64,000 nt of DNA from Jatrophihabitans sp. GAS493. GTDB lineage: Bacteria; Actinomycetota; Actinomycetes; Mycobacteriales; Jatrophihabitantaceae. How positions within the stretch are numbered: position 1 is the first letter of the stretch; each line of letters opens with the position of its first letter. The notes under the pieces were generated by a model, which was not told the DNA's origin, did not search any database, and saw only the letters and a list, made by a program, of their open reading frames with translations. Shown here piece by piece: positions 1 to 64,000 of this stretch. The position numbers and the translations under genes are program-made. The stretch spans positions 3,827,568 through 3,891,567 of the forward strand of contig NZ_LT907982.1 in assembly GCF_900230215.1 (NCBI RefSeq). Reading direction: 5' to 3'.

Positions 1-80
1 CTCCCAGCCGCCGAAGTCGGCCAGCTTCGCCCCCAGCGCGACGTGGCGGTCATAGAGCGGGGATCGCAGTAACTCAGTCA
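1..80 (-). CDS. gcvT: Glycine cleavage system T protein (aminomethyltransferase), N-terminal fragment; gene continues left of window
   Basis: RC of 1-80 translates MTELLRSPLYDRHVALGAKLADFGGWE, the characteristic GcvT N-terminus; ATG at 80-78 (minus). Position matches Rv2211c-pepB synteny. Confidence 0.6.
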
Positions 81-154
81 TGCTGACACGCTACGACGAG
101 GTGGCCGGTGCGCCGACAGAGGTACGTCAAACCGGGGACAGCTAGGGTGGGCGG

Positions 155-1648
155 ATGGCAACAGTCTCACTGGTCGGCATCGACGCTCAGCTTCCGAAGA
201 CGGTCATCGTCGGCGTTTTAAAGGGGCCGGACGGGCCGGTCCTGGCTCCCGGCGCCAACGTGGTGACATCGGTGCTCGGGCGGAAGCTGTTGGCCGCGTT
301 GAAAACGTTGGCCGCCACCGGCCGCGCCGAGGAGATAACGAAGGTCGCGACATTGGGCCTGGCCTCCTTCGACCTCGTGGTCGCGGTCGGACTCGGCGCA
401 CCTCAACCCGGCGGGGCGCTGGAGCCGGAGACGGTTCGCCGAGCCGTCGGGGCGGCCGTCCGTAGCCTCTCCGGCACGAACGCCGTTCACGTGGCGATCG
501 GAACCGGCGCCGACCTTGCGATCTCGGCCGCGGCCGCCGAAGGGGCGCTGCTCGGCGGCTACAGCTTCACCGAGTTCAAGTCCTCCCCCAAACGAGCCGG
601 TGCCACCCGCATCGGCATCGCCACGAGCGATCCCAAGAGCCGCCCCGCGGTGGCGTCACTACGCCGGGCCAAGGCGTTGGCTGACGCCGTCGTACTGACC
701 CGCGATCTGGTGAACGCGCCGCCGAACGAGATCTACCCGGCCACCCTGGCCAAGCGGTTCAGCGATGCGGCGACGGCCGCCGGCATCGCCGTGGAGATCC
801 TCGACGAGCGAGCCCTCAAACGCGGCGGCTACGGCGGCATCCTCGGAGTCGGGGCGGGCTCGGTCCGACCGCCGCGGTTGGTTCGGGTGAGTTACTCGGG
901 CACTCGCGCGCGCACCCGGGTTGCCCTGGTCGGCAAGGGCATCACGTACGACTCGGGCGGCCTGAACCTGAAGCCGGGTAGCGGCATGGCCACGATGAAG
1001 TCCGACATGGGAGGGGCCGCCGCCGTGGTGGCCACCGTCGTCGCCGCGGCCAAGTTGCGACTGCCGATCGAGGTCACCGCCACCGTCTCGCTGGCCGAGA
1101 ACATGGTGTCGGGGAGCTCCTACCGCCCATCGGATGTACTGACCCTGCGCAGCGGCAAGACGCTCGAGATCGCGAACACCGACGCCGAGGGTCGTATCGT
1201 GCTGGCCGACGCGATCTCGCGAGCCTGCGAAGACAGCCCGGACTACCTCATCGAGGCCTCGACCCTCACCGGCGCCCAGGTGGTCGCGCTCGGCAACCGG
1301 GTCATCGCTGCCATGGGTGAGCCGGTCTTCCGGGACCGTGTCACCGCAGCCGGCAACTCGGTCGGCGAAGCCGTCTGGTCGATGCCGCTACCCGACGATC
1401 TGCGTCCGGGACTGGAGTCGCAGGTGGCGGACCTCAGCAACCTCCCGGCCCAGGGCTGGGGCGGCATGCTCGCGGCCGGATTGTTTCTCGGCGAGTTCGT
1501 CAGTGAAGGCCTGCCCTGGGTTCACCTCGACATCGCCGGGCCGTCGTTCAACAGCAGCGCACCTCACGGCTACACGCCGAAGGGCGGCACGGGAGCGGCG
1601 GTGCGCACCCTCCTCGCGTCCCTGGAACTGCTGGCGACAGAGGGGTGA
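155..1648 (+). CDS. pepA: Leucyl aminopeptidase, M17 family
   Basis: 497-aa ORF; M17 signature NTDAEGRIVLADA, VGKGITYDSGG; high GC3 coding bias. Confidence 0.9.
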   Translation: MATVSLVGIDAQLPKTVIVGVLKGPDGPVLAPGANVVTSVLGRKLLAALKTLAATGRAEEITKVATLGLASFDLVVAVGLGAPQPGGALEPETVRRAVGAAVRSLSGTNAVHVAIGTGADLAISAAAAEGALLGGYSFTEFKSSPKRAGATRIGIATSDPKSRPAVASLRRAKALADAVVLTRDLVNAPPNEIYPATLAKRFSDAATAAGIAVEILDERALKRGGYGGILGVGAGSVRPPRLVRVSYSGTRARTRVALVGKGITYDSGGLNLKPGSGMATMKSDMGGAAAVVATVVAAAKLRLPIEVTATVSLAENMVSGSSYRPSDVLTLRSGKTLEIANTDAEGRIVLADAISRACEDSPDYLIEASTLTGAQVVALGNRVIAAMGEPVFRDRVTAAGNSVGEAVWSMPLPDDLRPGLESQVADLSNLPAQGWGGMLAAGLFLGEFVSEGLPWVHLDIAGPSFNSSAPHGYTPKGGTGAAVRTLLASLELLATEG

Positions 1649-1658
1649 GGTAGTCGGG

Positions 1659-2012
1659 TCAGGTAGTGGGGCTGGAGGCTCCGGGAGGGCCGGTCTCCCC
1701 CGCCAATTTCCGCTTCTGGGTCCACTCACGCATCCGCTGCGGATACCCGACCATCGCCGCGTCGTAGAGCGGGATGGCGTTGCGCTTGGCGAAGTCGGTG
1801 GCGCCGTCAGCTCCGTCAACCCGACGGCGTGTCCACTCCCCGGATGAGGCGACCAACACAACAGTTGTCTCGGTCACCGCGGTCCGGGGCTCGAGATAGG
1901 CCTCGACGCCCTCGCGAGACGCGACGAACTCCTGCAGATGGCGGGTGTCCGCCGATGTGGCAGTGCGCAGTTCGCCCGCCCCGTCACTCTTCCGCCGGCC
2001 GAAGAAGCGCAT
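1659..2012 (-). CDS. Hypothetical small protein (~117 aa) between pepA and lpd
   Basis: Minus-strand ORF 1659..2078; internal ATG at 2012 preceded by GAGGGG SD-like sequence; strong GC3 bias; convergent with pepA, divergent from lpd. No recognisable domain. Confidence 0.4.
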   Translation of the reverse strand: MRFFGRRKSDGAGELRTATSADTRHLQEFVASREGVEAYLEPRTAVTETTVVLVASSGEWTRRRVDGADGATDFAKRNAIPLYDAAMVGYPQRMREWTQKRKLAGETGPPGASSPTT

Positions 2013-2222
2013 GCCGTTCCCCTCGCATTTCCGGTGTGCCACCGCGATCGATGTTCCATGATGACACCGTCCAGCCATGCGTTGTCACAGATCCGAGCCA
2101 GGAGTGCCAAGATAGACACCGACAACCACTGCGCCGCAGCGGGCACCGTCGGAATTGGTGAACGCCGCTACGTGTTCAATCTTGGTTAAAGATCTCAATA
2201 CAGCTTCTACAGGAGACATACC

Positions 2223-3602
2223 GTGGCAGACCACCAGGCCGATCTCGTCATCCTAGGCGCCGGAAGTGGGGGCTACGCCGCTGCGCTGCGCGCCGCCGAA
2301 CTGGGCAAGTCCGTAGTGCTAGTCGAGAAGGACAAGGTCGGCGGCACCTGCCTGCACCGCGGCTGTATCCCGACCAAGGCGCTCCTGCACGCCGGCGAGG
2401 TCGCTGACGCGTCCCGGGAGGGCGCGCAATTCGGCGTCGTGGCCACCTTCGAAAGTATCGACAGCGTCGCCCTGAACGCCTACAAGGACGGGGTTGTCTC
2501 GCGCCTCTACAAGGGGCTGCAGGGCCTCATCAAGAGCCGCAACATCAACGTCGTCGAGGGCGAGGGTCGTCTCGTCGGACCGAAGACCGTTGCGGTCGGC
2601 GACGACACCTACACCGGTGCCAACGTCGTGCTGGCCACCGGCTCCTACGCTCGGACGCTGCCGGGTCTGGAGATCGACGGCACTCGCGTCATCACCAGCG
2701 ACCAGGCCCTGCAACTCGATCACGTACCGGGGTCGGCCATCATTCTCGGCGGCGGGGTCATCGGCTGTGAATTCGCCAGCGCCTGGACCTCCTTCGGAAC
2801 CAACGTGACCATCGTGGAGGCACTCCCGCACCTCGTGCCGCTGGAGGACGAGGCCAACTCCAAGCTGCTCGAACGCGCCTTCCGCAAGCGCAAGATCGCC
2901 TTCAAACTTGGTGTTCGCTACGAGCGCTTCGAGCACACCGACTCCGGCGTCCGGGTCTTCCTGGCCAGTGGCGAGGCGATCGAGGCCGATGTCTTGCTGG
3001 TGGCCGTGGGCCGTGGACCGACATCGGCCAACCTCGGGTACGAGGAGAACGGCATCACGCTCGACCGCGGCTTCGTCGTCGTCGATGAGTACTGCCGGAC
3101 CGGTGTCGACGGCGTTTACGCTGTCGGCGACCTGATCCCGACGCTGCAGCTGGCCCACGTCGGATTCGCCGAAGGGATCCTGGTCGCTGAGCAGATCGCC
3201 GGGCTTCCGGTCGTACCGATCGACTACGCGGGTGTTCCGCGCATCACCTACTCCGAGCCGGAGGTCGCTTCGGTCGGGCTGACCGAGGCCGACGCGGTCG
3301 AGCGGCTGGGCGCCGACAAGGTGACGACGCTGACCTACGACCTCGGCGGCAACGGCAAGTCGCAGATTCTCAAGACCCAGGGCGCGGTGAAGCTGGTCGC
3401 TGAGAAGGGCGGTCCGGTCCTCGGTGTGCACATGGTCGGGGCGCGGGTCGGCGAACTGATCGCCGAAGCGCAGCTGATCTACAACTGGGAGGCGCTGCCC
3501 AGTGAAGTCGCCCAGCTGATCCATCCGCATCCGACCCAATCCGAGGCGCTTGGCGAAGCGCACCTCGCGCTGGCCGGAAAGCCGCTGCACACCCACAACT
3601 AA
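2223..3602 (+). CDS. lpd: Dihydrolipoyl dehydrogenase (E3)
   Basis: 459 aa; FAD motif GAGSGGY, redox-active disulfide motif [17 protein letters not shown]-terminal [10 protein letters not shown] interface motif; GTG start with AGGAG 7 nt upstream. Confidence 0.92.
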
Positions 3603-3666
3603 ACGCCACTATCCGCCCGCTCCACCCCCAGCACCATCGTTCATAGCCGAAGGAGTTTTTGTAATC

Positions 3667-5121
3667 ATGCCGGTGTCAGTAACCATGCCCCGCCTTGGTG
3701 AAAGCGTCACTGAGGGAACCGTTACCCGGTGGCTCAAGGCCGAGGGTGATCACGTCGATGCCGACGAGCCGTTACTGGAAGTCTCAACCGACAAGGTCGA
3801 CACCGAGATCCCTTCGCCTGCCTCTGGAACCTTGATCTCGATCAAGGTGCAGGAGGACGAGACGGTGGAGGTCGGCGTCGAGATCGCGGTCATCTCCGAC
3901 GGCGACGACGCTGGCGCAGCACCCGCTGAGACCCCCGCCGCCGAGACCCCGGCCGCCGAGACCCCGGCCGCCGAGGCCCCGGCCGCGCCCGCTGAGCCGG
4001 CACCGGTTGCGGCGGCACCGGCCGCAGCACCTGCACCGGCCCCCGCCCCCGCACCCGCACCTGTCGCAGCTGCTCCCGCCCCGGTTGCTGCCACTCCGGC
4101 TCCCGCACCCGCACCGGTTGCCACCCCTCCGGCTGCAGCGCCGGCCGCGGCCCAGGGTGCGGTCGAAACCGACGAGGACGAAGAGGGTGGCGGCACCTAC
4201 GTCACCCCGCTCGTCCGCAAGCTCGCCGGCGAACACGGCGTAGATCTGGGCAGCGTCGCCGGTACCGGCGTCGGCGGCCGCATCCGCAAGTCGGACGTGC
4301 TCGCGGCGGCTGCGGCGAAGCAGTCCGCACCCACCGCTCCCGCAGCGGCGCCTGCCGCCGCACCGGCACCGGCGGCCACACCGGCGGTATCCCCGCTGCG
4401 GGGCCGCACCGAGAAGCTGACCCGCCGTCGCCAGCTCATCGCGGCCCGGATGGTGGAATCCCTGCAGGTGAGCGCGCAGCTCACCACCGTGGTCGAGGTC
4501 GACGTGACCCGGATCGCGCGGCTTCGCGAGCGGGCCAAGGCCGACTTCCTGGCGCGGGAGGGTGTGAAGCTCTCCTTCCTGCCGTTCTTCGCGGTGGCGG
4601 CGGTCGAAGCCCTCAAGTCCCACCCGGTATTGAACTCCTCGATCGACACTGAGGCCGGAACGATCACCTACCACGAGAGCGAACACCTGGGCATCGCCGT
4701 GGACACCGAGGCCGGGCTGACCGTGCCGGTGATCCACGACGCCGGTGACCTCAACCTCGCGGGCACCGCACGCAAGATCGCTGACCTGGCCGAGCGCACC
4801 CGCACCAACAAGATCAGCCCGGACGAGCTCGGTGGCGCGACGTTCACACTCACCAATACCGGTAGTCGCGGCGCCCTATTCGACACGCCGATCCTGAACC
4901 AGCCGCAGGTCGGCATCCTGGGAACCGGGACCGTGGTCAAACGCCCGGTCGTCATCGACGATGACGATCTCGGCGAGACCATCGCCGTCCGCTCGATGGT
5001 TTACCTGGCGCTGAGCTACGACCATCGAATCATCGACGGGGCCGACGCGGCGCGCTTCCTCACGACGATCAAGGACCGGCTCGAGGGCGGCAACTTCGAG
5101 CGCGCACTCGGGCTCGCCTAA
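3667..5121 (+). CDS. sucB: 2-oxoacid dehydrogenase E2 component (dihydrolipoamide succinyl/acyltransferase)
   Basis: Lipoyl domain [20 protein letters not shown], long Pro/Ala-rich linkers, peripheral subunit-binding domain, catalytic [14 protein letters not shown] motif. ORF begins at 3550, but ATG at 3667 has AAGGAG upstream and matches E2 N-termini. Confidence 0.92.
3928..3987. repeat. 15-bp tandem repeat (gag acc ccg gcc gcc x3-4) in sucB linker
   Basis: Encodes [21 protein letters not shown] between lipoyl and E3-binding domains. Confidence 0.8.
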
Positions 5122-5130
5122 CCACAAAAC

Positions 5131-6036
5131 ATGAAGGTTCTCCTCGCAGGTGCCTCCGGAGCGATCGGGACCGCGCTGTCCCGATCGCTGGTGCAACACG
5201 GACACGTGATCCGAACATTGGTGCGCCGGCCGGCGAGCGGTTCGACCGAAGTGACGTGGCGGCCTGATCGGGGCGAACTCGATCAGGCCGCACTCAACGG
5301 CATCGATGCGGTCATCTGCCTCTCCGGGGCCGGAGTAGCCGAGAAGCGCTGGACCGACGAGTACAAGCAGGTCATGCGCTCCAGCCGGATCGACTCGGTC
5401 TGCACACTGGCCCGGGCCATCACCGAAACCGCTACTCCACCGAAGGTCTTCCTCAGCGCGTCCGCCGTCGGTTACTACGGGGATGCCGGCGCGGCGGCTA
5501 TCGACGAGTCGGCTCCCGCCGGTGACGGATTTCTGGCTGGCCTCTGCGTGGACTGGGAGGCGGCGACCGCCCCGGCCGAGGCGGCCGGAGTCCGGGTGGC
5601 TCATCTGCGGACCGGTCTCGTGCTCGACGCCAGCACCGGACTGCTGGCGAAGCTGGCACCGTTGTACCGGTTTGGCCTGGGCGGCAAGCTCGGCAGCGGC
5701 GAACAGTACTGGCCGTGGATCTCCCTGGTGGACGAGATCGCTTCGATCGAACACCTGCTGACCAGCGAGGTGCATGGCGGGGTGAACCTCACCGGCCCGG
5801 CGCCAGTGACCAACGCTGACTTCTCAGCGACCCTCGGACGCGTTCTGCACCGTCCGGCCGTCCTCCCGGTGCCTGGCTTCGCGCTGCGGGCGGCACTCGG
5901 CGAATTCTCCTCGGATGTGCTCACCGGCCAGCGCGCACTTCCGGTCAAGTTGAAGGCTTCCGGTTTCGCCTTTCGACACTCCACCCTCACCGAAGCGCTG
6001 ACGACCAGCCTCGGACGGGCTCAGACCCGGGTCTGA
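5131..6036 (+). CDS. TIGR01777/YfcH-like NAD-dependent epimerase/dehydratase family protein (Rv2216-like)
   Basis: 301 aa; N-terminal Rossmann MKVLLAGASGAIGTAL; position after sucB matches the mycobacterial Rv2215-Rv2216 arrangement. Confidence 0.8.
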   Translation: MKVLLAGASGAIGTALSRSLVQHGHVIRTLVRRPASGSTEVTWRPDRGELDQAALNGIDAVICLSGAGVAEKRWTDEYKQVMRSSRIDSVCTLARAITETATPPKVFLSASAVGYYGDAGAAAIDESAPAGDGFLAGLCVDWEAATAPAEAAGVRVAHLRTGLVLDASTGLLAKLAPLYRFGLGGKLGSGEQYWPWISLVDEIASIEHLLTSEVHGGVNLTGPAPVTNADFSATLGRVLHRPAVLPVPGFALRAALGEFSSDVLTGQRALPVKLKASGFAFRHSTLTEALTTSLGRAQTRV

Positions 6037-7619
6037 CCCGAGATTCGGTACTGCGACCCGACCCGGCGCAGTGTCGTCCGCAGCGTCACTGCGGACTGCC
6101 CCGGGGCGCTGCTGCGTTTGGTTGTGCCGCAGACCAGCGTGGATGGCGCCAGCGACGCCGACGAGGTCACCACCAGGTCGGTGGACGTCAGCGGTGACCG
6201 GGAGAGGCGTGCTTCGGCGTGGACGTCGGCGAAGGTGGTCCGGACCCCGATCAATCGACAACCACGGGGTGCCAACGTGGCCAGTAGCGCTGCGTCCTGG
6301 TTGCGCAGCCCCGCCGAGTCGTACACCTGCCCGAGGAGACCGGGGTTGTTCGTGGCATAGGCCTGCTCCCGAAGCTCATCCAGCACGACGAGCCACTTGG
6401 CGGCCAACTCGTCCGGGGTCGATGGCCGACCTGCCTCGGCGTAGCCGGCAGCGCCGGTGGTGCGCTCACCCCGTGCGCGAGGATGGAGGCTAACTGCGGC
6501 AATTGCCAGTAGCGCGATCAGCGTGCCGAGAAGCATTGCGGCGCGCCCGGACCGACGCCGGGGCCGGGTAGTCCCCGGGCCACGCTGATCCGAATCATCA
6601 GTAAAAGGTGGACGGTCCGGCGAGCCCCGGGTAGCACGATGCACACCGCCGCCTCGCCGTCCGGAGTCTTTCAGCGCGCTGCCGAGGCCACCCTCGCTGG
6701 GTTCGTCGGGTTCGAGAATCGGTAGCAGCGGCTCGACCCTGGTGGCCCCCGGGACGGCGCCGGCATTGAGTTCGAGCGTCGACGGCCGCCCGCAGCGCCT
6801 GAGGTCAAGCGCGAACTCGGCTGCGGTGGGCCGCTGAGACGACTCGATTGAGAGGGCGCGCACGATGAGGGTGGCGAGCTCGACCCCGAACGGAGCGACC
6901 CGCCGGTCGAGGTCCGCGAGGTCGGCGGTGGCGGCCAGATGTAGCGCCTGGTCGGTGGTCGAAGCTCGCCAGAGCGCCTCGCCGGTGAGAGCATGGAGCA
7001 GCGTCGCGGCGAGCATGAAGACGTCGCTCGCCGCCGTCGGGGCGCCGCCACGGGCGACCGCGGGCTCCAGGTAAGCCGCCGTGCAGCGGACAGGATCATC
7101 GTCGACGGCTCGGACCGCACCGGCGATGCGGGCGACGCCGAGATCGGCGAGCAGCGGAGCGCCGCCAGCCGTGAAGAGCACGTTTCCCGGCGTCACGTCA
7201 CCGTGAACTACGCCGTGTTGATGGGCGTAGGCCAACGCGACACCGACCGGAGCCAGTGCAGCGACCGCCTCGTCAACCGTGAGGAACCGCCGCCGACTGA
7301 GCAGATCGCGTAGCGACCCACCGACGGCGAGTTCGAGCACCAGCACCACGTGATCCTCGGTGTAGGCGAGCCTGTGCAGCCGAATCAGGTGCGGGTGATC
7401 GAGCGTCGTCAGCAGCGCGGCCTCAGTCCGCGCCGCCCGGACCTGGGCCGGGTCGCCCAGCCGAAGACGCTTGAGCGCCACCGGGCGGCCATCGTGCACC
7501 GCCCGGGCTCGCCAGACCTCGGCGGAGCCGCCGACACCGAGGCGTTCGGAGATGGCGTAGCCGTCGAGCCGCCAGGACGGCGCCGGAGACGCTCGACGGT
7601 TGCCGGGGCGCGGGGTCAT
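6021..7619 (-). CDS. Membrane-anchored Hanks-type Ser/Thr protein kinase with non-canonical catalytic loop (possible pseudokinase)
   Basis: 532 aa; Gly loop LGVGGSAEVW, VALK lysine, catalytic loop HGDVTPGNVLF instead of HRDxKPxN, DLG instead of DFG; TM helix AAMLLGTLIALLAIAAVSL; ~170-aa extracytoplasmic C-terminal domain; 3' end overlaps preceding gene by 16 nt. Confidence 0.8.
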   Translation of the reverse strand: MTPRPGNRRASPAPSWRLDGYAISERLGVGGSAEVWRARAVHDGRPVALKRLRLGDPAQVRAARTEAALLTTLDHPHLIRLHRLAYTEDHVVLVLELAVGGSLRDLLSRRRFLTVDEAVAALAPVGVALAYAHQHGVVHGDVTPGNVLFTAGGAPLLADLGVARIAGAVRAVDDDPVRCTAAYLEPAVARGGAPTAASDVFMLAATLLHALTGEALWRASTTDQALHLAATADLADLDRRVAPFGVELATLIVRALSIESSQRPTAAEFALDLRRCGRPSTLELNAGAVPGATRVEPLLPILEPDEPSEGGLGSALKDSGRRGGGVHRATRGSPDRPPFTDDSDQRGPGTTRPRRRSGRAAMLLGTLIALLAIAAVSLHPRARGERTTGAAGYAEAGRPSTPDELAAKWLVVLDELREQAYATNNPGLLGQVYDSAGLRNQDAALLATLAPRGCRLIGVRTTFADVHAEARLSRSPLTSTDLVVTSSASLAPSTLVCGTTKRSSAPGQSAVTLRTTLRRVGSQYRISGQTRV

Positions 7620-7733
7620 GAAGAGCAGGCTAGAACAGATCGCAACTTACAGGGGAAAGTTATCCACAGGGTGGCGCCGGGTCGCCGCCGGGGCGTTGCG
7701 ACGCCGCCCCGCGGGGGTTTATAGGCTGACCCA

Positions 7734-8465
7734 ATGACTGCCGACGAACCGACGATTCTGGCGACTTCTGGGGGCATCCGGGCCGGACGCCGGGTGCGCT
7801 GGGAGTTCAATTCGCTGACCGAGTACGCCATCGAACTGGCCGGAGTCGATGGTCGCGCACCCCGCGTCTGCGGAATCGGAACCGCAGTCGGTGACGACTC
7901 GGCCTGGATCGCCGCCTTCTACGCGGCCTGCGGGGTCCGTGGCCTGGACGCGAGTCATTTGGCCTTATTTCCCATGCCGAATGTCGATGACATCACCGAA
8001 CTGCTGCTCGGCCAGGACGTCATCTGGGCCACCGGTGGAAGCGTCGCGGGGCTGCTGGCGATGTGGGATCTCCACGGCGTGGGTGCAGCACTGCGGCAAG
8101 CCTGGGAGGCCGGGGTCGTGCTCACCGGAGTGTCTGCGGGTTCCATCTGCTGGCACACCGGAGGCACCACCGACTCCTTCGGCCCCGACCTACGCCCGGT
8201 GACCAACGGCCTGGGATTCGTGCCGTTCTCCAATGGAGTCCACTACGACTCCGAGGAGCAGCGCCGGCCGAAGTTCCAGGCGATGATCGCCGACGCGACC
8301 CTGCCGGCGGGCTACGCGACCGACGACGGGGCCGGCCTGCTCTACCGCGGGACCCGGTTCGTCGAGGCGGTGGCCGAACGGGACGGCGCCGGCGCGTACT
8401 ACGTCGAGCGCTCGTCCGACGCGACGGCGGTGGAGACGAGACTGGATATCCGCCGCCTCCGCTGA
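7734..8465 (+). CDS. Peptidase S51 (peptidase E / class-I glutamine amidotransferase-like) family protein
   Basis: 243 aa; [12 protein letters not shown]...[10 protein letters not shown] motif arrangement typical of S51 dipeptidase E-like proteins. Confidence 0.8.
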
Positions 8466-9250
8466 TGGCGGGCCGGAGCCGCGACTCGGGCTCATCGGCG
8501 GGCGGCGGGCCGGCACCGCGTACCGTTCGTGTTGTGCCGAACCCACAACCGCTGAACGTGCTGACCCCAGGTCTGGTCGAGTACACCGAAGCGTGGGAAC
8601 TACAGCGGCAGTTGCACGACGAGCGGGTGGCCGATGCTCGTCCCGACACCGTCCTGCTGCTCGAACACCCACCGGTCTTCACGGCCGGGCGTCGCACTGA
8701 GGCCTGGGAGCGTCCCACCGACTCGACGCCGGTGATTGACGTCGATCGGGGCGGCAGAATCACCTGGCACGGCCCCGGGCAACTGGTTGGCTACCCGATC
8801 CTCAAGCTGGCCGATCCGATCGATGTGGTGGCCTACGTACGCCGGATCGAGATGATGCTCATCGGTGTCTGTGCCCAGTTCGGAGTCGCCGCCGGTCAGG
8901 TCGAAGGGCGTAGCGGTGTCTGGTTGCCGGCTGACGAGCTGAGGCAGCAGCGCAAGATCGCGGCAATCGGCATCCGTATCGCGCGAGGCGTCACCCTGCA
9001 CGGCTTCGCGTTGAACTGCGATCCCGACCTCAGCGCATACGACCGGATAGTTCCCTGCGGGATCGCTGACGCCACGGTTACTTCGCTCACGGCCGAGACC
9101 GGGCGCCCGGTGACGGTGGCCGACGTTCTTCCCGCCGTCTCGGCTCGGCTCGGCGATCTCCTCGCGTTTTCCAACGATTCTGTACCGGACGAAGCAGCGG
9201 CGCCGCCAGAATCGACGACCACACCTGAGTACGCGAGCGGCGTAGCCTGA
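8465..9250 (+). CDS. lipB: Lipoyl(octanoyl) transferase
   Basis: [29 protein letters not shown], conserved K in [10 protein letters not shown], catalytic C in VPCGIAD. ORF track extends 5' to 8063 across the S51 gene; ATG at 8465 overlaps the S51 stop (ATGA). Start could alternatively be an internal GTG ~60 nt downstream. Confidence 0.85.
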
Positions 9251-9311
9251 CTTGGTGACCCTCGCTCCTGCCGGCTCCACGGGCCAGACCGCCAACACCA
9301 CGACCAATCCA

Positions 9312-10235
9312 GTGAGCGCACCCGTGGAGGGCCGCAAGCTGCTGCGCATCGAGGCGCGCAACAGCGAGACCCCGATCGAGCGGAAGCCGCCGTGGATCAA
9401 GACCAGGGCCCGGATGGGCCCCGAGTACACCGCCCTGCAGTCGCTGGTACGGCGCGAAGGCCTGCACACGGTCTGCCAGGAGGCCGGCTGCCCGAACATC
9501 TACGAGTGCTGGGAAGACCGCGAGGCTACCTTCCTCATCGGCGGCAGCCAATGCACCCGCCGCTGCGACTTCTGCCAGATCGATACCGGTAAGCCGGACC
9601 CACTCGACCGTGACGAGCCGCGGCGGGTCGCCGAGAGCGTGCAGACGATGCAGCTGCGCTACGCGACCATTACCGGAGTCGCCCGCGACGACCTCGACGA
9701 CGGCGGGGCCTGGCTCTACGCCGAAACGGTGCGCCAGATCCATGAGCTGAACCCGGGCACCGGGGTCGAGCTCCTGATCCCCGACTTCAACGCAGACCCC
9801 GCCCATCTGGCCGAGGTCTTCGGCAGCCGCCCGCAGGTGCTCGCCCACAACGTGGAGACGGTGCCGCGTATCTTCAAGCGCATCCGGCCGGCCTTCCGTT
9901 ACGAACGGTCGCTGGAGGTGATCACCCGGGCCCGCGACGCTGAGTTGGTCACGAAATCGAATCTGATCCTCGGCATGGGCGAGACCCGGGACGAGGTGAG
10001 CCGGGCGCTACGCGATCTCTTCGAGGCCGGCTGCGAGCTGATCACGATCACCCAGTACCTGCGCCCGAGCCCCCGACACCACCCGGTCGAGCGCTGGGTC
10101 AAGCCGGAGGAGTTCGTGCAGCTGCAGCAGGAGGCCGAGGAGATCGGCTTCGCCGGAGTGCTCAGCGGTCCTCTGGTTCGCTCCTCGTATCGGGCCGGGC
10201 GGCTGTACCAGCAGGCGATGGCCGCTCGCGGCTGA
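9312..10235 (+). CDS. lipA: Lipoyl synthase (radical SAM)
   Basis: [14 protein letters not shown] and [10 protein letters not shown] cluster motifs. ORF opens at 9252 (TTG), but in-frame GTG at 9312 gives [17 protein letters not shown], matching mycobacterial LipA N-termini. Confidence 0.93.
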
Positions 10236-10311
10236 TCCCGCCGGCCGCTCGCGGCTGATCCGATGCCACTCGTGGAGATGACCCCCGCCGGCACCGCCTA
10301 TTCTTAGAGGC

Positions 10312-11079
10312 ATGGCAAAGAATGCGGGTGCGTCGAAACCCGCCAAATTGACGCGTGCAGAGAAGAAGGCGGCCCGAGCGGTCAAACGGGCCTCACGGAA
10401 AGAGACGTTCCGCCAGCTTCGCGAAACCTTCACCATCACCCGCAAGGCCGACTCGAAGCTGATCCCGCTTCTGATCATCGCCTTCGTGGTGACGGCTGCG
10501 GTTCTGTACGTGGTGCTGCTACTGATCTTCGGATCGGTCTGGCTGCCGATCCTCCCGGCCGTCCTCTTTGGTGTGCTGGCGGCATTCGTCCTCTTCGGTC
10601 GCCGTGCTCAGGCCTCGTTGTACGCCCAGGCCGACGGTCAGCCCGGCGCGGCGGGTTGGTTGCTGCAGAACCAGCTCAAGGGTGACTGGCGGGTGACCCC
10701 GGCGATCGTCGGGAACTCGCAACTGGATGCGGTGCACCGTCTCGTCGGGCGTCCCGGCGTGGTGCTCGTGGGCGAAGGCTCACCGGCCCGCGTCCGCGGT
10801 CTCATCGCCCAGGAGAAGAAGAAACTCTCGCGGCTCACCGGCGAAACCCCGATCTACGACATCGTCGTCGGCTCCGGTGACGGCGAGGTCTCACTGGCGA
10901 AGCTGAGCAACCATCTGCGCAAGCTGCCGCCGAACCTCTCCAAGGATCAGGTCAGCGCGCTGGATCGTCGGCTGCAGGCGATGAGCGCTACCCGTGCTCC
11001 GTTGCCGCAGGGTCCGATGCCGGCCGGCGCCAAGATGCGCAACGTGCAGCGGGCCGCCCGCCGCAAGTCCGCTACGTGA
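10312..11079 (+). CDS. DUF4191 membrane protein (Rv2219-like)
   Basis: 255 aa, two TM helices, Lys-rich N-term; conserved position downstream of lipA. Confidence 0.8.
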   Translation: MAKNAGASKPAKLTRAEKKAARAVKRASRKETFRQLRETFTITRKADSKLIPLLIIAFVVTAAVLYVVLLLIFGSVWLPILPAVLFGVLAAFVLFGRRAQASLYAQADGQPGAAGWLLQNQLKGDWRVTPAIVGNSQLDAVHRLVGRPGVVLVGEGSPARVRGLIAQEKKKLSRLTGETPIYDIVVGSGDGEVSLAKLSNHLRKLPPNLSKDQVSALDRRLQAMSATRAPLPQGPMPAGAKMRNVQRAARRKSAT

Positions 11080-11131
11080 CCGCAGCGCCCCACCCGAGTG
11101 CTGAGCCGAGCGTCGACCCGGCCGGACGGCA

Positions 11132-11581
11132 ATGACCACCCCTCAGGCCTATCGAGGCGAGAAACTCGGCTTGGCTGCCGACGGACCAGGGTCGCTGGCC
11201 AGCTTCGCCACCCGCACCGGAGCCTTCATCGTGGATTCGGTGGCCGCGTTCCTGGTGGCGTCGATCTTCGTCCAACTCTTCGGACATCACACGGACGCGG
11301 CGAGTAGGTTGCCGCGCTCCTGGGTGCTCATTCCGTTCTTCGCCGACTACGTCTTCGGAATCCTCTTCGCCGGCCGCACGCTGGGGATGAACCTGCTCGG
11401 ACTGCGCGTCATCCGGGTCGATGCCGACGTCGCAATCGGGCCGCTGCGGGCCATCGTCCGCACTGCTCTGCTGAGCTTGCTGGTGCCGGCGGTGATCGTC
11501 GACCGCGACGGCCGCGGACTGCATGATCGGCTCACCGACACAGCGGTGATCCACGCGCCGCGCAGCCTTCGCGGGCGGTAA
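11132..11581 (+). CDS. RDD family membrane protein (Rv2219A-like)
   Basis: 149 aa; [14 protein letters not shown]...[14 protein letters not shown] pattern of RDD domain. Confidence 0.75.
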
Positions 11582-11642
11582 AGCTAAGGCCCTTAGGCTA
11601 CGGAGCTGGAGATCAGCTGAGAGTCGCCCCAAAGCGGCCCGC

Positions 11643-11658
11643 GTTACATGTCGGAAAC
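11643..11658 (+). promoter_or_regulatory. Candidate GlnR box (gTnAc-n6-GaAAc) upstream of glnA1
   Basis: GTTAC-atgtcg-GAAAC at 11643-11658, ~75 nt upstream of glnA1 start; matches the actinobacterial GlnR a-site/b-site consensus. Confidence 0.4.
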
Positions 11659-11730
11659 ATTCGAGATACCCTGCGGCAATTCGTGCTCCTTAGCATTTGC
11701 GCCGTTACCCACCACGAGTCCGGAGGACGG

Positions 11731-13155
11731 ATGTTCACAAGCTCCGAAGAAGTCCTGAAGTACATCAAGAGTGAAGGCGTCGAGTTCATCGACATTCGCT
11801 TCACCGATCTTCCAGGCGTTCAGCAGCACTTCAACGTGCCTGCCTCGAATTTCAACGAGGGCTCCTTCACCGAAGGTCAGATGTTCGACGGTTCGTCGAT
11901 TCGCGGTTTCGCCGCGATTCACAAGTCTGACCTCAAGCTGATTCCGGACCCGGCCACGGCGTACATCGACCCGTTCCGCAAGGCCAAGACCCTCAACATC
12001 AACCACTCGATCGTCGAGCCGCGCACGGGCGAGCCGTACGACCGTGACCCCCGCCAGGTCGCCACCAAGGCCGAGGAGTACCTGAAGTCCACCGGCATCG
12101 CCGACACCGTGTACTTCGGCCCGGAGGCCGAGTTCTACATCTTCGACGAGGTTCGTTACGAGTCCAAGATGAACGGCGGCATGTACTTCGTCGACTCGGT
12201 CGAAGGCGCCTGGAACACCGGCCGCGAGGAGGAGGGTGGCAACCTCGGGTACAAGACGAGCGTCAAGGGCGGCTACTTCCCGGTTCCGCCGTACGACCAC
12301 TTCGCTGATCTCCGCGACGAGATCAGCACCGAACTCATGAACGCTGGGCTGAAGCTCGAGCGGGCGCACCACGAGGTGGGCACCGGCGGCCAGGCCGAGA
12401 TCAACTACGAGTTCGACACGTTGACCCACGCCGCCGACCAGATCCTGCTCTTCAAGTACATCGTGAAGAACGTCGCCTGGCGCAACGGCAAGACCGCGAC
12501 CTTCATGCCCAAGCCTCTCTTCGGCGACAACGGGTCGGGCATGCACTGCCACCAGTCCCTCTGGAAGGACGGCAAGCCGCTCTTCTACGACGAGACGGGC
12601 TACGCCGGGCTCTCGGACATCGCTCGCTGGTATGTCGGAGGCCTGCTCAAGCACGCCCCGTCGGCCCTGGCCTTCACCAACCCGACGGTGAACTCCTACC
12701 ACCGCCTGGTTCCGGGCTACGAGGCCCCGGTCAACCTGGTCTACTCGGCCGGTAACCGCTCGGCCTGCATCCGGGTACCCATCACCGGCACCAGCCCGAA
12801 GGCCAAGCGTATCGAGTACCGCGTTCCGGACCCGTCGGCCAACCCGTACCTCGCCTTCGCGGCGATGCTGATGGCCGGTATCGACGGCATCAAGAACAAG
12901 ATCGAGCCGCCGGCGCCGATCGACAAGGACCTCTACGAGCTCCCGCCGGACGAGGCCGCCTCGATTCCGCAGGTTCCGGGCTCGCTGAGCGAGGTTCTGG
13001 ACGCCCTTGAGGCCGACCACGACTATCTGGTCGAGGGTGGCGTCTTCACTGAAGACCTCATCGCGACGTGGATCGACTACAAGCGCACCAACGAAGTCGA
13101 CCCCATCCGGCTGCGTCCGCACCCGTACGAGTTCGACCTGTACTACAACATCTAG
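11731..13155 (+). CDS. glnA: Glutamine synthetase type I
   Basis: [36 protein letters not shown] catalytic signatures [28 protein letters not shown], adenylylation-site region [12 protein letters not shown]; GGAGGA SD before ATG 11731 (ORF opens at 11683). Confidence 0.95.
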
Positions 13156-13190
13156 GTTGTCCCGCAACTAGGCACAACTCACGGTTCACC

Positions 13191-13222
13191 GGCGAAGGCC
13201 CCCAGAAATGGGGGCCTTCGCC
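13191..13222 (+). terminator. Putative intrinsic terminator hairpin downstream of glnA1
   Basis: Perfect 13-bp stem GGCGAAGGCCCCC / GGGGGCCTTCGCC with 6-nt loop AGAAAT, 36 nt after glnA stop; weak U-tract, as is common in high-GC actinobacteria. Confidence 0.55.
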
Positions 13223-13376
13223 GCATTGTGACCAAGTTATCGACCTATATCTCGCGTGTGCCGCAGGCCGGATTCTGGGGACTCAGCGGCGTGCTGGGCC
13301 GCCGTCGGGGCGCGCCAGGGCTGCAAATCAGAATTAGTTGATGCACGGTGTCAGTACCGAGTGAGATAGTGGAGCA

Positions 13377-14219
13377 ATGCCTCGGCCAGACCACAACGAC
13401 GACGCGCGCTCCGGCGCACCGGTCGTCGGGTTCGCCGGGCTCCTCCCAGAGCGCATGCTGCGCTACCGGCGCCCGCTCTGGTGGCAGGAACTGCTCCTCA
13501 TCGCCGTCAGCTACTGGCTCTACGGCCAGGTCCGCAACGCGATACCGAATAAGCTCGCCATCGCGCAGAAGCATGCCCGCGGAGTACAGCACCTGCAGGA
13601 TGTGCTGCATCTCAACTTTGAACTTTCGATCAACCAGTTCGTGGCCGCGCATGAGCCCATCGCCCAGGTGATGGACTACTATTACGCGACCCTGCACTTC
13701 GTTGTGACCATCGGCGTGCTGGTCTGGCTCTTCGTGAAGCGACCGGCGCTCTACCGCGGCGCCCGTACCGTCCTCTTCGCGACTTCCGCGGTGGCACTGG
13801 CCGGCTTCTACTTCTTCCCGCTCGCGCCGCCCCGGCTGATGCCGCAGTACGGCTACGTCGACACACTGCTGAAGTTCCACACCTGGGGATCGCTGGCCGA
13901 TCCGAAGATTGCCGAGCACTCCAATCAGTTCGCGGCCATGCCGAGCCTGCACATTGGTTGGTCGCTCTGGTGCGGCATCACCATCGCCGCCTGCGCCAAC
14001 CGGGCCTGGGTACGCGTTCTCGGCCTCTGCTATCCGCTCGCCACGCTGATCGTCATCGTCTCGACGGCCAACCACTACTTCCTGGATGCGGTTGGCGGAG
14101 TCATCGTGCTGGCCGCTGGCTTCGCCATCCAGTACCTGCTATCCGGCCACGGCGCCTACGTATCCCCGGTTGGTACGCCGGCCCCAATGCCGAGCCAGCA
14201 GCGCATCGAAGCCAGCTAG
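13377..14219 (+). CDS. PAP2-superfamily (PAP2_3 / inositol-phosphotransferase-like) integral membrane protein
   Basis: 280 aa, multiple TM helices; PAP2 motifs PSLHIGWS and ANHYFLDAVGG. Confidence 0.7.
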   Translation: MPRPDHNDDARSGAPVVGFAGLLPERMLRYRRPLWWQELLLIAVSYWLYGQVRNAIPNKLAIAQKHARGVQHLQDVLHLNFELSINQFVAAHEPIAQVMDYYYATLHFVVTIGVLVWLFVKRPALYRGARTVLFATSAVALAGFYFFPLAPPRLMPQYGYVDTLLKFHTWGSLADPKIAEHSNQFAAMPSLHIGWSLWCGITIAACANRAWVRVLGLCYPLATLIVIVSTANHYFLDAVGGVIVLAAGFAIQYLLSGHGAYVSPVGTPAPMPSQQRIEAS

Positions 14220-14220
14220 C

Positions 14221-17200
14221 CTAGAGCGGACCGTAGAAGACCCGTTCGACTACCGCGCGGGCCCGCCGGGCGTTGCGCCGATAGTCGTCGATGAACTGGC
14301 CCGGATCAAATCCCGCCGGATAGCCCAGCACCCGGCCGACACCGACCAACGACGTCCCCTGAGTCGGTAGTTGATCGGCCGGCTTGTCGCGGACCAGCAT
14401 GATGGCGTTGCGGGCGCGGCTGGCCAGTCTCCAGGCGTTGGCCAGCAGTTCGGCGTCGCTCTCGGTCAGCAGGCCGGCATCACGGGCGGCCGACATCGCA
14501 TCGAGGGTGCGCGGGGTCCGCAGACCCGGCACGGCATGCCCGTGCGCCAACTGCAGCAGCTGAACTGTCCACTCCACGTCAGCCAGGCCACCACGGCCCA
14601 GCTTGAGGTTCGTGCTCGCGTCGGCTCCGCGAGGGATGCGTTCGGTGTCGATCCTCGCCTTGAGTCGTCGGATCTCGATCAGGTCCGCATCGGAGACACC
14701 ATTCACCGGGTAGCGCACCGGATTGATCAGCTCGGTGAAGCGCAAGCCGAGGTCCACGTCGCCGACGAAGAAGTTCGCGCGCAGCAGCGCCTGCGCCTCC
14801 CAGGCACTGGACCAGCGCGCGTAGTAGGCACCGAAGGATGCGAGCGAGCGAACCAGCGGGCCGTTGCGCCCCTCCGGGCGGAGGTCGGCGTCGAGAGTCA
14901 CCGGCGGGTCGCTCGACGGCGCAGCGAGCAGCCGCCGCAACCGCTCGGCGATGGCGCTCGCCACCCGGGCCGCGACCTCCTCGGTCACCTCGGCATCGCG
15001 CGGTTCGAAGACGAACATCACGTCAGCGTCGGAGCCGTACCCGATCTCGGATCCGCCGAGGCGCCCCATGGCGATGACCGCAAAGAGGATCGGAAGCTCG
15101 CTCACTCCGAGTTCCTCGGCCACCGCCGCCGTAGCCACCTGCAGCGTCGCATCCAGGGTGGCTTGGGTCACGGCGGTCAGCGATTCGTTGACCTCCATGA
15201 TGTCCCAGTTGTCGATGAGGTCGGCGAAGGCGATCCGTAGCAGCTCCTGCCGCCGTACCCCGCGGATAGCCGCGACCGCCGCCGCCGGGGAGAGCTGACG
15301 CAGCGCCGAGTCGATCATCGTCGCCCGGACGTCCTGCATCGGGCGGGGCACCAGATCCTCGTCGCCGGCCAGCATCTGCAACGCCTCCGGCGCCCGTTCC
15401 AGCATTCCGGCCACATAGCGGCTGGTGCCCAGGACGTAGCCCAGGCGCGAAGCGACGGCACCACCGTCGCGCAGCAGCCGCAGGTACCAGGGGGTCCCGC
15501 CCAGGGCCTCGGAGACCCGCCGGTAAGCCAGCAAACCGGCATCCGGGTCGGGTGCCTGGGAGAAGTATTCGAGCATCGCCGGCAGCAGCGCGCGCTGCAG
15601 GGCGGCGCGGCGCATCAGACCGACCGTCAACGCCTCGATGTGGCGCAGCGCTTCAGCGGGCTGCCCGAACCCGAGTGCGGCCAGCCGACGCTCGGCCTCC
15701 CCCGCCGTGAGGCGCAGCTGATCCCCCGGCACACGGGCCACCGCCTCCAGCAGCGGGCGGTAGAAGAGCTTCTCGTGCAAGCGGCGCACCTCCCGCACAT
15801 GTAGCGACCATTCGGCGTTCCAGACCGCCCTGGCGTCGCCTCGGGCGTCCGGGCGGAACCCCATGGTGCGGGCGAGGACGCCCATCGCCTGCTCGTCGTC
15901 GGGCAGTGTGTGGGTCCGGCGCAGGCGGCGCAACTGCAGCGCATGCTCGGCCGAGCGCAGGAAGCGGTAGGCCGCGTCCAGGCTCACCGCGTCGTCCACC
16001 CCGACGTACCCGCCGTCGCGCAGCGCCCGCAGCGCCGGCAGGGTGGCGGCGACCCGCAGCGACTCGTCGCTGCGGCCGTGAACGAGTTGCAGGAGCTGGA
16101 CGGCGAACTCCACGTCCCGCAGACCCCCCGGCCCGAGCTTGAGCTCCCGAGGCGCAATCGCCTTGGGCAGTAGAGCCACTACGCGACGCCGCATGGCCTG
16201 CACGTCGGCGACGAAGTTCTCCCGTTCGGCCGCCTTCCAGACCATCGGTGACACTGCGTCCAGGTAGCGCTGCCCCAGCGTGCGGTCACCGGCCGCCGGG
16301 TGCGCCTTCAGCAGTGCCTGGAACTCCCAGGTACTGGCCCATCGTCCGTAGTAGGCGATGTGGCTGGCCAGCGTGCGCACCAGCGGACCGGACTTACCTT
16401 CCGGGCGGAGCGCGGCGTCCACCTCCCAGGCGGCCGAGCCGCAGATACGCATCATGTGCCCGGCCAGGCTCGTCGCCGTCCCGAGCGCGGCGTTTTCGTC
16501 GATCTCCGCGGCCGCCGGTCCCGAGTCAGCCGGTGCGTCTGTGCCCGGTTCGTCTGTGCCCGGTTCGTCTGTGCCCGGCTCGGATTCGCCCGGTTCGGCG
16601 ACGAAGACCACGTCGACATCGGAGAGGTAATTCAGCTCGTAGGCCCCGGCCTTTCCCATCGCCACGACGGCCAGCCGACACGGGGCCACGTTCGGGGGGA
16701 GGCTAGCTCGGGCCACGGCCAGACCCGCCCGCAGCATGTGGTTGGCCAGGCTGGTGAGTGCGGCCGTCGTGGTCTCCAGATCCTGCTCGCGGGCCAGGTC
16801 ACGTCCGGCGATCGCCACCAACTCCCGCCGGTAGGCCAGCCGCAGCGCGGAGGCCGCGACGGCGCCGGTCACCGTGGCCGGAGTTCCGGCGGTGCCGGTG
16901 ACGGGATCGTCGGGGTCGGCGCCGACGGCGAGGATCAGCCGCGCGCCGGCGGCATGCCGATCGTGCGCCCCGCCGAGCAATGCCGTCCAGTGTCCGGGGC
17001 TGGCCACCAGATGATCGCCGAGAGCGATGGAGGAGCCCAGCAGCGCGATGAGTCGGGTCCGGAAACGAACGTCGGTGGCTAGTGCCTGCCGGAGCTGCGC
17101 GGTCGGCTCCAGGTGTGCATCCATCGACTCGACGAGCGCCGCGAGGGCGGCGACACAGCCGTCCGGGTCGGCCGAGCGACCGATCGCGGCGACGATCGCC

Positions 17201-17376
17201 GCTGCGTCGGAGTTGGTGGGGTTGTTGCTGTCGACGTCCCAGAGCTGCAGCAGGTCACCGGTGAAGAGGTCGGCCGCCGCGAAGGGCTGTTCGAAACCGA
17301 TGCGCCCCATCCGCGACGCGACACGGCGCAATGGATGCGCATCGACCGGCGGCGGAGTGCGAGGTTCGGTCGTCAC
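14221..17376 (-). CDS. glnE: Bifunctional glutamine synthetase adenylyltransferase/adenylyl-removing enzyme
   Basis: Two tandem nucleotidyltransferase + GlnE-C domains; ORF 14221..17571, but a GTG at 17376-17374 overlapping the upstream GATase stop (GTGA) is the likely start; contains in-frame (EPGTD)x3 linker repeat. Confidence 0.92.
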   Translation of the reverse strand: MTTEPRTPPPVDAHPLRRVASRMGRIGFEQPFAAADLFTGDLLQLWDVDSNNPTNSDAAAIVAAIGRSADPDGCVAALAALVESMDAHLEPTAQLRQALATDVRFRTRLIALLGSSIALGDHLVASPGHWTALLGGAHDRHAAGARLILAVGADPDDPVTGTAGTPATVTGAVAASALRLAYRRELVAIAGRDLAREQDLETTTAALTSLANHMLRAGLAVARASLPPNVAPCRLAVVAMGKAGAYELNYLSDVDVVFVAEPGESEPGTDEPGTDEPGTDAPADSGPAAAEIDENAALGTATSLAGHMMRICGSAAWEVDAALRPEGKSGPLVRTLASHIAYYGRWASTWEFQALLKAHPAAGDRTLGQRYLDAVSPMVWKAAERENFVADVQAMRRRVVALLPKAIAPRELKLGPGGLRDVEFAVQLLQLVHGRSDESLRVAATLPALRALRDGGYVGVDDAVSLDAAYRFLRSAEHALQLRRLRRTHTLPDDEQAMGVLARTMGFRPDARGDARAVWNAEWSLHVREVRRLHEKLFYRPLLEAVARVPGDQLRLTAGEAERRLAALGFGQPAEALRHIEALTVGLMRRAALQRALLPAMLEYFSQAPDPDAGLLAYRRVSEALGGTPWYLRLLRDGGAVASRLGYVLGTSRYVAGMLERAPEALQMLAGDEDLVPRPMQDVRATMIDSALRQLSPAAAVAAIRGVRRQELLRIAFADLIDNWDIMEVNESLTAVTQATLDATLQVATAAVAEELGVSELPILFAVIAMGRLGGSEIGYGSDADVMFVFEPRDAEVTEEVAARVASAIAERLRRLLAAPSSDPPVTLDADLRPEGRNGPLVRSLASFGAYYARWSSAWEAQALLRANFFVGDVDLGLRFTELINPVRYPVNGVSDADLIEIRRLKARIDTERIPRGADASTNLKLGRGGLADVEWTVQLLQLAHGHAVPGLRTPRTLDAMSAARDAGLLTESDAELLANAWRLASRARNAIMLVRDKPADQLPTQGTSLVGVGRVLGYPAGFDPGQFIDDYRRNARRARAVVERVFYGPL
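16531..16590. repeat. 15-bp in-frame tandem repeat (cggttcgtctgtgcc x3 plus 2 degenerate copies) inside glnE linker
   Basis: Direct reading of sequence; encodes EPGTD-EPGTD-EPGTD on minus strand between the two GlnE catalytic halves. Confidence 0.8.
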
Positions 17377-18248
17377 CGCGCATCCGGCGGCAGGAGTTCG
17401 ATCGGGACCGGACCGGAGGGGCGGGCCGCCTGCATCTGCATCGCCAGCGCCGCCCGGATCTCGGCCGGGTCGGTGATCGCATCGGCCATCTGCGTCGCCA
17501 CGGTACGTACCTTCGGCACCGATGACGGGTCGAGCACCACGCCGGCGAACGCCGCCGCGAACGGTGCCCATACCTCGGCCAGGTCAGGGTGCACAGCGTC
17601 GGCTCGGGCCAGGATCCGCTCCACGTCGTAGCCGGTCAGCGCTTCGGCATCCGCCGTGGCCCAGGCCCGCACGACCTCGGGGGTGGTCTCGATGTGGAAC
17701 TGGGTGCCCCAGGCCACCCGGCCGACGCGAAACGCCTGGATGTCGCAGCCCGGTGAGCTGGCCAGCTGGATGGCGCCCGGCGGTAACTCGAGGACAGCGT
17801 CAAAATGCCATTGGATGACGTCAGGTGTGATCGGCAGTGCCTTGAAGAGTGGGTCGGTGGCCGACGACGCGCGCTTGGCGATCAGCTGCGCCCCGAACTC
17901 CGGACCCTCTGGGCTTGGACCGACCTCTCCCCCGGTGGCCGAGGCCAGCAGCTGCCCGCCGAGGCAGATGCCGAGCGTCGGGACCTCGTCATCGACCGCT
18001 GCCTTCAGCAGCGCCCGCAGCTGCGGCAGCCACGGCGCCACCTGGTCGTCGTTCGCGCCCATCTCACCGCCGAGAACGAGGAGGCCGCTGTGCCCGCCTA
18101 GCGTGGCCGGCAACTGATCGAGCTCGTCGTCAAGATACGGGCGCCGCAAGTCCAGGGTGAGCCCGGCTGCGGTCAGCCAGTCGCCCAGCGGACCGAGAGG
18201 GTCGGCCGGATCGTTCTGTACGACGAGGACGGGGGAAGGCGACACCAC
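17373..18248 (-). CDS. Class I glutamine amidotransferase-like protein (stand-alone GATase1)
   Basis: 291 aa; nucleophile elbow LGICLGGQLLA, His/Glu in GTQFHIE; GTG start; stop overlaps glnE start (GTGA). Confidence 0.75.
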   Translation of the reverse strand: MVSPSPVLVVQNDPADPLGPLGDWLTAAGLTLDLRRPYLDDELDQLPATLGGHSGLLVLGGEMGANDDQVAPWLPQLRALLKAAVDDEVPTLGICLGGQLLASATGGEVGPSPEGPEFGAQLIAKRASSATDPLFKALPITPDVIQWHFDAVLELPPGAIQLASSPGCDIQAFRVGRVAWGTQFHIETTPEVVRAWATADAEALTGYDVERILARADAVHPDLAEVWAPFAAAFAGVVLDPSSVPKVRTVATQMADAITDPAEIRAALAMQMQAARPSGPVPIELLPPDAR

Positions 18249-18293
18249 TCAACAATACTGAGGCCGACGCCGACGACTTCGCCGAGGGAGCTG

Positions 18294-19652
18294 CTACAGC
18301 GAGGGAAGGTACCGCCGCAGCTCGAAGGGAGTCACCTCAGCGCGGTAATCCACCCATTCCTCCCGCTTGTTGCGCAAGAAATAGGCGAAGACATGCTCGC
18401 CGAGCGTCTCGGCCACCAACTCCGAGGACTCCATCAGCTGCAGTGCATCGGCCAGATTGTGCGGGAGTTCGCTGTAGCCCAGCGCCCGCCGGTCGGCGTC
18501 GGTCAGGGCCCAGACGTCGTCCTCGGCTCCCGGCGGGAGCTCATACCCTTCCTCGATGCCCTTCATGCCGGCCGCCAGCATCACTGCGAATGCGAGATAG
18601 GGGTTGCAGGCGGAGTCCAGCGAACGCACCTCAACCCGGGTGGAGTTCGCCTTTCCGGGTTTGTACATCGGGACCCGGACCAGAGCTGAGCGGTTCGCAT
18701 GCCCCCAGCAGATGAAGGTGGGCGCCTCGACGAGTTCGCCGCGCGCGGCGTAGCCGTAGAGACGTTTGTAGGAGTTGACCCACTGATTCGTCACGGCGGT
18801 GATCTCGCCGGCGTGCCGTAGCAGCCCGGCGATGAAGGCCCGAGCCGTCTTGGAGAGGTTCAACGGGTCCGATGGATCGTGGAACGCGTTGTGGTCACCC
18901 TCGAAGAGCGACAGATGGGTGTGCATTCCGCTGCCCGGACGGTGTCTAAACGGTTTGGGCATGAAGGTCGCCTGGGCGCCGTGGGCCAGCGCCGTCTCCT
19001 TGATGATGTGCCGGAAGGTCATGATGTTGTCGGCGGTGGAGAGCGCGTCGGCGTAGCGCAGGTCGAACTCCTGCTGGCCGGGCGCCACCTCGTGGTGACT
19101 GAACTCGACCGAGATACCCAGGCCCTCCAGGGCGGACACCGCGTCGCGGCGGAAGTCGCGGGCCGGCCCCTCGGTGGTCATGTCGAAGTAACCGGCATTG
19201 TCGAAGGGCTCCGGCTCCTGCCCGTCCGTCGGCCGGTTCTTCAGCATGAAGAACTCGACCTCCGGATGGGTGTAGAAGGTGAAGCCGCGCTCGGCGGCCC
19301 GGCTGAGCGCCCGGCGCAGCACGTAGCGGGGATCGGCCCAGGACGGGGAGCCGTCCGGCATCTGAATGTCGCAGAACATCCGCGCCGAGTCGGCGACCGT
19401 GTCTCCCGCCTCAGGCAGGATCTGGAACGTCGCGGGATCAGGACGGGCGAGCATGTCGCTCTCGCTGGCCCGGGCGAAGCCCTGGATCGCCGAGCCGTCG
19501 AAGCCGATGCCCTCCTCGAAGGCTCCGTCCAACTCGGCGGGGTCGATCGCCACCGATTTCAGGTAGCCGAGAACATCGGTGAACCAGAGTCGAACGAACC
19601 GAATCTGGCGCTCTTCCAAGGTGCGAAGCACGAATTCCTGTTGCCGATCCAC
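18294..19652 (-). CDS. glnA2: Glutamine synthetase GlnA2-type (GSI-alpha)
   Basis: 452 aa; MDRQQEFVLRTLEERQIRFVRLWFTDVLG, HPEVEFFML, KPFRHRPGSGMHTHLSLF. Confidence 0.92.
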   Translation of the reverse strand: MDRQQEFVLRTLEERQIRFVRLWFTDVLGYLKSVAIDPAELDGAFEEGIGFDGSAIQGFARASESDMLARPDPATFQILPEAGDTVADSARMFCDIQMPDGSPSWADPRYVLRRALSRAAERGFTFYTHPEVEFFMLKNRPTDGQEPEPFDNAGYFDMTTEGPARDFRRDAVSALEGLGISVEFSHHEVAPGQQEFDLRYADALSTADNIMTFRHIIKETALAHGAQATFMPKPFRHRPGSGMHTHLSLFEGDHNAFHDPSDPLNLSKTARAFIAGLLRHAGEITAVTNQWVNSYKRLYGYAARGELVEAPTFICWGHANRSALVRVPMYKPGKANSTRVEVRSLDSACNPYLAFAVMLAAGMKGIEEGYELPPGAEDDVWALTDADRRALGYSELPHNLADALQLMESSELVAETLGEHVFAYFLRNKREEWVDYRAEVTPFELRRYLPSL

Positions 19653-19837
19653 GGTTCTCCACTCTTGCTTCGCTCGATGACGCCTTGATTACCGCGACGT
19701 TACCTGTGTAGGCGGTATCGCGCGCGGGTCGCCGAAAAGCCCCACCGCGGCGGGCCAAACGCGATTGTCGGGCGCCGAATACAGCTCAAACGCTAAAGAA
19801 CTTAGCGTCTCGACGGCTGAGTGGATCAACCGACTGG

Positions 19838-21169
19838 TCAGCTGAGCGCGCTGCCGGCCTTCCAGGTCGCCCATGGAACCGTCCAGTCACCGTTCTGCCA
19901 CACCTGGAGCGTGCTGCCGCCGGTGTTGATCACCTTCACCACATCACCGATCTGAGCGTGCTGATAGAACCATTTCGCATTGGCCTGGTTCAGGTTGAGG
20001 CAGCCGTGCGAGAGATCCCGCGATCCCTGGGCCCAGACGGTGGTGTCGAGCTCGTGCAGGTAAACGCCGTCGGTGCTGATCCGGGTCGCCCAGTAGATGG
20101 GCTCCCGATAGCCGCCCTTGGCATTGACCGGCAGCCCGTAGGTGGAGGAGTCCATGATCACCGGGTTGCCCTGGCCGATGACGGTGTAGGTGCCGGGCTG
20201 GGTCCAGTAGGAGATGGTGAGCCCGTTGACGACCTGGCTGCCGCCCTTACCCATCGACGTCGGCATCTTGCGCTGCAGAACGTCGTTGAAGTAGACGCTG
20301 ACCTGCTTGGTCTTGTCGTCGGAGATCGAAACGTGCTTGGCACCGATCGTGAAGCTGACCGACGAATCGGTCTCGCCGTAGAGCCCCGGGCCGACCTTTA
20401 CACCGTAGACGTTGGCCTTGACGCTGACTTTGGTCCCCGATGCGTAGTAGTTCTGTGGGCGCCAATGGGCGTTCGAGTTGTCGGTCCAGTACCAGCTTCC
20501 GGCGACGGCCGGGGTCGTGGTGACCACCAGGGCCTTCTCAGCGGCGGCGCGGTCGGTGATCTGCTCGTCGAAGTGGGCAACGACCACGATGCCGACTCCG
20601 TAGACACCGCCCTGATTGAGCGGCTGCCCGCCGGTCGTGTTGAGGTACACCTTCGTCATGTTCCCGGGCGTGAGGGTGGTGAAGCTCGAGGTCTGCGTGG
20701 TGAGACTTCCGGCGTCGTTCACCGCGTCGGCCTTCATCCGGTAGGAGCGCGAGTACCCGAGCGGCTCGGTCGCCTTCCAGGAGGCGCTCGTCGGGTCGAG
20801 GGCACCGGCGACCACCTTGCCGGCGTCGTTGGTGACCGTCACAGCCGTCAGCTTGCCGCCGGTGACCGAGGCGGTGACCGGTGCGACCGGGCTGACGTTG
20901 GCCGCGCCGTTGGCCGGGGAGAGGGCAACCGCGGCCGGCGTGCTGCTGGGCGCGGGGGTTGCCGTCGGGGCGGGGGTGGCGCTCGGAACGTCGGCGCCGC
21001 TCACCTGGGATGCCCCGGCCGACGGCGAGCCGTCGGCCACCGTCTTGGGGTTACAGGCCGTCAGGGCAGTGGTTGCGATGACCCCGCAGACCACCAGGGC
21101 AGTGGCGCTCCAAGCCGTATGGGCTGAGCGTCGCCACCGTCGTACTGCCACCACTTTGCCTCCCAGCAA
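19838..21169 (-). CDS. L,D-transpeptidase lipoprotein with bacterial Ig-like domains (LdtMt2-like)
   Basis: Signal peptide with lipobox LTAC; Pro/Ala/Thr linker; YkuD catalytic motif HELDTTVWAQGSRDLSHGCLNL. Confidence 0.85.
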   Translation of the reverse strand: MLGGKVVAVRRWRRSAHTAWSATALVVCGVIATTALTACNPKTVADGSPSAGASQVSGADVPSATPAPTATPAPSSTPAAVALSPANGAANVSPVAPVTASVTGGKLTAVTVTNDAGKVVAGALDPTSASWKATEPLGYSRSYRMKADAVNDAGSLTTQTSSFTTLTPGNMTKVYLNTTGGQPLNQGGVYGVGIVVVAHFDEQITDRAAAEKALVVTTTPAVAGSWYWTDNSNAHWRPQNYYASGTKVSVKANVYGVKVGPGLYGETDSSVSFTIGAKHVSISDDKTKQVSVYFNDVLQRKMPTSMGKGGSQVVNGLTISYWTQPGTYTVIGQGNPVIMDSSTYGLPVNAKGGYREPIYWATRISTDGVYLHELDTTVWAQGSRDLSHGCLNLNQANAKWFYQHAQIGDVVKVINTGGSTLQVWQNGDWTVPWATWKAGSALS

Positions 21170-21390
21170 GTCGCTTGCCCCACGCGCGGCACCCTGGGGG
21201 AGATGCTCGGGAGCGAAAATTTATGCGCGACCGAGGGGGCCGCGTACTCCATTGTGCCGAATCCAGGTGGCGAATGCCTGCAGATCTGATCACGATTCGC
21301 TATCGCCAGGGATTCTGATCTGTTGCTTATTGTCTCATCCAGAACCCCTCCCGCGTGCCAAGCTCGCGGCCGGGTCGCCAGACTAGAGGC

Positions 21391-23133
21391 ATGCGCCAAC
21401 TCAGACTCGCCCTAGCTCAGGTACCGCTCATCGTCGGTGACTTCGCCGCGAACTCCCGCGCCGTGCTGGAGTGGACAGCCGCTGCGGCCGCCGGTGGGGC
21501 ACAGCTTGTGCTCTTCCCCGAGATGACTCTCACCGGCTACCCGCCGGAGGATCTGGTCTTCCGGCGCTCCTTCGAGGACGCTTCGCGGGCCACCCTGGAG
21601 GCCCTGGCCCGGGCCCTGCAGGCGGCCGGCCAGGGCGAGATCGGCGTCGTCGTGGGCTTCCTGGACGAGTCGGGAGGTCCGCGCAACGCCAGCGCCTTCT
21701 GCCACCGCGGCGCGGTGACCGCGACCTACTTCAAGCACCACTTGCCCAACTACGGGGTATTCGACGAGGAGCGCTACTTCATCCCGGGAGACAGATTCAG
21801 CCTGGTGCGGTTCCGGGAGATCGACATCGCGATGACGATCTGTGAGGACATCTGGCAGGAGGGCGGCCCCTTCGCGGTGGCGGCCGAGGTGGGGGTTGAC
21901 CTGGTGGTCAACATCAACGGCTCGCCGTATGAACGGAACAAGGACGACGTCCGGCTTGAGCTGGCCACCCGCCGGGCGGCCGAGGCCCGGGCCACCGTCG
22001 CCTATGTCAACCAGGTGGGCGCCCAGGACGAGCTGGTCTTCGACGGCGACTCGTTCGTCATCGCATCCGACGGGAAGCTGCTGGCCCGGGCTCCGCAGTA
22101 CACCGAGGACCTCTACCTCGTCGACCTCACCTTCGACGGTGCGGCGGCGAGCCGAACATCGACTGCGACCGCGACTGCGACTGCGACTGCGTCGATGCCG
22201 CTGGACGCGGTCGACACCGGTACCGCACCCGTGCCGCCCTACCCGCCGGTGGCGGCCGACATCGCCGAGCGGATCTGCGACGAGGCCGAAGTCTGGGGCG
22301 CGCTCGTGCTGGGCACCCGCGACTACGTCCGCAAGAACGGCTTCCGCTCCGTCGTGGTCGCGATCTCCGGTGGTATCGACTCGGCCGTCGTCGCCGCGAT
22401 CGCCGCCGACGCGATCGGCGGCCAGAACGTCTACGGCGTGGCCCTGCCGAGTGAGTACTCATCAGAGCATTCGGTCTCCGACGCCGTGGATCTGGCCGAG
22501 CGCATCGGTGCGCATTACCGACTGATACCGATCGCTCCCATGGTGGATGCATTCGTCGGCTCGCTCGGGCTGACCGGCGTGGCCGAGGAGAACGTCCAGG
22601 CGCGGGTTCGTGGGACCACCCTGATGGCGCTGTCGAACGCCGAAGGGCACCTCGTGCTGGCGACCGGCAATAAGAGCGAGCTGGCCGTCGGCTACTCGAC
22701 GATCTACGGCGACGCGGTCGGGGGCTTCGCGCCGATCAAGGACGTCCCCAAGTCGCTGGTCTGGGCGCTGGCCCGCTGGCGCAACGCCGACGCCGCTGCC
22801 CGGGGCGAAGTCGAACCCATCCCGGCGAACTCGATCGAGAAGCCACCGTCGGCCGAATTGCGCCCGGGCCAGCTCGACAGTGATTCACTTCCCGACTACG
22901 AGCTACTCGATGAGATCCTGGCCAACTACGTCGACGGCGACAAGGGCTTCGACTCGATCGTGAAACTGGGCTTCGACCCGGAGTTGGTGACCCGGGTGGC
23001 CCGGATGGTGGATACGGCCGAGTGGAAACGCCGGCAGTACCCGATGGGGCCGAAGATCAGCTTCAAGTCGTTCGGACGTGACCGCCGGCTCCCGGTCACG
23101 AATCACTGGCGTGAACACCCCGCGCAGGGGTAG
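21391..23133 (+). CDS. nadE: Glutamine-dependent NAD+ synthetase (CN-hydrolase + NAD synthetase domains)
   Basis: N-terminal nitrilase-like domain LVLFPEMTLTGYPPEDL, C-terminal P-loop ISGGIDSAVVAAIA; start ATG 21391 with AGAGG upstream (ORF opens 21355); contains (TA)n coding microsatellite. Confidence 0.9.
   Translation: MRQLRLALAQVPLIVGDFAANSRAVLEWTAAAAAGGAQLVLFPEMTLTGYPPEDLVFRRSFEDASRATLEALARALQAAGQGEIGVVVGFLDESGGPRNASAFCHRGAVTATYFKHHLPNYGVFDEERYFIPGDRFSLVRFREIDIAMTICEDIWQEGGPFAVAAEVGVDLVVNINGSPYERNKDDVRLELATRRAAEARATVAYVNQVGAQDELVFDGDSFVIASDGKLLARAPQYTEDLYLVDLTFDGAAASRTSTATATATATASMPLDAVDTGTAPVPPYPPVAADIAERICDEAEVWGALVLGTRDYVRKNGFRSVVVAISGGIDSAVVAAIAADAIGGQNVYGVALPSEYSSEHSVSDAVDLAERIGAHYRLIPIAPMVDAFVGSLGLTGVAEENVQARVRGTTLMALSNAEGHLVLATGNKSELAVGYSTIYGDAVGGFAPIKDVPKSLVWALARWRNADAAARGEVEPIPANSIEKPPSAELRPGQLDSDSLPDYELLDEILANYVDGDKGFDSIVKLGFDPELVTRVARMVDTAEWKRRQYPMGPKISFKSFGRDRRLPVTNHWREHPAQG
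22161..22190. repeat. Hexanucleotide coding microsatellite (gactgc)5 in nadE
   Basis: gactgc gaccgc gactgc gactgc gactgc encodes TATATATATA at the inter-domain junction of NadE. Confidence 0.8.
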
Positions 23134-23249
23134 CCCGAACGACCTGTGAGTGGGTTCACAGCGACATCTACCGGACATGGGTGCAACATTATGGACGTCC
23201 ACCCATATGAGCCCGGGGACCGAGCGATCGGCCTCGAGGAGAACGGGGT

Positions 23250-24092
23250 TTGATTGTCATGAGCGAGACCCTCTACGGCGCTGTCACGTCGCGCCGCATC
23301 ACCATCCGCGACCTGCAGCAGGCGAAGGCGACCCATGAGCGCTGGACCATGCTCACCGCTTACGACTACTCCACGGCGCGCTGCTTCGACGAGGCCGGCA
23401 CCCCCGCGCTGCTGGTCGGCGACTCAGCGGCGAACGTCGTGTACGGCTACGACAGCACTGTCCCGGTGACCGTCGATGAACTCCTCCCGCTGGTCCGCGG
23501 CGTCGTCCGTGGTACCAAGCGCGCACTCGTCGTTGCCGACCTTCCGTTCGGCAGCTATGAGGCCTCCGCTCAGCAGGCCCTCGAAACCGCCGTGCGGTTC
23601 ATGAAGGAGGGTGGCGCCCAGGCGGTGAAGCTTGAGGGCGGCCACCGGGTGCTTCCGCAGGTGGAGGCGCTCACCAACGCCGGCATCCCGGTGATGGCTC
23701 ACATCGGGCTCACCCCCCAGTCGGTCAACACGCTAGGCGGATACCGCGTTCAGGGCCGAGGGGACGAGGCGGCCCATCGGTTGCTCCTGGACGCCAAGGC
23801 GCTTCAGCACGCGGGCGCCTTCGCCGTGGTGCTCGAAGTTGTGCCCGCCGACGTAGCCCGATCGGTCACCGAGCAACTCCAGATCCCGACGGTCGGCATC
23901 GGCGCCGGCCAGGACTGCGATGCCCAGGTACTCGTCTGGCAGGACATGGCCGGACTGCGCGGCGAGCGGAAGCCGGCCAAGTTCGTCAAGGAGTTCGCCG
24001 ACGTGGGGTCAATCCTGCGGGGTGCGGCCACCCAGTTCGCCGACGAAGTGCGCAGCGGCGCCTACCCGGCCGCGGAGCACACCTACAGCTGA
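23250..24092 (+). CDS. panB: 3-methyl-2-oxobutanoate hydroxymethyltransferase (ketopantoate hydroxymethyltransferase)
   Basis: 280 aa; [30 protein letters not shown] motifs. Confidence 0.92.
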
Positions 24093-24100
24093 TCGGGCCG

Positions 24101-24769
24101 CTAGAGGCCGGTGATGCGGATGCCGGCGTGCGTCTTGTATCGACGGTTCACCGCGATGAGGTTGGCGGTGAGCGCCTCGACCTGACCGGCGTTGCGCAGC
24201 CGCCCGCCGAAGATGCCGCGCACGCCGGGCAGCAGTTCGGCCAGCGCCTGCACCGTGTCGGTCGCTGATCGCTCTTCGCCGAGCACCAGGACGTCGAGGT
24301 CCAGGTCGCTGACCGTCGGGTCGGAGAGCAGCACAGCACTCACGTGGTGGAAAGCGGCGACCACGGTGGAGTCCGGGAGCAATCGCGCTGCCTCCTCGGC
24401 TGCACTACCGTCGTCGGTCAGCAGCGGGTACGGGCCGCGTTCGTCGAAGCCCATCGGGTTCACGCAGTCGACGACGATCTTGCCCTTCAACTCGGTGACC
24501 AGCCCGGTGAGCGTCTTCTCGTGAGCCTCCCAGGGCACCGCGACGACAATCACATCGGCCGCGGAGGCTGCGCCCGCGTTGGAGGCTCCGGTGACCCGGC
24601 CGCCGGTGATTCGGCCACTGAGCTCATCTGCGGCCGTGTGAGCCCGCTCGGCGTCTCGCGACCCGATGATCACGCTGACGCCGGCGTTGGCGAATCGATA
24701 GGCCAGTCCCTGGCCCTGCCCGCCGGTGCCTCCCAGGATCGCGATGGTCAAAGCGGTGACGTCAGTCAA
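24101..24769 (-). CDS. fno: F420-dependent NADP(H) oxidoreductase (Fno/NpdG family)
   Basis: 222 aa; Rossmann IAILGGTGGQGQGLAYRFANAG; family size and C-terminal region consistent. Confidence 0.85.
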   Translation of the reverse strand: MTDVTALTIAILGGTGGQGQGLAYRFANAGVSVIIGSRDAERAHTAADELSGRITGGRVTGASNAGAASAADVIVVAVPWEAHEKTLTGLVTELKGKIVVDCVNPMGFDERGPYPLLTDDGSAAEEAARLLPDSTVVAAFHHVSAVLLSDPTVSDLDLDVLVLGEERSATDTVQALAELLPGVRGIFGGRLRNAGQVEALTANLIAVNRRYKTHAGIRITGL

Positions 24770-24944
24770 GGAGTTCTCCTAATGCACGGCTAGCTCGGTC
24801 CGCAGGCGCTTTCCACCGGCAGAGATCCGACGTTACGCGAAGCCGTACTGAGACTGATCAGCCGTACCTGCATCCCAGTCTTGGCGACCACTGAGATGCT
24901 GACGCGATCCGGTATGCCGTCAGGCACCGGCCGGGGCTGTGGGC

Positions 24945-25490
24945 TTAACGGCCGGTTCGGCGCGCTACGACCTTCTTAGCCGGAGCCTTGCGGGCGGGCG
25001 CCTTCTTCGCCGGCGCCTTGGTGGCCGGCGCCTTGCGGGCCGGAGCCTTGCGGGCCGGAGCCTTGGTGGCGGTGGTCTTCTTGACCGGTGCCTTCTTCGC
25101 GACGACCTTCTTCACGGGTGCCTTCTTGGCCACAGCCTTGGCGACGACGCTCTTGGCCGGCGCCTTCTTCGCGGGCGCCTTCTTCGCAGGTGCCTTCGCG
25201 GCCACAACCTTCTTGACCGGCGCCTTCTTCGCGACGACCTTCTTGACCGGCGCCTTCTTCGCGACGACCTTCTTCGCGACGACCTTCTTGGCGGGTGCCT
25301 TCTTGGCGGGTGCCTTCTTCGCGGGAGCCTTCGCGGCCACAACCTTTTTGACCGGCGCCTTCTTCGCCGGTGCCTTCGCGGCCACAACCTTCTTAGCGGG
25401 CGCCTTCTTCGCGGCCACCACTTTCTTCGCAGGCGCAGCTTTCTTCACTGCCGCTTTCCTAGCGGGCGCCTTCTTGGCCGGTGCGGTCAT
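24945..25490 (-). CDS. Lysine/alanine-rich histone H1-like (HU C-terminal-tail-like) nucleoid-associated protein, no globular domain
   Basis: 181 aa made almost entirely of [11 protein letters not shown]-type repeats (~33-bp DNA periodicity); strong SD AGGAGG 8 nt upstream of ATG at 25490; resembles PAKK/KAAK tails of mycobacterial HupB and actinobacterial H1-like proteins. Confidence 0.6.
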
Positions 25491-25640
25491 CTTGTGTTCC
25501 TCCTAGAGAGAACGAACGGTCTGAAAAAACCTTCGATAACACACAGTTGACGATGGCTAACCGCCGTCGTCAATACGCCACGCCGCATTCATGTTGCCGA
25601 CGGATCGCGGTAACTCACCGCGACGAATACGCCGAACCAT

Positions 25641-25832
25641 TCAATCCTGATCGGACTCCTCTAGTTTATAAGCCTTTTCTCGGTCGGCAATCGTCTGTAA
25701 CGCGTGGGCTGCGGCATCGGCGGTTTCGAACGGCCCAATTTTATTTTCGCTGTCGACGTCTGCGAAAACCTCGACGCGATGATGGGTAACGCAGTACCAG
25801 AACGTCCCATCCTGATCCTTGGTGGAGAACAT
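25641..25832 (-). CDS. Small hypothetical protein (63 aa)
   Basis: ATG preceded by AGGAG 9 nt upstream; sequence MFSTKDQDGTFWYCVTHHRVEVF... non-repetitive with good GC3. Confidence 0.45.
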   Translation of the reverse strand: MFSTKDQDGTFWYCVTHHRVEVFADVDSENKIGPFETADAAAHALQTIADREKAYKLEESDQD

Positions 25833-25920
25833 CGAATCACTCCTGTCATGGCGAACGTAGCGCTGCCCGACGTGGCAGTTGCTGCCTATCTGAGTATTCC
25901 TACCCAGATAGGCAGCGGAC

Positions 25921-26311
25921 GAGTCGACCTATAAGCCGGGTCCTGTCCCGACGCGAACGCCGGGGGCGATCATCCATCTACGCCTACCGTCACCGGCAGG
26001 CTCTAGCGGTCTACCCGCAGACTCGGGCGAGCAGCCCTCGAACGCCTGCGCAAGCCAATGAAACATTGGCTCTTCTCGACCTTGCTCCGGGTGGGGTTTA
26101 CCTAGCCGCCGCAGTTGCCCACGACGCTGGTGGTCTCTTACACCGCCGTTTCACCCTTACCCACACGCGAACGCGTGGGCGGTCTCTTCTCTGTGGCACT
26201 TTCCCGCGGGTCGCCCCGGGTTGCCGTTAACAACCACCCTGCTCTGTGGAGCCCGGACTTTCCTCGGCGAAGTCGGTAAGGACTTCGACGCGATCGCCCG
26301 GTCGGCTCGTC
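25921..26311 (-). ncRNA. rnpB: RNase P RNA (bacterial type A)
   Basis: Minus strand contains universal P4 motif GAGGAAAGUCCGGGCUCCACAGAGCAGGGUG near the 5' end and ACAGGACCCGGCUUAU near the 3' end; terminal strands can form P1 (GAGCCGACC / GGUCGACUC). A 121-aa ORF (26138..26503) across it is spurious. Confidence 0.85.
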
Positions 26312-26360
26312 CGCCGCGCCGCCGATGCTACCTGGTTGCCGCCTCGATAGCCTTCGGTAC

Positions 26361-27113
26361 GTGACGCTCCCCCATATCGCTCTCCTCCTGATCGCTGGAT
26401 TCGCCGGAGGGTTCGTCAACGCGATCGCCGGTGGCGGGTCGCTCCTGGTTTTTCCGGCTCTTCTGGCGACTGGCCTCGGCACGGTCGCCGCCAACGTCAC
26501 CAACTCGGTGGCCCTATGGCCGGGCTACATCGGCAACCTGGCCGGTCTCGGGCGAGCCGCCGTGGACGAGGCCCGGGCCAGGGTCGATCTCGCCCTGATC
26601 GCGGTGCTCGGCGCAGCGGTTGGCGCCGCCACTCTCCTCGTCACCCCGGAAGGCGCCTTCGATTTTGTCGTGCCGATACTGGTGATCGTCGCGTCACTGC
26701 TGGTCGGCGTCCAGCCGGTGATCGCCCGGCGGATCGGTGCCGAACAACACCGACGGCCGGTGGCTCTTCGCGTCGCCGTGGGTGTCGGCTCGTTTTATGG
26801 CGGCTACTTCGGGGGTGGCCTCGGCGTCATCCTCTTGGCCGCGATCGGTCTGACGATGGCGGCGCCACTGCGCGAGATGAATGTGCTGAAGGCCGTACTG
26901 ACGATGGTCGTCTCGACGGTCTCACTCTTGACCTTCGTCTTCTTCGCTCCGGTGCACTGGGGCGACGTCGCCGTCATCGCGCCGGCCGCGCTCCTCGGCG
27001 GCGTACTCGGAGGCCGGGCCGCTCGCGTCGTCGACGAGCGTGCGCTCCGGATCGCCATCGTCACCTTCGGGCTGGGTATCGGCCTCTGGTTGGGCATCCG
27101 CGTCTACGCCTGA
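26361..27113 (+). CDS. Sulfite exporter TauE/SafE family membrane protein
   Basis: Multiple TM helices; GFAGGFVNAIAGGGSLLVFPAL and internal repeat GGYFGGGLGVILL; GTG 26361 chosen so as not to overlap rnpB (ORF opens 26325). Confidence 0.8.
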   Translation: MTLPHIALLLIAGFAGGFVNAIAGGGSLLVFPALLATGLGTVAANVTNSVALWPGYIGNLAGLGRAAVDEARARVDLALIAVLGAAVGAATLLVTPEGAFDFVVPILVIVASLLVGVQPVIARRIGAEQHRRPVALRVAVGVGSFYGGYFGGGLGVILLAAIGLTMAAPLREMNVLKAVLTMVVSTVSLLTFVFFAPVHWGDVAVIAPAALLGGVLGGRAARVVDERALRIAIVTFGLGIGLWLGIRVYA

Positions 27114-27182
27114 CCACTCGATCCGCACCCACTGGAACGTCCCGCAACGGTGCCTACCACGCCCCAGCGTCGCCGAACCAGC

Positions 27183-28481
27183 CTAAGAAATAGGGGACTT
27201 CTCGTCCAGTCGCTCGAGGTGGCTGATGTCATTGACCAGGCGGACCGAGGCGTTTCCGTCGGCGAAGTAGTCGATGATCGAGATCGAGGCGGTATCGAGA
27301 TGAATTCGGAACAGCGTCTCGTGCGGTGCGCCGAGGGCGAGCCGTAGCAGCGTCTTGATCGGGGTGACGTGGGTAACCACGACAACCGTCTGCCCGGGGT
27401 AGGCGCTGATCAGCTCGTCACGGCCACGGCGTACCCGCTGCGCCACCTGCGCGAACGACTCACCGCCGGGGGCCGGTATCTCGCCGGTGCTCGAGAACTC
27501 GGCGAACTCGACCGGCCAGCGACTCGTCACCTCCGCCATGCTCAACCCCTCCCAGGCCCCGAAGTCGAGTTCGACCAAGGCGGGAACTGCGCGCACCGGC
27601 GCCTCGCCGGCGATCACCTGAGCCGTCTGCAGACAACGCGGCAGTGGCGAGGCGACCACCGCGGCGACGCCGGGTATCCGGCGCAGTCGCGCCCGTAGCG
27701 ACTCGGCCTGGGCCTCGCCGTCGGCCGAGAGCGGAAGATCATTGCGACCGGAGAAGAGCCGCTGCGGTGAGTGGGTCGTCGAGCCGTGGCGCACCAGGAT
27801 CAGGCGGGTGGGAACGCTGGAACTCGGTGTCCAACTCGGCGCGGGAGTTGTCGAAGGGGCCGGAGTGCTCGCCGCAGCCGGAGCGCTCGCCGCAGCCGGG
27901 GCGCTCACCACAGCCGGAGTGCTCGCCGCAGCCGGGGGGCTCACCACAGCCGGACCGTTAGCCGCGGCCGGATCGGTGGATCGACTGGCCGGCGGCCGGG
28001 GCGAAGCCTCCGAACCGCCCGATGCGCCCGATGCGCCCCCAGCGGCCACCCGTTTGACCTTCGGTTCGATGCCCGCGGCACGATCCATCGCCTCGTTGGC
28101 CAGCCGGTCGGCATACTTGTTCCGCTCCCGCGGGATCCACCGGTAATGGATCTCCTCGAACTGCAGGGCCAGCTCCAGAGCCTCGTCTCGCAACGCCCGC
28201 ATTCCTGCGTGTTTGGCCTGCCAGCTGCCCTTCATCTGCTCGACGACCAGTTTCGAGTCCATCTGGACCATGACTGAGGTAGCGCCGAGTTCGGCCGCGG
28301 CCCGCAGCCCGGCGATCAGCCCGCTGTACTCGGCCACGTTGTTCGTCTGGACGCCCAACGGTTCGTTGCGCTCGGCCAGGACCTCACCGCTGTCGGCGTC
28401 GAAGACAACGGCTCCATACGCGGCCGGACCCGGGTTACCTCGTGACCCGCCGTCGGCCTCGACGATGACGTGACGTCTCAC
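27183..28481 (-). CDS. Bifunctional RNase H / histidine-phosphatase (CobC-like acid phosphatase) protein (Rv2228c-like)
   Basis: N-terminal RNase H domain EADGGSRGNPGPAAYGAV, Pro/Ala linker, C-terminal phosphoglycerate-mutase-family RHG motif LILVRHGST. Confidence 0.85.
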   Translation of the reverse strand: MRRHVIVEADGGSRGNPGPAAYGAVVFDADSGEVLAERNEPLGVQTNNVAEYSGLIAGLRAAAELGATSVMVQMDSKLVVEQMKGSWQAKHAGMRALRDEALELALQFEEIHYRWIPRERNKYADRLANEAMDRAAGIEPKVKRVAAGGASGASGGSEASPRPPASRSTDPAAANGPAVVSPPAAASTPAVVSAPAAASAPAAASTPAPSTTPAPSWTPSSSVPTRLILVRHGSTTHSPQRLFSGRNDLPLSADGEAQAESLRARLRRIPGVAAVVASPLPRCLQTAQVIAGEAPVRAVPALVELDFGAWEGLSMAEVTSRWPVEFAEFSSTGEIPAPGGESFAQVAQRVRRGRDELISAYPGQTVVVVTHVTPIKTLLRLALGAPHETLFRIHLDTASISIIDYFADGNASVRLVNDISHLERLDEKSPIS

Positions 28482-29218
28482 AACCCGGACTCGGCGGTGC
28501 GGACCAGGATGATGCGGCAGTTGTCGCAGCGCAGCACCGAGTCCGGTGCCGCACTGCGTAGTGCTGAGATCTCGCTGCTCGCCAACTCCATCCGGCAGCC
28601 CTCGCAGCGCCGCTGGCGCAGCATGGCCGCACCCGTCCCGCCGTTCGGGGTACGAACCTTCTCATACAGCGCCAGTAGATCGTCGGGGATCTCAGCGGCG
28701 ATCGACTCGCGCTGCTGGCTACGTTCCTGATGCGCGGCGTCAATCTCGGAGAATGCGCGGTCGCGGGCGACGAGGAGGTCGTCGCGCTCCACCTGAACGG
28801 CGCCGCGCAGGGTGAGGCGTTCGTTCTCCTGCCCCTCGAGGCCTTCGCGCTGCTCCATCACCTCGATGACGGCATCCTCGAGGGTCGCCTGGCGGCGGGC
28901 CAGCGACGTGATCTCGTGCTGCAGTCCTTCGAGGTCCTTCGCCGCAAGGCCGCCGGAGGTCATCCGCTGCTCATCGCGGGCCGCCCGCTCTCGCACTCCG
29001 TCCACCTCGCCCTCGATGCGCGTCTGCTCAGCTATGACGTCTCCGAGTTGGGTCTGGATCTCGACGATCTCCTCGTTCACCCCGGCTAGGCGCCGGTCGG
29101 CATCCTCCAGGGCGGCGAGTTCGGGCAGCGTCTTGCGCTTGTGCGCCAGCTGGGCCAGGGCGGTGTCGACGGCTTGCAGGTCGAGCAGTCGGAGCTGGGA
29201 TGCGGGTTCAGCGATCAC
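28478..29218 (-). CDS. Zinc-ribbon/coiled-coil protein (COG1579, Rv2229c-like)
   Basis: Long coiled-coil, C-terminal CEGC...CDNC zinc ribbon; likely GTG start at 29218 overlapping nif3 stop (GTGA), giving 246 aa as in the mycobacterial homologue (ORF opens at ATG 29263); stop overlaps downstream start (ATGA). Confidence 0.8.
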   Translation of the reverse strand: MIAEPASQLRLLDLQAVDTALAQLAHKRKTLPELAALEDADRRLAGVNEEIVEIQTQLGDVIAEQTRIEGEVDGVRERAARDEQRMTSGGLAAKDLEGLQHEITSLARRQATLEDAVIEVMEQREGLEGQENERLTLRGAVQVERDDLLVARDRAFSEIDAAHQERSQQRESIAAEIPDDLLALYEKVRTPNGGTGAAMLRQRRCEGCRMELASSEISALRSAAPDSVLRCDNCRIILVRTAESGL

Positions 29219-30381
29219 GGTGAAGACGGACTCGATTCTGGTGATGGGGCGTGCAGTGTCCATGGGTCGGTGACCTGAGTGGACACTGCAACCTTAAGGC
29301 CATCGGCGGTATCACCGAAGTGTGTGCTCAACCGCAGCGAAAGTTCGTCCAGCCAGGGCGACTCGGTGGCCCAGTGAGCGGCGTCCACCAGGGCCATCGC
29401 CGCCGGGCCCAGTTCGGTGACCGCCTCCACCGCCGGGTGGTGGCGAAGATCAGCGGTGACGTAGGCATCCGCCCCGCCGCGGCGAGCGGCTTCGATGAGT
29501 GAACCGCCCGCTCCGCCGCAGACGGCAACCGTCTCCACCCGACGCTGCGGGTCACCGGCCGCCCGCACTCCCCAGCTGGTCGCCGGCAGCGAGCGAGCGC
29601 AATGCTGGGTGAACTCGCGCAGCGACATCGCCTCGGCGAGCGTTCCGATCCGACCGGTACCGAGACGGGAGTTGACGGTGGCCTGCTCGAAGATGTCGAA
29701 GGCGGGCTCTTCATAGGGGTGCGTGGCGCGGAGGGCGGCGATCACCGGCTCACGCCGCCGGCGCGGCAGCACCATCTCCAGCCGGCTCTCGGGCACCTCG
29801 GCCCGCTCCCCCACCGTGCCGATCGTGGGATCGGCGCCCGGCAACGGTCGAAATGATCCGACCCCTTCGGAGACGAAGCTGCAACCGTCATAGTCTCCGA
29901 TCGCCCCGGCCCCCGCGGCGGCGAGGGCCGCTCGGAGTTGATCGGTGACCGCGGTGGGAACGAAGACGACCAGCTTGTCCAGGGCGGGCAGCGGCAGCGG
30001 GTCGAGGGGACGCAGCGAGGAGAGGCCGAGTCGGGCCGCGAGCGCATCGGAGACCCCGGGGACGGCGACGTCGGCGTTGGTGTGCGCGACGAAATGCGCC
30101 ACCCGGGAGCGGATCATCGCGTGCACCAGCCCACCCTTGGGGTCATCGGCGGCAACGCCGTGGACACCCTTCATGAGCAGCGGATGATGAGTGATCAATA
30201 GCTGCGCTCCGGAGTCAATCGCCTCCGCTACGGTGTCGGGCACGGCATCGACGGCCAGTAGCACCCGCTCGACCGGCTCACCCGGATCGCCACAGACCAG
30301 TCCGACCGCATCCCATGGCTCGGCCGTCGCCGGGTCGAACCACGACTGCATTGCCTCGATCACGTCAGCTAAAAGGACCAC
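29215..30381 (-). CDS. Nif3-like dinuclear metal centre protein (YqfO/Rv2230c-like)
   Basis: LADVIEAMQSWFDP...AVGLVCGDP N-terminus and HHP / HTN metal-ligand motifs. ORF runs up to 30942 but the N-terminal 190 codons are low-complexity; start placed at GTG 30381 (ATG 30351 alternative). Confidence 0.85.
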   Translation of the reverse strand: MVLLADVIEAMQSWFDPATAEPWDAVGLVCGDPGEPVERVLLAVDAVPDTVAEAIDSGAQLLITHHPLLMKGVHGVAADDPKGGLVHAMIRSRVAHFVAHTNADVAVPGVSDALAARLGLSSLRPLDPLPLPALDKLVVFVPTAVTDQLRAALAAAGAGAIGDYDGCSFVSEGVGSFRPLPGADPTIGTVGERAEVPESRLEMVLPRRRREPVIAALRATHPYEEPAFDIFEQATVNSRLGTGRIGTLAEAMSLREFTQHCARSLPATSWGVRAAGDPQRRVETVAVCGGAGGSLIEAARRGGADAYVTADLRHHPAVEAVTELGPAAMALVDAAHWATESPWLDELSLRLSTHFGDTADGLKVAVSTQVTDPWTLHAPSPESSPSSP

Positions 30382-30504
30382 TGTGCAGACGTTACCGCCG
30401 CCGGCGCGGGGGTGAGAATCTGCGCTGGCGCAGCCCACCGGGCCATGGCAGAATCCGTCACTCACAGCGCGGACAACACCCGCGCTCAGGGTGGAGGGAC
30501 CCTC

Positions 30505-30888
30505 ATGATTTTTGCTGACGGAACGTTGGGACTCATCGTCTTCGGACTCTGGATCTTCTGCATCATCGACGTGATCACCACCGATGAGTCGCAGTGCCGG
30601 AACCTGCCGAAGCTGGCCTGGCTGTTCATCGTGCTCTTCCTCTTCGACATCGGTTCGATCATCTGGCTCATCGCGGGAAGCGCGCGCACCAACAAGGCCG
30701 CCAGCGGACTGCCGTACAAGGGCAACGCCGGCAATGGCAGCCGCTTCCCCGAGTACGAGCGTCAGGGCCGCATTCCGGCCACCAACCCCGACGACGACGA
30801 GGCCTTTCTGCGCCAGTGTCGGGAGCGGGCCGAGAAGCAGCGTCAGCAGCTCAAGCGAAACCAGCAGGCCCAGGAAGACGGCGCCTGA
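30505..30888 (+). CDS. PLD nuclease N-terminal domain (PLDc_N) small membrane protein
   Basis: GGAGGGA SD before ATG 30505; two TM helices then charged tail; PLDc_N-like LIWLIAG pattern. Confidence 0.6.
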   Translation: MIFADGTLGLIVFGLWIFCIIDVITTDESQCRNLPKLAWLFIVLFLFDIGSIIWLIAGSARTNKAASGLPYKGNAGNGSRFPEYERQGRIPATNPDDDEAFLRQCRERAEKQRQQLKRNQQAQEDGA

Positions 30889-30956
30889 ATCGCGAATTTC
30901 GGCACTTATTTCTACTCCGGTTCGCCGGGAACACAACGCCAAATCGTGTGATCACG

Positions 30957-31211
30957 ATGACAGATCCGGGCGCCCCAAAAAGGTCTAGCGTGTGCTCTGT
31001 GCCCACGAATGGTTCACACGAATTAGTAGGGAAATGCGGGAGAATCACGCTCAGCATCCCGATCTCCGGCCCCGGCGAAGTCCTGCTCCCAGTGCGCGGC
31101 AGCAGCGAAGCATTCGCGGCATGGGCTGACGCCCCGCTGCAACGCAACACCCGCGTTGTGGTTGTCGAGCAGATATCCGCTCGCTCGGTTCACGTCACGC
31201 CGATCCCATAA
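30957..31211 (+). CDS. Possible NfeD-like OB-fold protein (short form) preceding flotillin
   Basis: C-terminal 60 aa fit the NfeD beta-barrel pattern (GxxGxIxLxIPxxGPGEVLLPVRGSxExFAAWA...VVVVEQISARSVHVTPI); weak RBS; start uncertain. Confidence 0.4.
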   Translation: MTDPGAPKRSSVCSVPTNGSHELVGKCGRITLSIPISGPGEVLLPVRGSSEAFAAWADAPLQRNTRVVVVEQISARSVHVTPIP

Positions 31212-31285
31212 ACAGCCAGGCCACTCAGGCCGGCGTTCGGCCGCGACGGTTGCGAACAACCAGCGGCACTAAGGAGAAAGTCCAG

Positions 31286-32716
31286 ATGCTTTTCTGGCAT
31301 GTACCAGCCCCGAACGAAGCACTGCTCATCTCAGGCTCCAAGCGCGGTTCGGCGGAGTTGCAGTTCCGTATCGTCACCGGTCACGGCACGTTCGTCCCGC
31401 CGGTAATGCAGAAGGCGCGACTGCTGTCGCTGGCCCTGCGCGAGTCCCAGATCATCGAGGATTGCGTTACCCGCCAAGGGGTGCGCCTGACCATTCAGGC
31501 GGTGGCCGCATTCAAGGTCGGCGACGACCATCAGTCCATCGCCAACGCCGCCCGGCGATTCCTCACCGAGCAGGAGCGCCTGGAGGAACTGGTCGGACGG
31601 ATCTTCGCCGGGCACCTACGCTCCATCGTCGGCGCACTCACCGTGGAGGAGTTGATCCGGGAACGCGAGCGGGTGGCACAGGAGGTGAAAGACGGCAGCC
31701 ACAGCGAGATGGAGAAGCTGGGAATCGTGGTGGATGCCCTGCAGATTCAGGAGATCATCGACAAGAGCGGGTACATCACCAACCTGGCCGCACCTCACGT
31801 GGCGGCCGTCGCCAGCGCGGCCCGAATCGCGGCCGCCAAGTCCGATCAGGAGGCCTTCGAGCGAGAGCAGGAGGCGGGCGCACTGAAGGCACTCTACGAG
31901 CGCGACGCCTCGATCAAGATGGCCAGCTACGCCGCTGAGACCGAGAATGCCCGGGCCAAGGCGGCGCAGTCGGGCCCGCTGGCTCAGGCCCAGGCAACCC
32001 AGGAGGTGATCGAGCAGCAGACCGCGCTGGCACGACGCCAGGCCGAACTGGCCGCCCAGCAGCTTGAGGCTGACGTCCGGCGACCGGCCGACGCCGAGGC
32101 GTACAAGCAGCGCACGATGGCCGAGGCGCGGCGGGACCAGGCGAAGTTCGAGGCTGAGGCCGAGGCCTTCCACGCCACGACGCTGGCCGACGCCAACGCC
32201 CGCGCCGTCTCGGTCAAGGCACGGGCCGAAGCGGATGCCGATGCCTATCGCCGCACCGCCAAGGCCGACGCGAGCGCCGCGGCAATCTCGGTCGAGGCCC
32301 AGGCCGAGGCAAACGCCGAGGCGTACCGGACCACTGCGATCGCCGAGGCACGGGCCAAGGCGGTGCAACTCGAAGCCGACGCCGACGCCGAGGCCAACTC
32401 GGTACGGGCCGCGTCCTTGAGAGACGGCAATCAGCAACTAATTGCGGCCAATCATCTGATCGAAGTACTTCCGATGATGGTCGAGGCGGCCGCCAAGGGG
32501 CTGGCCGGGAGCAACCTCACAGTGCTCAACGGCGCGGAGGGACTGGGACAGATCGTCACCGGCTTGGTGGGTCAGGGCCTGGCCATCTTCGACACCCTCA
32601 AGAAGGCGACCGACCACGCCGAGACAGCCGTTCAACGCAGCGAGTCCGGTCCGGCGGTCACCGCCGGACCGGCCTCAATCGAGGCGGCCCCGACGCTGGC
32701 GGCGACTCGCAACTAG
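31286..32716 (+). CDS. Flotillin / SPFH (band 7) domain protein
   Basis: AAGGAG 9 nt upstream of ATG 31286; SPFH core then long Ala/Glu-rich flotillin-repeat coiled coil. Confidence 0.85.
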   Translation: MLFWHVPAPNEALLISGSKRGSAELQFRIVTGHGTFVPPVMQKARLLSLALRESQIIEDCVTRQGVRLTIQAVAAFKVGDDHQSIANAARRFLTEQERLEELVGRIFAGHLRSIVGALTVEELIRERERVAQEVKDGSHSEMEKLGIVVDALQIQEIIDKSGYITNLAAPHVAAVASAARIAAAKSDQEAFEREQEAGALKALYERDASIKMASYAAETENARAKAAQSGPLAQAQATQEVIEQQTALARRQAELAAQQLEADVRRPADAEAYKQRTMAEARRDQAKFEAEAEAFHATTLADANARAVSVKARAEADADAYRRTAKADASAAAISVEAQAEANAEAYRTTAIAEARAKAVQLEADADAEANSVRAASLRDGNQQLIAANHLIEVLPMMVEAAAKGLAGSNLTVLNGAEGLGQIVTGLVGQGLAIFDTLKKATDHAETAVQRSESGPAVTAGPASIEAAPTLAATRN

Positions 32717-35700
32717 CAGGCCCGCGCCCAGCACCAGCAGCAGCAGGGCAAGGCCCGTGCTCTGCCGGGCGGAGACACCGGTGGCGGCCAACGCCCCGGT
32801 GTTCTCCGTCTTGGCGCTCGGCCGAGCCTTGGGCGGCGTGATGGTCAGCGCCTCCACCGCGAAGTGGGTGGTCGGCGAGATAACGGTCAGCTTCACCGGC
32901 AGCGAGAAGACCGAACCGGCGCCGTTGGTGAAGACGACCCGATAGAGATACCCATTCTCGCCCTTGGTCGCGACGAAGGTCAGGAGCGCGTCCCCGGACG
33001 GGTCGGCGCCGCTGATCCAGGTCCGGCCGCCGTCCTTCGACTTCTGCCAGACGTAGGTCGGCCCGGGGAAGCCGCCGGCGGTGGCCCGGAAGGTGACCAC
33101 CTGTCCGGCCCGGACGCTCACCGCCTTGGGCTGAAGCAGGATCTTGGGAAGCGATGCATTGACCAGCAGGAACGACGACGAGCCGGTGGAGTCGACCGGA
33201 GGCGTGAGCACGCCGCCGCCGACCACCGGCGGAGTCGGCGCAACCAGCACGACCGGCGGTACGAGCGTCGCGATCACGTAGTAGCTGCCGGTGCTGAGGC
33301 CGGCGATGAACCCGCTCGCCACCGCGTTCCCGCTGGCGTCGGTGACCACGAGCAGTGTGATCGCGCCGCCCGGGAAGGTACCGCTGGGCGCGGTCGCGGG
33401 TGCGGTGAAGAGCACCTGCGCACCGGGTACCGGATTGCCGTACTGATCGAGCGCCGTCGCGGTGAGCGGCAGTCGGAACGGACGTCCCACGAGAGCGATC
33501 TGGAAGGTGCCCGTGGTGGCCACCACGGTGACCGCGGCGCCGGCCAGGTTGGTGAGGGCGAAGACGGCCGAAGAGACGGTCGGGGAGACCGCACCGGCGC
33601 CGGAGATGACACCGACGACGCTGTACGTGCCGGACTTGGTGCTGGCGGTCAGGATCGACGAGGTCGCCAGGCCGTCGAGGCCGGTCACCTCGGTCTCAAC
33701 CGCCGTCGCATTGCCGAAGGTGGCCGTGGGGACGGTGAGGCCACGTGGCCCCACCGGTGCGGTGAAGACGACCGTGACACCGGGCTCCGGGTTTCCGTAG
33801 CTGTCGGTGACCAGGGCGGTAATCGGTGCACCGAAGGCGGTTCCAACCAGCGTCGACTGCGGTGTGCCGGCTTGAGCGGTGATATGTGCCGGGGCACCGC
33901 CACCGAGTTCGTTGGGCAGTACCACTGGCACCCGGGCCGGGGTGAGACCACAGGCGACCCCGGGGGCCGATGCGACGTTCAACGCGGCCCGGCCGGTGCG
34001 GACGTTGACGCAGAAGAGGGCGTCGACGGCGGCGTTGTCGGCCGGGTTCAGAATCGGGCCGTAGCGGTTGGCCGAACTCGGTGCGATGGTGGCGATCGGC
34101 TGGAACGGGTCGGCCGTCGAACTCGCCGGGGCCAGTGCCACCACGTTCAACACGACCGGGGTGAACCAGTTGGTCGCATCGAAGGTGACGGCGGCCAGGT
34201 TGTCGCCGCCGGCGGCGACGAAGCGACCGTCGCAGCTGCACGGGTCGTAGATCACGAAGCGGCCACCGGTGTTGATCCGGTACGTCACTGGGCCGGTCGG
34301 GGCGGCGCTGAGCCGCAGCGTCAGCTGCGAACCGACCTGATCTCCGGCGGTGACCACAAGGGCCGGCGGCGAGACGATGAGACCGCTCTTGACGGTAAGC
34401 AGATTGACCACGACCCGCAGCGGGGTCTTGAGCGCCTTCGCGTACGCCTGGTACGCCGGATCGGTGCTGGTGACGGTGTGTGTGATGACATTCTTGCCAT
34501 TCGGGTCAAGCACCAGCGCCGGATTCGCTGTACCGCCAGTCGGCTGGGTTGGCGGGGGCGGGGCAAGCGTGGCGGCGACGGTGATCGTCACCGGCAGGAA
34601 CCAGTTCGTGGAGTCGAAGGTGATGCTCTGGGTGGCGGCGTCGAAGCGGGCGTCCGCGCTCGTCACGGTGAGCGTCGTCGGGTCGAAGCCGAGGGCGATG
34701 GTGACCGTCGTGCCGGCGGCCGGGGCGGCGGCCAGCACCACCGTGTAGCTACCGGTGATCCCCTGGGGCGGGGTACCGGCCAGCACGCTGACTCCGCCGT
34801 CGGGTTGGGTGATGATCACACCGGGCTGCGATGCGCCGAGCAGGTTCACGTACACGTTGCGGATCGACACATGGTTGTACCGATCGTCGCCGCTCTGGCT
34901 GCTGTGGCTGATCGTCTCGACGGTCGCGCCGGGCGCGGTGACCGCGCCGGTGATCGCTCGGACGAGCACCGTCTTGGGCCCGGTCTCGCCCGCGGCGAAG
35001 ACGAGAACCACGTTGTCCGACCACGTCAGGCCCCCGTCGATCGAGACCTGGGCGAACGGCGTGCCGGTTGCGAAGGCGGCCGAGATGTTCACGTACACGG
35101 TCGCCTTGGGCGGCGTGGCCAGGCGGACGGTGTAGCTGTCAGTCGCACCGTTCGTCGTTACCGCGGTCGAGCCGCCGGTCTCGGTGATGATGATGGACCC
35201 ACTCCCCTGGTCGATCACCGTCACCGGTACGACCGTCGGGGTGTTCGCCTCAGCCACGGTGCCGATCGTGATCTGACCGGTGGATCCGCCGGTCGCCAGG
35301 ACTCCGCTGATGATCGGGGTGAGCAGGCTCGACAGACCGGTGAGGAGGGTCGAGGCGGCAATGACGAACGGGCCACCGCCGGGCTGATGCAGGTTCTGGT
35401 AGCTGATGTTCAGTCCCTGCCCGAAGACACCGGTGGGCGTGGTGAGGATGTCGTGGGCGTCACCCACCGCCAGCACGTAGAGCTGGCTGGCTCCGGTCCC
35501 GCCGTCGACCGAGACCGGGGCGTCGATGTTGTACACCGGCACCGCGATCCGGACCGGCAGGGGCAGCAGGTTGGTGGCGAAGGTGTCCACCATCGGGCGC
35601 CCGGTGGTGGGATCGATGAGGGCGGAGGTGATGAAGGTGAAGAGGTCGTTGCCGGTGCCGGCCTCAAGCCTCAGTTCGGCCTTGTTCGAGTAGACCAGGA

Positions 35701-38700
35701 ACGTGTCGTTCCCGGCGCCGCCGTAGATGGTGGTCGGGAACCTGTTGCCGCGGCTCAGGAAACCGATGTTGGTCTGGGTGGTCGCGAACTGGTCCTCGGG
35801 GAGCACGTACGGCGCGACCCGCGGCAGGTAGTAAAGCTGTCCGACGTCGAAGGTGTCGTTACCGTCACCGCCGTTGATGGTGGTGATCGCGCTGTTGTCG
35901 TCCATGGCGAAGAAGTCGTCGCCGCCGAGGCCGTTGACGGTGAGCCGGCTGTTGATGTGCTCGTCGTAGTTGATCCGCTCCACGTCCTGACGCTTGCGCC
36001 CGAGCACGTCGGTGTAGGTGCCGTGCAGCAGCGCCACGAAGGCCGGCGACTGGGCCTGCGGCTGGTCGGGGATGAAGGAGGAGCCGCGCATCAGGAAGAC
36101 ATCAGGTCCGTCGGCCCCATTGACGGTGAGCGTGTTCCGACCACCCAGCGGCCCGGTGTTGAGAACGTCGATGCGGTAATCGTGGGTGGCCGCCGCGTCG
36201 CTGCCCCAGGTGTTGACGACGTAGGTGTTGTCACCCAGTTCACCGTTGAGCATCAGGCTGTCGCGGACTAGTTGGCCGCTGTACTGGTCGCCGGAGGTGT
36301 CGACGTGCTTGCCGGTCATCGTCTGCAGCCGGTCGACCTGGAAGAAGTCGTTGCCGTCGGGGCTCAACCCGCAGTTGGTGCTGACGTTCGTCGGCGGGCA
36401 GTTGCCGGTGTTCGGCGTTGCACCGTAGACGTTGGTCTGGCCGCCGAGCAGCGTCTGGTCGAAGTAGAAGTTGTCATCGCCGCGACCACCGAAGATGTTC
36501 GTCGGGTGACCCACCACGATGCCCCGGAAATGCATGGTCGATCCGACTGCGGGGCCGGTGACCGGCTCCAGGTACTCACCGTAGATCCAGACGGTCGCGG
36601 CGAAGATGAGGCTGCTGACCGCGGTCTCCACGTCGTTGCCGACCAGCAGCCGCACCTCACCGCTGGCCGCCGCGATCAGCCCCAGAGCCAGCACGACGCT
36701 GCCGTCCAGGGTGCTACCGCTGCCGAGCAGGGTCAGGTCGGCGTCGGTGCGGCCAGTGGCGAACGGCACCCGCAGCCGCACGTCGCCGTGCACCGACTGG
36801 GCGCGCAAGACATTCAGCGCGCCGTCGGTCTCGGTGAGGTAGATGCCACCACCGGGCAGTGCCACCGCCCCGATCACGTCGCCGCCGAATCCGTCGGCGT
36901 AGGCGTAGAGGCGACCGGTGGCCGAACTGCTGGAGTTGATCCGGACATCGCCGGAGGCATCGGAGGTGTAGGTGCCGATCGAGCCGCCGTGGGCGATCAG
37001 ATCGATACTGCGGGCCACGATGCTCGCCCCGGACGCGCTGTGGTTGTCCAGGATCGAGCCGGCGTCGGTGACCAGCGCGATGTCGGAGGTGAGCGAATCA
37101 GCCAGCGCCACATTCAGGTTGCCCTGGGTCTGCTCGATGAAGATGCCGGAGTTGGCCAGGGCCAGTAGCGCGCCGACGGCGGCGTTCGAGGAGTGGATCT
37201 CTAGGTAGTTGACCGTCGGGGTGACGAAGCCGATGCCACCGTGCAGGGCCAGCAGGGTGATGTTGTTGCCGGTCACCCGCGCCACGCCGTCGTCGGTCGC
37301 GGCGACGTCGAAGATCGAGGCCGGGTCGTCGGCGGCGATGAGTACGACGTCGTTGTTGGTCGAGGTGATGGTGCCGACCCGCAGGTCGCTCACCGTCTCG
37401 GTGTCGGTGATTCGCCCGTTGGTGAAGAGATCGATCTCGCCGACCTGGTCGCTCTGCGACAACTGCAGCGCCGGGTTACCCAACGCGAAGAGCGTGGCGT
37501 CGACGTTGGTGTGGGCCACGAACGTCACCTGGGTGCCGGTCGCGACGTGCCGGACGTTGATGTTGTTGCCGGCGCTGAGATCGGTGAAGTTGTAGGTGCT
37601 GTCGATCGGCGTCAGCACGTTGCCGAAGACCATCAGCACCGGGTCGTTGTCGACGAAGGGCTGATCCGGCCGGAAGAACACCCGGTAGAGACCGGTGCCG
37701 GGGAGGTTGGTGACCAGGTCCGGCGGGTTGTGCAGGTTGACCTGGATCGCCTCCGACGGCCATTGCGGCGCGTCGTTGCCCCACGCGCTGTCGTTCACGA
37801 CGATGTCGATGTTGCCGCCGGCGTGGATAGGTCCGAGGGTCGGCGCGAACGGCGTCTGGTTGGCCCGCAGGATCGAGGTGATGTCCAGGACGACGTTGCC
37901 CAGCGCCTCGGCGACCAGGGAGATGAAGCGGGTCGGGTCGACGTTGTCGACGATGTAGTCGCTCTGCACCAGCAGCACCGGAATCGGAATACGGATGCTG
38001 ATCCCGAAGAGGTTGAAGAGGATTCCGATCGATCCGGCCGGAGCCTCGAGCACCAGTGTGTTCGTCTCGATGAGCGGGCTGTCCGGTCCGGCGAAGATGT
38101 TTCCGCGCCCGTTGTTGACCACGGTGCTGCCGATCGGGTTGTAGATCAGCCCGTCGATGGTGACGTCGGAGTCGGCCACACTCCCGGCGAAGTTCTCGAT
38201 GTCGACCGCGGTGGGTGTGAAGATCGGCGGCCCGACGTGGAAGGTGAACGGGATCTGGTTGAGCTGGACGGTGACCGTCGCGCCCGGGTTGTTCAGGTTG
38301 ACGACATTGATGATGTGGGTGGTCAGCGCCCGGCTGGAGTAGTTGTAGATCTTGACGAAGTCGAAGGTGTTCTGCTGGACGAACTTCCCCTGGCTGCCGT
38401 CGATGAGGCTGGCCGGTGCGGTCGATCCGCCTTCGGTCTGGGAGACGCTGGCGTTGAAGAGCGCCGTCGCGCCGCCGTTGTTGACGATGTCCTGAACCTC
38501 GATGATGCGCCCGGACGGAATGGTGTCACCCAGGTCGTAACTGTTGCCGAGGTCGTCCTTCACCGTGATGCCGTAGAGCTTCACGATCTTGCCGCTCGAG
38601 TCGACGATCAGTTGCGGATCGGGTGTGTGCAGGTAGACGTCGGCGTTCCAGTGGATGGTGCGCTGGGCGTTGTTGTGGCTGCTGCCGTGGTTGCCGCCGC

Positions 38701-41700
38701 CGTCGAAGACGGCTCCGTCGTTGTCGTGATCGGTGTTCCAGTTGGTGACGTTCTGCACGACCTCGACGTCGAGGTGGCCGGTGCGGATGATCGCGGTGGC
38801 GTTGGCCGTGACGTCGGAGTCGCTGTTGTAGGTGATGTTCTCGGTGGTGTTGGTGTCACCGCCGAAGCAGCTGCAGTGGGCGTCGGTGTTGGCCGCGAAG
38901 CTGAGGTTGAGTGCGTTGGCCGCGATGCCCACCGTCTCATACCCGACGATCTTGGTGGCGCCGTCGATCTGCACCTGCTGGCCGGTGTTCGCGGTGATGG
39001 TGGCCTCGGCGTCGGACGCCGCGCCGAGGGCTGACGCGTGGGTGTGGCCGTTGTTGTGGGCGGTGATGCTGTCGGTCTGGGCGGTCAGTTGCACGTTGTC
39101 GGCGGTGAGGTGGGTGCCGGACTCGAGGTGGACGGTGGTGGTTCCGGTGACGTCCAGGTTGTTGGTTGCGTCGCCGTCGTCACCGGCGTGGGCGTCGACC
39201 CCGAGGCCACCCCCTTCGGCGCTGGTCGAGATGTTGCCGTTCACCGCGCTGTGGGCCTCGATATTGATGTTGTTGCCGGCGGTGATACTTCCGGCGATGT
39301 CGGTGAGGGTCGTGTAGTTGTCGGTCGACTTCGAGTAGGCGCTGACCCCGGCCCCGAGGCCGCCGCCGCTGGCGTTGGCCGACGAGATGGCCTGCACGAA
39401 GTTGAGCGGCGCGATCTTCACGCTGTCACCGGCGGTGAGGTTGGTGCCGGAGTCGAGCTTGACGGTGGTGTTCCCGGTGGCGGTCGCCTTGGCCTGCGCG
39501 CTGCCGACCGAGATGAGGCCGCCACCGCCGTTGGAGGAGTTCGCGCTGACGCCGGTCGAGGAGTTTGTGGTGATGGTGATGGAACCGACGGTGGTGAGCG
39601 AGGTGTTGGCGCCGACCTCGACGTTCACGTTCACCGTCTCGGTGGCGTTGGTGTTGGCGTGCGTGGAGTTGATGAAGCCACCCCCGCTGCCGGTCACCGT
39701 GGCGGTCGAGAGGACACCGCCACCGGCGGCCGGGCCGGTGATGCCGACCGGCGCCAGCTGCTGGGTGCCGCTGCTGGTCGCGGTCAGGTCGACGATGAGG
39801 TTCTGATCGCCGGTTCCGACGCCGATGGCGACCGGGGCGAGCTTGATGGTGCTGGCGCCGACTCGTCCGGTGCCGTCGAGGGTGAGCGGTGACCCATTCG
39901 GGGTCGAGGCCAGCTGGAAGGACGTGCCCGTGGCGTTGACCACGTAGTACCGGCCGCCGTCGGCCAGGCCGCCGATCGGCTGCTGACCCGGCGCGTAGAG
40001 ACCCTGCTTGATCGCCGCGCCGGCGGCCGACTTGTCCGGCGTCAGCGGCAGCGCCTGCTGCGGGATGGGGTTGTTGTCACCGTCCACGCAGGTTCCGGTC
40101 GCGTGGCAGAGGGAGTCGGCGAGCTGGATCTGGTTGGCGTTGATGTTGATGACGTAGTAGGTGACGCCGTTGGTCAGACCACCGATCGGCCCGGTACCAC
40201 CGTCGTAGACGACTGCGGTGCCGGTGGCCAGCCCGTGGTTGTGAATCAGGATGCGGTTGTCACTGTTGTTCTGCACCGGGTAGATCGGGTTGTTACTGCC
40301 ATCGACGTTGATGCTGACCAGCGCGCTGCTGAAGACGGCGATCGGGGTGGGCGCGGTGTAGGTCACCGGGGTTCCGTTGCCGAACGGGTTGGTGGCATTG
40401 ATCGTGTTTCCCGAGACATTCGCCCCGGTCAGGTTGATCACGGCGGTTGAGGAGTTGGGGTCGAAGAGCTGGATGTGCGAGTCGTCGACCACGTGCACCC
40501 GGTATAGCCCACCCGGGGTCAGGCCGGGGATCGCGCTGCCACCGGAGGGGACTTCGTAGATGACCAGGTCTCCCTCATGCAGGTTGTGGTTGAGGGGGAC
40601 GAAGGTCGGTCCGACCATGCGCCCGAAGGAGATCGTGCTGGTGGCCGGATCGATGTTCGCGCCCCCGAACGTGCTGCCCAGCCGCACGCTGTTGGCGTTG
40701 ACCACGAAGACGTTGTACTGCGCGTTGTTGGTGAGTCCGCCGACGTTCGGGTTCCCGGCGTTGGTGTAGGTGACGGTGTTGCCGGTGAGCAGGCCGTGCG
40801 GCGCGGTGAAGGTGATCGTGTTCGTGCCGGTGTTCACCCCGGTGCTGGCGTCGAAGAAGCCGGTGTTGCCGCTCGGCGGCGGGGCGGTGGTGTTCTGCTG
40901 GGCGGTGACGGTGATGCTGCCGCCAGAGTAGATCTGCGCGTTCGGTGCGATGTTGACGTTCACCGTCGGCGTGTTGTTGATCGTCGAGTTGTTCCCGACG
41001 ATGTTCAGCAGGATCCCGGCCGACGTGCTGCGCGAAGCCGACGTGGCCACCGGCGAGGAGGCCGCCCCAAGGCTGATGTCGCCGACGGTGGTGATCACCG
41101 AACCGCTGCTGGCCAGATCCGCCTCGACGGTGGTCGTGGTGGTTGCGGTGGCCCCGGCATTGCTGACCCCGACGCCGGCGACGCTGGTGTCGCTGATGAG
41201 GGCGGTGCTGGCGTCGCTGCCGGACGCCTGCACCGAGATGGAGCCGGCACCGGGGGCGGCGTTGGTCGCGCCGTGGGCACTGCCGAGCATCTTGGCCCGG
41301 GTGATGCCGAAGTCGTTGGCCGCCGGGTTGCTCACATCGACGGTGGCCAGGCCGCCGTTGACCGAACCGCCGGAGGCGGTGGCGCTGTTGGTGGCGTTGG
41401 CGATCACGGAGATCGCGGCGCTGGGCGCGTTCAGCAGGGCGCCGGCGCCGATGACGGCCGAGGTCACGCTGGCTGCGTCGACGGTCGCCGTCGGTGAGGA
41501 GTCGTGGGCGGAGATGAAGCCTCCGCCCTGCGCCCCCGAGGTGGCCGACGCGGTGCTGGCGCCGACGGCCTTCACGATCAGCCCGGTCGCCCCGCTCAGC
41601 CGTCCGTCGAACTCGGCCGTGAAGGCGCCGGCCGTGCGGCCGATCGGGATGCTCGCGCTGCCGGCGATGAAGCCGCCGTTCACCGAGTCGCTCAGGGCGG

Positions 41701-44700
41701 TGGCGGTGTTGGTGCCGTTGGCCAGCACGTTGACCAGGCCGCTGGAGGCCAGCGCGCCACCACCAGTGGTGGCCGAGACGTTGGCCCCGTTGAGCACTTC
41801 GGCGTCCACCGCCGAGCCGCTGATCGAGCCGAGGCCGATGCCGATCGAGAGTGTGGTCCCCTCCACGGTGTTGGCTCCGGCCGCCTTCACGGTGGCCTGG
41901 TGGGAGGCGAGCACCGCCCCGTTGAGCTGAGCCGCGACCGCAGCGCCGACCTGCGCCTTGGCGAAGAAGATGCCACCGGTGATCAGGCCACCGCTGGTGC
42001 TGGAGACCTTGGCCGCGGCGTAGTTCTGGTGGCCCGCGCCGTCCGGGGTGAGCGTGGCCGACACGAGGACCGTTCCGGTCGAGGTGAGCGCGGTGCTCGC
42101 GGCGACGGTGGCGCTCACCCCAGCTGAGGCCAGCACCTCCGCGTCCACCGAGACGCCGGTGATGCCGACGATGCCGAAGTTCTTCACGTCGACCGTGGCG
42201 ACGGCGGTGTTCTGCCCGCTGGCTGACACGGTGAAGTCACCCGAACTGGTCGTGCCGCCGGAGTAGGAGGCACTGGTCGGCGCGGCGACCTTGGCCGTCG
42301 GCAGCAGCGCGACCAGGTTGATCGCGCCGGCCGCCAGTTGGGACGGGGTGGCGGTGGCGTGATCGGTCGAGGTGGCGGTCACCGAGATGGCGCCGCTGAC
42401 GTGCACCGTGGTCGCGGTCGCGGTGACCGCAGCGGTGACCGAGGCCGAGGATAGGACCTCCGCGTCGGCACCGGCACCGCCGCCGGTGATGAGGCCGATG
42501 GCGACGATCGCCGAGGTGGCGGAGGCGCTGTTGTTCCCGCCGGCACTGACCGTGAAGGAGCCGGCGCTGCCGATCGGGGCGCCGCTGCTGGCCAGGGTGG
42601 CGGCGGCGACGGTTGCGGTCGGGATGCTGACGCTGCCGGAGATGAGGCCGATGTTCGCGGCGTCGGTACTGGCGTTGGCGGTGTTGCCGGAGTTCGCGAA
42701 GACGCCGATCGCCCCGCTGGAGCTGATGCTGCGGGAGCCGATCTGGGCGCTGACCGCCGCGTCCGCGGTGACGCTCGCCGCCACCCCGGCGACCGAGATG
42801 GTGAAGAGCCCGATACCGACCGACTTGGTGCTCGCCTCGGCGTCGTTGGCACCGGCCGCCTTGACGGTGATGCCGGTCGAGGCGGTCACGGCGCCGTTGA
42901 GCGTGGCGGTGACGGCGCCGGCGACGGTTGCCGTGCCGATGTAGACCCCGGCGTCGATGAGGCCGCCGCTGGCGCTCTCCGCGCTGGCCGAGGCGAAGTT
43001 CTGGTGGCCGCTGCCGTCGGCGGTCAGAACGGCCTGGACGGTGACTGCACCGGCGGCGGTGATGGTGGCACTACTCGCGACTGAGGCGGTCACATCCGCC
43101 CGGGCCAGGATCTCGGCGTCCACGATCACGCCGGAGCCACCGGCGAGGTGGAAGCTTGCCACCTTGGCGGTGGCGATGGCGACGTTCTGCCCGTTCGCCC
43201 CGACCAGGAAGGCGCCGGAGGTGGTGACGCCACCGTTGAAGGCGGCGTTGGTGTGCGCACCGACCTTGGCCGTCGGGGTCAGCGCCGAGAGGGTGTAGCC
43301 GCCCACCGCGACCTGCGACGGGGTGGCGGTGGCGCGGTTGGTGGAGGTCGCCGTGACGGAGACCGTGCCGGCACCGGCGTTCACCGTGGTGGAGCTGTCA
43401 TCGACGAGGGCGTCGACGGCGGCGGCACTGGTGATCTCGGCGTCGGATCCGGCGTAGCCGCCGACGATGAAGCCGACCTCGATGATCTCCGACGTGGCCG
43501 TCGCGTTGTTGGTGGCGGTGGCGGCGACGCTCAGACCCTGGCTCTTGAGCACATCACCGAACTCGGCGTGGGTGCGTCCGGCGATCGTGGCGATCGGGAT
43601 GGTGCCACCGGCGCTGATGATCCCGACGCCGGCGGTGTCGGTGTCGGCGGTGGCGGTGTTGTGCGAGGTGGCGGAGACGGCGACCGCGCCGGACGAGGTC
43701 ACCGTCCCGCCGAGGATGGTGGCATCGGTGACCGCGCTACCGGCGATGAGCGCCTGGATGCCGGAGACCGAGACCCCGAAGGCGCCGAGCGCGAAACTCT
43801 TGGTCTGGCCGTCGGCCCGGTTGCCGCCGCCGGCCGAGACCTTCACGCTGCCCGAGTTACTGACGTTGCCGTTCAGTTGCGCGGTGACGGCCGCCGCGAC
43901 GATGGCCTGGGCGATGAAGACACCGATCGAGATGCCGCCGCCGGCGCCGGAGAAGATGCGAGTGCGGGCGTAGTCGGCGTTGCCGGCGGCGTCCGGCGTG
44001 GAGGCGGCGTTGACGCTGACCAGACCGGTCGAGGCGATGGTGCTGGACTTGTTCACGGTGGCCCGGATCGCGGCCTGTGAGGTCACCTCGGCGTCGGCGT
44101 CGACGCCGCTGAGGCCGCCGACGGAGATGCTGATGATGGTTGCCTCGGCGTCGGCCTGGTTCTGCCCGGCGGCGCTGACGGTGATCGAACCGGACGCGGT
44201 GATCTGCCCGTCGACGGTCGCGGTCGTCGAACCGTTGACAGTGGCGGTCGGCAGTAGCGCGCCGATCGTGATGCCGCCGGCCGTCCCACCCGGGGTGGTC
44301 GCGGTGGCGTGGTTCTGCGAGGTGGCCCCGACGGTGACCGCGCCGCCGGCGGCGATGTTCGCGAAGGTGGTGAAGCTGGCGGCGGTGGTGCGGTTCTCGG
44401 TCGCGGTTGCGATGGTGAGCCCGGCGGCAAACCCACCGGCCTTCACGTTCAGGACGAACGCGCTGACGGTATTCGTCCCACCCGCGGTAACCGAGACGCT
44501 GCCGGCGACCGGGCCGTGGCCGCCGAAGGAGGCGGCCGTGGTTCCCTCGATGGTGGTTATCGCCACGCCGGCCCCGACCCCCACCGCACCGACGCCGATC
44601 GAGTAGGCGATGGCCGGGGCGCTGATCGTCGAGTTGGCCGAGACATTCACCGCGCCGACCGGCGAGGCCGAGCCGATCGAGACGTTGCCGATGGTGGCGG

Positions 44701-47700
44701 TGGTATTGCCATCGATGCTGGCCACGGCGACGGCCGCCCCGACGGCGATCGCTCCGATCTGGCCACCGATCGCGCTCGGGGTGACGCTCCGGTTGCCGAT
44801 CGCGGCGACGGTGACGCTTCCGCCAGCCTGCGGGATCGTCGCGTTGTCGTCGATGTGGGCGTTCTGATCGCTGTGGTCGTTGATCACCGCGATCTGGCCG
44901 CCGACCGCCACCGCACCGGCCTGGCCGCCGAAGGCGAGTCCGGAGGAGGTCTCGTTGGTCGAGGCGATGACGGCGACGTCACCGCCGGCCGAGATGCTCG
45001 CGTTCGAGCCGATCGAGGCGTCGGCGTGACTGTCGACGTTGGCGATCACCAGCGAGAGGCCGATGCCGACGAAGCCGCCCGCGGCGCTGCCGGCTAGGCC
45101 GGCGAAGCCGAAGTTCTCCAATGCGGCGACGGCGACGCTGCCGCCGGCGACGATCGTCACGCCTTGGCTGATGGCCGCCACTGTGCCTTCGGGGAGGCCG
45201 GGATTGGTGACGCCGCCGCTGATCTGGCCGGCGGTGGGCGCGTTGCTCTGGATTGAACTGGTGGCGTCAGCGGTGTGGTTCTTGATCAGCGTGTTGCTGC
45301 GACTGGTCGAGCTGCCCGAGGTCCCGCTGAGGATGCCCTGGAATCCGCCCGAGCCGGTGGCCTGGGTGTCGGCCTCGCCCTGCGGATCGCCATTGGAGGA
45401 GAGCCCGTTGGTCGATGGCCCGGGGCCGTTGCTGTAGTTCGGGTTGGGCTGGGTGCCGATCGTCCAGACCGAGACCGAACCCGCCGCCCCGACGAACCCG
45501 CCGCCGACACTCACCGCGTAGCTGGCGATGTCCTTGGCCGCGAGGGCGTACACGCCGACGTTGTTCCTGGCGTGGACGGTGGCGTAGAGGCCGAGGTAGG
45601 CCTTGGTGGTGGTGTCGACGACGCCCACGTCGACGCCGCCGGCGATGCCGACCGCTCCCCCGGCCAGCGCTCCGGCGATGGTCAGCGTCTTGGTGAAGTC
45701 GGCGGCGGAGACGTTGACCGACTGGGCCGCCCCGGCCCCGGCCTTGGTGTTGACCAGCGTCGGTGCCTGCGCGTTGCTGTCGATGAACGCGATCGTGGTG
45801 GCGTGCAGCAGCGTGATCCCGATGCCGCCGGCGACGCCGACGAAGCCACCGGCCAGGCCGAGGGTGAGACCGAAGATGTCCTCGCTGGAGCCGGCCTGGA
45901 CGGCGAGGCCGTTGAACGGCGCCGTGACGAAGTTGTTTCCGTTGAGCTGGCCGGCGTAGATCGCAGCCAGGGTGACACCGGGCTGGGTGGCCAGCGCGTC
46001 GACGGTACTGCCCGCGCTGATGAAGGCCTGAGTGTCCTTCGTCGCCAGGGTGACTCCTACCCCGGCGCCGATGCCGACGATGCCACCGGCGACCCCACCG
46101 GCCACCATGATCACCTTGGTGTCGTCGCGGGCGGCGACGAGCAGGTTGTTGCCGGCGGTGATCGTGTCGCCGAAGCCGGTGTCGGCGTAGGTGTGCGTGT
46201 TCAGCGAGATCACCGAGACGGCGCCGGCGATACCGGCGATACCGCCGCCGCCGGCCAGGGCCACTGAGACGATGCTGTCCTTGGCGCTGGCGTTGACGAC
46301 GATGTCCTGCGCCGCGTTGACGGTGCTCTGCGCTCCGATGTAGGCGTTGGTGTTGAGGTGGATGAGCCCGACCGAGGCGCTCGGCGCGACCCCGGCGTAC
46401 AGGCCGACGGCCAGCACTCCGGAGACCATCAGCTGGTGGTAGTCGTTGCCCGCCGCAACCAGCACCGACTGGCTGGTGCTCGCGCCACTGTTGGCTGCGT
46501 TGATGGTCGCGAACTTACCGATAAACGCGTCGGTGTTGCTGGTGACGACATTGACGCTGCCGCCGACGCTCACGCTGGCCCCGGCCGAGATCGCTCCGCT
46601 GATCCCGACCCCGGAGATGTCGTCGCTGTTGCTGGCGGTGACTGCGATGCCGCGGAATCCACTTCGGCTTCCGTTGAGGACTGTGTGGATTCCGGTGACC
46701 TGCGCGGCGTTGCCCGAGGGAGTGCTCCCCGAGGGGACGATGCTGTGCGAGCGCCCAGCCCCGGCGGCCGCGGCGTTGAGTGTGATCGCCTGCTGGGCGA
46801 TGCCCGAGCAGGTGCCGGTGGCCTGGCACTTCGTGGCGGCGAGCTGGATGGTGTGGGCGCCGGTGACGATCGCGTAGTACGTGTGACCGTCGACCAGCCC
46901 GCCGATCGGAGCCTCGCTCCCCGAGCCGTAGACGACCGCGTCGCCGGTGTTCAGCGTCATGTCGTAGGGCAGGTTGATCGAGTTGCCGACCACGTCCAGC
47001 GACGGGGTGAAGTAGGGCGAGCTGTTCTGCGGGGTCACCGCCGAGTTGGTGGCGACCAGTCGCTGCGACTCGCCGCCTCGGGCCGGCGCAGTGAGGGTGA
47101 TGGCCGGGCCGCCGGAGGTTGCCGACAGCTGCACCTCGGTCGGGGAGATGACGTGCACGTAGTAGGGGGTGCCGCCGGTGAGACCGATGATGTTCTGGCC
47201 GCCGCCGTTGTCGTAGATGACCTGCTGCCCCTCGGTGAAGCCATGCAGGTAGCCCAGGTTCAGGGTGCGGTGATCACTCTCGACGGCGGTCGTCGGGGCA
47301 AAGCGGATGTCGGTGTACTGCTCGTCGTGGGTGCCGGTGGCGACGGTGAGGCTGGCGTCGTTGGTGGCCAGTGCGTTGACCGTGGAGTCATCGCCGATGA
47401 AGGCGGTCGTGGTCTTGTTGACGATCGGCACCGCGCCGGCCGCACCGACCGCGGCCGAGCCCGACACCGAGAGGTTGCCGGCAACGACGGCCAGCGTGAG
47501 CTGCTCATTGGCCGAGACGCGCGCGCTGCCGTGCGTATTGATCGTCGAGCGGAAGCCGGCACAGGCCGCCGGTGTCCCGGCCTCGCAGAGGCCGCCGATG
47601 AAGGCCTTCGTCACGATGGTGAAGACGGAGACGGCGGCGTTCACGCTCACCGCGACTGAACCGCCGAGGCTGACGCTGGCCGAGACCGAGGTGACCTTCT

Positions 47701-50700
47701 CGCTCGAGGTCGAGTCGACGGTGACGTTGCCGTTGGCGTTGGCAACGACGCCCGTCGCGATCCAGGCCTGGGTGTCCTTGCTCAGCGTCTCGACGTCGAC
47801 GCCGGCTCCGATGCCGGCCGACCCACCCGCGGCCAGCGCACCGGCGATGCCGAGGATCGTCGTGGTGTCCGTGGCGGCCAGCGCGATGCCGTTGGTCGAG
47901 GAGGCGCCGCTGTTGTTGCCGTTGACGGTTACGCCGCTGTCCACGTGGGCGTGGGTCGAGTCGTCCAGGACGTCCACGGTGGCCGACCCGGCGACTCCCG
48001 CGTCACCACCCGCCGAGCCGCCGATGGCGAAGATCTTGATGCCCTCGTTCTGGCTGGCCCGGACCGACAGGCCGCTGTTGCCCTTGGCCTCGATGTCGCT
48101 GCCGGCGCCGACGTAGGCGTCGACGTAGCCGCTGCGGATGAGGATGGAGGAGGAGATCCCGACTCCGGCGCTGCCGCCGATGGTGACGTTGCCGGCGTAG
48201 AGGCCGAGGTCGGAGGCGTCGTCGGAGGCGGCCAAGGCCACGTTGCCACCGGCATGCACGATCGTCGACTGGCTACCGTTGCCCTCGATGTAGGCCCGCG
48301 TGCCTGGTGGCACATCCCCTTCACCGCTGCCCTGGTTCATCACCAGCACGATGAAGGAACCGGCCACCGCGGCTTCGGTGGAGGCGGCGGCGTCGACCGA
48401 GATCTCGGTGACCTTCTCCCCGGCCGTCGCACCGATGGCGATGTCGCCCCCAACCGTGACGTGCGCCCCCTGGCCGATGAAGGAGCGGACGTCCTTGTTG
48501 ATCACGTCGACGACCAGGCCGAGCCCGACCCCGACGTCACCGCCGGAGAGGGCGACCGCACCGGCGAGGTTCACCAGGGAGGTCTGGTCGCTGGAGGTGA
48601 TGGAGAGCGACTGCCCGGGCGTGGCCGGGCCGGCCTGGTTCACCAGCGCGGCGGCGGCGATGTAGGCCTGGGTCGCCAGGTTGATGACGTCCACGATCAC
48701 CGAGCCGCCGATGGCGACCCCACTGGTGCCGGCCGCGCCCGCGATGGCTACCGAGCTCACCGCCGGCGGGGTGATCTTCGGGATGTCGGGCACCAGCGGG
48801 CTGATCGACTGGGCCGCGTTGAGGCTCATCGCGCCACCGGCATCGATCCGGGTGACCGCCGTCGTCGAGGAGTCGATGTAGGTGCGGGTGCTGATGTCGA
48901 TGATGTTCACCGCGACCGCCGCGCCGACCCCGGCGTCGCCGCCGAGGGAGAGCGCCCCCGACGCGGCAATGTTCTGCAGGCCGAGCGGGGCGGTGGAGTT
49001 CATCGTCAGCGCGCCGGTGAGGGTGACGTGCGAGCCGCTGCCGATCGAGGCGGTGCTGTGGAAGGTGATCACCTGAACGCCGACGGAACCAGCGACGCTG
49101 GCGTCCCCGTCGCCTCCAGCCGCGGCGATCCCCCACACCACGAAGTCGTTCTCGGCCCGGTCGGGTGTCACCGCGCTGACGACCAGGCTGGAGCCGGTGA
49201 TGGTGGCGCCGGTGCCGATCGAACCGCTGTTGGTGACGCTGGCGACGTTGAGCCCGACTGCGGCGCCGATGTTCGTGCTGCCGAGCTTCAGCGCGATCCC
49301 CATCGCCTTGCCGGTCGCGTCGGTCTCGTTGGTGGCGGCGACGATGACCGCCCCGGTGCTGAGGATGGAGAGGCCGGGAGCGACCGAGGCCGTGTTGGAG
49401 TCGGTGACCCAGTTGACGCTCACCGCCGCGCCGACACCGACCCCGGAGCCGCTGTTGCCCGACTGCGAACTGGCCTGGCTGTTACCGGAGGCCACGTTGT
49501 CGCTGGCGGACGGGAGCGTCCCGGTCTGCCCGCTGGTGCTCGGGGTGTTGTTGACCTGGCTGCTGGCCTGCTGGTCGGAGTTGCTGCCACTGCCCTTCTG
49601 CGAACCCTGGGCGCTGGCTGTCACGTTGGCCGCGCCCGAGTCCTGCGTCGTCGCGGTGATCGCGACCGATGCGCCGCTGAGGTTGCGGGCGGTCGCAGCC
49701 AGGGTGGTGTCGGTGACGACGTTCACCGCGATGATCGCGCCGACGGCGACGCTGTCGCTGGCCGCCTTCGCGTCGCCGGTGATCGTGCTGGAGCCGGTGT
49801 GCGTGGCCCGGATCTGGATGTCGCCGGTCGCGGCGAGCAATCCGGTGCCGGGGGCGCCGAGCCGGGCCGTGGTGACGTTGGTGGTGATGTTGATACCGAC
49901 GGCCGGGCTGACCGCCACCGAGCTCCCGGCGGAGCCGGCGGTGACCTGGTTGACGACCGGCTCGGCGGAGGTCGCGAGCAGGGTGACGTTGCGGCCGCCG
50001 GTGAGGCTGGCGTTGTCCTCCACCTCGGCCCGGGTGATGTTTGTGGTGAGGACGTTGATGGCTACCGAGGCTCCGACGCCGACCTTCCCGCCGCCGCCGA
50101 TGCTGGCGTCGGCCTTGGCCTTGGCGCTGTCGGAGCGAAGGTTCTGCGCGACCAGCGAGATGTCGCCGGTGCCGGCGCCAACCGTGGCCGTCGTGGTGAC
50201 GAAGGCTTCGGTGCGGTCGGTGACCAGGTTCAGTGAGACGGCGCCGGCGACCCCGACGTCCTTCGATCCGGCGCCCGCGTCGGCCTCGACATCGAAGGTG
50301 TGCACCGTGTCGCCGTTGAGGTTGGTCATCGTCGACTCGGCGTCGAAGCCGTTGCTGGTGACCTTGCTGAGGCGTCCGATCGAGGCCTGGTTGGTGATGG
50401 TGACCAGGTTGATCGAGACGGCCGCACCGACACCGACGTCCTCGGCCTTCACCGCGGTGCCGTCGGACTTGACCGTCCCGTCGACGTTCTCCGACGTGCG
50501 CAGGCTGACCACGCCACCGGCGATGAGCGTGAGCGACGCGGGCAGGGTCGCGGTGGCGCTGACGTCGGCGATGTTGAGGGCGACCGCCGCGGCGACCGCG
50601 ATCTTGCCGTCGGAGGTGGAGGCCGATGGGGACGCGCTGGTGCCGGTGCCGCCGCCGCCGTTGGCCGTGTCGGTGTCGGTGGCGTTGCTCCGCTCGGTCG

Positions 50701-53700
50701 CCACCTGACTGTCGACCCCACCCGACGGTGCACCGCTGGAGGACTTGCCCGGGGCACCGCTGGCCGACGCGCTGGCGATGGCGGAGTCGACCGAGGAACC
50801 GAAGGCGGAGAAGGCGATCGCCCCACCGGCAGTGATGTTGCGTCCGGTGGTCGAAGTGACGCTGTGCTTGAGCAGGTTGAGAGCGAGACCGACCCCGATG
50901 GAGGCAGTGCTGCCACCGGTGGCCACCGCGCCGGCGGTGGTGGCGGCCCCGGCCGTCTGGCTGGCGTTGGCCGCGAAGGCACCGCTGAGGGCGATGGTGC
51001 CATTGCCCGGCAGCGTTCCGATGGAGGTGGTCGTGGTGACCGTGGAGAGCGTGACCGCGACCGCCGGCGTGATGTCGACCTTGCCTCCGGCAGCGCCCAT
51101 CTTCGCTTCGGTGGTGGCCAGATCTGCCGCCGTCGCCGTGAGCGTGAGGTTGCGGGCGCCGGTGAGCACGATCCCGTCATTGAGCTTGGACGAGGTGAGA
51201 TCGGTGATGAGGTTGAGCGCGACGCTGGCCCCGATGCCGACGCTGGTCGCGGTGACCCCGCCGACGGTCGGCTCGGCGGTGGCCCTCGAGACCGCGTTAC
51301 TGGCCGAGATGATTGAAGCGTCGCCGCCGGTCAGGGTGACGGTGCCGTCGATGAGGGCGGTGGTCGTCTGGTTGACGATGTTCAGGCCGAGCGCGCCGGC
51401 TACCGAGACCTTGCCACCGCCGGCACCGGCCACCGCGTCGGCGCCGTAGGTCGACTGGGTGTCCGGTGCGCCCTGCGGCCGGATGACGCTGGTCACGGTG
51501 GCGCTGACGGTGATGTCGTGGGCAGTGACGCTGTTGTTCCCGGTTGGCAGGGATGCGGTGTTGGTGACGTTGGCCAGGTTGATCGCCACCCCGGCACCGA
51601 TGGTGACGGTGGTGCCCTTGGTGGCTGAGCCGTCCGCACCGGCGGCGGCATCCGTGTTGGCCGAACTGGCCAAAGTGACCAGACCGCCAGAGGTCAGCAC
51701 GAGGTTGGTACCGACCAGAGTGGCCAGCGAACTCGTCGTCGCCAGGTTGACTCCGATCGCCGCGGCAACACTGACCTTCCCGCCGGAGGTCGACGCGGTC
51801 GGAGCGGTCGCCGGGCCCGACCCCTTGCCGCCGTTGGCCGTTGCAGTGGAGTCGGCATTGCTCCGCTCACTCGCGACCTGGTTATCGACACCGGAGCCCC
51901 CGCTGCCCCCACTTCCGCTGTTCTCCGGCGCACCCGCCGCCGACGCACTCGCGATCGCGTTACTGGCCGAACTCCCGAACGCGCTCAACGTCAAGTTCCC
52001 ACCGGCCTTGATCGACCTCGCCGTGGTCGCCGAGACCGCATGATTCGCAATAGTCAACGCCAGGCCAACACCGACCGCAGCCGTCGACGCACCGGTCGCC
52101 GTCGCCCCGGCACTGGTCAATGCACTTGCCGTCTGACTGGCATTGGCGGCGAAGGCACCGGTGAGCGTGAGTAGCGTCCCAGTAGCGATCGTCGCGGAGG
52201 TGGTGACGTTGGAGATCGTGATCGCGACCGCGGGAGTGATGTCGACCTTGCCCCCGGCTGCGCCCATCTTCGCTGCCGTAGTCGCCAGATCGGTAGCAGC
52301 GGCGGTGAGGGTGATGTTGCGGGCGCCGGAGATCGGGATGTTGTCGACGAGGGTCGCCGACGTGGTGTCGGTGATGAGGTCGAGGGCGACGCTGGCCCCG
52401 ATGCCGACGCTGGTCGCGGTAACCCCACTGACGGTCGGGAACGCGGTCACCGTCGAGGCGGCGCTGCTTCCCGCGGTCATCGTCGCGTCGCCGCCGAGCA
52501 GCGTCACCGGCGACGCCACCTGAGCGGTGGTCGTCTGGTTGACGATGTTCAGCGCCAGCGACCCGGCGACCGAGATCTTCCCGCCACCGGCACCCGCCAC
52601 CGACGCCGCGCCATACGTGGACTGGGTGTCGGTTCCGACCGTGGTCTCGGTCGCGCTCACCGTCAGATCATGGGCAGTCGCCGAGTTGCCGGCCGGGAGC
52701 AGAGCAGTGTTCGTCACGTTCGCGAGGTTGATCGCGACGCCGGCGCCGATGGTGACGGTGGTGCCCTTGGTGGCTGAACCGTCCGCGCCGGCGGCGGCGT
52801 CGGTGTTGGCCGACGATGCCAGAGTGAGAATGCCACCAGAGTTCAGAACGAGGTTGGTACCGATCAGAGTGGCCAGCGAACTGGTCGTCGCCAGGTTGAC
52901 TCCGATCGCCGCGGCAACACTGACCTTCCCGCCGGATGTCGACGCGCTCGGTGCAGTTGCCGGGCCCGACCCCTTGCCGCCGTTGGCCGTTGCCGTGGAG
53001 TCGGCGTTGGAGCGTTCGCTCGCGACCTGGTTGTCGACACCGGAGCCCCCGCTGCCGCCGCTGCCGCTGTTCTCCGGCGCACCCGCCGCCGAGGCGCTGG
53101 CGATCGCATTACTCGCCGAGGAACCGAATGCACCGAGCGTCAGGTTTCCACCGGCCTTGATCGACCTCGCCGTGGTCGCCGACACCGAATGATTCGCGAC
53201 CGTCAGAGCCAGACCCACCCCGACTGCCGCGGTCGACGCACCGGTCGCCGTCGCCCCGGCACTGGTCAGGGCGCTGGCCGTCTGCGTCGCGTTCGCCGCA
53301 AACGCGCCGGTGAGGATCAGGACGCCATTGCCCGTCAGCAAACCAAGCGATGCGGTTGTCGTGACGTTGGAGATCGTGATCGCTACCGCCGGGGTGATGT
53401 CGACCTTGCCGCCCGCGGCACCCATCTTGGCTGCCGTGCTGGCCAGGTCGATGGCGGTGGCCCCGAGCGTGACGTTCCGCGCTCCGGTGAGCGTCACGTT
53501 GTCGGGCAGGCTGGCCGAGGTGACGTCAGTGATCAGGTCGAGCGCCACGCTGGCCCCGATCCCGACGCTGGTCGCGGTAACCCCACCGACGGTCGGGAAC
53601 GCCGACACGGTCGAGGCGGCGCTGCTTGCCGCGGTGAGTGTGGCGTCGCCACCGGTGAGCGTGACCGGCCCGGCGACCAGCGCGGTCGTGGTCTGGTTGA

Positions 53701-56700
53701 CGATGTTCAACGCCAGCGACCCGGCGACCGAGATCTTCCCGCCACCGGCACCCGCCACCGACGCCGCGCCATACGTGGACTGAGTGTCGGTTCCGACCGT
53801 GGTCTCAGTCGCGCTGACTGTCAGATCGTGGGCAAATACCTTATTGTTCCCGACCGGCAGCGATGCAGTGTTGGTGACGTTGGCGAGGTTGATTGCCACC
53901 CCGGCACCGATCGTCGCCGTCGTCCCACTGGTGGCCGAGCCGTCCGCGCCGGCCGCGGCGTCGGTGTTCGCCGATGACGCGAACGTCACCAGGGCGCCTG
54001 CCGTAAGCGTCAGCCCGGTTCCAACGAGAGTGGCCAGCGAACTGGTCGTCGCCAGGTTGACTCCGATCGCCGCGGCAACACTGACCTTCCCGCCGGAGGT
54101 CGAGGCACTTGGCGCGGTTGCCGTCCCCGATCCCTTGCCGCCGTTGGCCGTCGCCGTGGAGTCGGCGTTGGAGCGCTCGCCGGCGACCTGGTCGTCCACG
54201 CCCGATCCGCCACTGCCGCCGCTGCCACTGTTCTCCGGCGCCCCTGCGGCCGATGCACTGGCGATCGCATTGCTCGCCGAGGAACCGAACGCGCTCAGCG
54301 TCAAGTTCCCACCGGCCGTGATCGACCTCGCCGTGGTCGCTGACACCGCATGGTTCGCGATCGTGAGCGCCAGGCCAACACCGACCGCCGCCGTCGACGC
54401 ACCGGTCGCCGTCGCCCCGGCACTGGTCAGGGCGCCGGCCGTCTGGCTGGCGTTCGCCGCAAACGCACCCGTCAGGGTCAGCAGCGCACCGGTCCCCACC
54501 GTCGCCTTCGTCGTGACGTTGGAGATCGTGACCGCGACCGCCGGGGTGAGTGCGACCTTCCCACCGGCCGCACCCATCTTTGCTGCATTCGTCGCGAGGT
54601 CAGTCGCTGAAGCGCTGAGGGTGATGTTGCGAGCGCCGGTGATTGGGATGTTGTCGACGAGGGTCGCCGACGTGGTGTCGGTGATCAGGCTCAGGGCGAC
54701 GCTGGCCCCGATGCCGACACTCGTGGCGGTCACGCCCCCGACGGTCGGGAAGGCGGTCACCGTCGAGGCGGCGCTGCTCGCGGCGGTGAGGGTGGCGTCG
54801 CCGCCGAGCAGCGTCACCGGTGAGGCAACCAGGGCGGTCGTGGTCTGGTTGACGATGTTCAGCGCCAGCGACCCGGCGACGGAGATCTTCCCGCCGCCGG
54901 CACCCGCCACCGAGGCCGCGCCATACGTCGATTGGGTGTCGGTTCCGATCGTGGTCTCGGTCGCGCGCACCGTCAGGTCGTGAGCCTTCACAGCGTTGTT
55001 CCCGGCGGGCAGTGACGCGATGTTGGTGACGTTGGCCAGGTTGATCGCCACCCCGGCCCCGATCGTCGCCGTTGTCCCACTGGTGGCTGAACCGTCCGCG
55101 CCGGCCGCGGCGTCTGTGTTCGCCGAGCTGGCGAATGTGACCAGGCCACCAGAGGTCAGCACGAGGTTGGTACCGATCAGAGTGGCCAGCGAACTGGTCG
55201 TCGCCAGGTTGACTCCGATCGCCGCGGCGACGGAGACCTTCCCGCCGGAGGTCGAGGCGCTCGGTGTGGTTGCTGTACCCGATCCCTTGCCACCATTGGC
55301 CGTTGCCGTGGAGTCGGCATTGGAGCGTTCGCTCGCGACCTGGTTGTCGACACCGGAGCCGCCGCTGCCACCGCTTCCGCTGTTCTCCGGCGCACCGCCC
55401 GCCGAGGCGCTGGCGATCGCATTACTCGCCGAGGAACCGAATGCACCGAGCGTCAAGTTGCCACCGGCATTGATGCTGCGAGCAGTCGTCGCCGACACCG
55501 AATGATTCGCGACCGTCAGAGCCAGACCCACCCCAACTGCCGCGGTCGACGCACTGGTCGCTGTCGCCCCGGCACTGGTCAGGGCGCCGGCCGTCTGAGT
55601 CGCGTTCGCCGCAAACGCGCCGGTGAGGAGCAGGACGCCATTGCCCGTCAGCAAACCAACCGATGCGGTTGTCGTGACGTTCGAGATCGTGATCGCGACC
55701 GCCGGGGTGAGGGCGACCTTGCCGCCGGCGGCACCCATCTTCGCTGCTGTGCTGGCGAGGTCGATCGCCGTGGCTCCGAGCGTGACGTTCCGCGCTCCGG
55801 TGAGCGTCACGTTGTCAGGGAGGCTGGCCGTGGTCACGTCGGTGATCAGGTTCAACCCAACCGATGCACCGATACCGACACTGGTCGAGGTGACCCCACC
55901 GGCGGTCGGGAAAGCAGTCACCGTTGAGGCGGCGCTGCTCGCGGCGGTGAGCGTGGCGTCGCCACCGGTGAGCGTGACCGGCCCGGCGACCAGCGCGGTC
56001 GTGGTCTGGTTGACGATGTTCAGCGCCAGCGACCCGGCGACCGAGATCTTCCCGCCACCGGCACCCGCCACCGAGGCCGCGCCATAGGTGGATTGGGTGT
56101 CGGTTCCGACCGTCGTCTCAGTCGCACTCACCGTCAGATCGTGGGCAAATACCTTATTGTTTCCGACCGGCAGCGATGCGGTGTTGGTGACGTTGGCGAG
56201 GTTGATCGCCACCCCCGCCCCGATCGTCGCGGTAGTGCCGGAGGTCGCGGAACCATCGGCCTTCGCCGACGCATCCGTGTTCGCCGAGCTAGCGAGCGTG
56301 ACCAGCCCACCGGATGTCATTACGAGGTTGGCACCGAGCAGGGTGGCCAGCGAGGTCGTGGTCGCCAGGTTGATGCCGACCGCGGCGGCAACACTGACCT
56401 TGCCCCCCGACGTCGACGCGCTCGGCGTCGTCCCGGTGCCAGATCCCTTGCCGCCGTTCGCGGTCGCCGTGGAATCGGCGTTGGACCGTTCCGCCGCGAC
56501 CTGATTGTCAACGCCGGATCCCGAACCACCACCAGCACCGCTGTTCTCCGGAGCACCACCCGCCGACGCACTCGCCGACGCTGACGAGCTCGACGAACCG
56601 AAAGCGCTCAGAGTTAGCGCGCCACCAGCGGTGATGCTGCGAGCGGTAGTCGCTGCGACCGAATCGTTCGCAATATTGAGGGCAACACCAACACCCACCG

Positions 56701-59700
56701 CCGCGGTCGAGGCGCCAGTCGCCGTCGCACCCGCCGTCGTTGAGGAGGACGCGGTCTGCACCGCATTCGCCGCGAACGCACCGGTCAGCGTGAGCAGAGT
56801 TCCCGTGCCCACGGTGGCGCTCGTGGTCACGTTGCCGATCGTCACCGCGACCGCCGGAGTCAACGCGACACTGCCACCAGCCGCGCCCATCTTCGCCTCA
56901 GTGGTCGCTGAATCAGTCGCGGTCGCCGACAGGGTCACGTTCCGGGCACCAGTCAAGGCCACACCGTTGGGAATGGAGGCAGTGGTCGTATCGGTGATCA
57001 GGTTCAAACCAACCGATGCACCGATACCGACACTGGTCGACGTGACACCACCGGCGGTCGGGAACGCCGTCACAGTCGACGAAGCATTGCTGGCCGCGGT
57101 CACGACCGCATCGCCACCGGTCAGCGTCACTGTCGAACCGACCAGAGCCGACGTGGTCTGGTTGACGATGTTCAACGCCAACGATCCGGCGACCGAGATC
57201 TTCCCGCCACCCGCACCGGCCACCGAACCCGCACCATACGTCGACTGGGAGTCAGCGCCGACAGTTGTTTCCGTCGCGGAAACGGTCAGGCTCTTCGCCT
57301 TCACAGTGTCCCCGGCCGGAGCCACCGCAGAGTTAAGTACATTCGCCAGGTTGATCGCCACCCCGGCACCGATCGTCGCCGTCGTCCCACTGGTAGCCGA
57401 ACCGTCCGCCTTCGCCGACGCATCGGTGTTACCCGACGACGCCAACGTCACCAGACCACCAGAGGTAAGGATCACGTTGGCACCGAGAATCGTGGCCAGC
57501 GAAGAGGTCGTCGCCAGGTTGATCCCGACCGCCGCGGCGACCGACACCTTCCCACCCGACGTGGACGCACTCGGCGTCGTCCCGGTGCCAGATCCCTTGC
57601 CGCCGTTCGCGGTCGCCGTGGAATCAGCGTTGCTTCGCTCGGCCGCGACCTGATCATCAACACCAGAGCCAGACCCACCACCAGCACCGCTGTTCTCTGG
57701 AGCACCACCCGCCGAGGCACTCGCCGACGCTGACGAGCTCGACGAACCGAACGCGCTCAGAGTCAATGCGCCACCGGCAGTGATGCTGCGAGCGGTAGTC
57801 GCAGAAACCGAATCGTTCGCAATATTGAGCGCAACACCAACACCCACCGCGGCGGTCGAGGCGCCAGTCGCGGTCGCACCAGCGGCCGTTGAGGAGGACG
57901 CGGTCTGCACCGCATTCGCCGCGAACGCACCGGTCAGCGTGAGCAGAGTTCCCGTGCCCACGGTGGCGCTCGTCGTCACGTTGCCGATCGTCACCGCGAC
58001 GGCCGGCGTGAGGGCGACCTTCCCGCCGGCCGCGCCCATCTTCGCCTCAGTCGACGCCACATCCGTCGCGGTCGCCGACAACGTGACGTTGCGAGCACCA
58101 GTCAACGCAACTCCGTCGGCGATGCTGGCCGTGGTCGTATCGGTGATCAAGTTCAACCCAACCGAAGCCCCGACGCCGACGGTCGTCGACGTGACACCGC
58201 CGGCGGTCGGGAACGCCGTCACCGTCGACAACGCACTGCTGGCCGCCGTCACGATCACATCGCCACCGGTCAACGTCACCGTCGAACCGACCAGAGCCGA
58301 CGTGGTCTGATTGACGATGTTCAACGCCAACGATCCGGCGACCGAGATCTTCCCGCCACCAGCACCCGCGACCGACGCCGCGCCATAAGTCGACTGGGTG
58401 TCAGCGCCGACAGTTGTTTCCGTCGCGGAAACGGTCACGCTCTTCGCCTTCACAGTGTCCCCGGCCGGAGCCACAGCGGAGTTGAGTACATTCGCCAGGT
58501 TGATCGCCACCCCAGCACCGATCGTCGCCGTCGTCCCACTGGTAGCCGAACCATCCGCCTTCGCCGACGCATCCGTATTCGCCGACGACGCCAACGTCAC
58601 CAGCCCACCAGAGGTAAGGATCACGTTGGCGCCGAGAATCGTGGCCAGCGAGGTCGTGGTCGCCAGGTTGATCCCGACCGCCGCGGCGACCGACACCTTC
58701 CCACCCGACGTCGACGCCGACGGCGTAGCCGAAGTACCCGATCCCTTACCGCCGTTCGCGGTCGCCGTGGAATCAGCGTTCGACCGCTCCGCCGCGACCT
58801 GATCATCAACACCGGAACCAGACCCACCACCAGCACCACTGTTCTCCGGAGCACCACCCGCCGACGCGCTAGCCGAGGCTGCCGACCCCGACGAACCGAA
58901 AGCGCTCAGAGTCAGCGCGCCACCAGCGGTGATGCTGCGAGCGGTAGTCGCAGAAACCGCATCATTCGCAATATTCAGCGCAACACCAACACCAACCGCC
59001 GCAGTCGAGGCACCAGTCGCCGTCGCACCCGCCGTCGTCGACGACGACGCCGCCTGCACCGCATTCGCCGCGAACGCACCGGTCAGCGTGAGCAGAGTTC
59101 CGGTCCCGACTGTCGCGCTTGTGGTCACGTTGCCGATGGCGACCGCGACTGCGGGCGTCAACGCGACACTGCCACCAGCCGCACCCATCTTCGCCTCAGT
59201 CGACGCCACATCCGTCGCAATCGCACTCAACGTGACATTGCGAGCGCCGGTCAGCGCCACACCATTGGGAATGGATGCAGTGGTCGAGTCGGTGATCAAG
59301 TTCAAACCAACCGATGCACCGATACCGACACTGGTCGACGTGACCCCACCGGCGGTCGGGAACGCCGTCACCGTCGACGAAGCACTGCTGGCCGCGGTCA
59401 CGACCGCATCGCCACCGGTCAGCGCCACTGTCGAACCGACCAGAGCCGACGTCGTCTGGTTCACGATGTTCAGCGCCAGCGACCCGGCGACCGAGATCTT
59501 CCCGCCACCGGCACCCGCCACCGAACCCGCACCATACGTCGACTGGGAGTCAGCGCCGACAGTTGTCTCCGCCGCCGAGACCGTCAGACTCTTCGCCTTC
59601 ACAGTGTCCCCGGCCGGAGCCGCCGCGGAGTTGATGACGTTGGCCAGGTTGATCGCCACCCCGGCACCGATCGTCGCGGTAGTCCCGGAGGTGGCCGAAC

Positions 59701-62700
59701 CATCGGCCTTCGCCGACGCATCCGTGTTCGCCGAGCTAGCGAGCGTGACCAGCCCACCGGAAGTCATTACGAGGTTGGCACCGAGCAGGGTGGCCAGCGA
59801 GGTCGTGGTCGCCAGGTTGATGCCGACCGCGGCGGCAACACTGACCTTGCCCCCCGACGTCGACGCACTCGGCGTCGTCCCGGTGCCAGATCCCTTGCCA
59901 CCATTCGCCGTCGCCGTGGAATCGGCGTTGGACCGTTCCGCCGCGACCTGATTGTCAACGCCGGATCCCGAACCACCACCAGCACCGCTGTTCTCCGGAG
60001 CACCACCCGCCGACGCACTCGCCGACGCTGACGAGCTCGACGAACCGAAAGCGCTCAGAGTTAGCGCGCCACCAGCGGTGATGCTGCGAGCGGTAGTCGC
60101 AGAAACCGAGTCATTCGCAATATTCAGCGCAACACCAACACCCACCGCCGCGGTCGAGGCGCCAGTCGCCGTCGCACCCGCCGTCGTCGACGACGACGCG
60201 GTCTGCACCGCATTCGCCGCGAACGCACCCGTCACCAACAGCAACGCACCAGTGCCGACCGTCGCCTTAGTCGTCACGTTCCCGATCGTCACCGCGACCG
60301 CCGGCGTCAACGCGACACTGCCACCAGCCGCGCCCATCTTCGCCTCAGTCGACGCCGCATCCGTCGCAATCGCACTCAACGTGACATTGCGAGCGCCGGT
60401 CAGCGCCACACCGTTGGGAATGGATGCAGTGGTCGAGTCGGTGATCAGGTTCAAACCAACCGATGCACCGATACCGACACTGGTCGACGTGACACCACCG
60501 GCGGTCGGGAACGCAGTCACAGTCGACGAAGCACTGCTGGCCGCGGTCACGACCGCATCGCCACCGGTCAGCGCCGCTGTCGAACCGACCAGAGCCGACG
60601 TCGTCTGGTTCACGATGTTCAACGCCAACGAGCCGGCGACCGAGATCTTCCCGCCACCAGCACCGGCCACCGAACCCGCACCATAAGTCGACTGGGAGTC
60701 AGCGCCGACAGTTGTTTCCGTCGCGGAAACGGTCAGGCTCTTCGCCTTCACAGTGTCCCCGGCCGGAGCCACCGCAGAGTTAAGTACATTCGCCAGGTTG
60801 ATCGCCACCCCGGCACCGATCGTCGCCGTCGTCCCACTGGTAGCCGAACCGTCCGCCTTCGCCGACGCATCGGTGTTACCCGAAGACGCCAACGTCACCA
60901 GACCACCAGAGGTAAGGATCAGGTTGGCACCGAGAATCGTGGCCAGCGAAGAGGTCGTCGCCAGGTTGATCCCGACCGCCGCGGCGACCGACACCTTCCC
61001 ACCCGACGTGGACGCACTCGGCGTCGTCCCGGTGCCAGATCCCTTGCCGCCGTTCGCGGTCGCCGTGGAATCAGCGTTGCTTCGCTCGGCCGCGACCTGA
61101 TCATCAACACCAGAGCCAGACCCACCACCAGCACCGCTGTTCTCTGGAGCACCACCCGCCGAGGCACTCGCCGAAGCTGACGAGCTCGACGAACCGAACG
61201 CGCTCAGAGTCAATGCGCCACCGGCAGTGATGCTGCGAGCGGTAGTCGCAGAAACCGAATCGTTCGCAATATTGAGCGCAACACCAACACCCACCGCGGC
61301 GGTCGAGGCACCAGTCGCGGTCGCACCAGCGGCCGTTGAGGAGGACGCGGTCTGCACCGCATTCGCCGCGAACGCACCGGTCAGCGTGAGCAGAGTTCCC
61401 GTGCCCACGGTGGCGCTCGTCGTCACGTTGCCGATCGTCACCGCGACGGCCGGCGTGAGGGCGACCTTCCCGCCGGCCGCGCCCATCTTCGCCTCAGTCG
61501 ACGCCACATCCGTCGCGGTCGCCGACAACGTGACGTTGCGAGCACCAGTCAACGCAACTCCGTCGGCGATGCTGGCCGTGGTCGTATCGGTGATCAAGTT
61601 CAACCCAACCGAAGCCCCGACGCCGACGGTCGTCGACGTGACACCGCCGGCGGTCGGGAACGCCGTCACCGTCGACAACGCACTGCTGGCCGCCGTCACG
61701 ATCACATCGCCACCGGTCAACGTCACCGTCGAACCGACCAGAGCCGACGTGGTCTGATTGACGATGTTCAACGCCAACGATCCGGCGACCGAGATCTTCC
61801 CGCCACCAGCACCCGCGACCGACGCCGCGCCATAAGTCGACTGGGTGTCAGCGCCGACAGTTGTTTCCGTCGCGGAAACGGTCACGCTCTTCGCCTTCAC
61901 AGTGTCCCCGGCCGGAGCCACAGCGGAGTTGAGTACATTCGCCAGGTTGATCGCCACCCCAGCACCGATCGTCGCCGTCGTCCCACTGGTAGCCGAACCA
62001 TCCGCCTTCGCCGACGCATCCGTATTCGCCGACGACGCCAACGTCACCAGCCCACCAGAGGTAAGGATCACGTTGGCGCCGAGAATCGTGGCCAGCGAGG
62101 TCGTGGTCGCCAGGTTGATCCCGACCGCCGCGGCGACCGACACCTTCCCACCCGACGTCGACGCCGACGGCGTAGCCGAAGTACCCGATCCCTTACCGCC
62201 GTTCGCGGTCGCCGTGGAATCAGCGTTCGACCGCTCCGCCGCGACCTGATCATCAACACCGGAACCAGACCCACCACCAGCACCACTGTTCTCCGGAGCA
62301 CCACCCGCCGACGCGCTAGCCGAGGCTGCCGACCCCGACGAACCGAAAGCGCTCAGAGTCAGCGCGCCACCAGCGGTGATGCTGCGAGCGGTAGTCGCAG
62401 AAACCGCATCATTCGCAATATTCAGCGCAACACCAACACCAACCGCCGCAGTCGAGGCACCAGTCGCCGTCGCACCCGCCGTCGTCGACGACGACGCCGC
62501 CTGCACCGCATTCGCCGCGAACGCACCCGACACCAACAGCAACGCACCAGTACCAACCGTCGCCGAAGTACTGATGTTGCCGATCGTCACCGCGACCGCA
62601 GGAGTGATGGCAACCTTGCCGCCAGCCGCGCCCATCATGGCGACCGTGGTGGCGAGATCCGCACTCACCGCGGAGAGCGTCACGGCGCCGGCTCCGGTCA

Positions 62701-64000
62701 GGGTCGCCGCGTTACCGAGCGCCGCGACCGTGGTGTCGGTGATCAGGTTGAGCGCAACTGAGGCACCGAAGCCGAGGCTGCCGGTGGTCGTCGTCCCGCC
62801 GCCGGTCGGTAGTGCCCGGGCCGTGGCCATCGCGGTCGAGCCGGCGGTGATGGAGATGCTGCCTGCCGCCGTCACCGTCGCCGCTCCGTCGACCCGTGCT
62901 GCGGTCGTCAGGTTGACGATGTTCAGCGCCAGCGACCCCGCGACCGACACTCCCCCGCCACCGGCCCCAGAGGAGGCCAGCGCACCGAACATGTGACCGC
63001 CGGCCACCGGCTGTGGGCTGACACCCGGAGTGAGGGTCGCCGAGACGATGAGCCCGGCGGCCGAGCTGACCGAGTCACCAGCCGGCAACACGGCGGTGTT
63101 GGTGACATTGGCCAGGTTGATCGCGACGCCGGCGCCGATACCGAGCGACGCAGCGCCGGTCGCCGACCCGTCGGCCACGGCGCCGGCGGTCGTTCCGGCG
63201 CTGGATGCCAGCGTGATCACCCCGGCCGCACTGAGCGAGAGACCGGTACCGACGAGTGTCGCCGAGGAACTTGTCGTGGCCAGCGTGATCCCGATAGCGG
63301 CGGCGACCGAGACCTTCCCCTTCGAGGTTGAAGCTGAGGGCGTCGCCGTCGATCCTGTCCCACCTCCGGTTGGTGCGAAGGCGTCGGCCACGCTTCGGTC
63401 GCCGGCCACCTGACCGTCCACCCCTCCGGCCGGCGCGCCCGCTGAGCCGTCACCGGGGGCGCCTCCGGCCGAGGCGGTGGCCGACGAGATGTCAGTCGAG
63501 GAGCCGATCGCGATGAGCGCCAACGCGCCACCCGATTTGATCGACCGGGCGGCGGAGGCGAGGACGGAGTGATGAGCGAAGGTCAATGCCGTGGAGACTC
63601 CGGCCGACGCGCTGCCGGCCTGGGCCGCACCGGTCGCGGTCGTCGTCACGCTCGCCGTCTGCGTTGCCTTGGCGGCGAATGCCCCGCCGAGGGTCAGCGT
63701 GCTCGCGGCCGGCCCTCCGACACTCGTGCTCGTCGTGACGTTGGAGGTGCTGATCGCGACTACGGGTGCGAGGGCCACATCCGCGGAACTTGCGCCATTC
63801 GTGGCCTGGGTAGTCATGGCGTCGGCCGCGGTGGCCGTCAGGGTGACGCCCCGGGAGCCGATCAGCACAGCGCCGTCGCCGATTGAAGCGGCTGTTGTGT
63901 CGTTGATGATGCCGAGTGCGAAGGAGGCGCCGATGCCGGTCTCGGCGGTGCCGGGGCCGCTGTCGGCCGAGAGCGCCGAAGTCATGGTGGTCGCCGCCGA
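32675..64000 (-). CDS. Giant (>10,436 aa; N-terminus outside window) cell-wall-anchored repetitive surface protein / fibrillar adhesin with LAXTG sorting signal
   Basis: Single uninterrupted minus-strand reading frame of 31.3 kb while all other frames are fragmented; still open at window edge (..SAATT-MTSAL..). Composition A/G/T/S/V-rich with GxGxAxNxxN-type solenoid repeats, Big_1 and Ig-like domains, C-terminal LAATG-hydrophobic-RRQRRGRLD. Confidence 0.85.
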   Translation of the reverse strand, partial: SAATTMTSALSADSGPGTAETGIGASFALGIINDTTAASIGDGAVLIGSRGVTLTATAADAMTTQATNGASSADVALAPVVAISTSNVTTSTSVGGPAASTLTLGGAFAAKATQTASVTTTATGAAQAGSASAGVSTALTFAHHSVLASAARSIKSGGALALIAIGSSTDISSATASAGGAPGDGSAGAPAGGVDGQVAGDRSVADAFAPTGGGTGSTATPSASTSKGKVSVAAAIGITLATTSSSATLVGTGLSLSAAGVITLASSAGTTAGAVADGSATGAASLGIGAGVAINLANVTNTAVLPAGDSVSSAAGLIVSATLTPGVSPQPVAGGHMFGALASSGAGGGGVSVAGSLALNIVNLTTAARVDGAATVTAAGSISITAGSTAMATARALPTGGGTTTTGSLGFGASVALNLITDTTVAALGNAATLTGAGAVTLSAVSADLATTVAMMGAAGGKVAITPAVAVTIGNISTSATVGTGALLLVSGAFAANAVQAASSSTTAGATATGASTAAVGVGVALNIANDAVSATTARSITAGGALTLSAFGSSGSAASASASAGGAPENSGAGGGSGSGVDDQVAAERSNADSTATANGGKGSGTSATPSASTSGGKVSVAAAVGINLATTTSLATILGANVILTSGGLVTLASSANTDASAKADGSATSGTTATIGAGVAINLANVLNSAVAPAGDTVKAKSVTVSATETTVGADTQSTYGAASVAGAGGGKISVAGSLALNIVNQTTSALVGSTVTLTGGDVIVTAASSALSTVTAFPTAGGVTSTTVGVGASVGLNLITDTTTASIADGVALTGARNVTLSATATDVASTEAKMGAAGGKVALTPAVAVTIGNVTTSATVGTGTLLTLTGAFAANAVQTASSSTAAGATATGASTAAVGVGVALNIANDSVSATTARSITAGGALTLSAFGSSSSSASASASAGGAPENSGAGGGSGSGVDDQVAAERSNADSTATANGGKGSGTGTTPSASTSGGKVSVAAAVGINLATTSSLATILGANLILTSGGLVTLASSGNTDASAKADGSATSGTTATIGAGVAINLANVLNSAVAPAGDTVKAKSLTVSATETTVGADSQSTYGAGSVAGAGGGKISVAGSLALNIVNQTTSALVGSTAALTGGDAVVTAASSASSTVTAFPTAGGVTSTSVGIGASVGLNLITDSTTASIPNGVALTGARNVTLSAIATDAASTEAKMGAAGGSVALTPAVAVTIGNVTTKATVGTGALLLVTGAFAANAVQTASSSTTAGATATGASTAAVGVGVALNIANDSVSATTARSITAGGALTLSAFGSSSSSASASASAGGAPENSGAGGGSGSGVDNQVAAERSNADSTATANGGKGSGTGTTPSASTSGGKVSVAAAVGINLATTTSLATLLGANLVMTSGGLVTLASSANTDASAKADGSATSGTTATIGAGVAINLANVINSAAAPAGDTVKAKSLTVSAAETTVGADSQSTYGAGSVAGAGGGKISVAGSLALNIVNQTTSALVGSTVALTGGDAVVTAASSASSTVTAFPTAGGVTSTSVGIGASVGLNLITDSTTASIPNGVALTGARNVTLSAIATDVASTEAKMGAAGGSVALTPAVAVAIGNVTTSATVGTGTLLTLTGAFAANAVQAASSSTTAGATATGASTAAVGVGVALNIANDAVSATTARSITAGGALTLSAFGSSGSAASASASAGGAPENSGAGGGSGSGVDDQVAAERSNADSTATANGGKGSGTSATPSASTSGGKVSVAAAVGINLATTTSLATILGANVILTSGGLVTLASSANTDASAKADGSATSGTTATIGAGVAINLANVLNSAVAPAGDTVKAKSVTVSATETTVGADTQSTYGAASVAGAGGGKISVAGSLALNIVNQTTSALVGSTVTLTGGDVIVTAASSALSTVTAFPTAGGVTSTTVGVGASVGLNLITDTTTASIADGVALTGARNVTLSATATDVASTEAKMGAAGGKVALTPAVAVTIGNVTTSATVGTGTLLTLTGAFAANAVQTASSSTAAGATATGASTAAVGVGVALNIANDSVSATTARSITAGGALTLSAFGSSSSSASASASAGGAPENSGAGGGSGSGVDDQVAAERSNADSTATANGGKGSGTGTTPSASTSGGKVSVAAAVGINLATTSSLATILGANVILTSGGLVTLASSGNTDASAKADGSATSGTTATIGAGVAINLANVLNSAVAPAGDTVKAKSLTVSATETTVGADSQSTYGAGSVAGAGGGKISVAGSLALNIVNQTTSALVGSTVTLTGGDAVVTAASNASSTVTAFPTAGGVTSTSVGIGASVGLNLITDTTTASIPNGVALTGARNVTLSATATDSATTEAKMGAAGGSVALTPAVAVTIGNVTTSATVGTGTLLTLTGAFAANAVQTASSSTTAGATATGASTAAVGVGVALNIANDSVAATTARSITAGGALTLSAFGSSSSSASASASAGGAPENSGAGGGSGSGVDNQVAAERSNADSTATANGGKGSGTGTTPSASTSGGKVSVAAAVGINLATTTSLATLLGANLVMTSGGLVTLASSANTDASAKADGSATSGTTATIGAGVAINLANVTNTASLPVGNNKVFAHDLTVSATETTVGTDTQSTYGAASVAGAGGGKISVAGSLALNIVNQTTTALVAGPVTLTGGDATLTAASSAASTVTAFPTAGGVTSTSVGIGASVGLNLITDVTTASLPDNVTLTGARNVTLGATAIDLASTAAKMGAAGGKVALTPAVAITISNVTTTASVGLLTGNGVLLLTGAFAANATQTAGALTSAGATATSASTAAVGVGLALTVANHSVSATTARSINAGGNLTLGAFGSSASNAIASASAGGAPENSGSGGSGGSGVDNQVASERSNADSTATANGGKGSGTATTPSASTSGGKVSVAAAIGVNLATTSSLATLIGTNLVLTSGGLVTFASSANTDAAAGADGSATSGTTATIGAGVAINLANVTNIASLPAGNNAVKAHDLTVRATETTIGTDTQSTYGAASVAGAGGGKISVAGSLALNIVNQTTTALVASPVTLLGGDATLTAASSAASTVTAFPTVGGVTATSVGIGASVALSLITDTTSATLVDNIPITGARNITLSASATDLATNAAKMGAAGGKVALTPAVAVTISNVTTKATVGTGALLTLTGAFAANASQTAGALTSAGATATGASTAAVGVGLALTIANHAVSATTARSITAGGNLTLSAFGSSASNAIASASAAGAPENSGSGGSGGSGVDDQVAGERSNADSTATANGGKGSGTATAPSASTSGGKVSVAAAIGVNLATTSSLATLVGTGLTLTAGALVTFASSANTDAAAGADGSATSGTTATIGAGVAINLANVTNTASLPVGNNKVFAHDLTVSATETTVGTDTQSTYGAASVAGAGGGKISVAGSLALNIVNQTTTALVAGPVTLTGGDATLTAASSAASTVSAFPTVGGVTATSVGIGASVALDLITDVTSASLPDNVTLTGARNVTLGATAIDLASTAAKMGAAGGKVDITPAVAITISNVTTTASLGLLTGNGVLILTGAFAANATQTASALTSAGATATGASTAAVGVGLALTVANHSVSATTARSIKAGGNLTLGAFGSSASNAIASASAAGAPENSGSGGSGGSGVDNQVASERSNADSTATANGGKGSGPATAPSASTSGGKVSVAAAIGVNLATTSSLATLIGTNLVLNSGGILTLASSANTDAAAGADGSATKGTTVTIGAGVAINLANVTNTALLPAGNSATAHDLTVSATETTVGTDTQSTYGAASVAGAGGGKISVAGSLALNIVNQTTTAQVASPVTLLGGDATMTAGSSAASTVTAFPTVSGVTATSVGIGASVALDLITDTTSATLVDNIPISGARNITLTAAATDLATTAAKMGAAGGKVDITPAVAITISNVTTSATIATGTLLTLTGAFAANASQTASALTSAGATATGASTAAVGVGLALTIANHAVSATTARSIKAGGNLTLSAFGSSASNAIASASAAGAPENSGSGGSGGSGVDNQVASERSNADSTATANGGKGSGPATAPTASTSGGKVSVAAAIGVNLATTSSLATLVGTNLVLTSGGLVTLASSANTDAAAGADGSATKGTTVTIGAGVAINLANVTNTASLPTGNNSVTAHDITVSATVTSVIRPQGAPDTQSTYGADAVAGAGGGKVSVAGALGLNIVNQTTTALIDGTVTLTGGDASIISASNAVSRATAEPTVGGVTATSVGIGASVALNLITDLTSSKLNDGIVLTGARNLTLTATAADLATTEAKMGAAGGKVDITPAVAVTLSTVTTTTSIGTLPGNGTIALSGAFAANASQTAGAATTAGAVATGGSTASIGVGLALNLLKHSVTSTTGRNITAGGAIAFSAFGSSVDSAIASASASGAPGKSSSGAPSGGVDSQVATERSNATDTDTANGGGGTGTSASPSASTSDGKIAVAAAVALNIADVSATATLPASLTLIAGGVVSLRTSENVDGTVKSDGTAVKAEDVGVGAAVSINLVTITNQASIGRLSKVTSNGFDAESTMTNLNGDTVHTFDVEADAGAGSKDVGVAGAVSLNLVTDRTEAFVTTTATVGAGTGDISLVAQNLRSDSAKAKADASIGGGGKVGVGASVAINVLTTNITRAEVEDNASLTGGRNVTLLATSAEPVVNQVTAGSAGSSVAVSPAVGINITTNVTTARLGAPGTGLLAATGDIQIRATHTGSSTITGDAKAASDSVAVGAIIAVNVVTDTTLAATARNLSGASVAITATTQDSGAANVTASAQGSQKGSGSNSDQQASSQVNNTPSTSGQTGTLPSASDNVASGNSQASSQSGNSGSGVGVGAAVSVNWVTDSNTASVAPGLSILSTGAVIVAATNETDATGKAMGIALKLGSTNIGAAVGLNVASVTNSGSIGTGATITGSSLVVSAVTPDRAENDFVVWGIAAAGGDGDASVAGSVGVQVITFHSTASIGSGSHVTLTGALTMNSTAPLGLQNIAASGALSLGGDAGVGAAVAVNIIDISTRTYIDSSTTAVTRIDAGGAMSLNAAQSISPLVPDIPKITPPAVSSVAIAGAAGTSGVAIGGSVIVDVINLATQAYIAAAALVNQAGPATPGQSLSITSSDQTSLVNLAGAVALSGGDVGVGLGLVVDVINKDVRSFIGQGAHVTVGGDIAIGATAGEKVTEISVDAAASTEAAVAGSFIVLVMNQGSGEGDVPPGTRAYIEGNGSQSTIVHAGGNVALAASDDASDLGLYAGNVTIGGSAGVGISSSILIRSGYVDAYVGAGSDIEAKGNSGLSVRASQNEGIKIFAIGGSAGGDAGVAGSATVDVLDDSTHAHVDSGVTVNGNNSGASSTNGIALAATDTTTILGIAGALAAGGSAGIGAGVDVETLSKDTQAWIATGVVANANGNVTVDSTSSEKVTSVSASVSLGGSVAVSVNAAVSVFTIVTKAFIGGLCEAGTPAACAGFRSTINTHGSARVSANEQLTLAVVAGNLSVSGSAAVGAAGAVPIVNKTTTAFIGDDSTVNALATNDASLTVATGTHDEQYTDIRFAPTTAVESDHRTLNLGYLHGFTEGQQVIYDNGGGQNIIGLTGGTPYYVHVISPTEVQLSATSGGPAITLTAPARGGESQRLVATNSAVTPQNSSPYFTPSLDVVGNSINLPYDMTLNTGDAVVYGSGSEAPIGGLVDGHTYYAIVTGAHTIQLAATKCQATGTCSGIAQQAITLNAAAAGAGRSHSIVPSGSTPSGNAAQVTGIHTVLNGSRSGFRGIAVTASNSDDISGVGISGAISAGASVSVGGSVNVVTSNTDAFIGKFATINAANSGASTSQSVLVAAGNDYHQLMVSGVLAVGLYAGVAPSASVGLIHLNTNAYIGAQSTVNAAQDIVVNASAKDSIVSVALAGGGGIAGIAGAVSVISLNTHTYADTGFGDTITAGNNLLVAARDDTKVIMVAGGVAGGIVGIGAGVGVTLATKDTQAFISAGSTVDALATQPGVTLAAIYAGQLNGNNFVTAPFNGLAVQAGSSEDIFGLTLGLAGGFVGVAGGIGITLLHATTIAFIDSNAQAPTLVNTKAGAGAAQSVNVSAADFTKTLTIAGALAGGAVGIAGGVDVGVVDTTTKAYLGLYATVHARNNVGVYALAAKDIASYAVSVGGGFVGAAGSVSVWTIGTQPNPNYSNGPGPSTNGLSSNGDPQGEADTQATGSGGFQGILSGTSGSSTSRSNTLIKNHTADATSSIQSNAPTAGQISGGVTNPGLPEGTVAAISQGVTIVAGGSVAVAALENFGFAGLAGSAAGGFVGIGLSLVIANVDSHADASIGSNASISAGGDVAVIASTNETSSGLAFGGQAGAVAVGGQIAVINDHSDQNAHIDDNATIPQAGGSVTVAAIGNRSVTPSAIGGQIGAIAVGAAVAVASIDGNTTATIGNVSIGSASPVGAVNVSANSTISAPAIAYSIGVGAVGVGAGVAITTIEGTTAASFGGHGPVAGSVSVTAGGTNTVSAFVLNVKAGGFAAGLTIATATENRTTAASFTTFANIAAGGAVTVGATSQNHATATTPGGTAGGITIGALLPTATVNGSTTATVDGQITASGSITVSAAGQNQADAEATIISISVGGLSGVDADAEVTSQAAIRATVNKSSTIASTGLVSVNAASTPDAAGNADYARTRIFSGAGGGISIGVFIAQAIVAAAVTAQLNGNVSNSGSVKVSAGGGNRADGQTKSFALGAFGVSVSGIQALIAGSAVTDATILGGTVTSSGAVAVSATSHNTATADTDTAGVGIISAGGTIPIATIAGRTHAEFGDVLKSQGLSVAATATNNATATSEIIEVGFIVGGYAGSDAEITSAAAVDALVDDSSTTVNAGAGTVSVTATSTNRATATPSQVAVGGYTLSALTPTAKVGAHTNAAFNGGVTTSGAFLVGANGQNVAIATAKVASFHLAGGSGVIVDAEILARADVTASVASSATITAAGAVTVQAVLTADGSGHQNFASASAESASGGLIDAGVYIGTATVAGAVTATLNGAVTASTGITVKAAGANDAEASTKSVGIGLFTISVAGVAASVTADAAVSAQIGSRSISSSGAIGVFANSGNTANASTDAANIGLISGSVSIPTATVAAATLASSGAPIGSAGSFTVSAGGNNSASATSAIVAIGLITGGGAGADAEVLSSASVTAAVTATATTVHVSGAISVTATSTDHATATPSQLAAGAINLVALLPTAKVAAPTSASYSGGTTSSGDFTVSASGQNTAVATVDVKNFGIVGITGVSVDAEVLASAGVSATVAASTALTSTGTVLVSATLTPDGAGHQNYAAAKVSSTSGGLITGGIFFAKAQVGAAVAAQLNGAVLASHQATVKAAGANTVEGTTLSIGIGLGSISGSAVDAEVLNGANVSATTGGGALASSGLVNVLANGTNTATALSDSVNGGFIAGSASIPIGRTAGAFTAEFDGRLSGATGLIVKAVGASTASATSGAQGGGFISAHDSSPTATVDAASVTSAVIGAGALLNAPSAAISVIANATNSATASGGSVNGGLATVDVSNPAANDFGITRAKMLGSAHGATNAAPGAGSISVQASGSDASTALISDTSVAGVGVSNAGATATTTTTVEADLASSGSVITTVGDISLGAASSPVATSASRSTSAGILLNIVGNNSTINNTPTVNVNIAPNAQIYSGGSITVTAQQNTTAPPPSGNTGFFDASTGVNTGTNTITFTAPHGLLTGNTVTYTNAGNPNVGGLTNNAQYNVFVVNANSVRLGSTFGGANIDPATSTISFGRMVGPTFVPLNHNLHEGDLVIYEVPSGGSAIPGLTPGGLYRVHVVDDSHIQLFDPNSSTAVINLTGANVSGNTINATNPFGNGTPVTYTAPTPIAVFSSALVSINVDGSNNPIYPVQNNSDNRILIHNHGLATGTAVVYDGGTGPIGGLTNGVTYYVININANQIQLADSLCHATGTCVDGDNNPIPQQALPLTPDKSAAGAAIKQGLYAPGQQPIGGLADGGRYYVVNATGTSFQLASTPNGSPLTLDGTGRVGASTIKLAPVAIGVGTGDQNLIVDLTATSSGTQQLAPVGITGPAAGGGVLSTATVTGSGGGFINSTHANTNATETVNVNVEVGANTSLTTVGSITITTNSSTGVSANSSNGGGGLISVGSAQAKATATGNTTVKLDSGTNLTAGDSVKIAPLNFVQAISSANASGGGLGAGVSAYSKSTDNYTTLTDIAGSITAGNNINIEAHSAVNGNISTSAEGGGLGVDAHAGDDGDATNNLDVTGTTTVHLESGTHLTADNVQLTAQTDSITAHNNGHTHASALGAASDAEATITANTGQQVQIDGATKIVGYETVGIAANALNLSFAANTDAHCSCFGGDTNTTENITYNSDSDVTANATAIIRTGHLDVEVVQNVTNWNTDHDNDGAVFDGGGNHGSSHNNAQRTIHWNADVYLHTPDPQLIVDSSGKIVKLYGITVKDDLGNSYDLGDTIPSGRIIEVQDIVNNGGATALFNASVSQTEGGSTAPASLIDGSQGKFVQQNTFDFVKIYNYSSRALTTHIINVVNLNNPGATVTVQLNQIPFTFHVGPPIFTPTAVDIENFAGSVADSDVTIDGLIYNPIGSTVVNNGRGNIFAGPDSPLIETNTLVLEAPAGSIGILFNLFGISIRIPIPVLLVQSDYIVDNVDPTRFISLVAEALGNVVLDITSILRANQTPFAPTLGPIHAGGNIDIVVNDSAWGNDAPQWPSEAIQVNLHNPPDLVTNLPGTGLYRVFFRPDQPFVDNDPVLMVFGNVLTPIDSTYNFTDLSAGNNINVRHVATGTQVTFVAHTNVDATLFALGNPALQLSQSDQVGEIDLFTNGRITDTETVSDLRVGTITSTNNDVVLIAADDPASIFDVAATDDGVARVTGNNITLLALHGGIGFVTPTVNYLEIHSSNAAVGALLALANSGIFIEQTQGNLNVALADSLTSDIALVTDAGSILDNHSASGASIVARSIDLIAHGGSIGTYTSDASGDVRINSSSSATGRLYAYADGFGGDVIGAVALPGGGIYLTETDGALNVLRAQSVHGDVRLRVPFATGRTDADLTLLGSGSTLDGSVVLALGLIAAASGEVRLLVGNDVETAVSSLIFAATVWIYGEYLEPVTGPAVGSTMHFRGIVVGHPTNIFGGRGDDNFYFDQTLLGGQTNVYGATPNTGNCPPTNVSTNCGLSPDGNDFFQVDRLQTMTGKHVDTSGDQYSGQLVRDSLMLNGELGDNTYVVNTWGSDAAATHDYRIDVLNTGPLGGRNTLTVNGADGPDVFLMRGSSFIPDQPQAQSPAFVALLHGTYTDVLGRKRQDVERINYDEHINSRLTVNGLGGDDFFAMDDNSAITTINGGDGNDTFDVGQLYYLPRVAPYVLPEDQFATTQTNIGFLSRGNRFPTTIYGGAGNDTFLVYSNKAELRLEAGTGNDLFTFITSALIDPTTGRPMVDTFATNLLPLPVRIAVPVYNIDAPVSVDGGTGASQLYVLAVGDAHDILTTPTGVFGQGLNISYQNLHQPGGGPFVIAASTLLTGLSSLLTPIISGVLATGGSTGQITIGTVAEANTPTVVPVTVIDQGSGSIIITETGGSTAVTTNGATDSYTVRLATPPKATVYVNISAAFATGTPFAQVSIDGGLTWSDNVVLVFAAGETGPKTVLVRAITGAVTAPGATVETISHSSQSGDDRYNHVSIRNVYVNLLGASQPGVIITQPDGGVSVLAGTPPQGITGSYTVVLAAAPAAGTTVTIALGFDPTTLTVTSADARFDAATQSITFDSTNWFLPVTITVAATLAPPPPTQPTGGTANPALVLDPNGKNVITHTVTSTDPAYQAYAKALKTPLRVVVNLLTVKSGLIVSPPALVVTAGDQVGSQLTLRLSAAPTGPVTYRINTGGRFVIYDPCSCDGRFVAAGGDNLAAVTFDATNWFTPVVLNVVALAPASSTADPFQPIATIAPSSANRYGPILNPADNAAVDALFCVNVRTGRAALNVASAPGVACGLTPARVPVVLPNELGGGAPAHITAQAGTPQSTLVGTAFGAPITALVTDSYGNPEPGVTVVFTAPVGPRGLTVPTATFGNATAVETEVTGLDGLATSSILTASTKSGTYSVVGVISGAGAVSPTVSSAVFALTNLAGAAVTVVATTGTFQIALVGRPFRLPLTATALDQYGNPVPGAQVLFTAPATAPSGTFPGGAITLLVVTDASGNAVASGFIAGLSTGSYYVIATLVPPVVLVAPTPPVVGGGVLTPPVDSTGSSSFLLVNASLPKILLQPKAVSVRAGQVVTFRATAGGFPGPTYVWQKSKDGGRTWISGADPSGDALLTFVATKGENGYLYRVVFTNGAGSVFSLPVKLTVISPTTHFAVEALTITPPKARPSAKTENTGALAATGVSARQSTGLALLLLVLGAGLLVASRRQRRGRLD
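32678..32791 (-). other. C-terminal cell-wall sorting signal: LAATG motif + hydrophobic segment + positively charged tail
   Basis: Last 38 aa: LAATGVSARQSTGLALLLLVLGAGLLVASRRQRRGRLD, the tripartite architecture of sortase substrates; LAXTG is the class E sortase motif. Confidence 0.7.
57472..59080. repeat. Copy A of a perfectly duplicated ~1.6-kb segment (3447-bp higher-order repeat = 3 basic units)
   Basis: Plus-strand ORFs 57780..58310, 58398..58802, minus ORFs 57472..57720, 58621..58857 are amino-acid identical to those at +3447. Confidence 0.8.
60919..62530. repeat. Copy B of the perfectly duplicated ~1.6-kb segment
   Basis: ORFs 61227..61757, 61845..62249, 60919..61167, 62068..62304 identical to copy A. 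Confidence 0.8.

What the first reader, a model, noticed from the sequence alone, without database searches (positions are those of the whole stretch)
24945..25490. Stand-alone 181-aa Lys/Ala-repeat protein with strong RBS: histone H1-like tail without HU domain
The whole protein is [11 protein letters not shown]-type repeats, like the C-terminal tail of mycobacterial HupB/MDP1 but expressed as a separate gene. The consensus SD implies high expression. It is likely a nucleoid-compacting or cell-surface polycationic protein. The repeat DNA makes both strands open, so strand choice rests on the RBS.
Basis: partly seen in the sequence, partly recalled or inferred. Interest (0 to 1): 0.5.

Follow-up and report, generated by a model that had tools for sequence, protein, structure and literature searches.

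The report
Stand-alone lysine-alanine repeat histone-like protein
A forest-soil actinobacterium has a real, conserved gene for a 181-residue protein made entirely of positively charged Lys/Ala five-residue repeats, in effect the DNA-compacting tail of mycobacterial HU or histone H1 on its own; it is a new example of a known kind of bacterial histone-like protein, not a new kind.

Summary
Window 24945..25490 (-) is a 181-aa ORF with an ATG start and an AGGAGG Shine-Dalgarno (SD) sequence 8 nt upstream. It is built from about 30 copies of a 15-nt (5-aa) unit. Net charge is +64, with no acidic, aromatic or Cys residues. Both strands are open.

The window is Jatrophihabitans sp. GAS493. The gene is real. 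A syntenic 169-aa orthologue is called in Frankineae MT45, and a 144-aa homologue lies in a soil-metagenome contig in a different context. All three share the N-terminus [13 protein letters not shown], an SD, in-frame repeat gain and loss, and an upstream element TTGACG-N12-CATCGTCAAC 54-55 nt before the ATG. Substitutions favour the annotated frame.

The protein is predicted disordered and passes Pfam HC2. It fails the NCBIfam Hc2, Burkholderia H1-like and Rv3852 models, and has no HU, zinc-finger or membrane part.

The most likely function is a sequence-nonspecific polycation that binds and cross-links DNA, as the isolated MDP1 tail does in vitro. This rests on analogy only. Binding of polyphosphate or RNA is a live alternative, and surface display has no support.

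It is a new member of a known kind, of modest interest. Whether this genome's HU lacks a tail could not be tested.

The parts
24945..25490 (-). Coding sequence of the stand-alone Lys/Ala-repeat protein (181 aa plus stop). Net charge +64, no acidic, aromatic or Cys residues, predicted disordered.
   Evidence: ORF listing. Composition. Pfam HC2 71.1 bits against a cutoff of 40. Orthologue in MT45 85% identical, with substitutions at codon positions 1/2/3 of 11/23/65. Best synonymous:nonsynonymous ratio of all six frames, 39:33. AlphaFold pLDDT 55, pTM 0.10.
24963..25413 (-). Tandem repeat array inside the CDS. The 15-nt unit encodes a pentapeptide with a KK pair plus a 3-residue spacer (APA, APV or VVA); there is a higher-order 45-nt unit.
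   Evidence: TRF: 29.5 copies of period 15 and 10.1 copies of period 45. Basic-cluster spacing of 5 residues in 21 of 35 intervals. In-frame gain and loss of units between the three homologues of 181, 169 and 144 aa.
25452..25490 (-). Conserved non-variable N-terminus [13 protein letters not shown]. It is invariant in all three homologues; the first 23 residues are identical between GAS493 and MT45.
   Evidence: Protein alignments. The degenerate pattern for [14 protein letters not shown] retrieved a single metagenome contig.
25499..25504 (-). Shine-Dalgarno sequence AGGAGG, 8 nt upstream of the ATG. An in-frame TAG overlaps its 5' edge.
   Evidence: Sequence. SD survey of window ORFs. Conserved as AGGAGG in MT45 and GAGGAGG in L082. 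In-frame stop.
25491..25573 (-). Conserved leader and promoter region. It is 95% identical to MT45 over the proximal 80 nt, against 50% for the distal intergenic DNA and 84% genome-wide ANI.
   Evidence: Region-by-region identity. ANI from PMC7498423. No significant RNA fold, z = -0.97.
25546..25573 (-). Invariant element TTGACG-N12-CATCGTCAAC. It can be read as a -35-like TTGACG, a 17-nt spacer and TCAACT. In GAS493 it forms a perfect palindrome TTGACGA-N13-TCGTCAA. It ends 54-55 nt before the ATG in all three homologues. It is a candidate promoter and/or operator.
   Evidence: Three-way alignment. Present in the window, L081 and L082 and in none of the other 80 loci. Chance expectation in the window is 0.03. 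Spacing.

Best explanation
This is a genuine minus-strand protein-coding gene of Jatrophihabitans sp. GAS493. Its whole product is an intrinsically disordered polycation: about 30 pentapeptide units, each with a KK pair, net charge +64 and no acidic residues.

The most likely function is a sequence-nonspecific nucleoid-associated protein. The extended chain lies along and between DNA duplexes, neutralises phosphate charge and cross-links neighbouring duplexes. This is the 'double-sided tape' model shown for the isolated C-terminal tail of mycobacterial MDP1/HupB. The result would be length-dependent compaction of the chromosome, plausibly under growth-phase or stress control through the conserved TTGACG-N12-CATCGTCAAC element in its own promoter region.

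Shown here: the gene is real and its frame is correct; it is conserved as a stand-alone protein in three genomes; its repeat architecture, predicted disorder and conserved upstream element.

Inferred only: DNA as the ligand, compaction as the effect, high expression and regulation.
For: Gene reality:
- A syntenic 169-aa gene is called in Frankineae MT45.
- A third 144-aa stand-alone homologue occurs in a different context. Its upstream open frame looks non-coding (GC3 0.64 against 0.90).
- Substitutions concentrate at codon position 3 (11/23/65), with 50 synonymous and 24 nonsynonymous codon changes.
- On a frame-agnostic DNA alignment the annotated frame has the best syn:nonsyn ratio of all six frames: 39:33, against 31:50 for the antisense frame and 13:66 or worse for the rest.
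- All indels are in frame. The ATG, SD and N-terminal 13 residues are invariant.

Polycation and disorder:
- Composition and 5-residue periodicity.
- AlphaFold pLDDT 55, pTM 0.10, no secondary structure. No PDB relative.

Link to DNA-binding tails:
- Pfam HC2 is above threshold in all three proteins: 71.1, 60.7 and 61.4 bits against 40.
- The best database matches are Lys/Ala tracts fused to DNA- or RNAP-related domains: HU, DksA-type zinc finger, an Lsr2-like N-terminus, a RecQ-type helicase.

Mechanistic precedent:
- The isolated 109-aa MDP1 tail binds DNA as tightly as full MDP1 and compacts plasmids more than the intact protein. Electrostatics alone suffice in simulation, and the effect depends on tail length (PMC10810275).
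- The DdbA Lys-rich pentapeptide domain binds and condenses DNA (PMC3643593).
- Hc2 is a stand-alone pentamer-repeat DNA/RNA binder (PMC2848022).
Against: - There are no transcript, protein or binding data for this gene or its orthologues.
- The similarity to all characterised proteins is compositional, so function is transferred by analogy, not homology.
- The NCBIfam models for Hc2, Burkholderia H1-like and Rv3852 are all below cutoff.
- Earlier in vitro work, summarised in PMC5974015, reported only limited DNA affinity for the MDP1 tail alone.
- Similar tails act on other polyanions: AlgP localises to and spaces polyphosphate granules, and MDP1 condenses RNA.
- A Bordetella bpH1 knockout has no growth phenotype.
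- High expression is inferred only from the SD and the conserved leader.
Confidence: 0.55

Rival explanations
1. The protein is a polycationic organiser of a polyanion other than DNA. It could be polyphosphate granules (as with AlgP) or RNA and ribosomes (Hc2- or MDP1-like RNA condensation, an RNA chaperone). It might tether these to the nucleoid or drive coacervates.
For: - The AlgP KPAA-repeat tail is required for polyphosphate granule spacing, and the protein is enriched on granules (PMC9239181).
- Hc2 has high RNA affinity and represses translation (PMC2848022).
- MDP1 condenses RNA (10.1101/2025.08.03.668364 and PMC13639343, abstracts).
- With +64 charge and no fold, the protein has no intrinsic way to discriminate among polyanions.
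- The gene lies about 425 nt downstream of rnpB on the same strand.
Against: - AlgP and PhaF carry an N-terminal helical domain; this protein has no domain besides the repeats.
- Adjacency to rnpB is not conserved in the third homologue, which has a SelD-like gene upstream. A specific link to RNase P is therefore unlikely.
- Most fusion partners of similar tracts are DNA- or transcription-related.
Confidence: 0.25
2. The protein is a surface-exposed polycationic adhesin or envelope-associated protein, like mycobacterial HBHA or laminin-binding HupB, which bind anionic polysaccharides.
For: - HBHA-type proteins with Lys/Ala/Pro C-terminal repeats appear among the hits (P0097, P0109).
- From general knowledge, HBHA and HupB reach the surface without classical signal peptides.
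- The organism is a soil polysaccharide degrader (PMC7498423).
Against: - There is no signal peptide, no hydrophobic segment (maximum 19-residue hydropathy 0.57, longest uncharged run 5 residues), no lipobox and no LPXTG/LAXTG motif.
- It lacks the coiled-coil N-terminal domain present in the HBHA-type hit P0097.
- HBHA itself has since been reported as a nucleoid-associated protein (PMC10665949).
Confidence: 0.07
3. It is not a functional protein gene. The ORF would be a by-product of repetitive DNA, or the functional product would be on the plus strand or a non-coding RNA.
For: - Three frames are open across the array.
- GC3 is equally high in one antisense frame.
- The exact protein is absent from the large protein collections.
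Against: - The annotated frame has the best syn:nonsyn ratio of the six frames.
- The ATG, SD and N-terminus are invariant in three genomes, including one at an unrelated locus.
- All length changes are in frame.
- A gene is called at this slot in MT45. The GenBank accession numbering (SOD74425 for npdG, SOD74427 for the 63-aa protein) leaves one protein accession for this slot in GAS493 (inference).
- The antisense translations (AFFAG... and GRRLL...) have no start or SD support and match no known family.
- The absence from the collection also applies to the called MT45 gene, so it is a property of the database.
Confidence: 0.05

Closest known systems
Chlamydia Hc2 (HctB), histone H1-like nucleoprotein; Pfam PF07382
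   Same: Both are stand-alone proteins of about 165-237 aa built from Lys-rich pentamers (two basic residues plus three Ala/Val/Thr/Pro) with evenly spaced charge. Both have a short conserved N-terminus and size variation through in-frame gain and loss of repeat units (PMC2848022). The Pfam HC2 model is passed.
   Different: The phylum differs (Actinomycetota, not Chlamydiota). The NCBIfam Hc2 model scores 48.7 against a cutoff of 135. There is no counterpart of Hc2's conserved 69-residue C-terminal region. The similarity is compositional, so common descent is not shown. No developmental cycle is known for the host.
Bordetella BpH1 and Burkholderia/Ralstonia histone H1-like proteins (NCBIfam NF038053)
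   Same: These are stand-alone Lys/Ala pentamer-repeat proteins of 149-231 aa with strain-to-strain size variation (PMC2848022).
   Different: The NF038053 score is 63.5 against a cutoff of 80. They are from Betaproteobacteria. BpH1 is expressed in exponential phase and is dispensable; the expression pattern here is unknown.
C-terminal disordered tail of mycobacterial HupB/MDP1, and of Streptomyces HupS
   Same: The same PAKKA/AKKA-type repeats. HupB proteins are among the best database matches. The isolated tail is sufficient for DNA binding and compaction in vitro (PMC10810275).
   Different: There is no HU (PF00216) domain. The protein has its own start codon, SD and conserved promoter region. 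The periodicity is a stricter 5 residues, not the 17-19-residue repeat-like units described for MDP1.
Mycobacterium tuberculosis Rv3852 ('H-NS'), NCBIfam NF050153
   Same: A small actinobacterial protein whose DNA-binding part is Lys/Ala/Pro repeats. It is the best NCBIfam hit by E-value (3e-19).
   Different: The score of 70 is below the cutoff of 100. Only a 37-residue stretch aligns. The C-terminal transmembrane helix that defines Rv3852 (PMC8233713 abstract) is absent.
Streptomyces DdbA (SCO2075) and related tail-plus-DksA proteins
   Same: The Lys-rich pentapeptide repeat domain binds and condenses DNA (PMC3643593). Proteins of this type are the top hits (sequences; the DksA-type zinc finger is assigned by Pfam PF01258 for P0003).
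   Different: DdbA carries a C-terminal DksA-like four-cysteine zinc-finger domain. The protein here has no Cys and no second domain.
Pseudomonas AlgP and PhaF
   Same: A long disordered Lys/Ala/Pro repeat region with H1-like composition that binds polyanions (PMC9239181).
   Different: They have 4-residue KPAA units, not 5-residue KK-xxx units. They also have an N-terminal helical domain (in PhaF, from general knowledge, a phasin domain) that gives granule targeting; this protein has no such domain.

Membership tests
Pfam PF07382 HC2 (histone H1-like nucleoprotein Hc2) | Whole-protein score at or above Pfam's gathering threshold (40 bits) | tested here: met
   71.1 bits for the window protein; 60.7 and 61.4 bits for the MT45 and metagenome homologues. 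Caveat: the model is dominated by composition. It also matches the tails of HU, DksA-like, RsfS, BlaI and other proteins.
Pfam PF07382 HC2 / Hc2-like proteins as described in PMC2848022 | A stand-alone protein made of consecutive Lys-rich pentamers with evenly distributed positive charge | tested here: met
   KK clusters are spaced 5 residues apart in 21 of 35 intervals, lag-5 autocorrelation is 0.74, and the longest uncharged run is 5 residues. No other domain is present.
Pfam PF07382 HC2 / Hc2-like proteins as described in PMC2848022 | Length polymorphism through in-frame gain and loss of repeat units, flanked by a conserved N-terminus | tested here: met
   181, 169 and 144 aa in three genomes, with all indels in frame and the N-terminal 13 residues invariant.
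Chlamydial Hc2 proper (NCBIfam NF038052) | Score at or above the curated cutoff (135 bits), i.e. orthology with chlamydial HctB | tested here: not met
   48.7 bits.
Burkholderia/Bordetella histone H1-like DNA-binding protein (NCBIfam NF038053) | Score at or above the curated cutoff (80 bits) | tested here: not met
   63.5 bits.
Rv3852 family (NCBIfam NF050153) | Score at or above the curated cutoff (100 bits) | tested here: not met
   70 bits, with only residues 139-175 aligned.
Rv3852 family (NCBIfam NF050153) | C-terminal transmembrane helix anchoring the protein to the membrane | tested here: not met
   Maximum 19-residue Kyte-Doolittle hydropathy is 0.57, and there is no uncharged run longer than 5 residues.
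HU / HupB / MDP1 (Pfam PF00216 plus a Lys/Ala tail) | N-terminal HU-fold DNA-binding domain | tested here: not met
   No PF00216 hit. An in-frame stop 15 nt upstream of the ATG excludes an extension. No HU signature occurs anywhere in the 64-kb window.
HU / HupB / MDP1 (Pfam PF00216 plus a Lys/Ala tail) | Lys/Ala/Pro-rich polycationic disordered tail | tested here: met
   The whole protein is such a tract, and HupB tails are among the best matches.
DdbA-type (H1-like domain plus DksA-like domain) | DksA/TraR-type four-cysteine zinc-finger domain (PF01258) | tested here: not met
   No Cys residues and no PF01258 hit.
AlgP/PhaF-type | N-terminal helical or phasin domain plus 4-residue KPAA repeats | tested here: not met
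   No N-terminal domain; the period is 5, not 4.
Eukaryotic linker histone H1 | Winged-helix globular domain and S/TPKK motifs in the C-terminal tail | tested here: not met
   No globular domain and no [ST]PKK motif. Only the Lys/Ala/Pro composition is shared.
Any nucleoid-associated protein | Binds chromosomal DNA in vivo and alters nucleoid compaction | not testable with these tools
   This needs EMSA or AFM with recombinant protein, localisation, and deletion or overexpression in GAS493 or MT45.

The most novel reading that the evidence does not exclude
Jatrophihabitans-group actinobacteria carry a dedicated 'tail-only' nucleoid protein family. It would be a natural counterpart of the engineered isolated MDP1 tail. 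It would be expressed from its own conserved promoter or operator (TTGACG-N12-CATCGTCAAC) and act as a regulated, HU-independent DNA cross-linker for starvation or dormancy. It might have arisen by fission from a tailed HU, in which case HU in these genomes would be tail-less. That would show that bacteria deploy a free linker-histone-like polycation as a separate, separately controlled chromatin component.
Probability: 0.3. Interest if true: 0.45.

Novelty: new member of a known kind. Interest (0 to 1): 0.25.

Why it matters
If it acts as proposed, it would be a natural test of recent MDP1 work: that a polycationic disordered tail alone, with no folded DNA-binding domain, is enough to compact a bacterial chromosome. 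It would also extend stand-alone Hc2/BpH1-type 'bacterial H1' proteins from Chlamydiae and Betaproteobacteria to Actinomycetota.

There is also a practical point. Pure-repeat proteins like this one are invisible to tryptic proteomics. They also appear to be missing from the large protein collections: the MT45 orthologue, although called as a gene, is absent from the sequence collection searched, and neither protein search returned it. Their true frequency is therefore probably underestimated.

That said, Lys/Ala tails are commonplace in high-GC actinobacteria. The gene is already called in public annotation, and no new mechanism is implied. The finding is modest.

Tried and rejected
1. npdG-anchored synteny across genomes. 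The 80 loci are only 55-68% identical, from distant genera, and just one (L066) has a Lys/Ala-rich ORF nearby.

2. Exact-sequence look-ups of the 181-aa protein and its neighbours in the contig index. GAS493 is not indexed there.

3. Homology searches with the repeat protein. These return only longer proteins with embedded Lys/Ala tracts. Neither recovers the 85%-identical MT45 orthologue, so they cannot be used to conclude that stand-alone forms are rare.

4. An exact 22-nt leader word in metagenomes gave nothing. The degenerate N-terminal pattern then gave one contig.

5. Whether HU in this lineage lacks a tail. Cluster look-up of ten HU-plus-tail hits gave no organism names. An HU-core search returned no MT45 or GAS493 protein among the 120 hits listed. 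The question is untested.

6. RNA structure in the conserved leader (z = -0.97) and a terminator between the gene and npdG (z = -0.45; no consensus terminator). Nothing significant was found. A standard sigma-70 -10 hexamer was not found at the right position either.

7. A functional link to the adjacent RNase P RNA. I considered it and rejected it, because the third homologue has a different neighbourhood.

8. Pfam Extensin_1 and valine-tRNA ligase matches. These are far below cutoff and reflect composition.

9. My first motif search used the wrong spacer (N14). It was corrected to N12.
Full report
**What is there**

An AGGAGG Shine-Dalgarno sequence lies 8 nt upstream at 25504..25499. An in-frame TAG overlaps its 5' edge, so the protein cannot extend further towards the N-terminus.

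The product is A59 K57 V27 P22 R7 T6 plus single M, S and G. It has no acidic, aromatic, Cys or His residues, a net charge of +64, pI about 12 and a mass of 18.3 kDa.

The DNA is a degenerate tandem array: 29.5 copies of a 15-nt unit, or 10.1 copies of a 45-nt unit, over 24963..25413. At protein level this gives KK pairs at a strict 5-residue period (lag-5 autocorrelation 0.74). The spacers are APA (x14), APV (x5), VVA (x5) and VVAA (x4).

GC3 cannot separate the gene frame (0.835) from the antisense frame that shares its wobble positions (0.855).

**Where the window comes from**

The neighbouring npdG, a 63-aa ORF and a TauE-family gene are 100% identical to proteins of Jatrophihabitans sp. 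GAS493: SOD74425.1, SOD74427.1 and SOD74428.1. GAS493 is a forest-soil isolate with a single 4.88-Mb scaffold, LT907982 (PMC7498423).

The accession series leaves exactly one protein, SOD74426.1, for the slot between npdG and the 63-aa gene. The gene was therefore almost certainly already called in GenBank. This is an inference from the numbering.

The minus-strand order is rnpB (RNase P RNA, 25916..26309, Rfam 308 bits), the 63-aa ORF (25641..25832), the Lys/Ala gene, then npdG (24101..24769). panB converges from the other side.

**Is it a real gene, and on which strand?**

Frankineae bacterium MT45 shares 84% ANI with GAS493. It has the same arrangement, with a called 169-aa gene in the same slot. 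The evidence from this orthologue:

- The two proteins are 85% identical, and their first 23 residues are identical.
- Substitutions fall 11/23/65 on codon positions 1/2/3, giving 50 synonymous and 24 nonsynonymous codon changes.
- That alignment was guided by the protein, so I repeated the test on a nucleotide alignment and scored all six frames. The annotated frame is best at 39 synonymous to 33 nonsynonymous. The wobble-sharing antisense frame is second at 31:50. The other four are 13:66 or worse.
- All indels are multiples of three.

A degenerate DNA pattern for [14 protein letters not shown] found one soil-metagenome contig, L082. It carries a 144-aa homologue in a different neighbourhood, with a SelD-like gene upstream. 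It has the same 13-residue N-terminus, a GAGGAGG SD, and a stop after the repeats. Its frame stays open upstream of the ATG, but that stretch has GC3 of 0.64, against 0.90 for the repeat ORF and the neighbouring gene. The stretch is therefore non-coding and the protein is stand-alone there too.

The strand call thus rests on much more than the RBS. I put the probability that this is a genuine minus-strand protein gene at about 0.95.

**Regulatory region**

The 80 nt proximal to the ATG are 95% identical between GAS493 and MT45. The distal intergenic DNA is 50% identical, the ORF itself 79%, and the genome-wide ANI 84%.

In all three loci the element TTGACG-N12-CATCGTCAAC is invariant and ends 54-55 nt before the ATG. 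It is absent from the other 80 loci fetched, and its chance expectation in the window is 0.03.

It can be read as a -35-like TTGACG, a 17-nt spacer and TCAACT, which is a poor -10. In GAS493 it can also be read as a perfect palindrome, TTGACGA-N13-TCGTCAA. That makes it a promoter, an operator, or both. The leader RNA has no significant fold (z = -0.97). No terminator-like structure separates the gene from npdG, so read-through into npdG is not excluded.

The SD is the longest anti-SD match among 45 candidate ORFs in the window. That fits efficient translation, but it is not a measurement of expression.

**What kind of protein it is**

AlphaFold gives pLDDT 55, pTM 0.10 and no secondary structure. 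This fits intrinsic disorder, though it was a single-sequence run. No solved structure is related by sequence.

Pfam HC2 (histone H1-like nucleoprotein) is passed by all three homologues, at 71.1, 60.7 and 61.4 bits against a cutoff of 40. The curated NCBIfam models are all below cutoff:

| Model | Score | Cutoff |
|---|---|---|
| Chlamydial Hc2 | 48.7 | 135 |
| Burkholderia-type H1-like | 63.5 | 80 |
| Rv3852 | 70 | 100 |

Two very large protein searches returned only longer proteins in which a similar tract is fused to something else. The partners include:

- HU;
- DksA-type zinc fingers (DdbA-like);
- HBHA-like coiled coils;
- RsfS, BlaI and ribbon-helix-helix domains;
- a RecQ-type helicase;
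- an Lsr2-like N-terminus;
- membrane segments.

The Lys/Ala tract is therefore a promiscuous polycationic module, attached mostly to DNA- or transcription-related domains.

One caveat is important. Neither search recovered the 85%-identical MT45 orthologue, and neither that protein nor the window protein is in the collection by exact look-up, although the MT45 gene is called. Pure-repeat proteins are evidently under-represented, so I cannot conclude that the stand-alone form is rare.

**Most likely mechanism**

The closest experimental proxy is the isolated disordered tail of M. smegmatis MDP1/HupB (109 aa, PAKK-type repeats). Without the HU domain, it bound a 70-bp fragment and supercoiled plasmid as tightly as the full protein. 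It also compacted plasmids more than intact MDP1.

High-speed AFM and coarse-grained simulation support a 'double-sided tape' model. In this model the stretched tail cross-links two duplexes purely electrostatically, with affinity and compaction growing with tail length (PMC10810275).

The Lys-rich pentapeptide domain of Streptomyces DdbA likewise binds and condenses DNA (PMC3643593). Chlamydial Hc2 is a stand-alone pentamer-repeat protein that binds DNA and RNA (PMC2848022).

By analogy, the 181-aa protein, which is longer and more highly charged than the MDP1 tail, should bind DNA without sequence specificity and bundle duplexes. Its variable repeat number (144-181 aa) would tune the strength of the effect.

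The following are shown here:

- gene reality;
- the stand-alone architecture;
- the charge pattern;
- predicted disorder;
- the conserved upstream element.

The following are inferred:

- the ligand;
- the compaction effect;
- high expression;
- regulation.

I give the full explanation a confidence of 0.55.

**Rivals**

1. *Another polyanion (0.25).* Pseudomonas AlgP has a KPAA-repeat tail and sits on polyphosphate granules, which it spaces (PMC9239181). Hc2 and MDP1 also condense RNA. A chain with no fold cannot discriminate among polyanions by itself. A specific link to the adjacent rnpB is unlikely, because the third homologue has a different neighbourhood.

2. *Surface polycation of the HBHA or laminin-binding type (0.07).* The sequence has no export or anchoring signal of any kind. 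HBHA itself is now reported as nucleoid-associated (PMC10665949).

3. *Not a gene, or the other strand (0.05).* The comparative evidence above contradicts this.

**Comparison with known families**

Functionally and architecturally it is closest to the stand-alone Hc2/BpH1-type 'bacterial H1' proteins. A 2010 survey listed these only for Chlamydiae and for Bordetella, Burkholderia, Herminiimonas, Minibacterium and Ralstonia (PMC2848022).

It meets their descriptive criteria: consecutive Lys-rich pentamers, even charge distribution, a conserved N-terminus and in-frame size variation. It also passes the Pfam model. It fails the curated orthology-level models, so it should be filed as Hc2-like by composition and architecture, not as a homologue.

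It is not a member of the other families considered:

| Family | Reason for exclusion |
|---|---|
| HU | no HU domain |
| Rv3852 | no membrane helix; below cutoff |
| DdbA | no zinc finger; no Cys |
| AlgP/PhaF | no N-terminal domain; period 5, not 4 |
| Eukaryotic H1 | no winged helix; no S/TPKK motif |

I found no paper describing a stand-alone version in Actinomycetota, but the library searched is limited.

**Verdict**

It is a new member of a known kind, and Lys/Ala tails are ubiquitous in high-GC actinobacteria. The functional assignment is by analogy only. I score interest at 0.25.

The most interesting open point is whether these genomes have a tail-less HU, which would make this a natural 'split' of MDP1.

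The AlgP paper raises the same concern about trypsin for closely spaced lysines.

Noticed in passing
window 32675..63985 (-): A single giant ORF of 10,436 aa whose ATG lies only 15 nt from the window end. It is rich in Ala, Gly, Thr, Ser and Val, has GC3 of 0.86, and contains many internal repeats (for example IGAGVAINLANV x11). Its first 3000 and last 2999 residues have no Pfam hit at E <= 1e-5. The C-terminus ends in ...LAATG, then a hydrophobic helix, then RRQRRGRLD, which looks like an LAxTG sortase sorting signal. It is probably a giant wall-anchored repetitive surface protein with no recognised domains.
   Followed up: partly
window 25641..25832 (-): A 63-aa ORF between rnpB and the Lys/Ala gene. 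It has no Pfam or NCBIfam match. In a 5.8-billion-protein collection it has just one cluster, containing only the GAS493 and MT45 proteins (100% and 90% identical). It is a lineage-restricted small protein of unknown function.
   Followed up: partly
window 25916..26309 (-): RNase P RNA gene (bacterial class A, 308 bits, full length). It lies about 425 nt upstream of the Lys/Ala gene on the same strand. Several spurious ORFs overlap it.
   Followed up: yes
window 24827..24846 (-), upstream of npdG: A 20-nt block, ACGGCTTCGCGTAACGTCGG, is identical between GAS493 and MT45 inside an intergenic region that is otherwise about 66% identical. It could be an npdG promoter or regulatory site.
   Followed up: no
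proteins P0122, P0186, P0089, P0053 and others: The same Lys/Ala pentamer tract is found fused to very different partners: a RecQ-type helicase (884 aa, N-terminal tract of about 240 aa), an Lsr2-like N-terminal domain, ribbon-helix-helix and BlaI-type regulators, RsfS and membrane segments. This suggests it is a mobile polycationic module.
   Followed up: partly
L066 1..348 (-), uncultured bacterium bin Umea_bin-01319: This was the only one of 80 npdG-anchored loci with a Lys/Ala-rich ORF. The ORF is about 2 kb from npdG on the opposite strand and runs off the contig end, so it is unclear whether it is stand-alone or the N-terminal tract of a longer protein.
   Followed up: no
(database behaviour): The MT45 169-aa orthologue is a called gene in the contig index, yet its exact sequence, like that of the window protein, is absent from the 15-billion-sequence protein collection. 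Neither large homology search returned it. Pure low-complexity proteins seem to be dropped or under-ranked, which biases any estimate of how common they are.
   Followed up: partly
window 10312..11079 (+), N-terminus at about 10312..10401: A 255-aa ORF with a Lys/Arg-rich N-terminal stretch (MAKNAGASKPAKLTRAEKKAARAVKRASRK). It is the only other basic tract found in the six-frame scan of the window.
   Followed up: no
window 26325..27113 (+): The TauE/SafE family gene has two start-site versions in public records: 262 aa in GenBank (SOD74428.1) and 250 aa in RefSeq (WP_197704424.1).
   Followed up: no

Follow-up and report, generated by a model that had tools for sequence, protein, structure and literature searches.

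Class E sortases of Actinobacteria recognize LAXTG motifs and anchor the proteins that carry them to the cell wall (PMC5148588, PMC8225981, PMC13251363). In S. coelicolor, the chaplins ChpA-C, which SrtE1/SrtE2 (class E) anchor, end in an LAXTG motif, a hydrophobic segment and a basic tail (PMC5148588), the same arrangement that is described here for a protein of Jatrophihabitans sp. GAS493. Actinoplanes missouriensis, another high-GC Gram-positive organism, has the class E enzyme SrtE and its substrates SspA, CwpA and CwpB, which carry C-terminal sorting signals (PMC13251363); likewise, Actinomyces oris SrtA and Corynebacterium SrtF / Cg-SrtE are examples of a single housekeeping class E enzyme that serves diverse surface proteins (PMC8225981). 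The substrates known from Actinoplanes, Actinomyces and Corynebacterium are of ordinary size, have been studied genetically and are unrelated in sequence to the Jatrophihabitans protein. Class F sortases are also present in actinomycetes (PMC13251363): A. missouriensis has one enzyme of class E and four of class F, and S. coelicolor has two and five, respectively (PMC13251363, PMC5148588).

In this study, we analysed 64,000 nucleotides (here called the window) of the genome of GAS493 (GenBank LT907982), which has been proposed to be a polysaccharide-degrading soil bacterium (PMC7498423). The last 38 codons of the largest gene of the region very probably specify an LAXTG-type, sortase-dependent cell wall sorting signal that would act through the mechanism proposed below. 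The signal is ordinary and its mechanism a textbook one; the sole notable feature is the unusually large cargo, a >1-MDa fibre of LktA-like, all-beta repeats. Chaplins are small, hydrophobic, amyloid-forming proteins of about 200 to 250 residues, whereas the repeat fibre of GAS493 exceeds 10,441 residues. The predicted outcome is the same for both, namely, covalent attachment to peptidoglycan.

Anatomy and placement of the C-terminal signal

The giant open reading frame ends in ...ENTGA-LAATG-VSARQSTG-LALLLLVLGAGLLVA-S-RRQRRGRLD-stop (window positions 32678-32791, minus strand; Table 1), and the tail as translated from positions 32675-33400 of the same strand reads ...KTENTGALAATGVSARQSTGLALLLLVLGAGLLVASRRQRRGRLD*. 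The sorting signal therefore spans 38 codons (114 nt), with LAATG starting 38 residues ahead of the stop codon and a predicted scissile bond between Thr and Gly. The preliminary description had given the tail as LAATG, 8 residues, a 15-residue hydrophobic helix and RRQRRGRLD before the stop codon; the translation reproduces this exactly and at identical coordinates, and differs solely in the single Ser before RRQRRGRLD, which had been omitted. The peptide ENTGALAATGVSAR is a candidate sortase substrate for this signal.

Table 1. Features of the giant gene and its convergent neighbour, in window coordinates
Feature	Position	Strand	Basis or detail
SPFH/flotillin gene, convergent	31286..32716	+	Band_7, E=1.6e-21
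Stop codon of the giant gene	32675..32677	-	Translation
Positively charged tail RRQRRGRLD, predicted to be cytoplasmic and to act as retention signal	32678..32704	-	5 Arg in 9 residues
Hydrophobic membrane-spanning segment (predicted) LALLLLVLGAGLLVA plus one Ser	32705..32752	-	LALLLLVLGAGLLVA, 32708-32752; Ser, 32705-32707
Spacer VSARQSTG, 8 residues, from motif to hydrophobic segment	32753..32776	-	Translation
LAATG, predicted sortase recognition motif	32777..32791	-	Reverse complement TTG GCC GCC ACC GGT = L-A-A-T-G
End of last folded domain, then short Pro/Lys-containing linker (…TITPPKARPSAKTENTGA) ahead of the motif	32792..32908	-	
Ig-like domain (Pfam Ig_3 / I-set, both below cut-off)	32909..33148	-	Ig_3, E=3.5e-5, 24.6 bits (cut-off, 30)
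Two bacterial Ig-like group 1 (Big_1) domains	33251..33883	-	E=1.6e-7, two stretches, 31.8 bits (cut-off, 34.9)
Distal region (residues about 8300-10039), not repetitive, containing GGxGxD-like motifs	33884..39100	-	No internal repeats
Beta-strand repeats of divergent sequence, rich in Ala/Gly/Thr/Ser/Val (residues about 4464-8300)	39101..50611	-	
Tandem 383-residue repeat unit, at least 12.6 copies	50612..64000	-	Unit HMM scores, 540-655 bits

The hydrophobic run LALLLLVLGAGLLVA comprises 15 to 17 residues, and its best 14-residue Kyte-Doolittle window scores 2.97. The last 212 residues were modelled with AF2 from the single sequence; in this model, which was poor overall (pLDDT 41), local residues 183-211 form a helix, and the block means of pLDDT are 63, 88 and 80 over residues 181-210 and 50 for the final two residues. 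The interval that precedes the motif (32792..32908) matched no domain model and had a pLDDT below 50. When the spacer was measured by a uniform rule, under which the hydrophobic run may begin at Thr/Gly, it came to 6 residues in the giant protein and 1 to 7 residues in the homologues described below.

LAxTG occurs at chance frequency in this Ala/Gly/Thr-rich protein (about 2.2 occurrences expected from composition in 10,442 positions, 2 observed); therefore, the pentapeptide alone carries no meaning. The second LAATG, at residue 4722, is not followed by a hydrophobic segment. The placement of the terminal motif is a different matter: when the local sequence was shuffled 200,000 times, L[AP]xTG fell within the 20 residues ahead of the hydrophobic segment in 0.46% of cases, and its position just before the C-terminal hydrophobic segment is unlikely to be due to chance. 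Furthermore, when all six frames of the whole window were examined, such a tail was found on one open reading frame only, the giant one.

In profile searches with the isolated 60-residue tail, the top-ranked NCBIfam models were sortase signal models, three of them of the LAXTG type: LAXTG_small_WW (NF058583), strep_LAETG (NF041528) and Microco_LAVTG (NF058582), which ranked 1, 3 and 5 with 24.3, 15 and 15 bits, below curated cut-offs of 65, 30 and 27 that are tuned to specific protein families. The LPXTG_anchor model TIGR01167 scored 16.2 bits on the isolated tail, against a cut-off of 15.9, and fell to 11.3 bits when 300 residues were searched. The models of further C-terminal sorting systems (PEP-CTERM, MYXO-CTERM, JDVT-CTERM and similar) were also considered and rejected; all ranked below the sortase signal models, with PEP-CTERM at E=0.77 (10.7 bits; cut-off, 16) and MYXO-CTERM at E=4.4.

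The giant gene and its convergent neighbour

The giant open reading frame (32675..64000, minus strand) comprises at least 10,441 codons. It is still open where the window ends and runs for 31.3 kb, as far as base 64000, uninterrupted by an in-frame stop. Its GC3 is 0.86 over 10,442 codons and 0.83 over the last 40, and it is a real coding sequence. The edge of the window truncates the first repeat unit; therefore, the N-terminus lies outside the window and the gene extends past base 64000.

Most of the visible protein consists of repeats. The 383-residue tandem units are 69 to 95% identical to one another, and the gene contains an exact internal repeat of 1,217 nt; the units have been duplicated recently, and the length of the fibre may vary. 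The NCBIfam model NF012206 (LktA_tand_53) matched the tandem block with 60.2 bits in 7 stretches and residues 4400-5600 with 115.5 bits in 9 stretches (cut-off, 50), and by these repeated matches the protein is a member of the LktA-like tandem repeat group. No Pfam model matched residues 1-1200 or 4400-5600 at E values up to 1, or residues 5242-9241 at E values up to 0.01. In an AF2 model, one 383-residue unit was all-beta (pLDDT 73.8, pTM 0.78); a Foldseek search of this model against the PDB gave no significant match, and the proteins that it listed, none of them significant, were beta-solenoid proteins only, such as HxuA, EtpA and HMW1, which suggests a beta-helix fold for the modelled unit.

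The only Pfam match to the distal region was a weak one to RTX (residues 8300-9600, E=0.11), and this region (about residues 8300-10039) is common to other giant actinobacterial proteins. The sole relatives found for the Big_1 stretch were Big_1 repeat proteins of at most 47% identity, and a PDB sequence search with the Ig-like region returned weak matches only, to Ig domains of LAR, DSCAM and titin.

NF012206 is named after the leukotoxin LktA of Fusobacterium necrophorum. The LktA_tand_53 group resembles FHA-like two-partner-secretion exoproteins, and proteins of the LktA type are Gram-negative exoproteins that are released, or displayed via an outer-membrane partner. The GAS493 protein has the same kind of repeat body but ends in a Gram-positive sortase signal, and its 383-residue higher-order unit is specific to it in comparison with the LktA_tand_53 proteins.

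The convergent SPFH gene overlaps the end of the giant gene: its final 14 codons lie on the same DNA as the giant gene's stop codon and the 13 sense codons before it, the charged tail included. It stands outside the sorting signal proper, yet it occupies the same DNA. No terminator was found between the two genes, which overlap. The C-terminus of the SPFH protein is the same in the 100% identical entry P0019 (Jatrophihabitans sp. GAS493) and is not conserved in homologues; the gene for the nearest homologue, P0020 (78%), lies in an unrelated context, adjoining secE-nusG-rplK.

Conservation of the signal in distant homologues

Searches of 5.8 billion proteins, genome contigs and metagenome contigs with the last 212 to 400 residues returned no true orthologue. 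Conservation was therefore judged on more distant homologues, which were collected through residues 8501-9700 and 8501-9960; a representative library contained 1015 homologues of the distal region, the best of them 48 to 56% identical. Among homologues that share residues 8501-9700 and have an intact hydrophobic and basic C-terminus, there were 13 unique tails, and 11 of these carried L[AP]x[T/A]G 1 to 7 residues before the hydrophobic segment. The position of the motif relative to this segment is thus conserved, whereas the tails have little sequence in common beyond the pentapeptide and a generic hydrophobic and Arg-rich pattern (3 to 8 Arg residues in the tail). The preliminary description had looked to orthologues for conservation of the motif; although true orthologues are absent, conservation of the signal was borne out in these homologues, which include Microbacterium, Aeromicrobium and Microbacteriaceae proteins with the same three-part signal.

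Ala occupies P3 in 8 of the 11 unique signal tails, including one LAAAG variant, and Pro in the other 3. The eight Ala tails are LAATG (P0297), LAPTG (P0311 at locus L082, the closest relative at 56% identity, after frame correction), LADTG (P0153), LATTG (P0289 and P0143), LAYTG (P0141), LARTG twice (P0306, from Microbacterium sp., and P0307) and LAAAG (P0147, from Aeromicrobium). Pro is found in LPPTG (P0142) and LPATG (P0176 and P0149); the last of these, from Microbacterium rhizomatis, bears the NCBI name 'LPXTG cell wall anchor domain-containing protein'.

The giant homologues P0306 (6483 aa), P0307 (6660 aa) and P0289 (5133 aa), together with split genes at loci L080 and L082, follow the same plan as the GAS493 protein: a beta-strand repeat body, the distal region (38 to 56% identical to residues 8501-9960) and an LAxTG/LPxTG signal. 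Unlike the GAS493 protein, they are without the module of two Big_1 domains and an Ig-like domain, their signal follows a Pro-rich linker directly behind the distal region, and they are roughly half its size.

The sortase partner and the proposed route to the wall

The host belongs to the Actinomycetes (Actinomycetota), a group with described class E sortases and LAXTG substrates, and the genes that flank the giant gene show typical actinobacterial core synteny. The P3 residue of the GAS493 motif is Ala, not Pro, as in class E substrates. From taxonomy and motif together, the partner is most probably a housekeeping class E sortase. No sortase domain was found in 20 neighbouring open reading frames selected by GC3 (window positions 1-32716) or elsewhere in the 64-kb window, no PF04203 gene was found in the neighbourhoods of the homologues at loci L080, L081 and L082, and a TLxTC sortase motif pattern gave nothing real over the loci examined. 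A literature search returned no papers on Jatrophihabitans together with sortase.

The preliminary description had read LAXTG as implying a specific class E partner. Recognition of LAXTG by class E enzymes stands, on the published systems (PMC5148588, PMC8225981, PMC13251363) and in an actinomycete host; the specificity, however, is softer than that reading supposed. In vitro, SrtE1 favours LAETG over LPETG only about 2-fold and cleaves both (PMC5148588), so the motif alone does not identify the enzyme class. Homologues swap LAxTG and LPxTG, and the predominance of Ala at P3, which is a majority and not invariant, fits this roughly 2-fold preference.

The same exchange of motifs, together with cleavage of both by SrtE1, lends some weight to the alternative that the signal is real but is processed by an enzyme outside class E, for example one of class F; Ala at P3 would then be no marker of the partner. 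Several class F enzymes often occur beside one class E enzyme in actinomycetes, as the sets of A. missouriensis and S. coelicolor illustrate. In the actinomycetes that have been studied, however, anchoring of LAXTG proteins and the associated phenotypes depend on class E; the Actinoplanes class F deletions tested gave no phenotype (PMC13251363), the characterised P. acnes class F enzyme uses LPXTG (PMC8225981) and the class A enzyme SrtA does not cleave LAETG at all (PMC5148588). We regard processing outside class E as improbable. It is more improbable still that the tail only anchors the protein in the membrane, uncleaved, and that the pentapeptide LAATG arose by chance in a protein rich in Ala, Thr and Gly. 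The chance rate of LAxTG, the second LAATG at residue 4722 and the marginal scores of the curated HMMs would fit such a reading; its difficulty lies in the placement probability of about 0.5%, and in the recurrence of the motif, with its distance kept, in 11 of the 13 unique tails of homologues, which have little other sequence in common; chance gives no explanation for this.

We give similarly little credence to the view that expression of the gene does not yield a single protein, whether as a pseudogene, through misassembly of its repeats or for want of a functional start, which would leave the signal without function. The frame runs uninterrupted for 31.3 kb with a GC3 of 0.86, PacBio sequencing at 156x coverage gave the source genome as a single scaffold (PMC7498423), and an intact, conserved C-terminal signal speaks for selection. 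These points stand against the position of the N-terminus beyond the window, the difficulty of assembling a 1,217-nt exact repeat and near-identical 383-residue units, and the frequent frameshifts that break homologues in metagenome assemblies.

Under our preferred reading, that of a class E sorting signal, the gene would be expressed and an N-terminal signal beyond the window would direct export of its product, presumably by the Sec pathway, while the hydrophobic segment, together with the Arg-rich tail, would keep the C-terminus in the membrane. A cysteine transpeptidase bound to the membrane, most probably the class E enzyme that serves as housekeeping sortase, would then cut LAATG between Thr and Gly, and the cleaved protein, ending in ...GALAAT, would be transferred to lipid II. 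The result would be a fibre of all-beta repeats, larger than 1 MDa, attached covalently to the peptidoglycan, with the Big_1 and Ig-like domains nearest the wall. That an LktA-type polypeptide of more than 10,441 residues (>1 MDa) is fixed covalently to actinomycete peptidoglycan by a class E sortase is a realistic possibility, which we put forward tentatively.

In conclusion, the tail adds one further protein, from a soil genus that has been little studied, to the predicted LAXTG substrates. It has no bearing on any long-standing open question and its importance is modest; however, the largest gene of the region gains a predicted location and orientation, wall-anchored with the C-terminus inward and the repeat fibre outward, and the giant protein becomes a candidate adhesin or surface fibre. 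As a set, the giant actinobacterial proteins share one plan of repeat body, distal region and LAxTG/LPxTG anchor. If anchoring by class E is true, the GAS493 protein would rank with the largest known sortase substrates, and it would define a family of wall-anchored actinobacterial mega-fibres that is also found in Microbacterium and other actinomycetes.

The C-terminal end of the giant protein

The frame of the giant ORF has no stop up to base 64000, and an HMM of the internal repeat showed that the first repeat copy is clipped by the window edge; therefore, the protein exceeds 10,441 residues in length, with an N terminus beyond the window. GC3 is 0.86 across the whole ORF and 0.83 in the final 40 codons, values that mark the frame as genuine coding sequence. 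Translation of the 3' end gave ...TITPPKARPSAKTENTGA-LAATG-VSARQSTG-LALLLLVLGAGLLVA-S-RRQRRGRLD-stop, with a linker of 18 residues joining an Ig-like domain to the signal. The preliminary description had read this end as a tripartite class E sortase signal (LAATG, 8 residues, a 15-residue hydrophobic helix, and RRQRRGRLD); its parts and coordinates match the translation exactly, the sole slip being that it passes over one Ser, which separates the hydrophobic run from the Arg tail. The giant gene and the convergent SPFH/flotillin gene share 42 nt, and no terminator-like structure was found between them. The DNA of the Arg-rich tail also encodes, on the opposite strand, the nonconserved C-terminal tail of the flotillin.

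Features of the giant gene and its neighbours (window coordinates in nucleotides; residues of the giant protein counted from base 64000)
Feature	Position	Strand	Remarks
L,D-transpeptidase (YkuD + Big_10)	19838-21169	-	11.5 kb from giant-gene end
Histone-H1-like gene (Pfam HC2)	24945-25490	-	Lys/Ala-rich
RNase H/histidine-phosphatase fusion	27183-28481	-	
SPFH/flotillin gene	31286..32716	+	
Overlap of SPFH/flotillin and giant genes	32675-32716		
Giant ORF, as called	32675..63985	-	
Sorting signal, LAATG to RRQRRGRLD	32678-32791	-	38 codons
GGxGxD/GGxGNDxF motifs	35500-36500 (residues ~9180-9500)	-	
Second LAATG	49835-49849 (residue 4722)	-	Inside repeat body, no hydrophobic segment after it
Exact DNA repeat, 1,217 nt	61311-62527 and 57864-59080	-	Spacing 3,447 nt, three 383-residue units
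Tandem 383-residue units	residues 1-4463	-	At least 12.6 copies, 69-95% identity between copies
Divergent Ala/Gly/Thr/Ser/Val-rich repeats	residues 4464 to ~8300	-	Of like kind to 383-residue units, but more divergent
Nonrepetitive region	residues ~8300-10039	-	
Two Big_1 domains and one Ig-like domain	after residue ~10039	-	All slightly below Pfam cutoffs

When the isolated 60-residue tail was scanned against NCBIfam, the top matches were sortase-signal models: LAXTG_small_WW (24.3 bits), TIGR01167 LPXTG_anchor (16.2 bits; cutoff, 15.9), strep_LAETG (15 bits), and Microco_LAVTG (15 bits); PEP-CTERM and MYXO-CTERM gave E values of 0.77 and 4.4. The TIGR01167 score fell to 11.3 bits with 300 residues of context, and the three LAXTG-type models scored under their cutoffs, which were themselves set for particular protein families; by HMM score, therefore, membership is borderline. 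By anatomy and conservation, it is clear that the tail belongs among the sortase signals.

The protein is rich in Ala (17.5%), Gly (13.6%), and Thr (13.1%), and its two LAxTG pentapeptides compare with approximately 2.2 expected from composition over 10,442 positions, so the pentapeptide by itself is uninformative. The placement of LAATG ahead of the hydrophobic segment, unlike the pentapeptide alone, is informative: when the local sequence was shuffled 200,000 times, L[AP]xTG fell no more than 20 residues before such a segment in 0.46% of cases. No comparable sorting-type tail was found in the other ORFs of the window, scanned in all frames.

Sorting signals in homologous giant proteins

Since the last 212 to 500 residues have no true orthologue in a 5.8-billion-protein database, species-representative genomes, or JGI metagenomes, homologues were sought with the nonrepetitive region. 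Residues 8501-9700 gave 1015 matches among 1.84 billion representatives, and a second search took residues 8501-9960 to the named database; many of the matches are fragments or are broken by frameshifts in long-read assemblies. Among the 13 unique homologue tails that end in a hydrophobic segment and then an Arg cluster, 11 carry L[AP]x[T/A]G 1 to 7 residues upstream of that segment, the exceptions being P0222 and P0258. The preliminary description had made its reading depend on conservation of the motif, and in these distal-region homologues, which are not true orthologues, the motif is kept; thus, the sorting signal is conserved across a group of giant actinobacterial proteins. Ala predominates at the second position of the pentapeptide (P3) without being invariant.

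Pentapeptides in the tails of homologous proteins
Motif	Homologue
LAATG	P0297, 2228 aa, the 3' part of a giant gene that is split (locus L080)
LAPTG	P0311, locus L082, closest relative (56% identity); seen only in corrected frame
LADTG	P0153, Microbacteriaceae, assigned via neighbouring gene
LATTG	P0289 (5133 aa), P0143
LAYTG	P0141
LARTG	P0306 (Microbacterium sp., 6483 aa), P0307 (6660 aa)
LAAAG	P0147 (Aeromicrobium sp.)
LPPTG	P0142
LPATG	P0149 (Microbacterium rhizomatis; NCBI name "LPXTG cell wall anchor domain-containing protein"), P0176

Giant genes in long-read metagenome assemblies (L080 1768-16687, L081, and L082) are split by frameshifts into several called genes, and at L082 14400-15000 the true C terminus with LAPTG lies in a frame other than that of the called gene; as a result, too few of these signals appear in protein databases. 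The best-scoring match of the residue 8501-9700 search, P0139 (7024 aa), has a LEPR-XLL-like N-terminal motif (…EALEPRVLLSASPA…) and no sortase signal. Giant proteins with a different kind of targeting, whose hosts are probably non-actinobacterial, therefore have the distal module as well.

The probable partner sortase and alternative readings

In the established sortase pathway, the exported protein would be held in the membrane by the hydrophobic segment and the Arg tail; a cysteine transpeptidase would then cut the Thr/Gly bond of LAATG and pass the protein to lipid II. We infer export, cleavage, the identity of the enzyme, and expression as a single polypeptide. LAXTG recognition in Actinobacteria is ascribed to class E sortases, examples being S. 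coelicolor SrtE1/E2 with the chaplins and SrtE of Corynebacterium, Actinomyces, and Actinoplanes (PMC5148588; PMC8225981; PMC13251363), and a class E enzyme is for that reason the most likely partner. The preliminary description had gone further, taking LAXTG to imply a specific class E partner; that specificity is softer than implied, because SrtE1 favours LAETG over LPETG just approximately 2-fold (PMC5148588), the homologues alternate between Ala and Pro at P3, and actinomycetes usually have class F sortases too (PMC13251363). Handling by a sortase of another class is unlikely.

It is more improbable still that the C terminus stays uncleaved as an anchor in the membrane and that its motif arose by chance, since the motif recurs in homologue tails that are otherwise dissimilar. 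The 1,217-nt exact repeat indicates that a block was duplicated very recently, and it may be a hotspot for changes in length or for misassembly; however, the frame, open over 31 kb, and the deep coverage of the PacBio assembly make it very unlikely that the giant gene is misassembled or unexpressed. GAS493 (Actinomycetota, Actinomycetes, Jatrophihabitantales), which has a protein 100% identical to the SPFH/flotillin product, was isolated from forest soil, and its PacBio sequence forms a single scaffold at 156x coverage (GenBank LT907982; PMC7498423). The reading of the tail as a sortase signal is supported.

Downstream of the giant-gene 3' end, window positions 1 to ~32,700 form a typical actinobacterial core region (pepA, lpdA, lipA, glnA, glnE, a second glnA, nadE, panB, the RNase H/phosphatase fusion, a CT398-like zinc-ribbon protein, NIF3, and SPFH/flotillin), in which 20 GC3-selected ORFs were scanned and no sortase domain was found. 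The L,D-transpeptidase is a cell-wall enzyme but not a sortase and shows no sign of a tie to the giant gene. The HC2 and RNase H/histidine-phosphatase genes look like ordinary actinobacterial core genes, unrelated to the sorting signal.

Architecture of the giant protein

Sampled stretches of the repeats had no Pfam match; NCBIfam NF012206 (LktA_tand_53, tandem repeat-containing filamentous protein) scored 60.2 and 115.5 bits against a cutoff of 50. AlphaFold2, run on an alignment of twelve units, predicted an all-beta unit with long strands (pLDDT, 73.8; pTM, 0.78). Foldseek against the PDB listed only beta-solenoid proteins (SufB/D, HxuA, EtpA and HMW1 secretion domains, ice-binding proteins, and curli), none significant, so the model suggests an all-beta fibre but does not demonstrate a beta-helix. 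The GGxGxD/GGxGNDxF motifs resemble RTX calcium-binding repeats; the stretch gave one weak Pfam HemolysinCabind match (E = 0.11), and the motifs are kept in homologues, e.g., P0290 and P0163.

The LAATG signal is of the same kind as the LAXTG signals found on chaplins and on other substrates of class E sortases, and its mechanism is ordinary, not new. Giants of 5,000 to 7,000 residues from Microbacterium and other actinomycetes form a loosely related set that has the anchor in common with the giant protein. Elsewhere, repeats of the LktA type are known in filamentous proteins secreted by Gram-negative bacteria. What is unusual here is the cargo, a fibre of repeats that is predicted to be all-beta and exceeds 1 MDa.

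Follow-up and report, generated by a model that had tools for sequence, protein, structure and literature searches.

The window, the whole 64-kb stretch of DNA that was analysed from the soil actinobacterium Jatrophihabitans sp. GAS493, is dominated by one giant gene on the minus strand. In the ORF list, this gene runs from a first ATG at 63985 to a stop codon at 32675-32677 (ORF 32675..63985) and encodes 10,436 aa, or ~991 kDa, within the window. The genes around it are core actinobacterial housekeeping genes: pepA, lpdA, sucB, lipB/lipA, glnA1, glnE, glnA2, nadE, panB and NIF3, the gene for RNase P RNA, and genes encoding a zinc-ribbon protein, a fusion of RNase H with a phosphatase, and an SPFH protein. 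The latter was of no help as a guide to the gene surroundings in relatives, its closest homologue (P0202) lying in an unrelated context. The scanned ORFs of the window included neither a sortase gene nor a TpsB gene. Long plus-strand ORFs opposite the giant gene (e.g., 32864-36271) were rejected as high-GC shadow ORFs.

The ATG at 63985 was rejected as the true start, as it lies mid-unit and lacks a signal peptide while the frame is open upstream. The first residues after this ATG already align to the second half of a repeat unit and contain no signal peptide, and none of the five in-frame codons between it and the window end at 64000 is a stop. Since there is neither a stop nor a signal peptide and the window ends mid-unit, the giant gene certainly continues past base 64000, with its N-terminus beyond the window. 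The repeat region makes up the N-proximal half of this single gene. The composition of the array is marked by 63% of Ala, Thr, Gly and Ser together, the absence of Cys and Trp, and a pI of 4.7.

Self-comparison of the region 32-64 kb showed that shared 14-mers peak at offsets 3447 (2,376), 1149 (1,667) and 2298 (1,068), confirming a ~1.15-kb periodicity proposed in a first-pass annotation of the same DNA. Further k-mer offsets at 2310/2313 are tied to the two-unit spacing of units U7-U10. The period of 1,149 nt corresponds to 383 aa, is coding on the minus strand, and lies inside one open frame. TRF did not report the array because its maximum period of 500 is shorter than 1,149.

Units were delimited with BLASTP and an HMM of units, and all of them are on the minus strand. 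The array comprises a half unit U0, 12 full units U1-U12 (383-392 aa; 49604-63460), a divergent U13, and degenerate copies. U0 (63461-63985) covers only HMM positions 211-383, the second half of a unit, and is 49% identical to the reference unit. U1 (62300-63460; aa 176-562) shares 67-68% aa identity with the core units. The core (56555..62299) is made of U2 (61151-62299), U3 (60002-61150), U4 (58853-60001), U5 (57704-58852) and U6 (56555-57703), each of exactly 1,149 nt, which are 92-100% identical in protein and 85-99.8% in DNA. Then comes a block (51932..56554) of units of 383-387 aa, namely U7 (55394-56554), U8 (54242-55393), U9 (53081-54241) and U10 (51932-53080), which share 76-84% aa and 70-80% nt identity with U2-U6. 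U11 (50756-51931; aa 4019-4410) is 70-78% identical in protein to other units; against the core, U1 and U11 show 67-71% aa and 62-69% nt identity. The edge unit U12 (49604-50755; aa 4411-4794) is only 38-41% identical to the other window units, and U13 (48380..49603; aa 4795-5202) is a divergent full-length unit with positional orthologues in relatives.

The first-pass annotation had counted about 12 repeats over 50700-64000, a fair estimate for an interval which holds 11 full units and one half unit. It had also described the repeats as near-identical, with few substitutions. This is true of U2-U6 and does not extend to U7-U10 (76-84%), to U1 and U11 (67-71%), or to U12 (~40%); the ~70% identity that had been taken as the lower limit for its units is touched at the array edges, and the core stays above it. 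The left border at 50700 falls at the drop from 70% (U11) to 41% (U12).

Downstream of U13, degenerate LktA-type beta-helix repeats (38786..48379; aa ~5203-8400), spanning about 3,200-3,600 aa, share 22-30% identity with the unit. No repeats occur in the final 2,036 aa. The C-terminal non-repeat region (32792..38785) carries GGxGxD-like motifs, a weak Big_1 match (33578-33823) and an Ig-like domain (32924-33148), the Ig match being weak as well. For aa 8401-9600, only five homologues were retrieved, one of them in Humibacter under the NCBI name "beta strand repeat-containing protein". The protein ends with a cell-wall sorting signal (32678..32791), in which LAATG (32777-32791) is followed by the hydrophobic segment GLALLLLVLGAGLLVA and the basic tail SRRQRRGRLD; up to the stop codon, the C-terminal end reads ...TGALAATGVSARQSTGLALLLLVLGAGLLVASRRQRRGRLD. 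A weak match to the LAXTG family NF058583 was also obtained at the C-terminus. LAXTG is the motif of class E sortases (PMC5148588), and an LAXTG motif with a hydrophobic segment and a positive tail makes the giant protein a putative class E sortase substrate. From this signal, we infer that sortase E anchors the protein to the cell wall, in line with the surface fibre that had been supposed from the first reading of the DNA.

A profile of 413 units revealed an inner period of 56 aa, with multiples at 110-116 and 164-172; an 18-20-aa period was absent from this profile. Together with the motif positions, the 56-aa period gives six sub-repeats per unit, as first annotated with a length of ~60 aa. 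In each unit, the six sub-repeats are preceded by a 58-aa linker, whose motifs GVDxQVxxxRxxAD and TPSASTSxG rank with the best-conserved columns of the unit; the linker sequence first quoted for the array was found 10 times.

The NCBIfam model NF012206 (LktA_tand_53), which has a curated cutoff of 50 bits and whose membership asks for multiple tandem 53-aa repeats, scored 100.1 bits in 23 stretches on the array (aa 1-4794), 68.6 bits in 8 stretches on aa 4411-8400, and 33.9 bits on a single unit alone. By score and by number of stretches, the array is a member of this family. No Pfam-A family matched the array even at E<=10, and none matched a single unit or the degenerate region; the Pfam haemagglutinin and beta-helix repeat families (e.g., Fil_haemagg_2) gave no match to the array. 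A PDB sequence search with the unit profile found nothing.

The AlphaFold2 model of U3+U4 (766 aa, 40-sequence alignment) reached a mean pLDDT of 84 and a pTM of 0.84. In this model, the unit consists of a short linker helix (pLDDT 52-70) with disordered Gly/Ser flanks, followed by an all-beta part. The predicted fold is a right-handed beta-helix, nearest to the TpsA adhesins EtpA and HMW1 and also to HxuA, which agrees with the beta-solenoid, haemagglutinin-like rungs suggested by the first-pass annotation. In the model, the giant protein has the right-handed parallel beta-helix passenger that is typical of TpsA proteins. Per 56 aa, the strand pattern shows two beta runs of 20-22 residues and one short run, and each sub-repeat probably makes two, possibly three beta-helix coils. 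The rise per coil is 0.48 nm in standard beta-helix geometry. With this coil count, one unit would be roughly 6-9 nm long, and the helical part as a whole 100-200 nm. Continuity of the rod across units is not established by the model, being limited by the moderate confidence of the linker (pLDDT 40-70). The AlphaFold2 model of aa 8601-9600 was poor (pLDDT 55.6, only 5 sequences).

U2/U5 and U3/U6 are 99.8% and 94.5% identical in DNA, respectively, and the other unit pairs 62-90%, DNA identity between units being consistently below protein identity. By the Nei-Gojobori method, most unit pairs show a dS of 0.33-1.1 and a dN/dS of 0.11-0.25. Most units are old copies held alike by purifying selection on the protein. 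The only event that looks recent is a 2.9-kb duplication with an offset of 3,447 nt, or 3 units: copy A (59598..62547) and copy B (56151..59100), both on the minus strand, are 99-100% identical over most of their length, including 1.8-kb stretches at 100%, and dS between U2 and U5 is 0.006. A low-identity patch at 56600-57050 in copy B was put down to mosaic conversion. The pairing of U7 with U9 and of U8 with U10, each 91% identical in protein, marks an older two-unit duplication. Sliding-window identity also revealed a mosaic within the core: U3 is 98-100% identical to U6 over nt 1-700, then 78-82%; U6 at nt 851-950 is 95-98% identical to U2 and U5; and U3 is 96-97% identical to U4 over about nt 500-850. 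Such mosaic identity blocks in U2-U6 have the signature of conversion or recombination tracts.

A genome scan detected 58 loci with homologous 383-aa units in tandem. The matches were mostly from Microbacteriaceae (Leifsonia 69%, then Humibacter, Rathayibacter and many Microbacterium), to which the Jatrophihabitans gene is closest; others came from Sinomonas, Gaiellaceae, Limnocylindria, a few Proteobacteria and one planctomycete. In most loci, the whole 21 kb is one open frame with 10-14 full units of ~380 aa. An exhaustive profile search returned 2,250 representative clusters at E<=1e-3 and 531 at E<=1e-30, many of these proteins being 5,000-7,900 aa long. No paper was found on this beta-helix repeat family. 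Actinobacteria are rich in giant genes in general (preprint on giant genes).

The N-termini of these homologues are of several kinds. The Variovorax homologue (L053) carries ESPR and TPS domains at its N-terminus, and two other proteobacterial homologues have N-termini that are TPS-like by eye. At the N-terminus, Sinomonas homologues have a signal peptide and a matrixin-like domain with HExxH, whereas a basic-hydrophobic signal and a long linker rich in Pro are present in Microbacterium homologues; in L035, L045, L048 and L050, a basic stretch is followed by a hydrophobic segment. The TPS domain (PF05860) was not matched in the actinobacterial relatives with complete N-termini (L035, L045). 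Because the N-termini differ between lineages in this way, one stalk module appears to serve type Vb secretion in diderms and sortase anchoring in monoderms.

In the array of every genome, identity between neighbouring units is ~35% at the edges and 85-97% in the centre. The core units of the window have their best match inside the window (91-100% aa), and no foreign unit exceeds 70% identity to them. Conversely to this core, the edges are matched position by position in other genomes: U12 shares 74-75% identity with the unit that ends the arrays of L002, L004, L006 and L009, Leifsonia included, and U12 and U13 share 68-75% with their positional counterparts in these four loci and in L005. A homogenised centre combined with orthologous, diverged edges indicates that the arrays have probably evolved in concert, with unequal exchange and conversion acting in the centre and the edge units escaping them. 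Homogenisation of the units is slow, as shown by the high dS between most of them. As an alternative to conversion, units may have been duplicated within each lineage and then have diverged. The first-pass annotation, which had offered recent expansion or concerted evolution, is supported, but "recent" applies only to the 2.9-kb duplication.

U0 is matched best by the first or second unit at the edge of related arrays, and for this reason at most one or two more units, probably divergent, are expected beyond base 64000. The first suggestion that the array may run past the window is thus right for the gene, whose frame is open at 64000, and right for the array only within this small margin. Related genomes were compared for repeat number, as the first-pass annotation had advised: arrays with both edges in the locus have 10, 12, 12, 13, 13 and 14 units, four other arrays hold at least 13.5-14.5 units, and the window array has at least 12.5 units, probably 13-14. 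Copy number does vary between species and genera, within a narrow band.

Taken together, our preferred reading, with a probability of about three in four, is that the giant gene encodes a cell-wall-anchored beta-helical surface fibre, whose array evolves by unequal recombination and conversion. In this fibre, the LktA-type sub-repeat of 53-56 aa would probably form two or three coils of a right-handed beta-helix, and six sub-repeats with the conserved 58-aa linker (the GVDxQVxxxRxxAD helix and TPSASTSxG) make up one 383-aa unit. At least 13 units come first, then degenerate repeats over ~3,600 aa, then a base of 2,000 aa that is free of repeats and has Ig-like domains, and finally the LAATG signal. 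The protein would be exported by the Sec pathway, through a signal presumed to lie in the N-terminus beyond the window, and a class E sortase would then join its C-terminus covalently to peptidoglycan. The N-terminal end, presumably the functional tip, would be projected on a rod about 100-200 nm long, which may serve adhesion, aggregation or spacing, by analogy with fibrillar adhesins and TpsA exoproteins. On the evolutionary side, unequal recombination and gene conversion would homogenise the centre of the array and change its copy number, and edge units would diverge and stay orthologous between genomes; the last such event in strain GAS493 would be the 2.9-kb duplication, whose copies lie 3 units apart. 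While synonymous sites drift, the units would be kept alike by purifying selection on the protein.

The closest known systems are the TpsA/FHA-type exoproteins (FhaB, HMW1, EtpA, HxuA, CdrA) and the Fusobacterium leukotoxin LktA repeat. However, the GAS493 protein is not a TpsA, because there is no diderm envelope and no TpsB partner among the window ORFs scanned, it has a sortase anchor, and its actinobacterial relatives with complete N-termini lack a TPS domain. The host is a monoderm actinomycete, the C-terminal LAATG anchor stands in place of TPS/TpsB secretion, and the N-termini of the actinobacterial relatives are plain signal or TM segments. Also, its repeats are grouped in a conserved 383-aa super-unit with a helix-containing linker, unlike those of TpsA proteins, and its length is three to five times that of FHA. 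With fibrillar adhesins and giant Gram-positive wall proteins such as Ebh and the SRRP of L. reuteri, which has a beta-solenoid binding region (PDB 5nxk), the comparison is again partial, as the beta-helix of GAS493 is the stalk itself, over ~8,400 aa, and not one binding domain. No adhesive domain was identified in the part of the GAS493 protein that lies in the window. By its likeness to these systems, the protein is best described as fibrillar adhesin-like, with an apparent FHA-type beta-helical stalk, and we infer its adhesive role by analogy.

The array may instead serve mainly to change the length of the stalk quickly, from strain to strain or inside one population, through recombination of near-identical DNA repeats, in the manner of the Periscope Proteins SasG, Rib, Sgo_0707 (SHIRT) and CdrA. 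The GAS493 protein resembles them in being wall-anchored with a stalk of long tandem repeats, in a copy number that is not the same in all related genomes (10 to at least 14.5 units), and in its evidence of intragenic recombination; the layout, a wall anchor, then a stalk, then a distal end, is the same, the TpsA adhesin CdrA offers a beta-helix precedent (PMC8201768), and the duplicate at 99-100% identity is a ready substrate for gain or loss of three units. Nevertheless, Periscope Proteins are defined by "highly identical" DNA repeats that drive fast variation (PMC8201768), whereas most GAS493 units share only 62-90% DNA identity with a dS of 0.3-1.1, the exceptions being U2/U5 and U3/U6. 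Moreover, these units are 383-aa beta-helix segments and not small globular domains, the length differences are those between species and genera, with one genome per species, and 10-15 units across several genera looks more like a constrained length. We thus regard such a length switch as possible, though on the improbable side.

We also put forward, tentatively and as the less probable extension of our data, that the 383-aa unit may be an undescribed ancient LktA-type super-module. Its invariant linker insert would have a function of its own, for instance as a hinge, as a clamp between units, or as a site for modification or for a metal or ligand. Horizontal transfer would have carried the module between the two-partner-secretion proteins of diderms and the sortase-anchored proteins of monoderms.

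It is rather unlikely that the protein is not chiefly an adhesin, the beta-helix being a scaffold for a surface layer or spacer (a sheath, a capsule-like coat or a protective brush) or for carrying an enzyme or toxin at the N-terminus, as the nearest structural matches are the adhesins EtpA, HMW1 and HxuA, and one covalently attached chain of 1 MDa is a typical feature of fibrillar adhesins (PMC9210967, PMC8286594). Finally, 1.8-kb stretches at 100% identity are of the kind that assemblers duplicate or collapse, and the homologous gene on the metagenome contig L001 is split into several ORFs, but that the near-identical part or the copy number results from mis-assembly of a shorter array is highly improbable, given a frame open for 31 kb, a source record that is a single 4.88-Mb contig, near-identity in only 2.9 kb of 14 kb with the remaining units individually distinct, and more than 50 independent genomes with the same array size and the same centre-to-edge gradient.

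The surface fibre that we favour has several implications. A protein of at least 10,436 aa (~1 MDa) takes roughly 0.6% of the 4.9-Mb genome of strain GAS493, and it represents the use of an FHA/LktA-type beta-helix with a sortase anchor in actinobacteria. The family to which it belongs, with more than 2,000 clusters, has no Pfam model and no characterised member, only the generic name "beta strand repeat-containing protein"; such giant repeat genes are routinely fragmented or missed, which is a warning for annotation. More than 50 genomes with a homogenised centre and orthologous edges constitute a clear natural series for the evolution of repeat arrays, in which the family separates conversion, duplication of two- or three-unit blocks, and purifying selection. 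The most useful points are this clear evolutionary pattern, the module common to secretion systems, and the conserved linker. If the super-module reading is true, the filamentous-haemagglutinin world would have a Gram-positive branch, defined by this module.

Each 383-aa unit of the giant gene carries the two linker motifs GVDxQVxxxRxxAD and TPSASTSxG, as in unit U3 (60002-61150), where they are located at 60998-61108 on the minus strand (unit positions 14-51). Both were among the most conserved columns of the unit across 413 units from 58 genomes, Proteobacteria and Chloroflexi included, and GVDxQVxxxRxxAD is predicted, with moderate confidence, to form a helix.

The giant gene (32675-64000, minus strand) is convergent with an SPFH/flotillin gene at 31250-32716 on the plus strand, and as listed the two overlap by about 42 nt. 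In its database entry, the SPFH protein has 476 aa, with the start placed 12 codons further downstream. On the plus strand opposite the giant gene, many long ORFs were present across 32-64 kb, reaching a maximum of 1,135 aa (e.g., 32864-36271). We rejected them as genes, since shadow ORFs are expected at the GC3 of 86% found in the DNA of this region. The 507-aa ORF antisense to glnA1 (11644-13167, minus strand), which had no match in Pfam, is probably also a shadow ORF. The order of glnA1 (11683-13155, plus strand), glnE (14221-17571, minus strand) and glnA2 (18294-19652, minus strand) is the classical actinobacterial arrangement. Between these genes and the SPFH gene, we detected a complete RNase P RNA of bacterial class A (25916-26309, minus strand; 308 bits, E 5e-100) and a fusion of an RNase H domain with a CobC-like histidine-phosphatase domain (27183-28481, minus strand). 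This fusion gene and the two that follow it, encoding a CT398-like zinc-ribbon protein and NIF3, make up a gene trio conserved in actinobacteria.

The Sinomonas giant homologues (L045, L048, L051) start with a signal peptide followed by HEFGHVLGL, a matrixin-like zinc-protease motif, the matrixin-like part matching Peptidase_M10 at 25.6 bits, and long Pro/Ala/Thr-rich low-complexity linkers separate this motif from the beta-helix. On the metagenome contig ERZ25039524:contig_22272 (L001), the homologous gene was distributed over at least six successive ORFs of one strand (412+, 2776, 573, 116, 422, and 1824 aa), a splitting likely due to frameshift errors. Such errors would also explain why protein-database matches to this family were mostly short fragments.

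In the genome scan, the nearest relatives of the Jatrophihabitans units were found in Microbacteriaceae (L002-L007), with 69% for Leifsonia and 66% for Humibacter, whereas the single match to a Frankiales MAG (L012) reached 51%. The GC content of the giant gene was not distinct from that of its flanks. From these unit similarities, the giant gene may have been transferred horizontally across actinobacterial orders.

Follow-up and report, generated by a model that had tools for sequence, protein, structure and literature searches.

The 64,000-nucleotide stretch of the Jatrophihabitans sp. GAS493 genome analyzed here (the window) contains two long, nearly identical tracts, which lie exactly three repeat units apart within a single giant gene. 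We consider it likely that this repeat arose very recently by homologous recombination, when units of a giant fibre-gene array paired out of register, in a conversion-like manner and through at least two events.

Comparison of the window with itself at an offset of 3447 nt, which is exactly 3 × 1149 nt, showed a perfect tract of 1217 bp on the minus strand (lower copy, 57864–59080; upper copy, 61311–62527). This tract is part of a high-identity block of 2881 bp (56200–59080 vs 59647–62527) with 75 mismatches, no indels, and 97.4% identity overall. The identity profile has abrupt edges at 56200 and 59080, and the successive segments of the block are 96.9%, 82.7%, 96.2%, 99.4%, and 100% identical. 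The 82.7% segment is a divergent patch (56741–57000, minus strand, compared with 60188–60447), and the 99.4% segment is a near-perfect extension of the perfect tract (57240–57863, minus strand, partner 60687–61310), with four mismatches in 624 nt, of which three are synonymous and one exchanges Val and Leu. These four positions (57437, 57475, 57728, and 57863) are the sites that discriminate between the near-perfect copies. Mismatch density is uneven, with 4 in 624 nt beside 0 in 1217 nt (Poisson P ~4e-4); over the combined 1841 nt, all four mismatches fall within the first 624 (P ~0.013). This speaks for either multiple events or patchy repair. At 68 of the block's 75 mismatch sites, other units also contain either both bases or neither of them; such shared states could in part be homoplasy at GC-rich third positions. 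Since no other exact direct repeat anywhere in the window is longer than 87 nt and the unit pairs other than the closest are 53–95% identical, a chance origin can be excluded.

A preliminary description of this region had proposed a perfect duplication of about 1.6 kb, comprising three basic units copied without a mismatch. The 3447-bp offset is real, but perfect identity is limited to the 1217 bp described previously; alignment of 57472–59080 with its partner gave three mismatches (57475, 57728, and 57863) and 99.8% identity. The upper end had been placed correctly to within 3 nt, mismatches beginning at 59081, whereas near-identity reaches lower than the proposed start at 57472, down to 57240. 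The three-unit extent was overstated, as the perfect tract spans approximately 1.06 units and the whole 2881-bp block approximately 2.5 units. The same description had read the region as independent ORF fragments on both strands. All of these overlap one minus-strand frame of 10,436 codons plus stop (32675–63985), and the plus-strand “ORFs” at the repeat are high-GC shadows over this frame, so that the picture is corrected to a single giant gene.

This frame is still open at the end of the window, and its length is at least 10,436 codons, with the true N terminus located beyond position 64000. The GC content at third codon positions (GC3) is 86%. The C terminus of the protein (...TGALAATGVSARQSTGLALLLLVLGAGLLVASRRQRRGRLD*) carries what, read directly in the translation, appears to be a sorting signal (32678–32791, minus strand), consisting of LAATG (32777–32791), a hydrophobic stretch, and the basic tail RRQRRGRLD. 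The signal gave a weak, partial match to the NF058583 LAXTG profile and is also kept in the ortholog from Frankineae bacterium MT45. Just upstream of the anchor lies an Ig-like domain (32924–33148, minus strand) with a weak match to Ig_3 (23 bits vs a Pfam cutoff of 30). In a Pfam search of the available 10,436 residues, this subthreshold hit near the C terminus was the only one, and the repeat region gave no matches. No two-partner-secretion (TPS) domain (PF05860) was found in these residues, the N terminus lying past the window edge; no TpsB partner was seen with the giant gene in the window, and no sortase gene within the annotated part of the window. Based on the translated sequence, the gene product is predicted to be a giant surface protein with a sortase-type anchor and a β-solenoid fibre.

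The N-terminal part of the protein is occupied by a tandem array with a basic unit of 383 aa (1149 nt). The array contains 12 full units (49766–63619, minus strand), numbered from U1 (62462–63619) through U12 (49766–50917), each 383–392 aa (1149–1176 nt) long, as well as a partial unit, U0 (63623–63961, minus strand); with the ORF open at the window edge, 12 is a lower bound. The NF012206 model (LktA_tand_53) scored 100.1 bits in 16 stretches on residues 1–3600 and 103.3 bits in 12 stretches on residues 3601–7000, both above the curated cutoff of 50, whereas a lone unit scored 41.5 bits, which is under the cutoff. Autocorrelation of the array shows a sub-period of 53–58 aa. The predicted structure of a single unit is a β-solenoid with strands reaching both unit ends, and a Foldseek search with this model against the PDB gave no significant match. 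An AlphaFold model of two units had a pLDDT of 50.6 and was too poor for use. The repeat region is predicted to be a β-solenoid resembling filamentous hemagglutinin.

Pairwise DNA identity between units is 100% for U2/U5, 95% for U3/U6, 85–90% for adjacent units, and 53–80% for older units. Synonymous divergence follows the same pattern, with a dS of 0 for U2/U5, 0.13 for U3/U6, and 0.3–1.4 for the other pairs (0.3–0.5 for adjacent units). Most unit pairs are thus old, and only U2/U5 and U3/U6 are young. The dN/dS among unit pairs is 0.11–0.25, which indicates purifying selection on the protein sequence of the units. At equal protein constraint, the zero dS of U2/U5 against 0.3–1.4 elsewhere reflects recency and not selection. 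The older part of the array has a two-unit periodicity, with U7 resembling U9 and U8 resembling U10. We considered whether the array is a regular higher-order repeat of three units and rejected this, as the block occurs in two copies only and the older array is two-unit periodic. In a chunked self-search, further tracts of at least 93% identity were detected within the array at offsets of 1149, 2298, 2313, and 4596 nt, that is, at one-, two-, and four-unit offsets; these patches probably indicate past exchanges.

When placed on the unit register, the N-proximal copy of the block (59647–62527, minus strand) contains U2 and U3 in full, flanked by the final 66 nt of U1 and the initial 517 nt of U4; the C-proximal copy (56200–59080, minus strand) likewise contains U5 and U6 in full, flanked by the final 66 nt of U4 and the initial 517 nt of U7. 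U1 and U4 have the same sequence over their final 66 nt. Between the copies lies a spacer of 566 nt (59081–59646, minus strand), corresponding to U4 unit positions 518–1083, which is 61–63% identical to U1, 70–76% identical to U7, and closest to U3 at 90–92%. U7 is chimeric: its first 517 nt group with U2–U6 (96–97% identity to U4), and the remainder groups with U8–U11 (88–95% identity to U9). Across the divergent patch, the tail of U3 is instead approximately 97% identical to the tail of U4.

From this geometry, we infer how the copies arose, in how many events and in which order, and whether the unit count changed. The last 66 nt of one unit, two whole units, and the first 517 nt of a third would have been copied to the corresponding site at a distance of three units (3447 nt), most likely in a nonreciprocal, gene conversion–like manner. 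At least two events would have taken place in this same three-unit register, an older one of 2.9 kb, now 96–97% identical at its C-proximal end (56200–56740), and a latest one of 1.2–1.8 kb, now 99.8–100% identical, while smaller exchanges in other registers may have overwritten one patch. The intervening 566 nt resemble native U4 sequence, as expected of a conversion tract but not of a single unequal crossover.

The main alternative, which takes up the en bloc duplication of the preliminary description, is that one unequal crossover produced a single clean tandem copy of three units and that the imperfections arose by later decay. The offset of exactly three units and the appearance of U4 as a junction hybrid, its head similar to U7 and its tail similar to U1, speak for such an event, and the two-unit periodicity farther along shows that block duplications occurred earlier in the array. 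However, a lone crossover should leave 3447 nt of identity and just one switch point within U4, whereas the anatomy is that of two 2881-bp copies separated by a 566-nt U4 segment that matches neither parent. U1 and U7, which would have to be the crossover partners, are just ~67% identical at the junction, and divergence within the block varies from 0% to 17%, which does not fit one age. At least one additional overwriting event would be needed to rescue this scenario, which we therefore regard as unlikely; conversion-like, out-of-register recombination fits better than one clean three-unit duplication.

An artefact of assembly or consensus calling, in which HGAP/Quiver homogenized differing tracts or miscounted units, appears very unlikely. 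Such an error could be invited by the mean subread length of ~3.5 kb (914.4 Mbp in 259,823 subreads), which is near the 3447-nt spacing, and homologous giant genes do break assemblies, as in the case of a 13-kb contig (L004) that carries a gene fragment alone. Nevertheless, the genome was assembled by HGAP from PacBio RS reads (SRX3048269) at 156x coverage into one 4.88-Mb scaffold (PMC7498423), and the collapse risk for short-read assemblies raised in the preliminary description does not apply. The ambiguous stretch is just 1.2–1.8 kb long and has flanks that differ by 3–40%, so reads of at least 3 kb can anchor in them, and misplaced short reads would presumably be outvoted by correctly anchored long reads. 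In addition, the reading frame is unbroken across 31 kb, and the tract edges are in frame and match the unit register. It is extremely improbable that selection, whether for identical protein modules or through a DNA or RNA element embedded in the tract, maintains the identity without any recent event. The purifying selection on the units speaks for this reading, but constraint on the protein leaves synonymous differences in place, and U2 and U5 have none against a dS of 0.3–1.4 in equally constrained pairs. In addition, scans of the repeat region matched no Rfam family and turned up neither notable inverted repeats nor any other embedded feature.

The preferred explanation, conversion-like recombination between misaligned units, leaves the gene with two tracts that are now probably its best substrate for in-register exchange. 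Since these direct repeats are spaced exactly 1149 codons apart, exchange between them would be in frame and would shorten or lengthen the array by exactly three units (1149 aa), or ~20 nm of fibre if each unit forms ~15 solenoid coils. Further in-frame changes by 1149 codons, whether gains or losses, are plausible. The proposal in the preliminary description that such repeats expand and contract was reasonable as to recombination potential, but attributing this to RecA is too specific, as 438-bp direct repeats placed 1.5–10.5 kb apart in Deinococcus radiodurans are deleted at a frequency of ~6.5e-4 with or without RecA (PMC4627823).

To place the array among its relatives, we consider the syntenic ortholog in MT45 (LT629697, about 2,073,500–2,111,460), which was called at 12,636 aa, compared with at least 10,436 aa in the GAS493 window, and whose C-terminal 2177 residues are 87.6% identical. 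A scan of genome contigs detected two distant relatives (L001 and L002); the former, an uncultured Actinomycetota genome whose units are 66% identical, has an array with a 1143-nt period and perfect tracts of up to 602 nt between adjacent units, and as an independent relative it lends support to the preferred explanation. The top representative match (P0091) led to a 13-kb contig that is ~70% identical in DNA and lacks identical tracts. A metagenome scan for population variants returned only relatives at 36–47% identity, and a BLAST search of plasmids gave no match. The family with the 383-aa super-repeat, which no Pfam model matches, comprises about 1190 representative proteins, many of them 5–8 thousand residues long, and a distant member (P0110) carries a TPS domain.

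The recent copying of repeat units follows a well-known mode of repeat evolution and does not amount to a new system; it is an ordinary phenomenon within a poorly annotated family of giant proteins. Its value lies in being a clean, datable case of concerted evolution in a giant bacterial gene, in which one stretch of an old, constrained array has been freshly homogenized. It also identifies a place in the GAS493 reference at which copy number needs to be confirmed from raw reads before the gene model is relied upon. The protein family may be the more interesting aspect, with 383-aa β-solenoid super-repeats in two-partner-secretion exoproteins and, in GAS493, in a putatively sortase-anchored protein.

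In periscope proteins, which are sortase-anchored or secreted, highly similar long DNA repeats recombine and thereby vary stalk length (Whelan et al. 2021, PMC8201768); examples are SasG, Rib, Sgo_0707/SHIRT, Esp, and CdrA (PMC8201768). Like these, the GAS493 protein has a long tandem array in frame and a predicted sortase-type anchor at its C terminus, and its high-identity DNA tracts could drive intragenic recombination that alters the length of an elongated structure. In contrast to periscope proteins, only one unit pair is identical, and most of the array is old, adjacent units differing as described previously. The unit is 383 aa of continuous predicted β-solenoid and not a globular domain of 80–130 aa, and the host is a free-living soil actinobacterium in which the array is known here from one strain. 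It is possible, though doubtful, that the protein represents a structurally new type of periscope with variable length, a wall-anchored β-solenoid fibre whose reach is tuned in steps of three 383-aa modules (1149 aa, ~20 nm) through recombination between the identical tracts. If so, cultures would hold subpopulations with shorter and longer fibres.

The predicted right-handed β-helical repeat shaft is shared with TpsA/filamentous hemagglutinin exoproteins (FhaB, HxuA, EtpA, and HMW1), and the protein exceeds the cutoff of NF012206, a model named “tandem repeat-containing filamentous protein.” Unlike these exoproteins, it ends in a putative LAXTG signal for covalent cell-wall attachment, in a monoderm host. 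Substrates of class E sortases in Actinobacteria carry LAXTG signals (PMC5148588), and the LAATG, hydrophobic segment, and basic tail at the extreme C terminus of the GAS493 protein would resemble these. Known class E substrates, such as the chaplins, are small, whereas this protein, with its predicted anchoring, exceeds 10,000 aa.

Self-comparison of the window at an offset of 3447 nt revealed a perfect run of 1217 nt (57864–59080, identical to 61311–62527). The second-longest exact direct repeat in the entire 64-kb window measures only 87 nt, which excludes a chance origin. Lone mismatches occur at 57863, 57728, 57475, and 57437, with the sequence between them identical down to 57240, and similarity extends below this point to 56200. 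The whole block (56200–59080 versus 59647–62527) comprises 2881 nt with 75 mismatches and no indels (97.4% identity). Identity to the partner is 96.9% over 56200–56740, 82.7% over 56741–57000, 96.2% over 57001–57239, 99.4% over 57240–57863, and 100% over 57864–59080. A preliminary description had placed a perfect duplication of about 1.6 kb at 57472–59080 versus 60919–62530; the repeat exists at that location, but the segment 57472–59080 carries three mismatches (99.8% identity) and the similarity has a different extent. The proposed upper boundary agrees with ours within 3 nt: the edge is sharp, with identity at this offset dropping to 69% beyond 59080 and later to approximately 35 to 55%.

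The repeat region is enclosed by a single minus-strand ORF of 10,436 codons (32675–63985), whose N-terminus is missing from the window sequence because the frame is open at the window edge. Its GC content is 86% at third codon positions versus 60% at positions 1 and 2. The independent ORF fragments on both strands described previously belong to this one gene, the plus-strand frames (e.g., 57780–58310 and 61227–61757) being shadow ORFs of high-GC coding DNA. The C-terminal half of this ORF also contains a second super-repeat (approximately 41400–44300, minus strand; period of 975 nt or 325 aa), which is far more diverged, at 50 to 66% DNA identity. The remaining window contains chromosomal housekeeping genes (pepA, lpdA, a Ser/Thr kinase, glnE, glnA, nadE, NIF3, and an SPFH protein), along with a fused RNase H/histidine phosphatase (27183–28481, minus strand) that is conserved in the related strain Frankineae bacterium MT45, and a class A bacterial RNase P RNA (25916–26309, minus strand; 308 bits). 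MT45, which shares 84% ANI with GAS493 (PMC7498423), carries at the same position, beside the SPFH and NIF3 genes, a gene with an annotated product of 12,636 aa; this product has no Pfam match and shares 87.6% identity with the window protein over its final 2177 aa. At its 3' end, the giant ORF shares 42 nt (window 32675–32716; 6494–6535 in L003) with the 3' end of the convergently oriented SPFH/Band_7 gene, and the same overlap is seen in MT45.

Residues 123–4740 of the protein consist of 12 tandem units of 383 to 392 aa (U1–U12, numbered from the N-terminus; basic unit 1149 nt), preceded by a partial unit. A Pfam search of the units gave no match; NCBIfam NF012206 (LktA_tand_53, “tandem repeat-containing filamentous protein”) scored 100 and 103 bits on long segments (cutoff 50). 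AlphaFold predicted one unit to be nearly all β (pLDDT 83.3, pTM 0.80) with a single low-confidence loop of 52 residues. Judged from this model and the family matches, the 383-aa module is a widespread FHA-like solenoid segment. The segment of about 52 aa in each unit with pLDDT below 50 (U5 residues 54–105; window 58700–58855) contains the family's best-conserved motifs, GVDxQVAxERSNAD and TSGGKVSVAAA, which are near-invariant in nine aligned units and recognizable in relatives at only 49 to 66% identity. The C-terminus reads LAATG, a hydrophobic stretch, and RRQRRGRLD, and the LAATG signal is kept in the MT45 ortholog. It is an LAXTG-type sorting signal, the kind recognized by actinobacterial class E sortases (PMC5148588), and the protein is probably attached covalently to the cell wall.

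At the DNA level, U2/U5 are 100%, U3/U6 95%, and U4/U7 83% identical; other pairs among U2–U6 share 85 to 90%, comparisons with and among U7–U11 give 70 to 85%, and U1 and U12 reach 53 to 63%. Protein identity exceeds DNA identity in all unit comparisons, and nearly all pairs have a dN/dS of 0.11 to 0.25, with dS values of 0.3 to 1.4 except for U2/U5 (0) and U3/U6 (0.13). These divergence estimates indicate a long-established array that selection has maintained, in which the repeat block is the one very young part. An older two-unit periodicity is visible in U7–U10 (52094–56716), where U7 is closer to U9, and U8 to U10, than to their neighbors; together with patches of at least 93% identity at an offset of 2313 (53001–53917), this is suggestive of a previous event involving a block of two units.

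In coding orientation, the block begins 66 nt ahead of the end of U1 (counterpart in U4), takes in U2 and U3 (counterparts U5 and U6), and stops 517 nt inside U4 (counterpart in U7). The two copies are separated by 566 nt of U4 (59081–59646) that are nearest to U3 (90–92%), versus 61 to 63% for U1 and 70 to 76% for U7. U7 is chimeric: its first 517 nt are 96 to 97% identical to U4, and the remainder groups with U8–U11 (88–95% to U9, only 70–76% to U2–U6). Non-reciprocal copying between units misaligned in a three-unit register would leave two copies flanking a native spacer, with the unit at the distal end chimeric, as observed, and such a conversion tract is therefore favored over the three-unit en bloc duplication proposed earlier. 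A clean triple-unit duplication by a single unequal crossover at this offset is unlikely, since it predicts 3447 identical nt and one switch point in a hybrid unit, whereas the block has 2881 nt at 97.4% identity; it also needs U1/U7 homology at the junction, where identity is only about 67%.

Under the conversion reading, exchange was probably repeated and patchy, with the three-unit register used at least twice, rather than one event followed by point mutation. Four observations point this way. Mismatch density is uneven, with none in 1217 nt beside four in 624 nt (P about 4e-4). The patch at 82.7% falls where the U3 sequence is ~97% identical to U4. Offsets of 1149, 2298, 2313, and 4596 show further tracts of at least 93% identity. 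Finally, for 68 of the 75 mismatches, the two alternative bases are either both present in other units or both absent from them. We infer that the block is a conversion-like mosaic within one gene. An assembly artefact is very improbable given an intact 31-kb frame, which speaks for good consensus quality, and a single-scaffold HGAP assembly of PacBio RS long reads at 156x (PMC7498423), which also removes the earlier concern about short-read collapse. With a mean subread length of about 3.5 kb, worked out from figures in the same paper, reads bridging one 1.2- to 1.8-kb tract should be plentiful, and fewer should span the whole 6.3-kb structure.

A unit profile matched 1190 representative proteins (E ≤ 1e-3), many of 5000 to 7800 aa with 5 to 16 full-length units; Pfam holds no model for this 383-aa super-repeat family. 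One member (P0110) has a two-partner-secretion (TPS) domain at its N-terminus, and some N-termini among P0091–P0234 start with an LExRxLL-type motif, so one shaft module appears to be combined with different export or anchoring systems. In L001, 21 kb of a fully open homologous gene from an uncultured Actinomycetota genome, units are 66% identical to those of the window, the period is 1143 nt, and adjacent units match perfectly over tracts as long as 602 nt, whereas three other relatives (L002, L004, and L005) keep a period of 1.08 to 1.19 kb with exact tracts of 59 nt at most. Occasional homogenization over a diverged background thus seems to be the family pattern. The phenomenon is ordinary repeat evolution in an under-annotated giant-protein family. 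The L004 contig (JBDIAB010000066.1, 13,038 bp) consists entirely of a fragment of such a gene, with the frame open at either end. Many homologs in databases are similarly incomplete proteins encoded on contigs of 1 to 2 kb, and assembly breaks within these genes are common.

Because the direct repeats lie 1149 codons apart, exchange between them would remove or add exactly three units in frame, changing the window part of the protein from 10,436 to 9287 or 11,585 aa. In other bacteria, direct repeats of a few hundred bp lying kilobases apart recombine at measurable rates. In Deinococcus radiodurans, 438-bp direct repeats do so at a frequency of 6.5e-4 independently of RecA, and one mismatch cuts this about fivefold (PMC4627823). 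The recombination potential noted earlier is thus retained on the basis of direct-repeat geometry, but its description as RecA-mediated is not safe to assume.

The giant protein comes closest in concept to the Periscope proteins (PMC8201768), although the fit is partial and the array is known here from one strain. It resembles them in its predicted anchor and long array and differs in that only one unit pair is identical. With FHA/LktA-type filamentous proteins, it shares the predicted fold and the sub-repeat; unlike these, it is predicted to be anchored by a sortase, as in Gram-positive bacteria.
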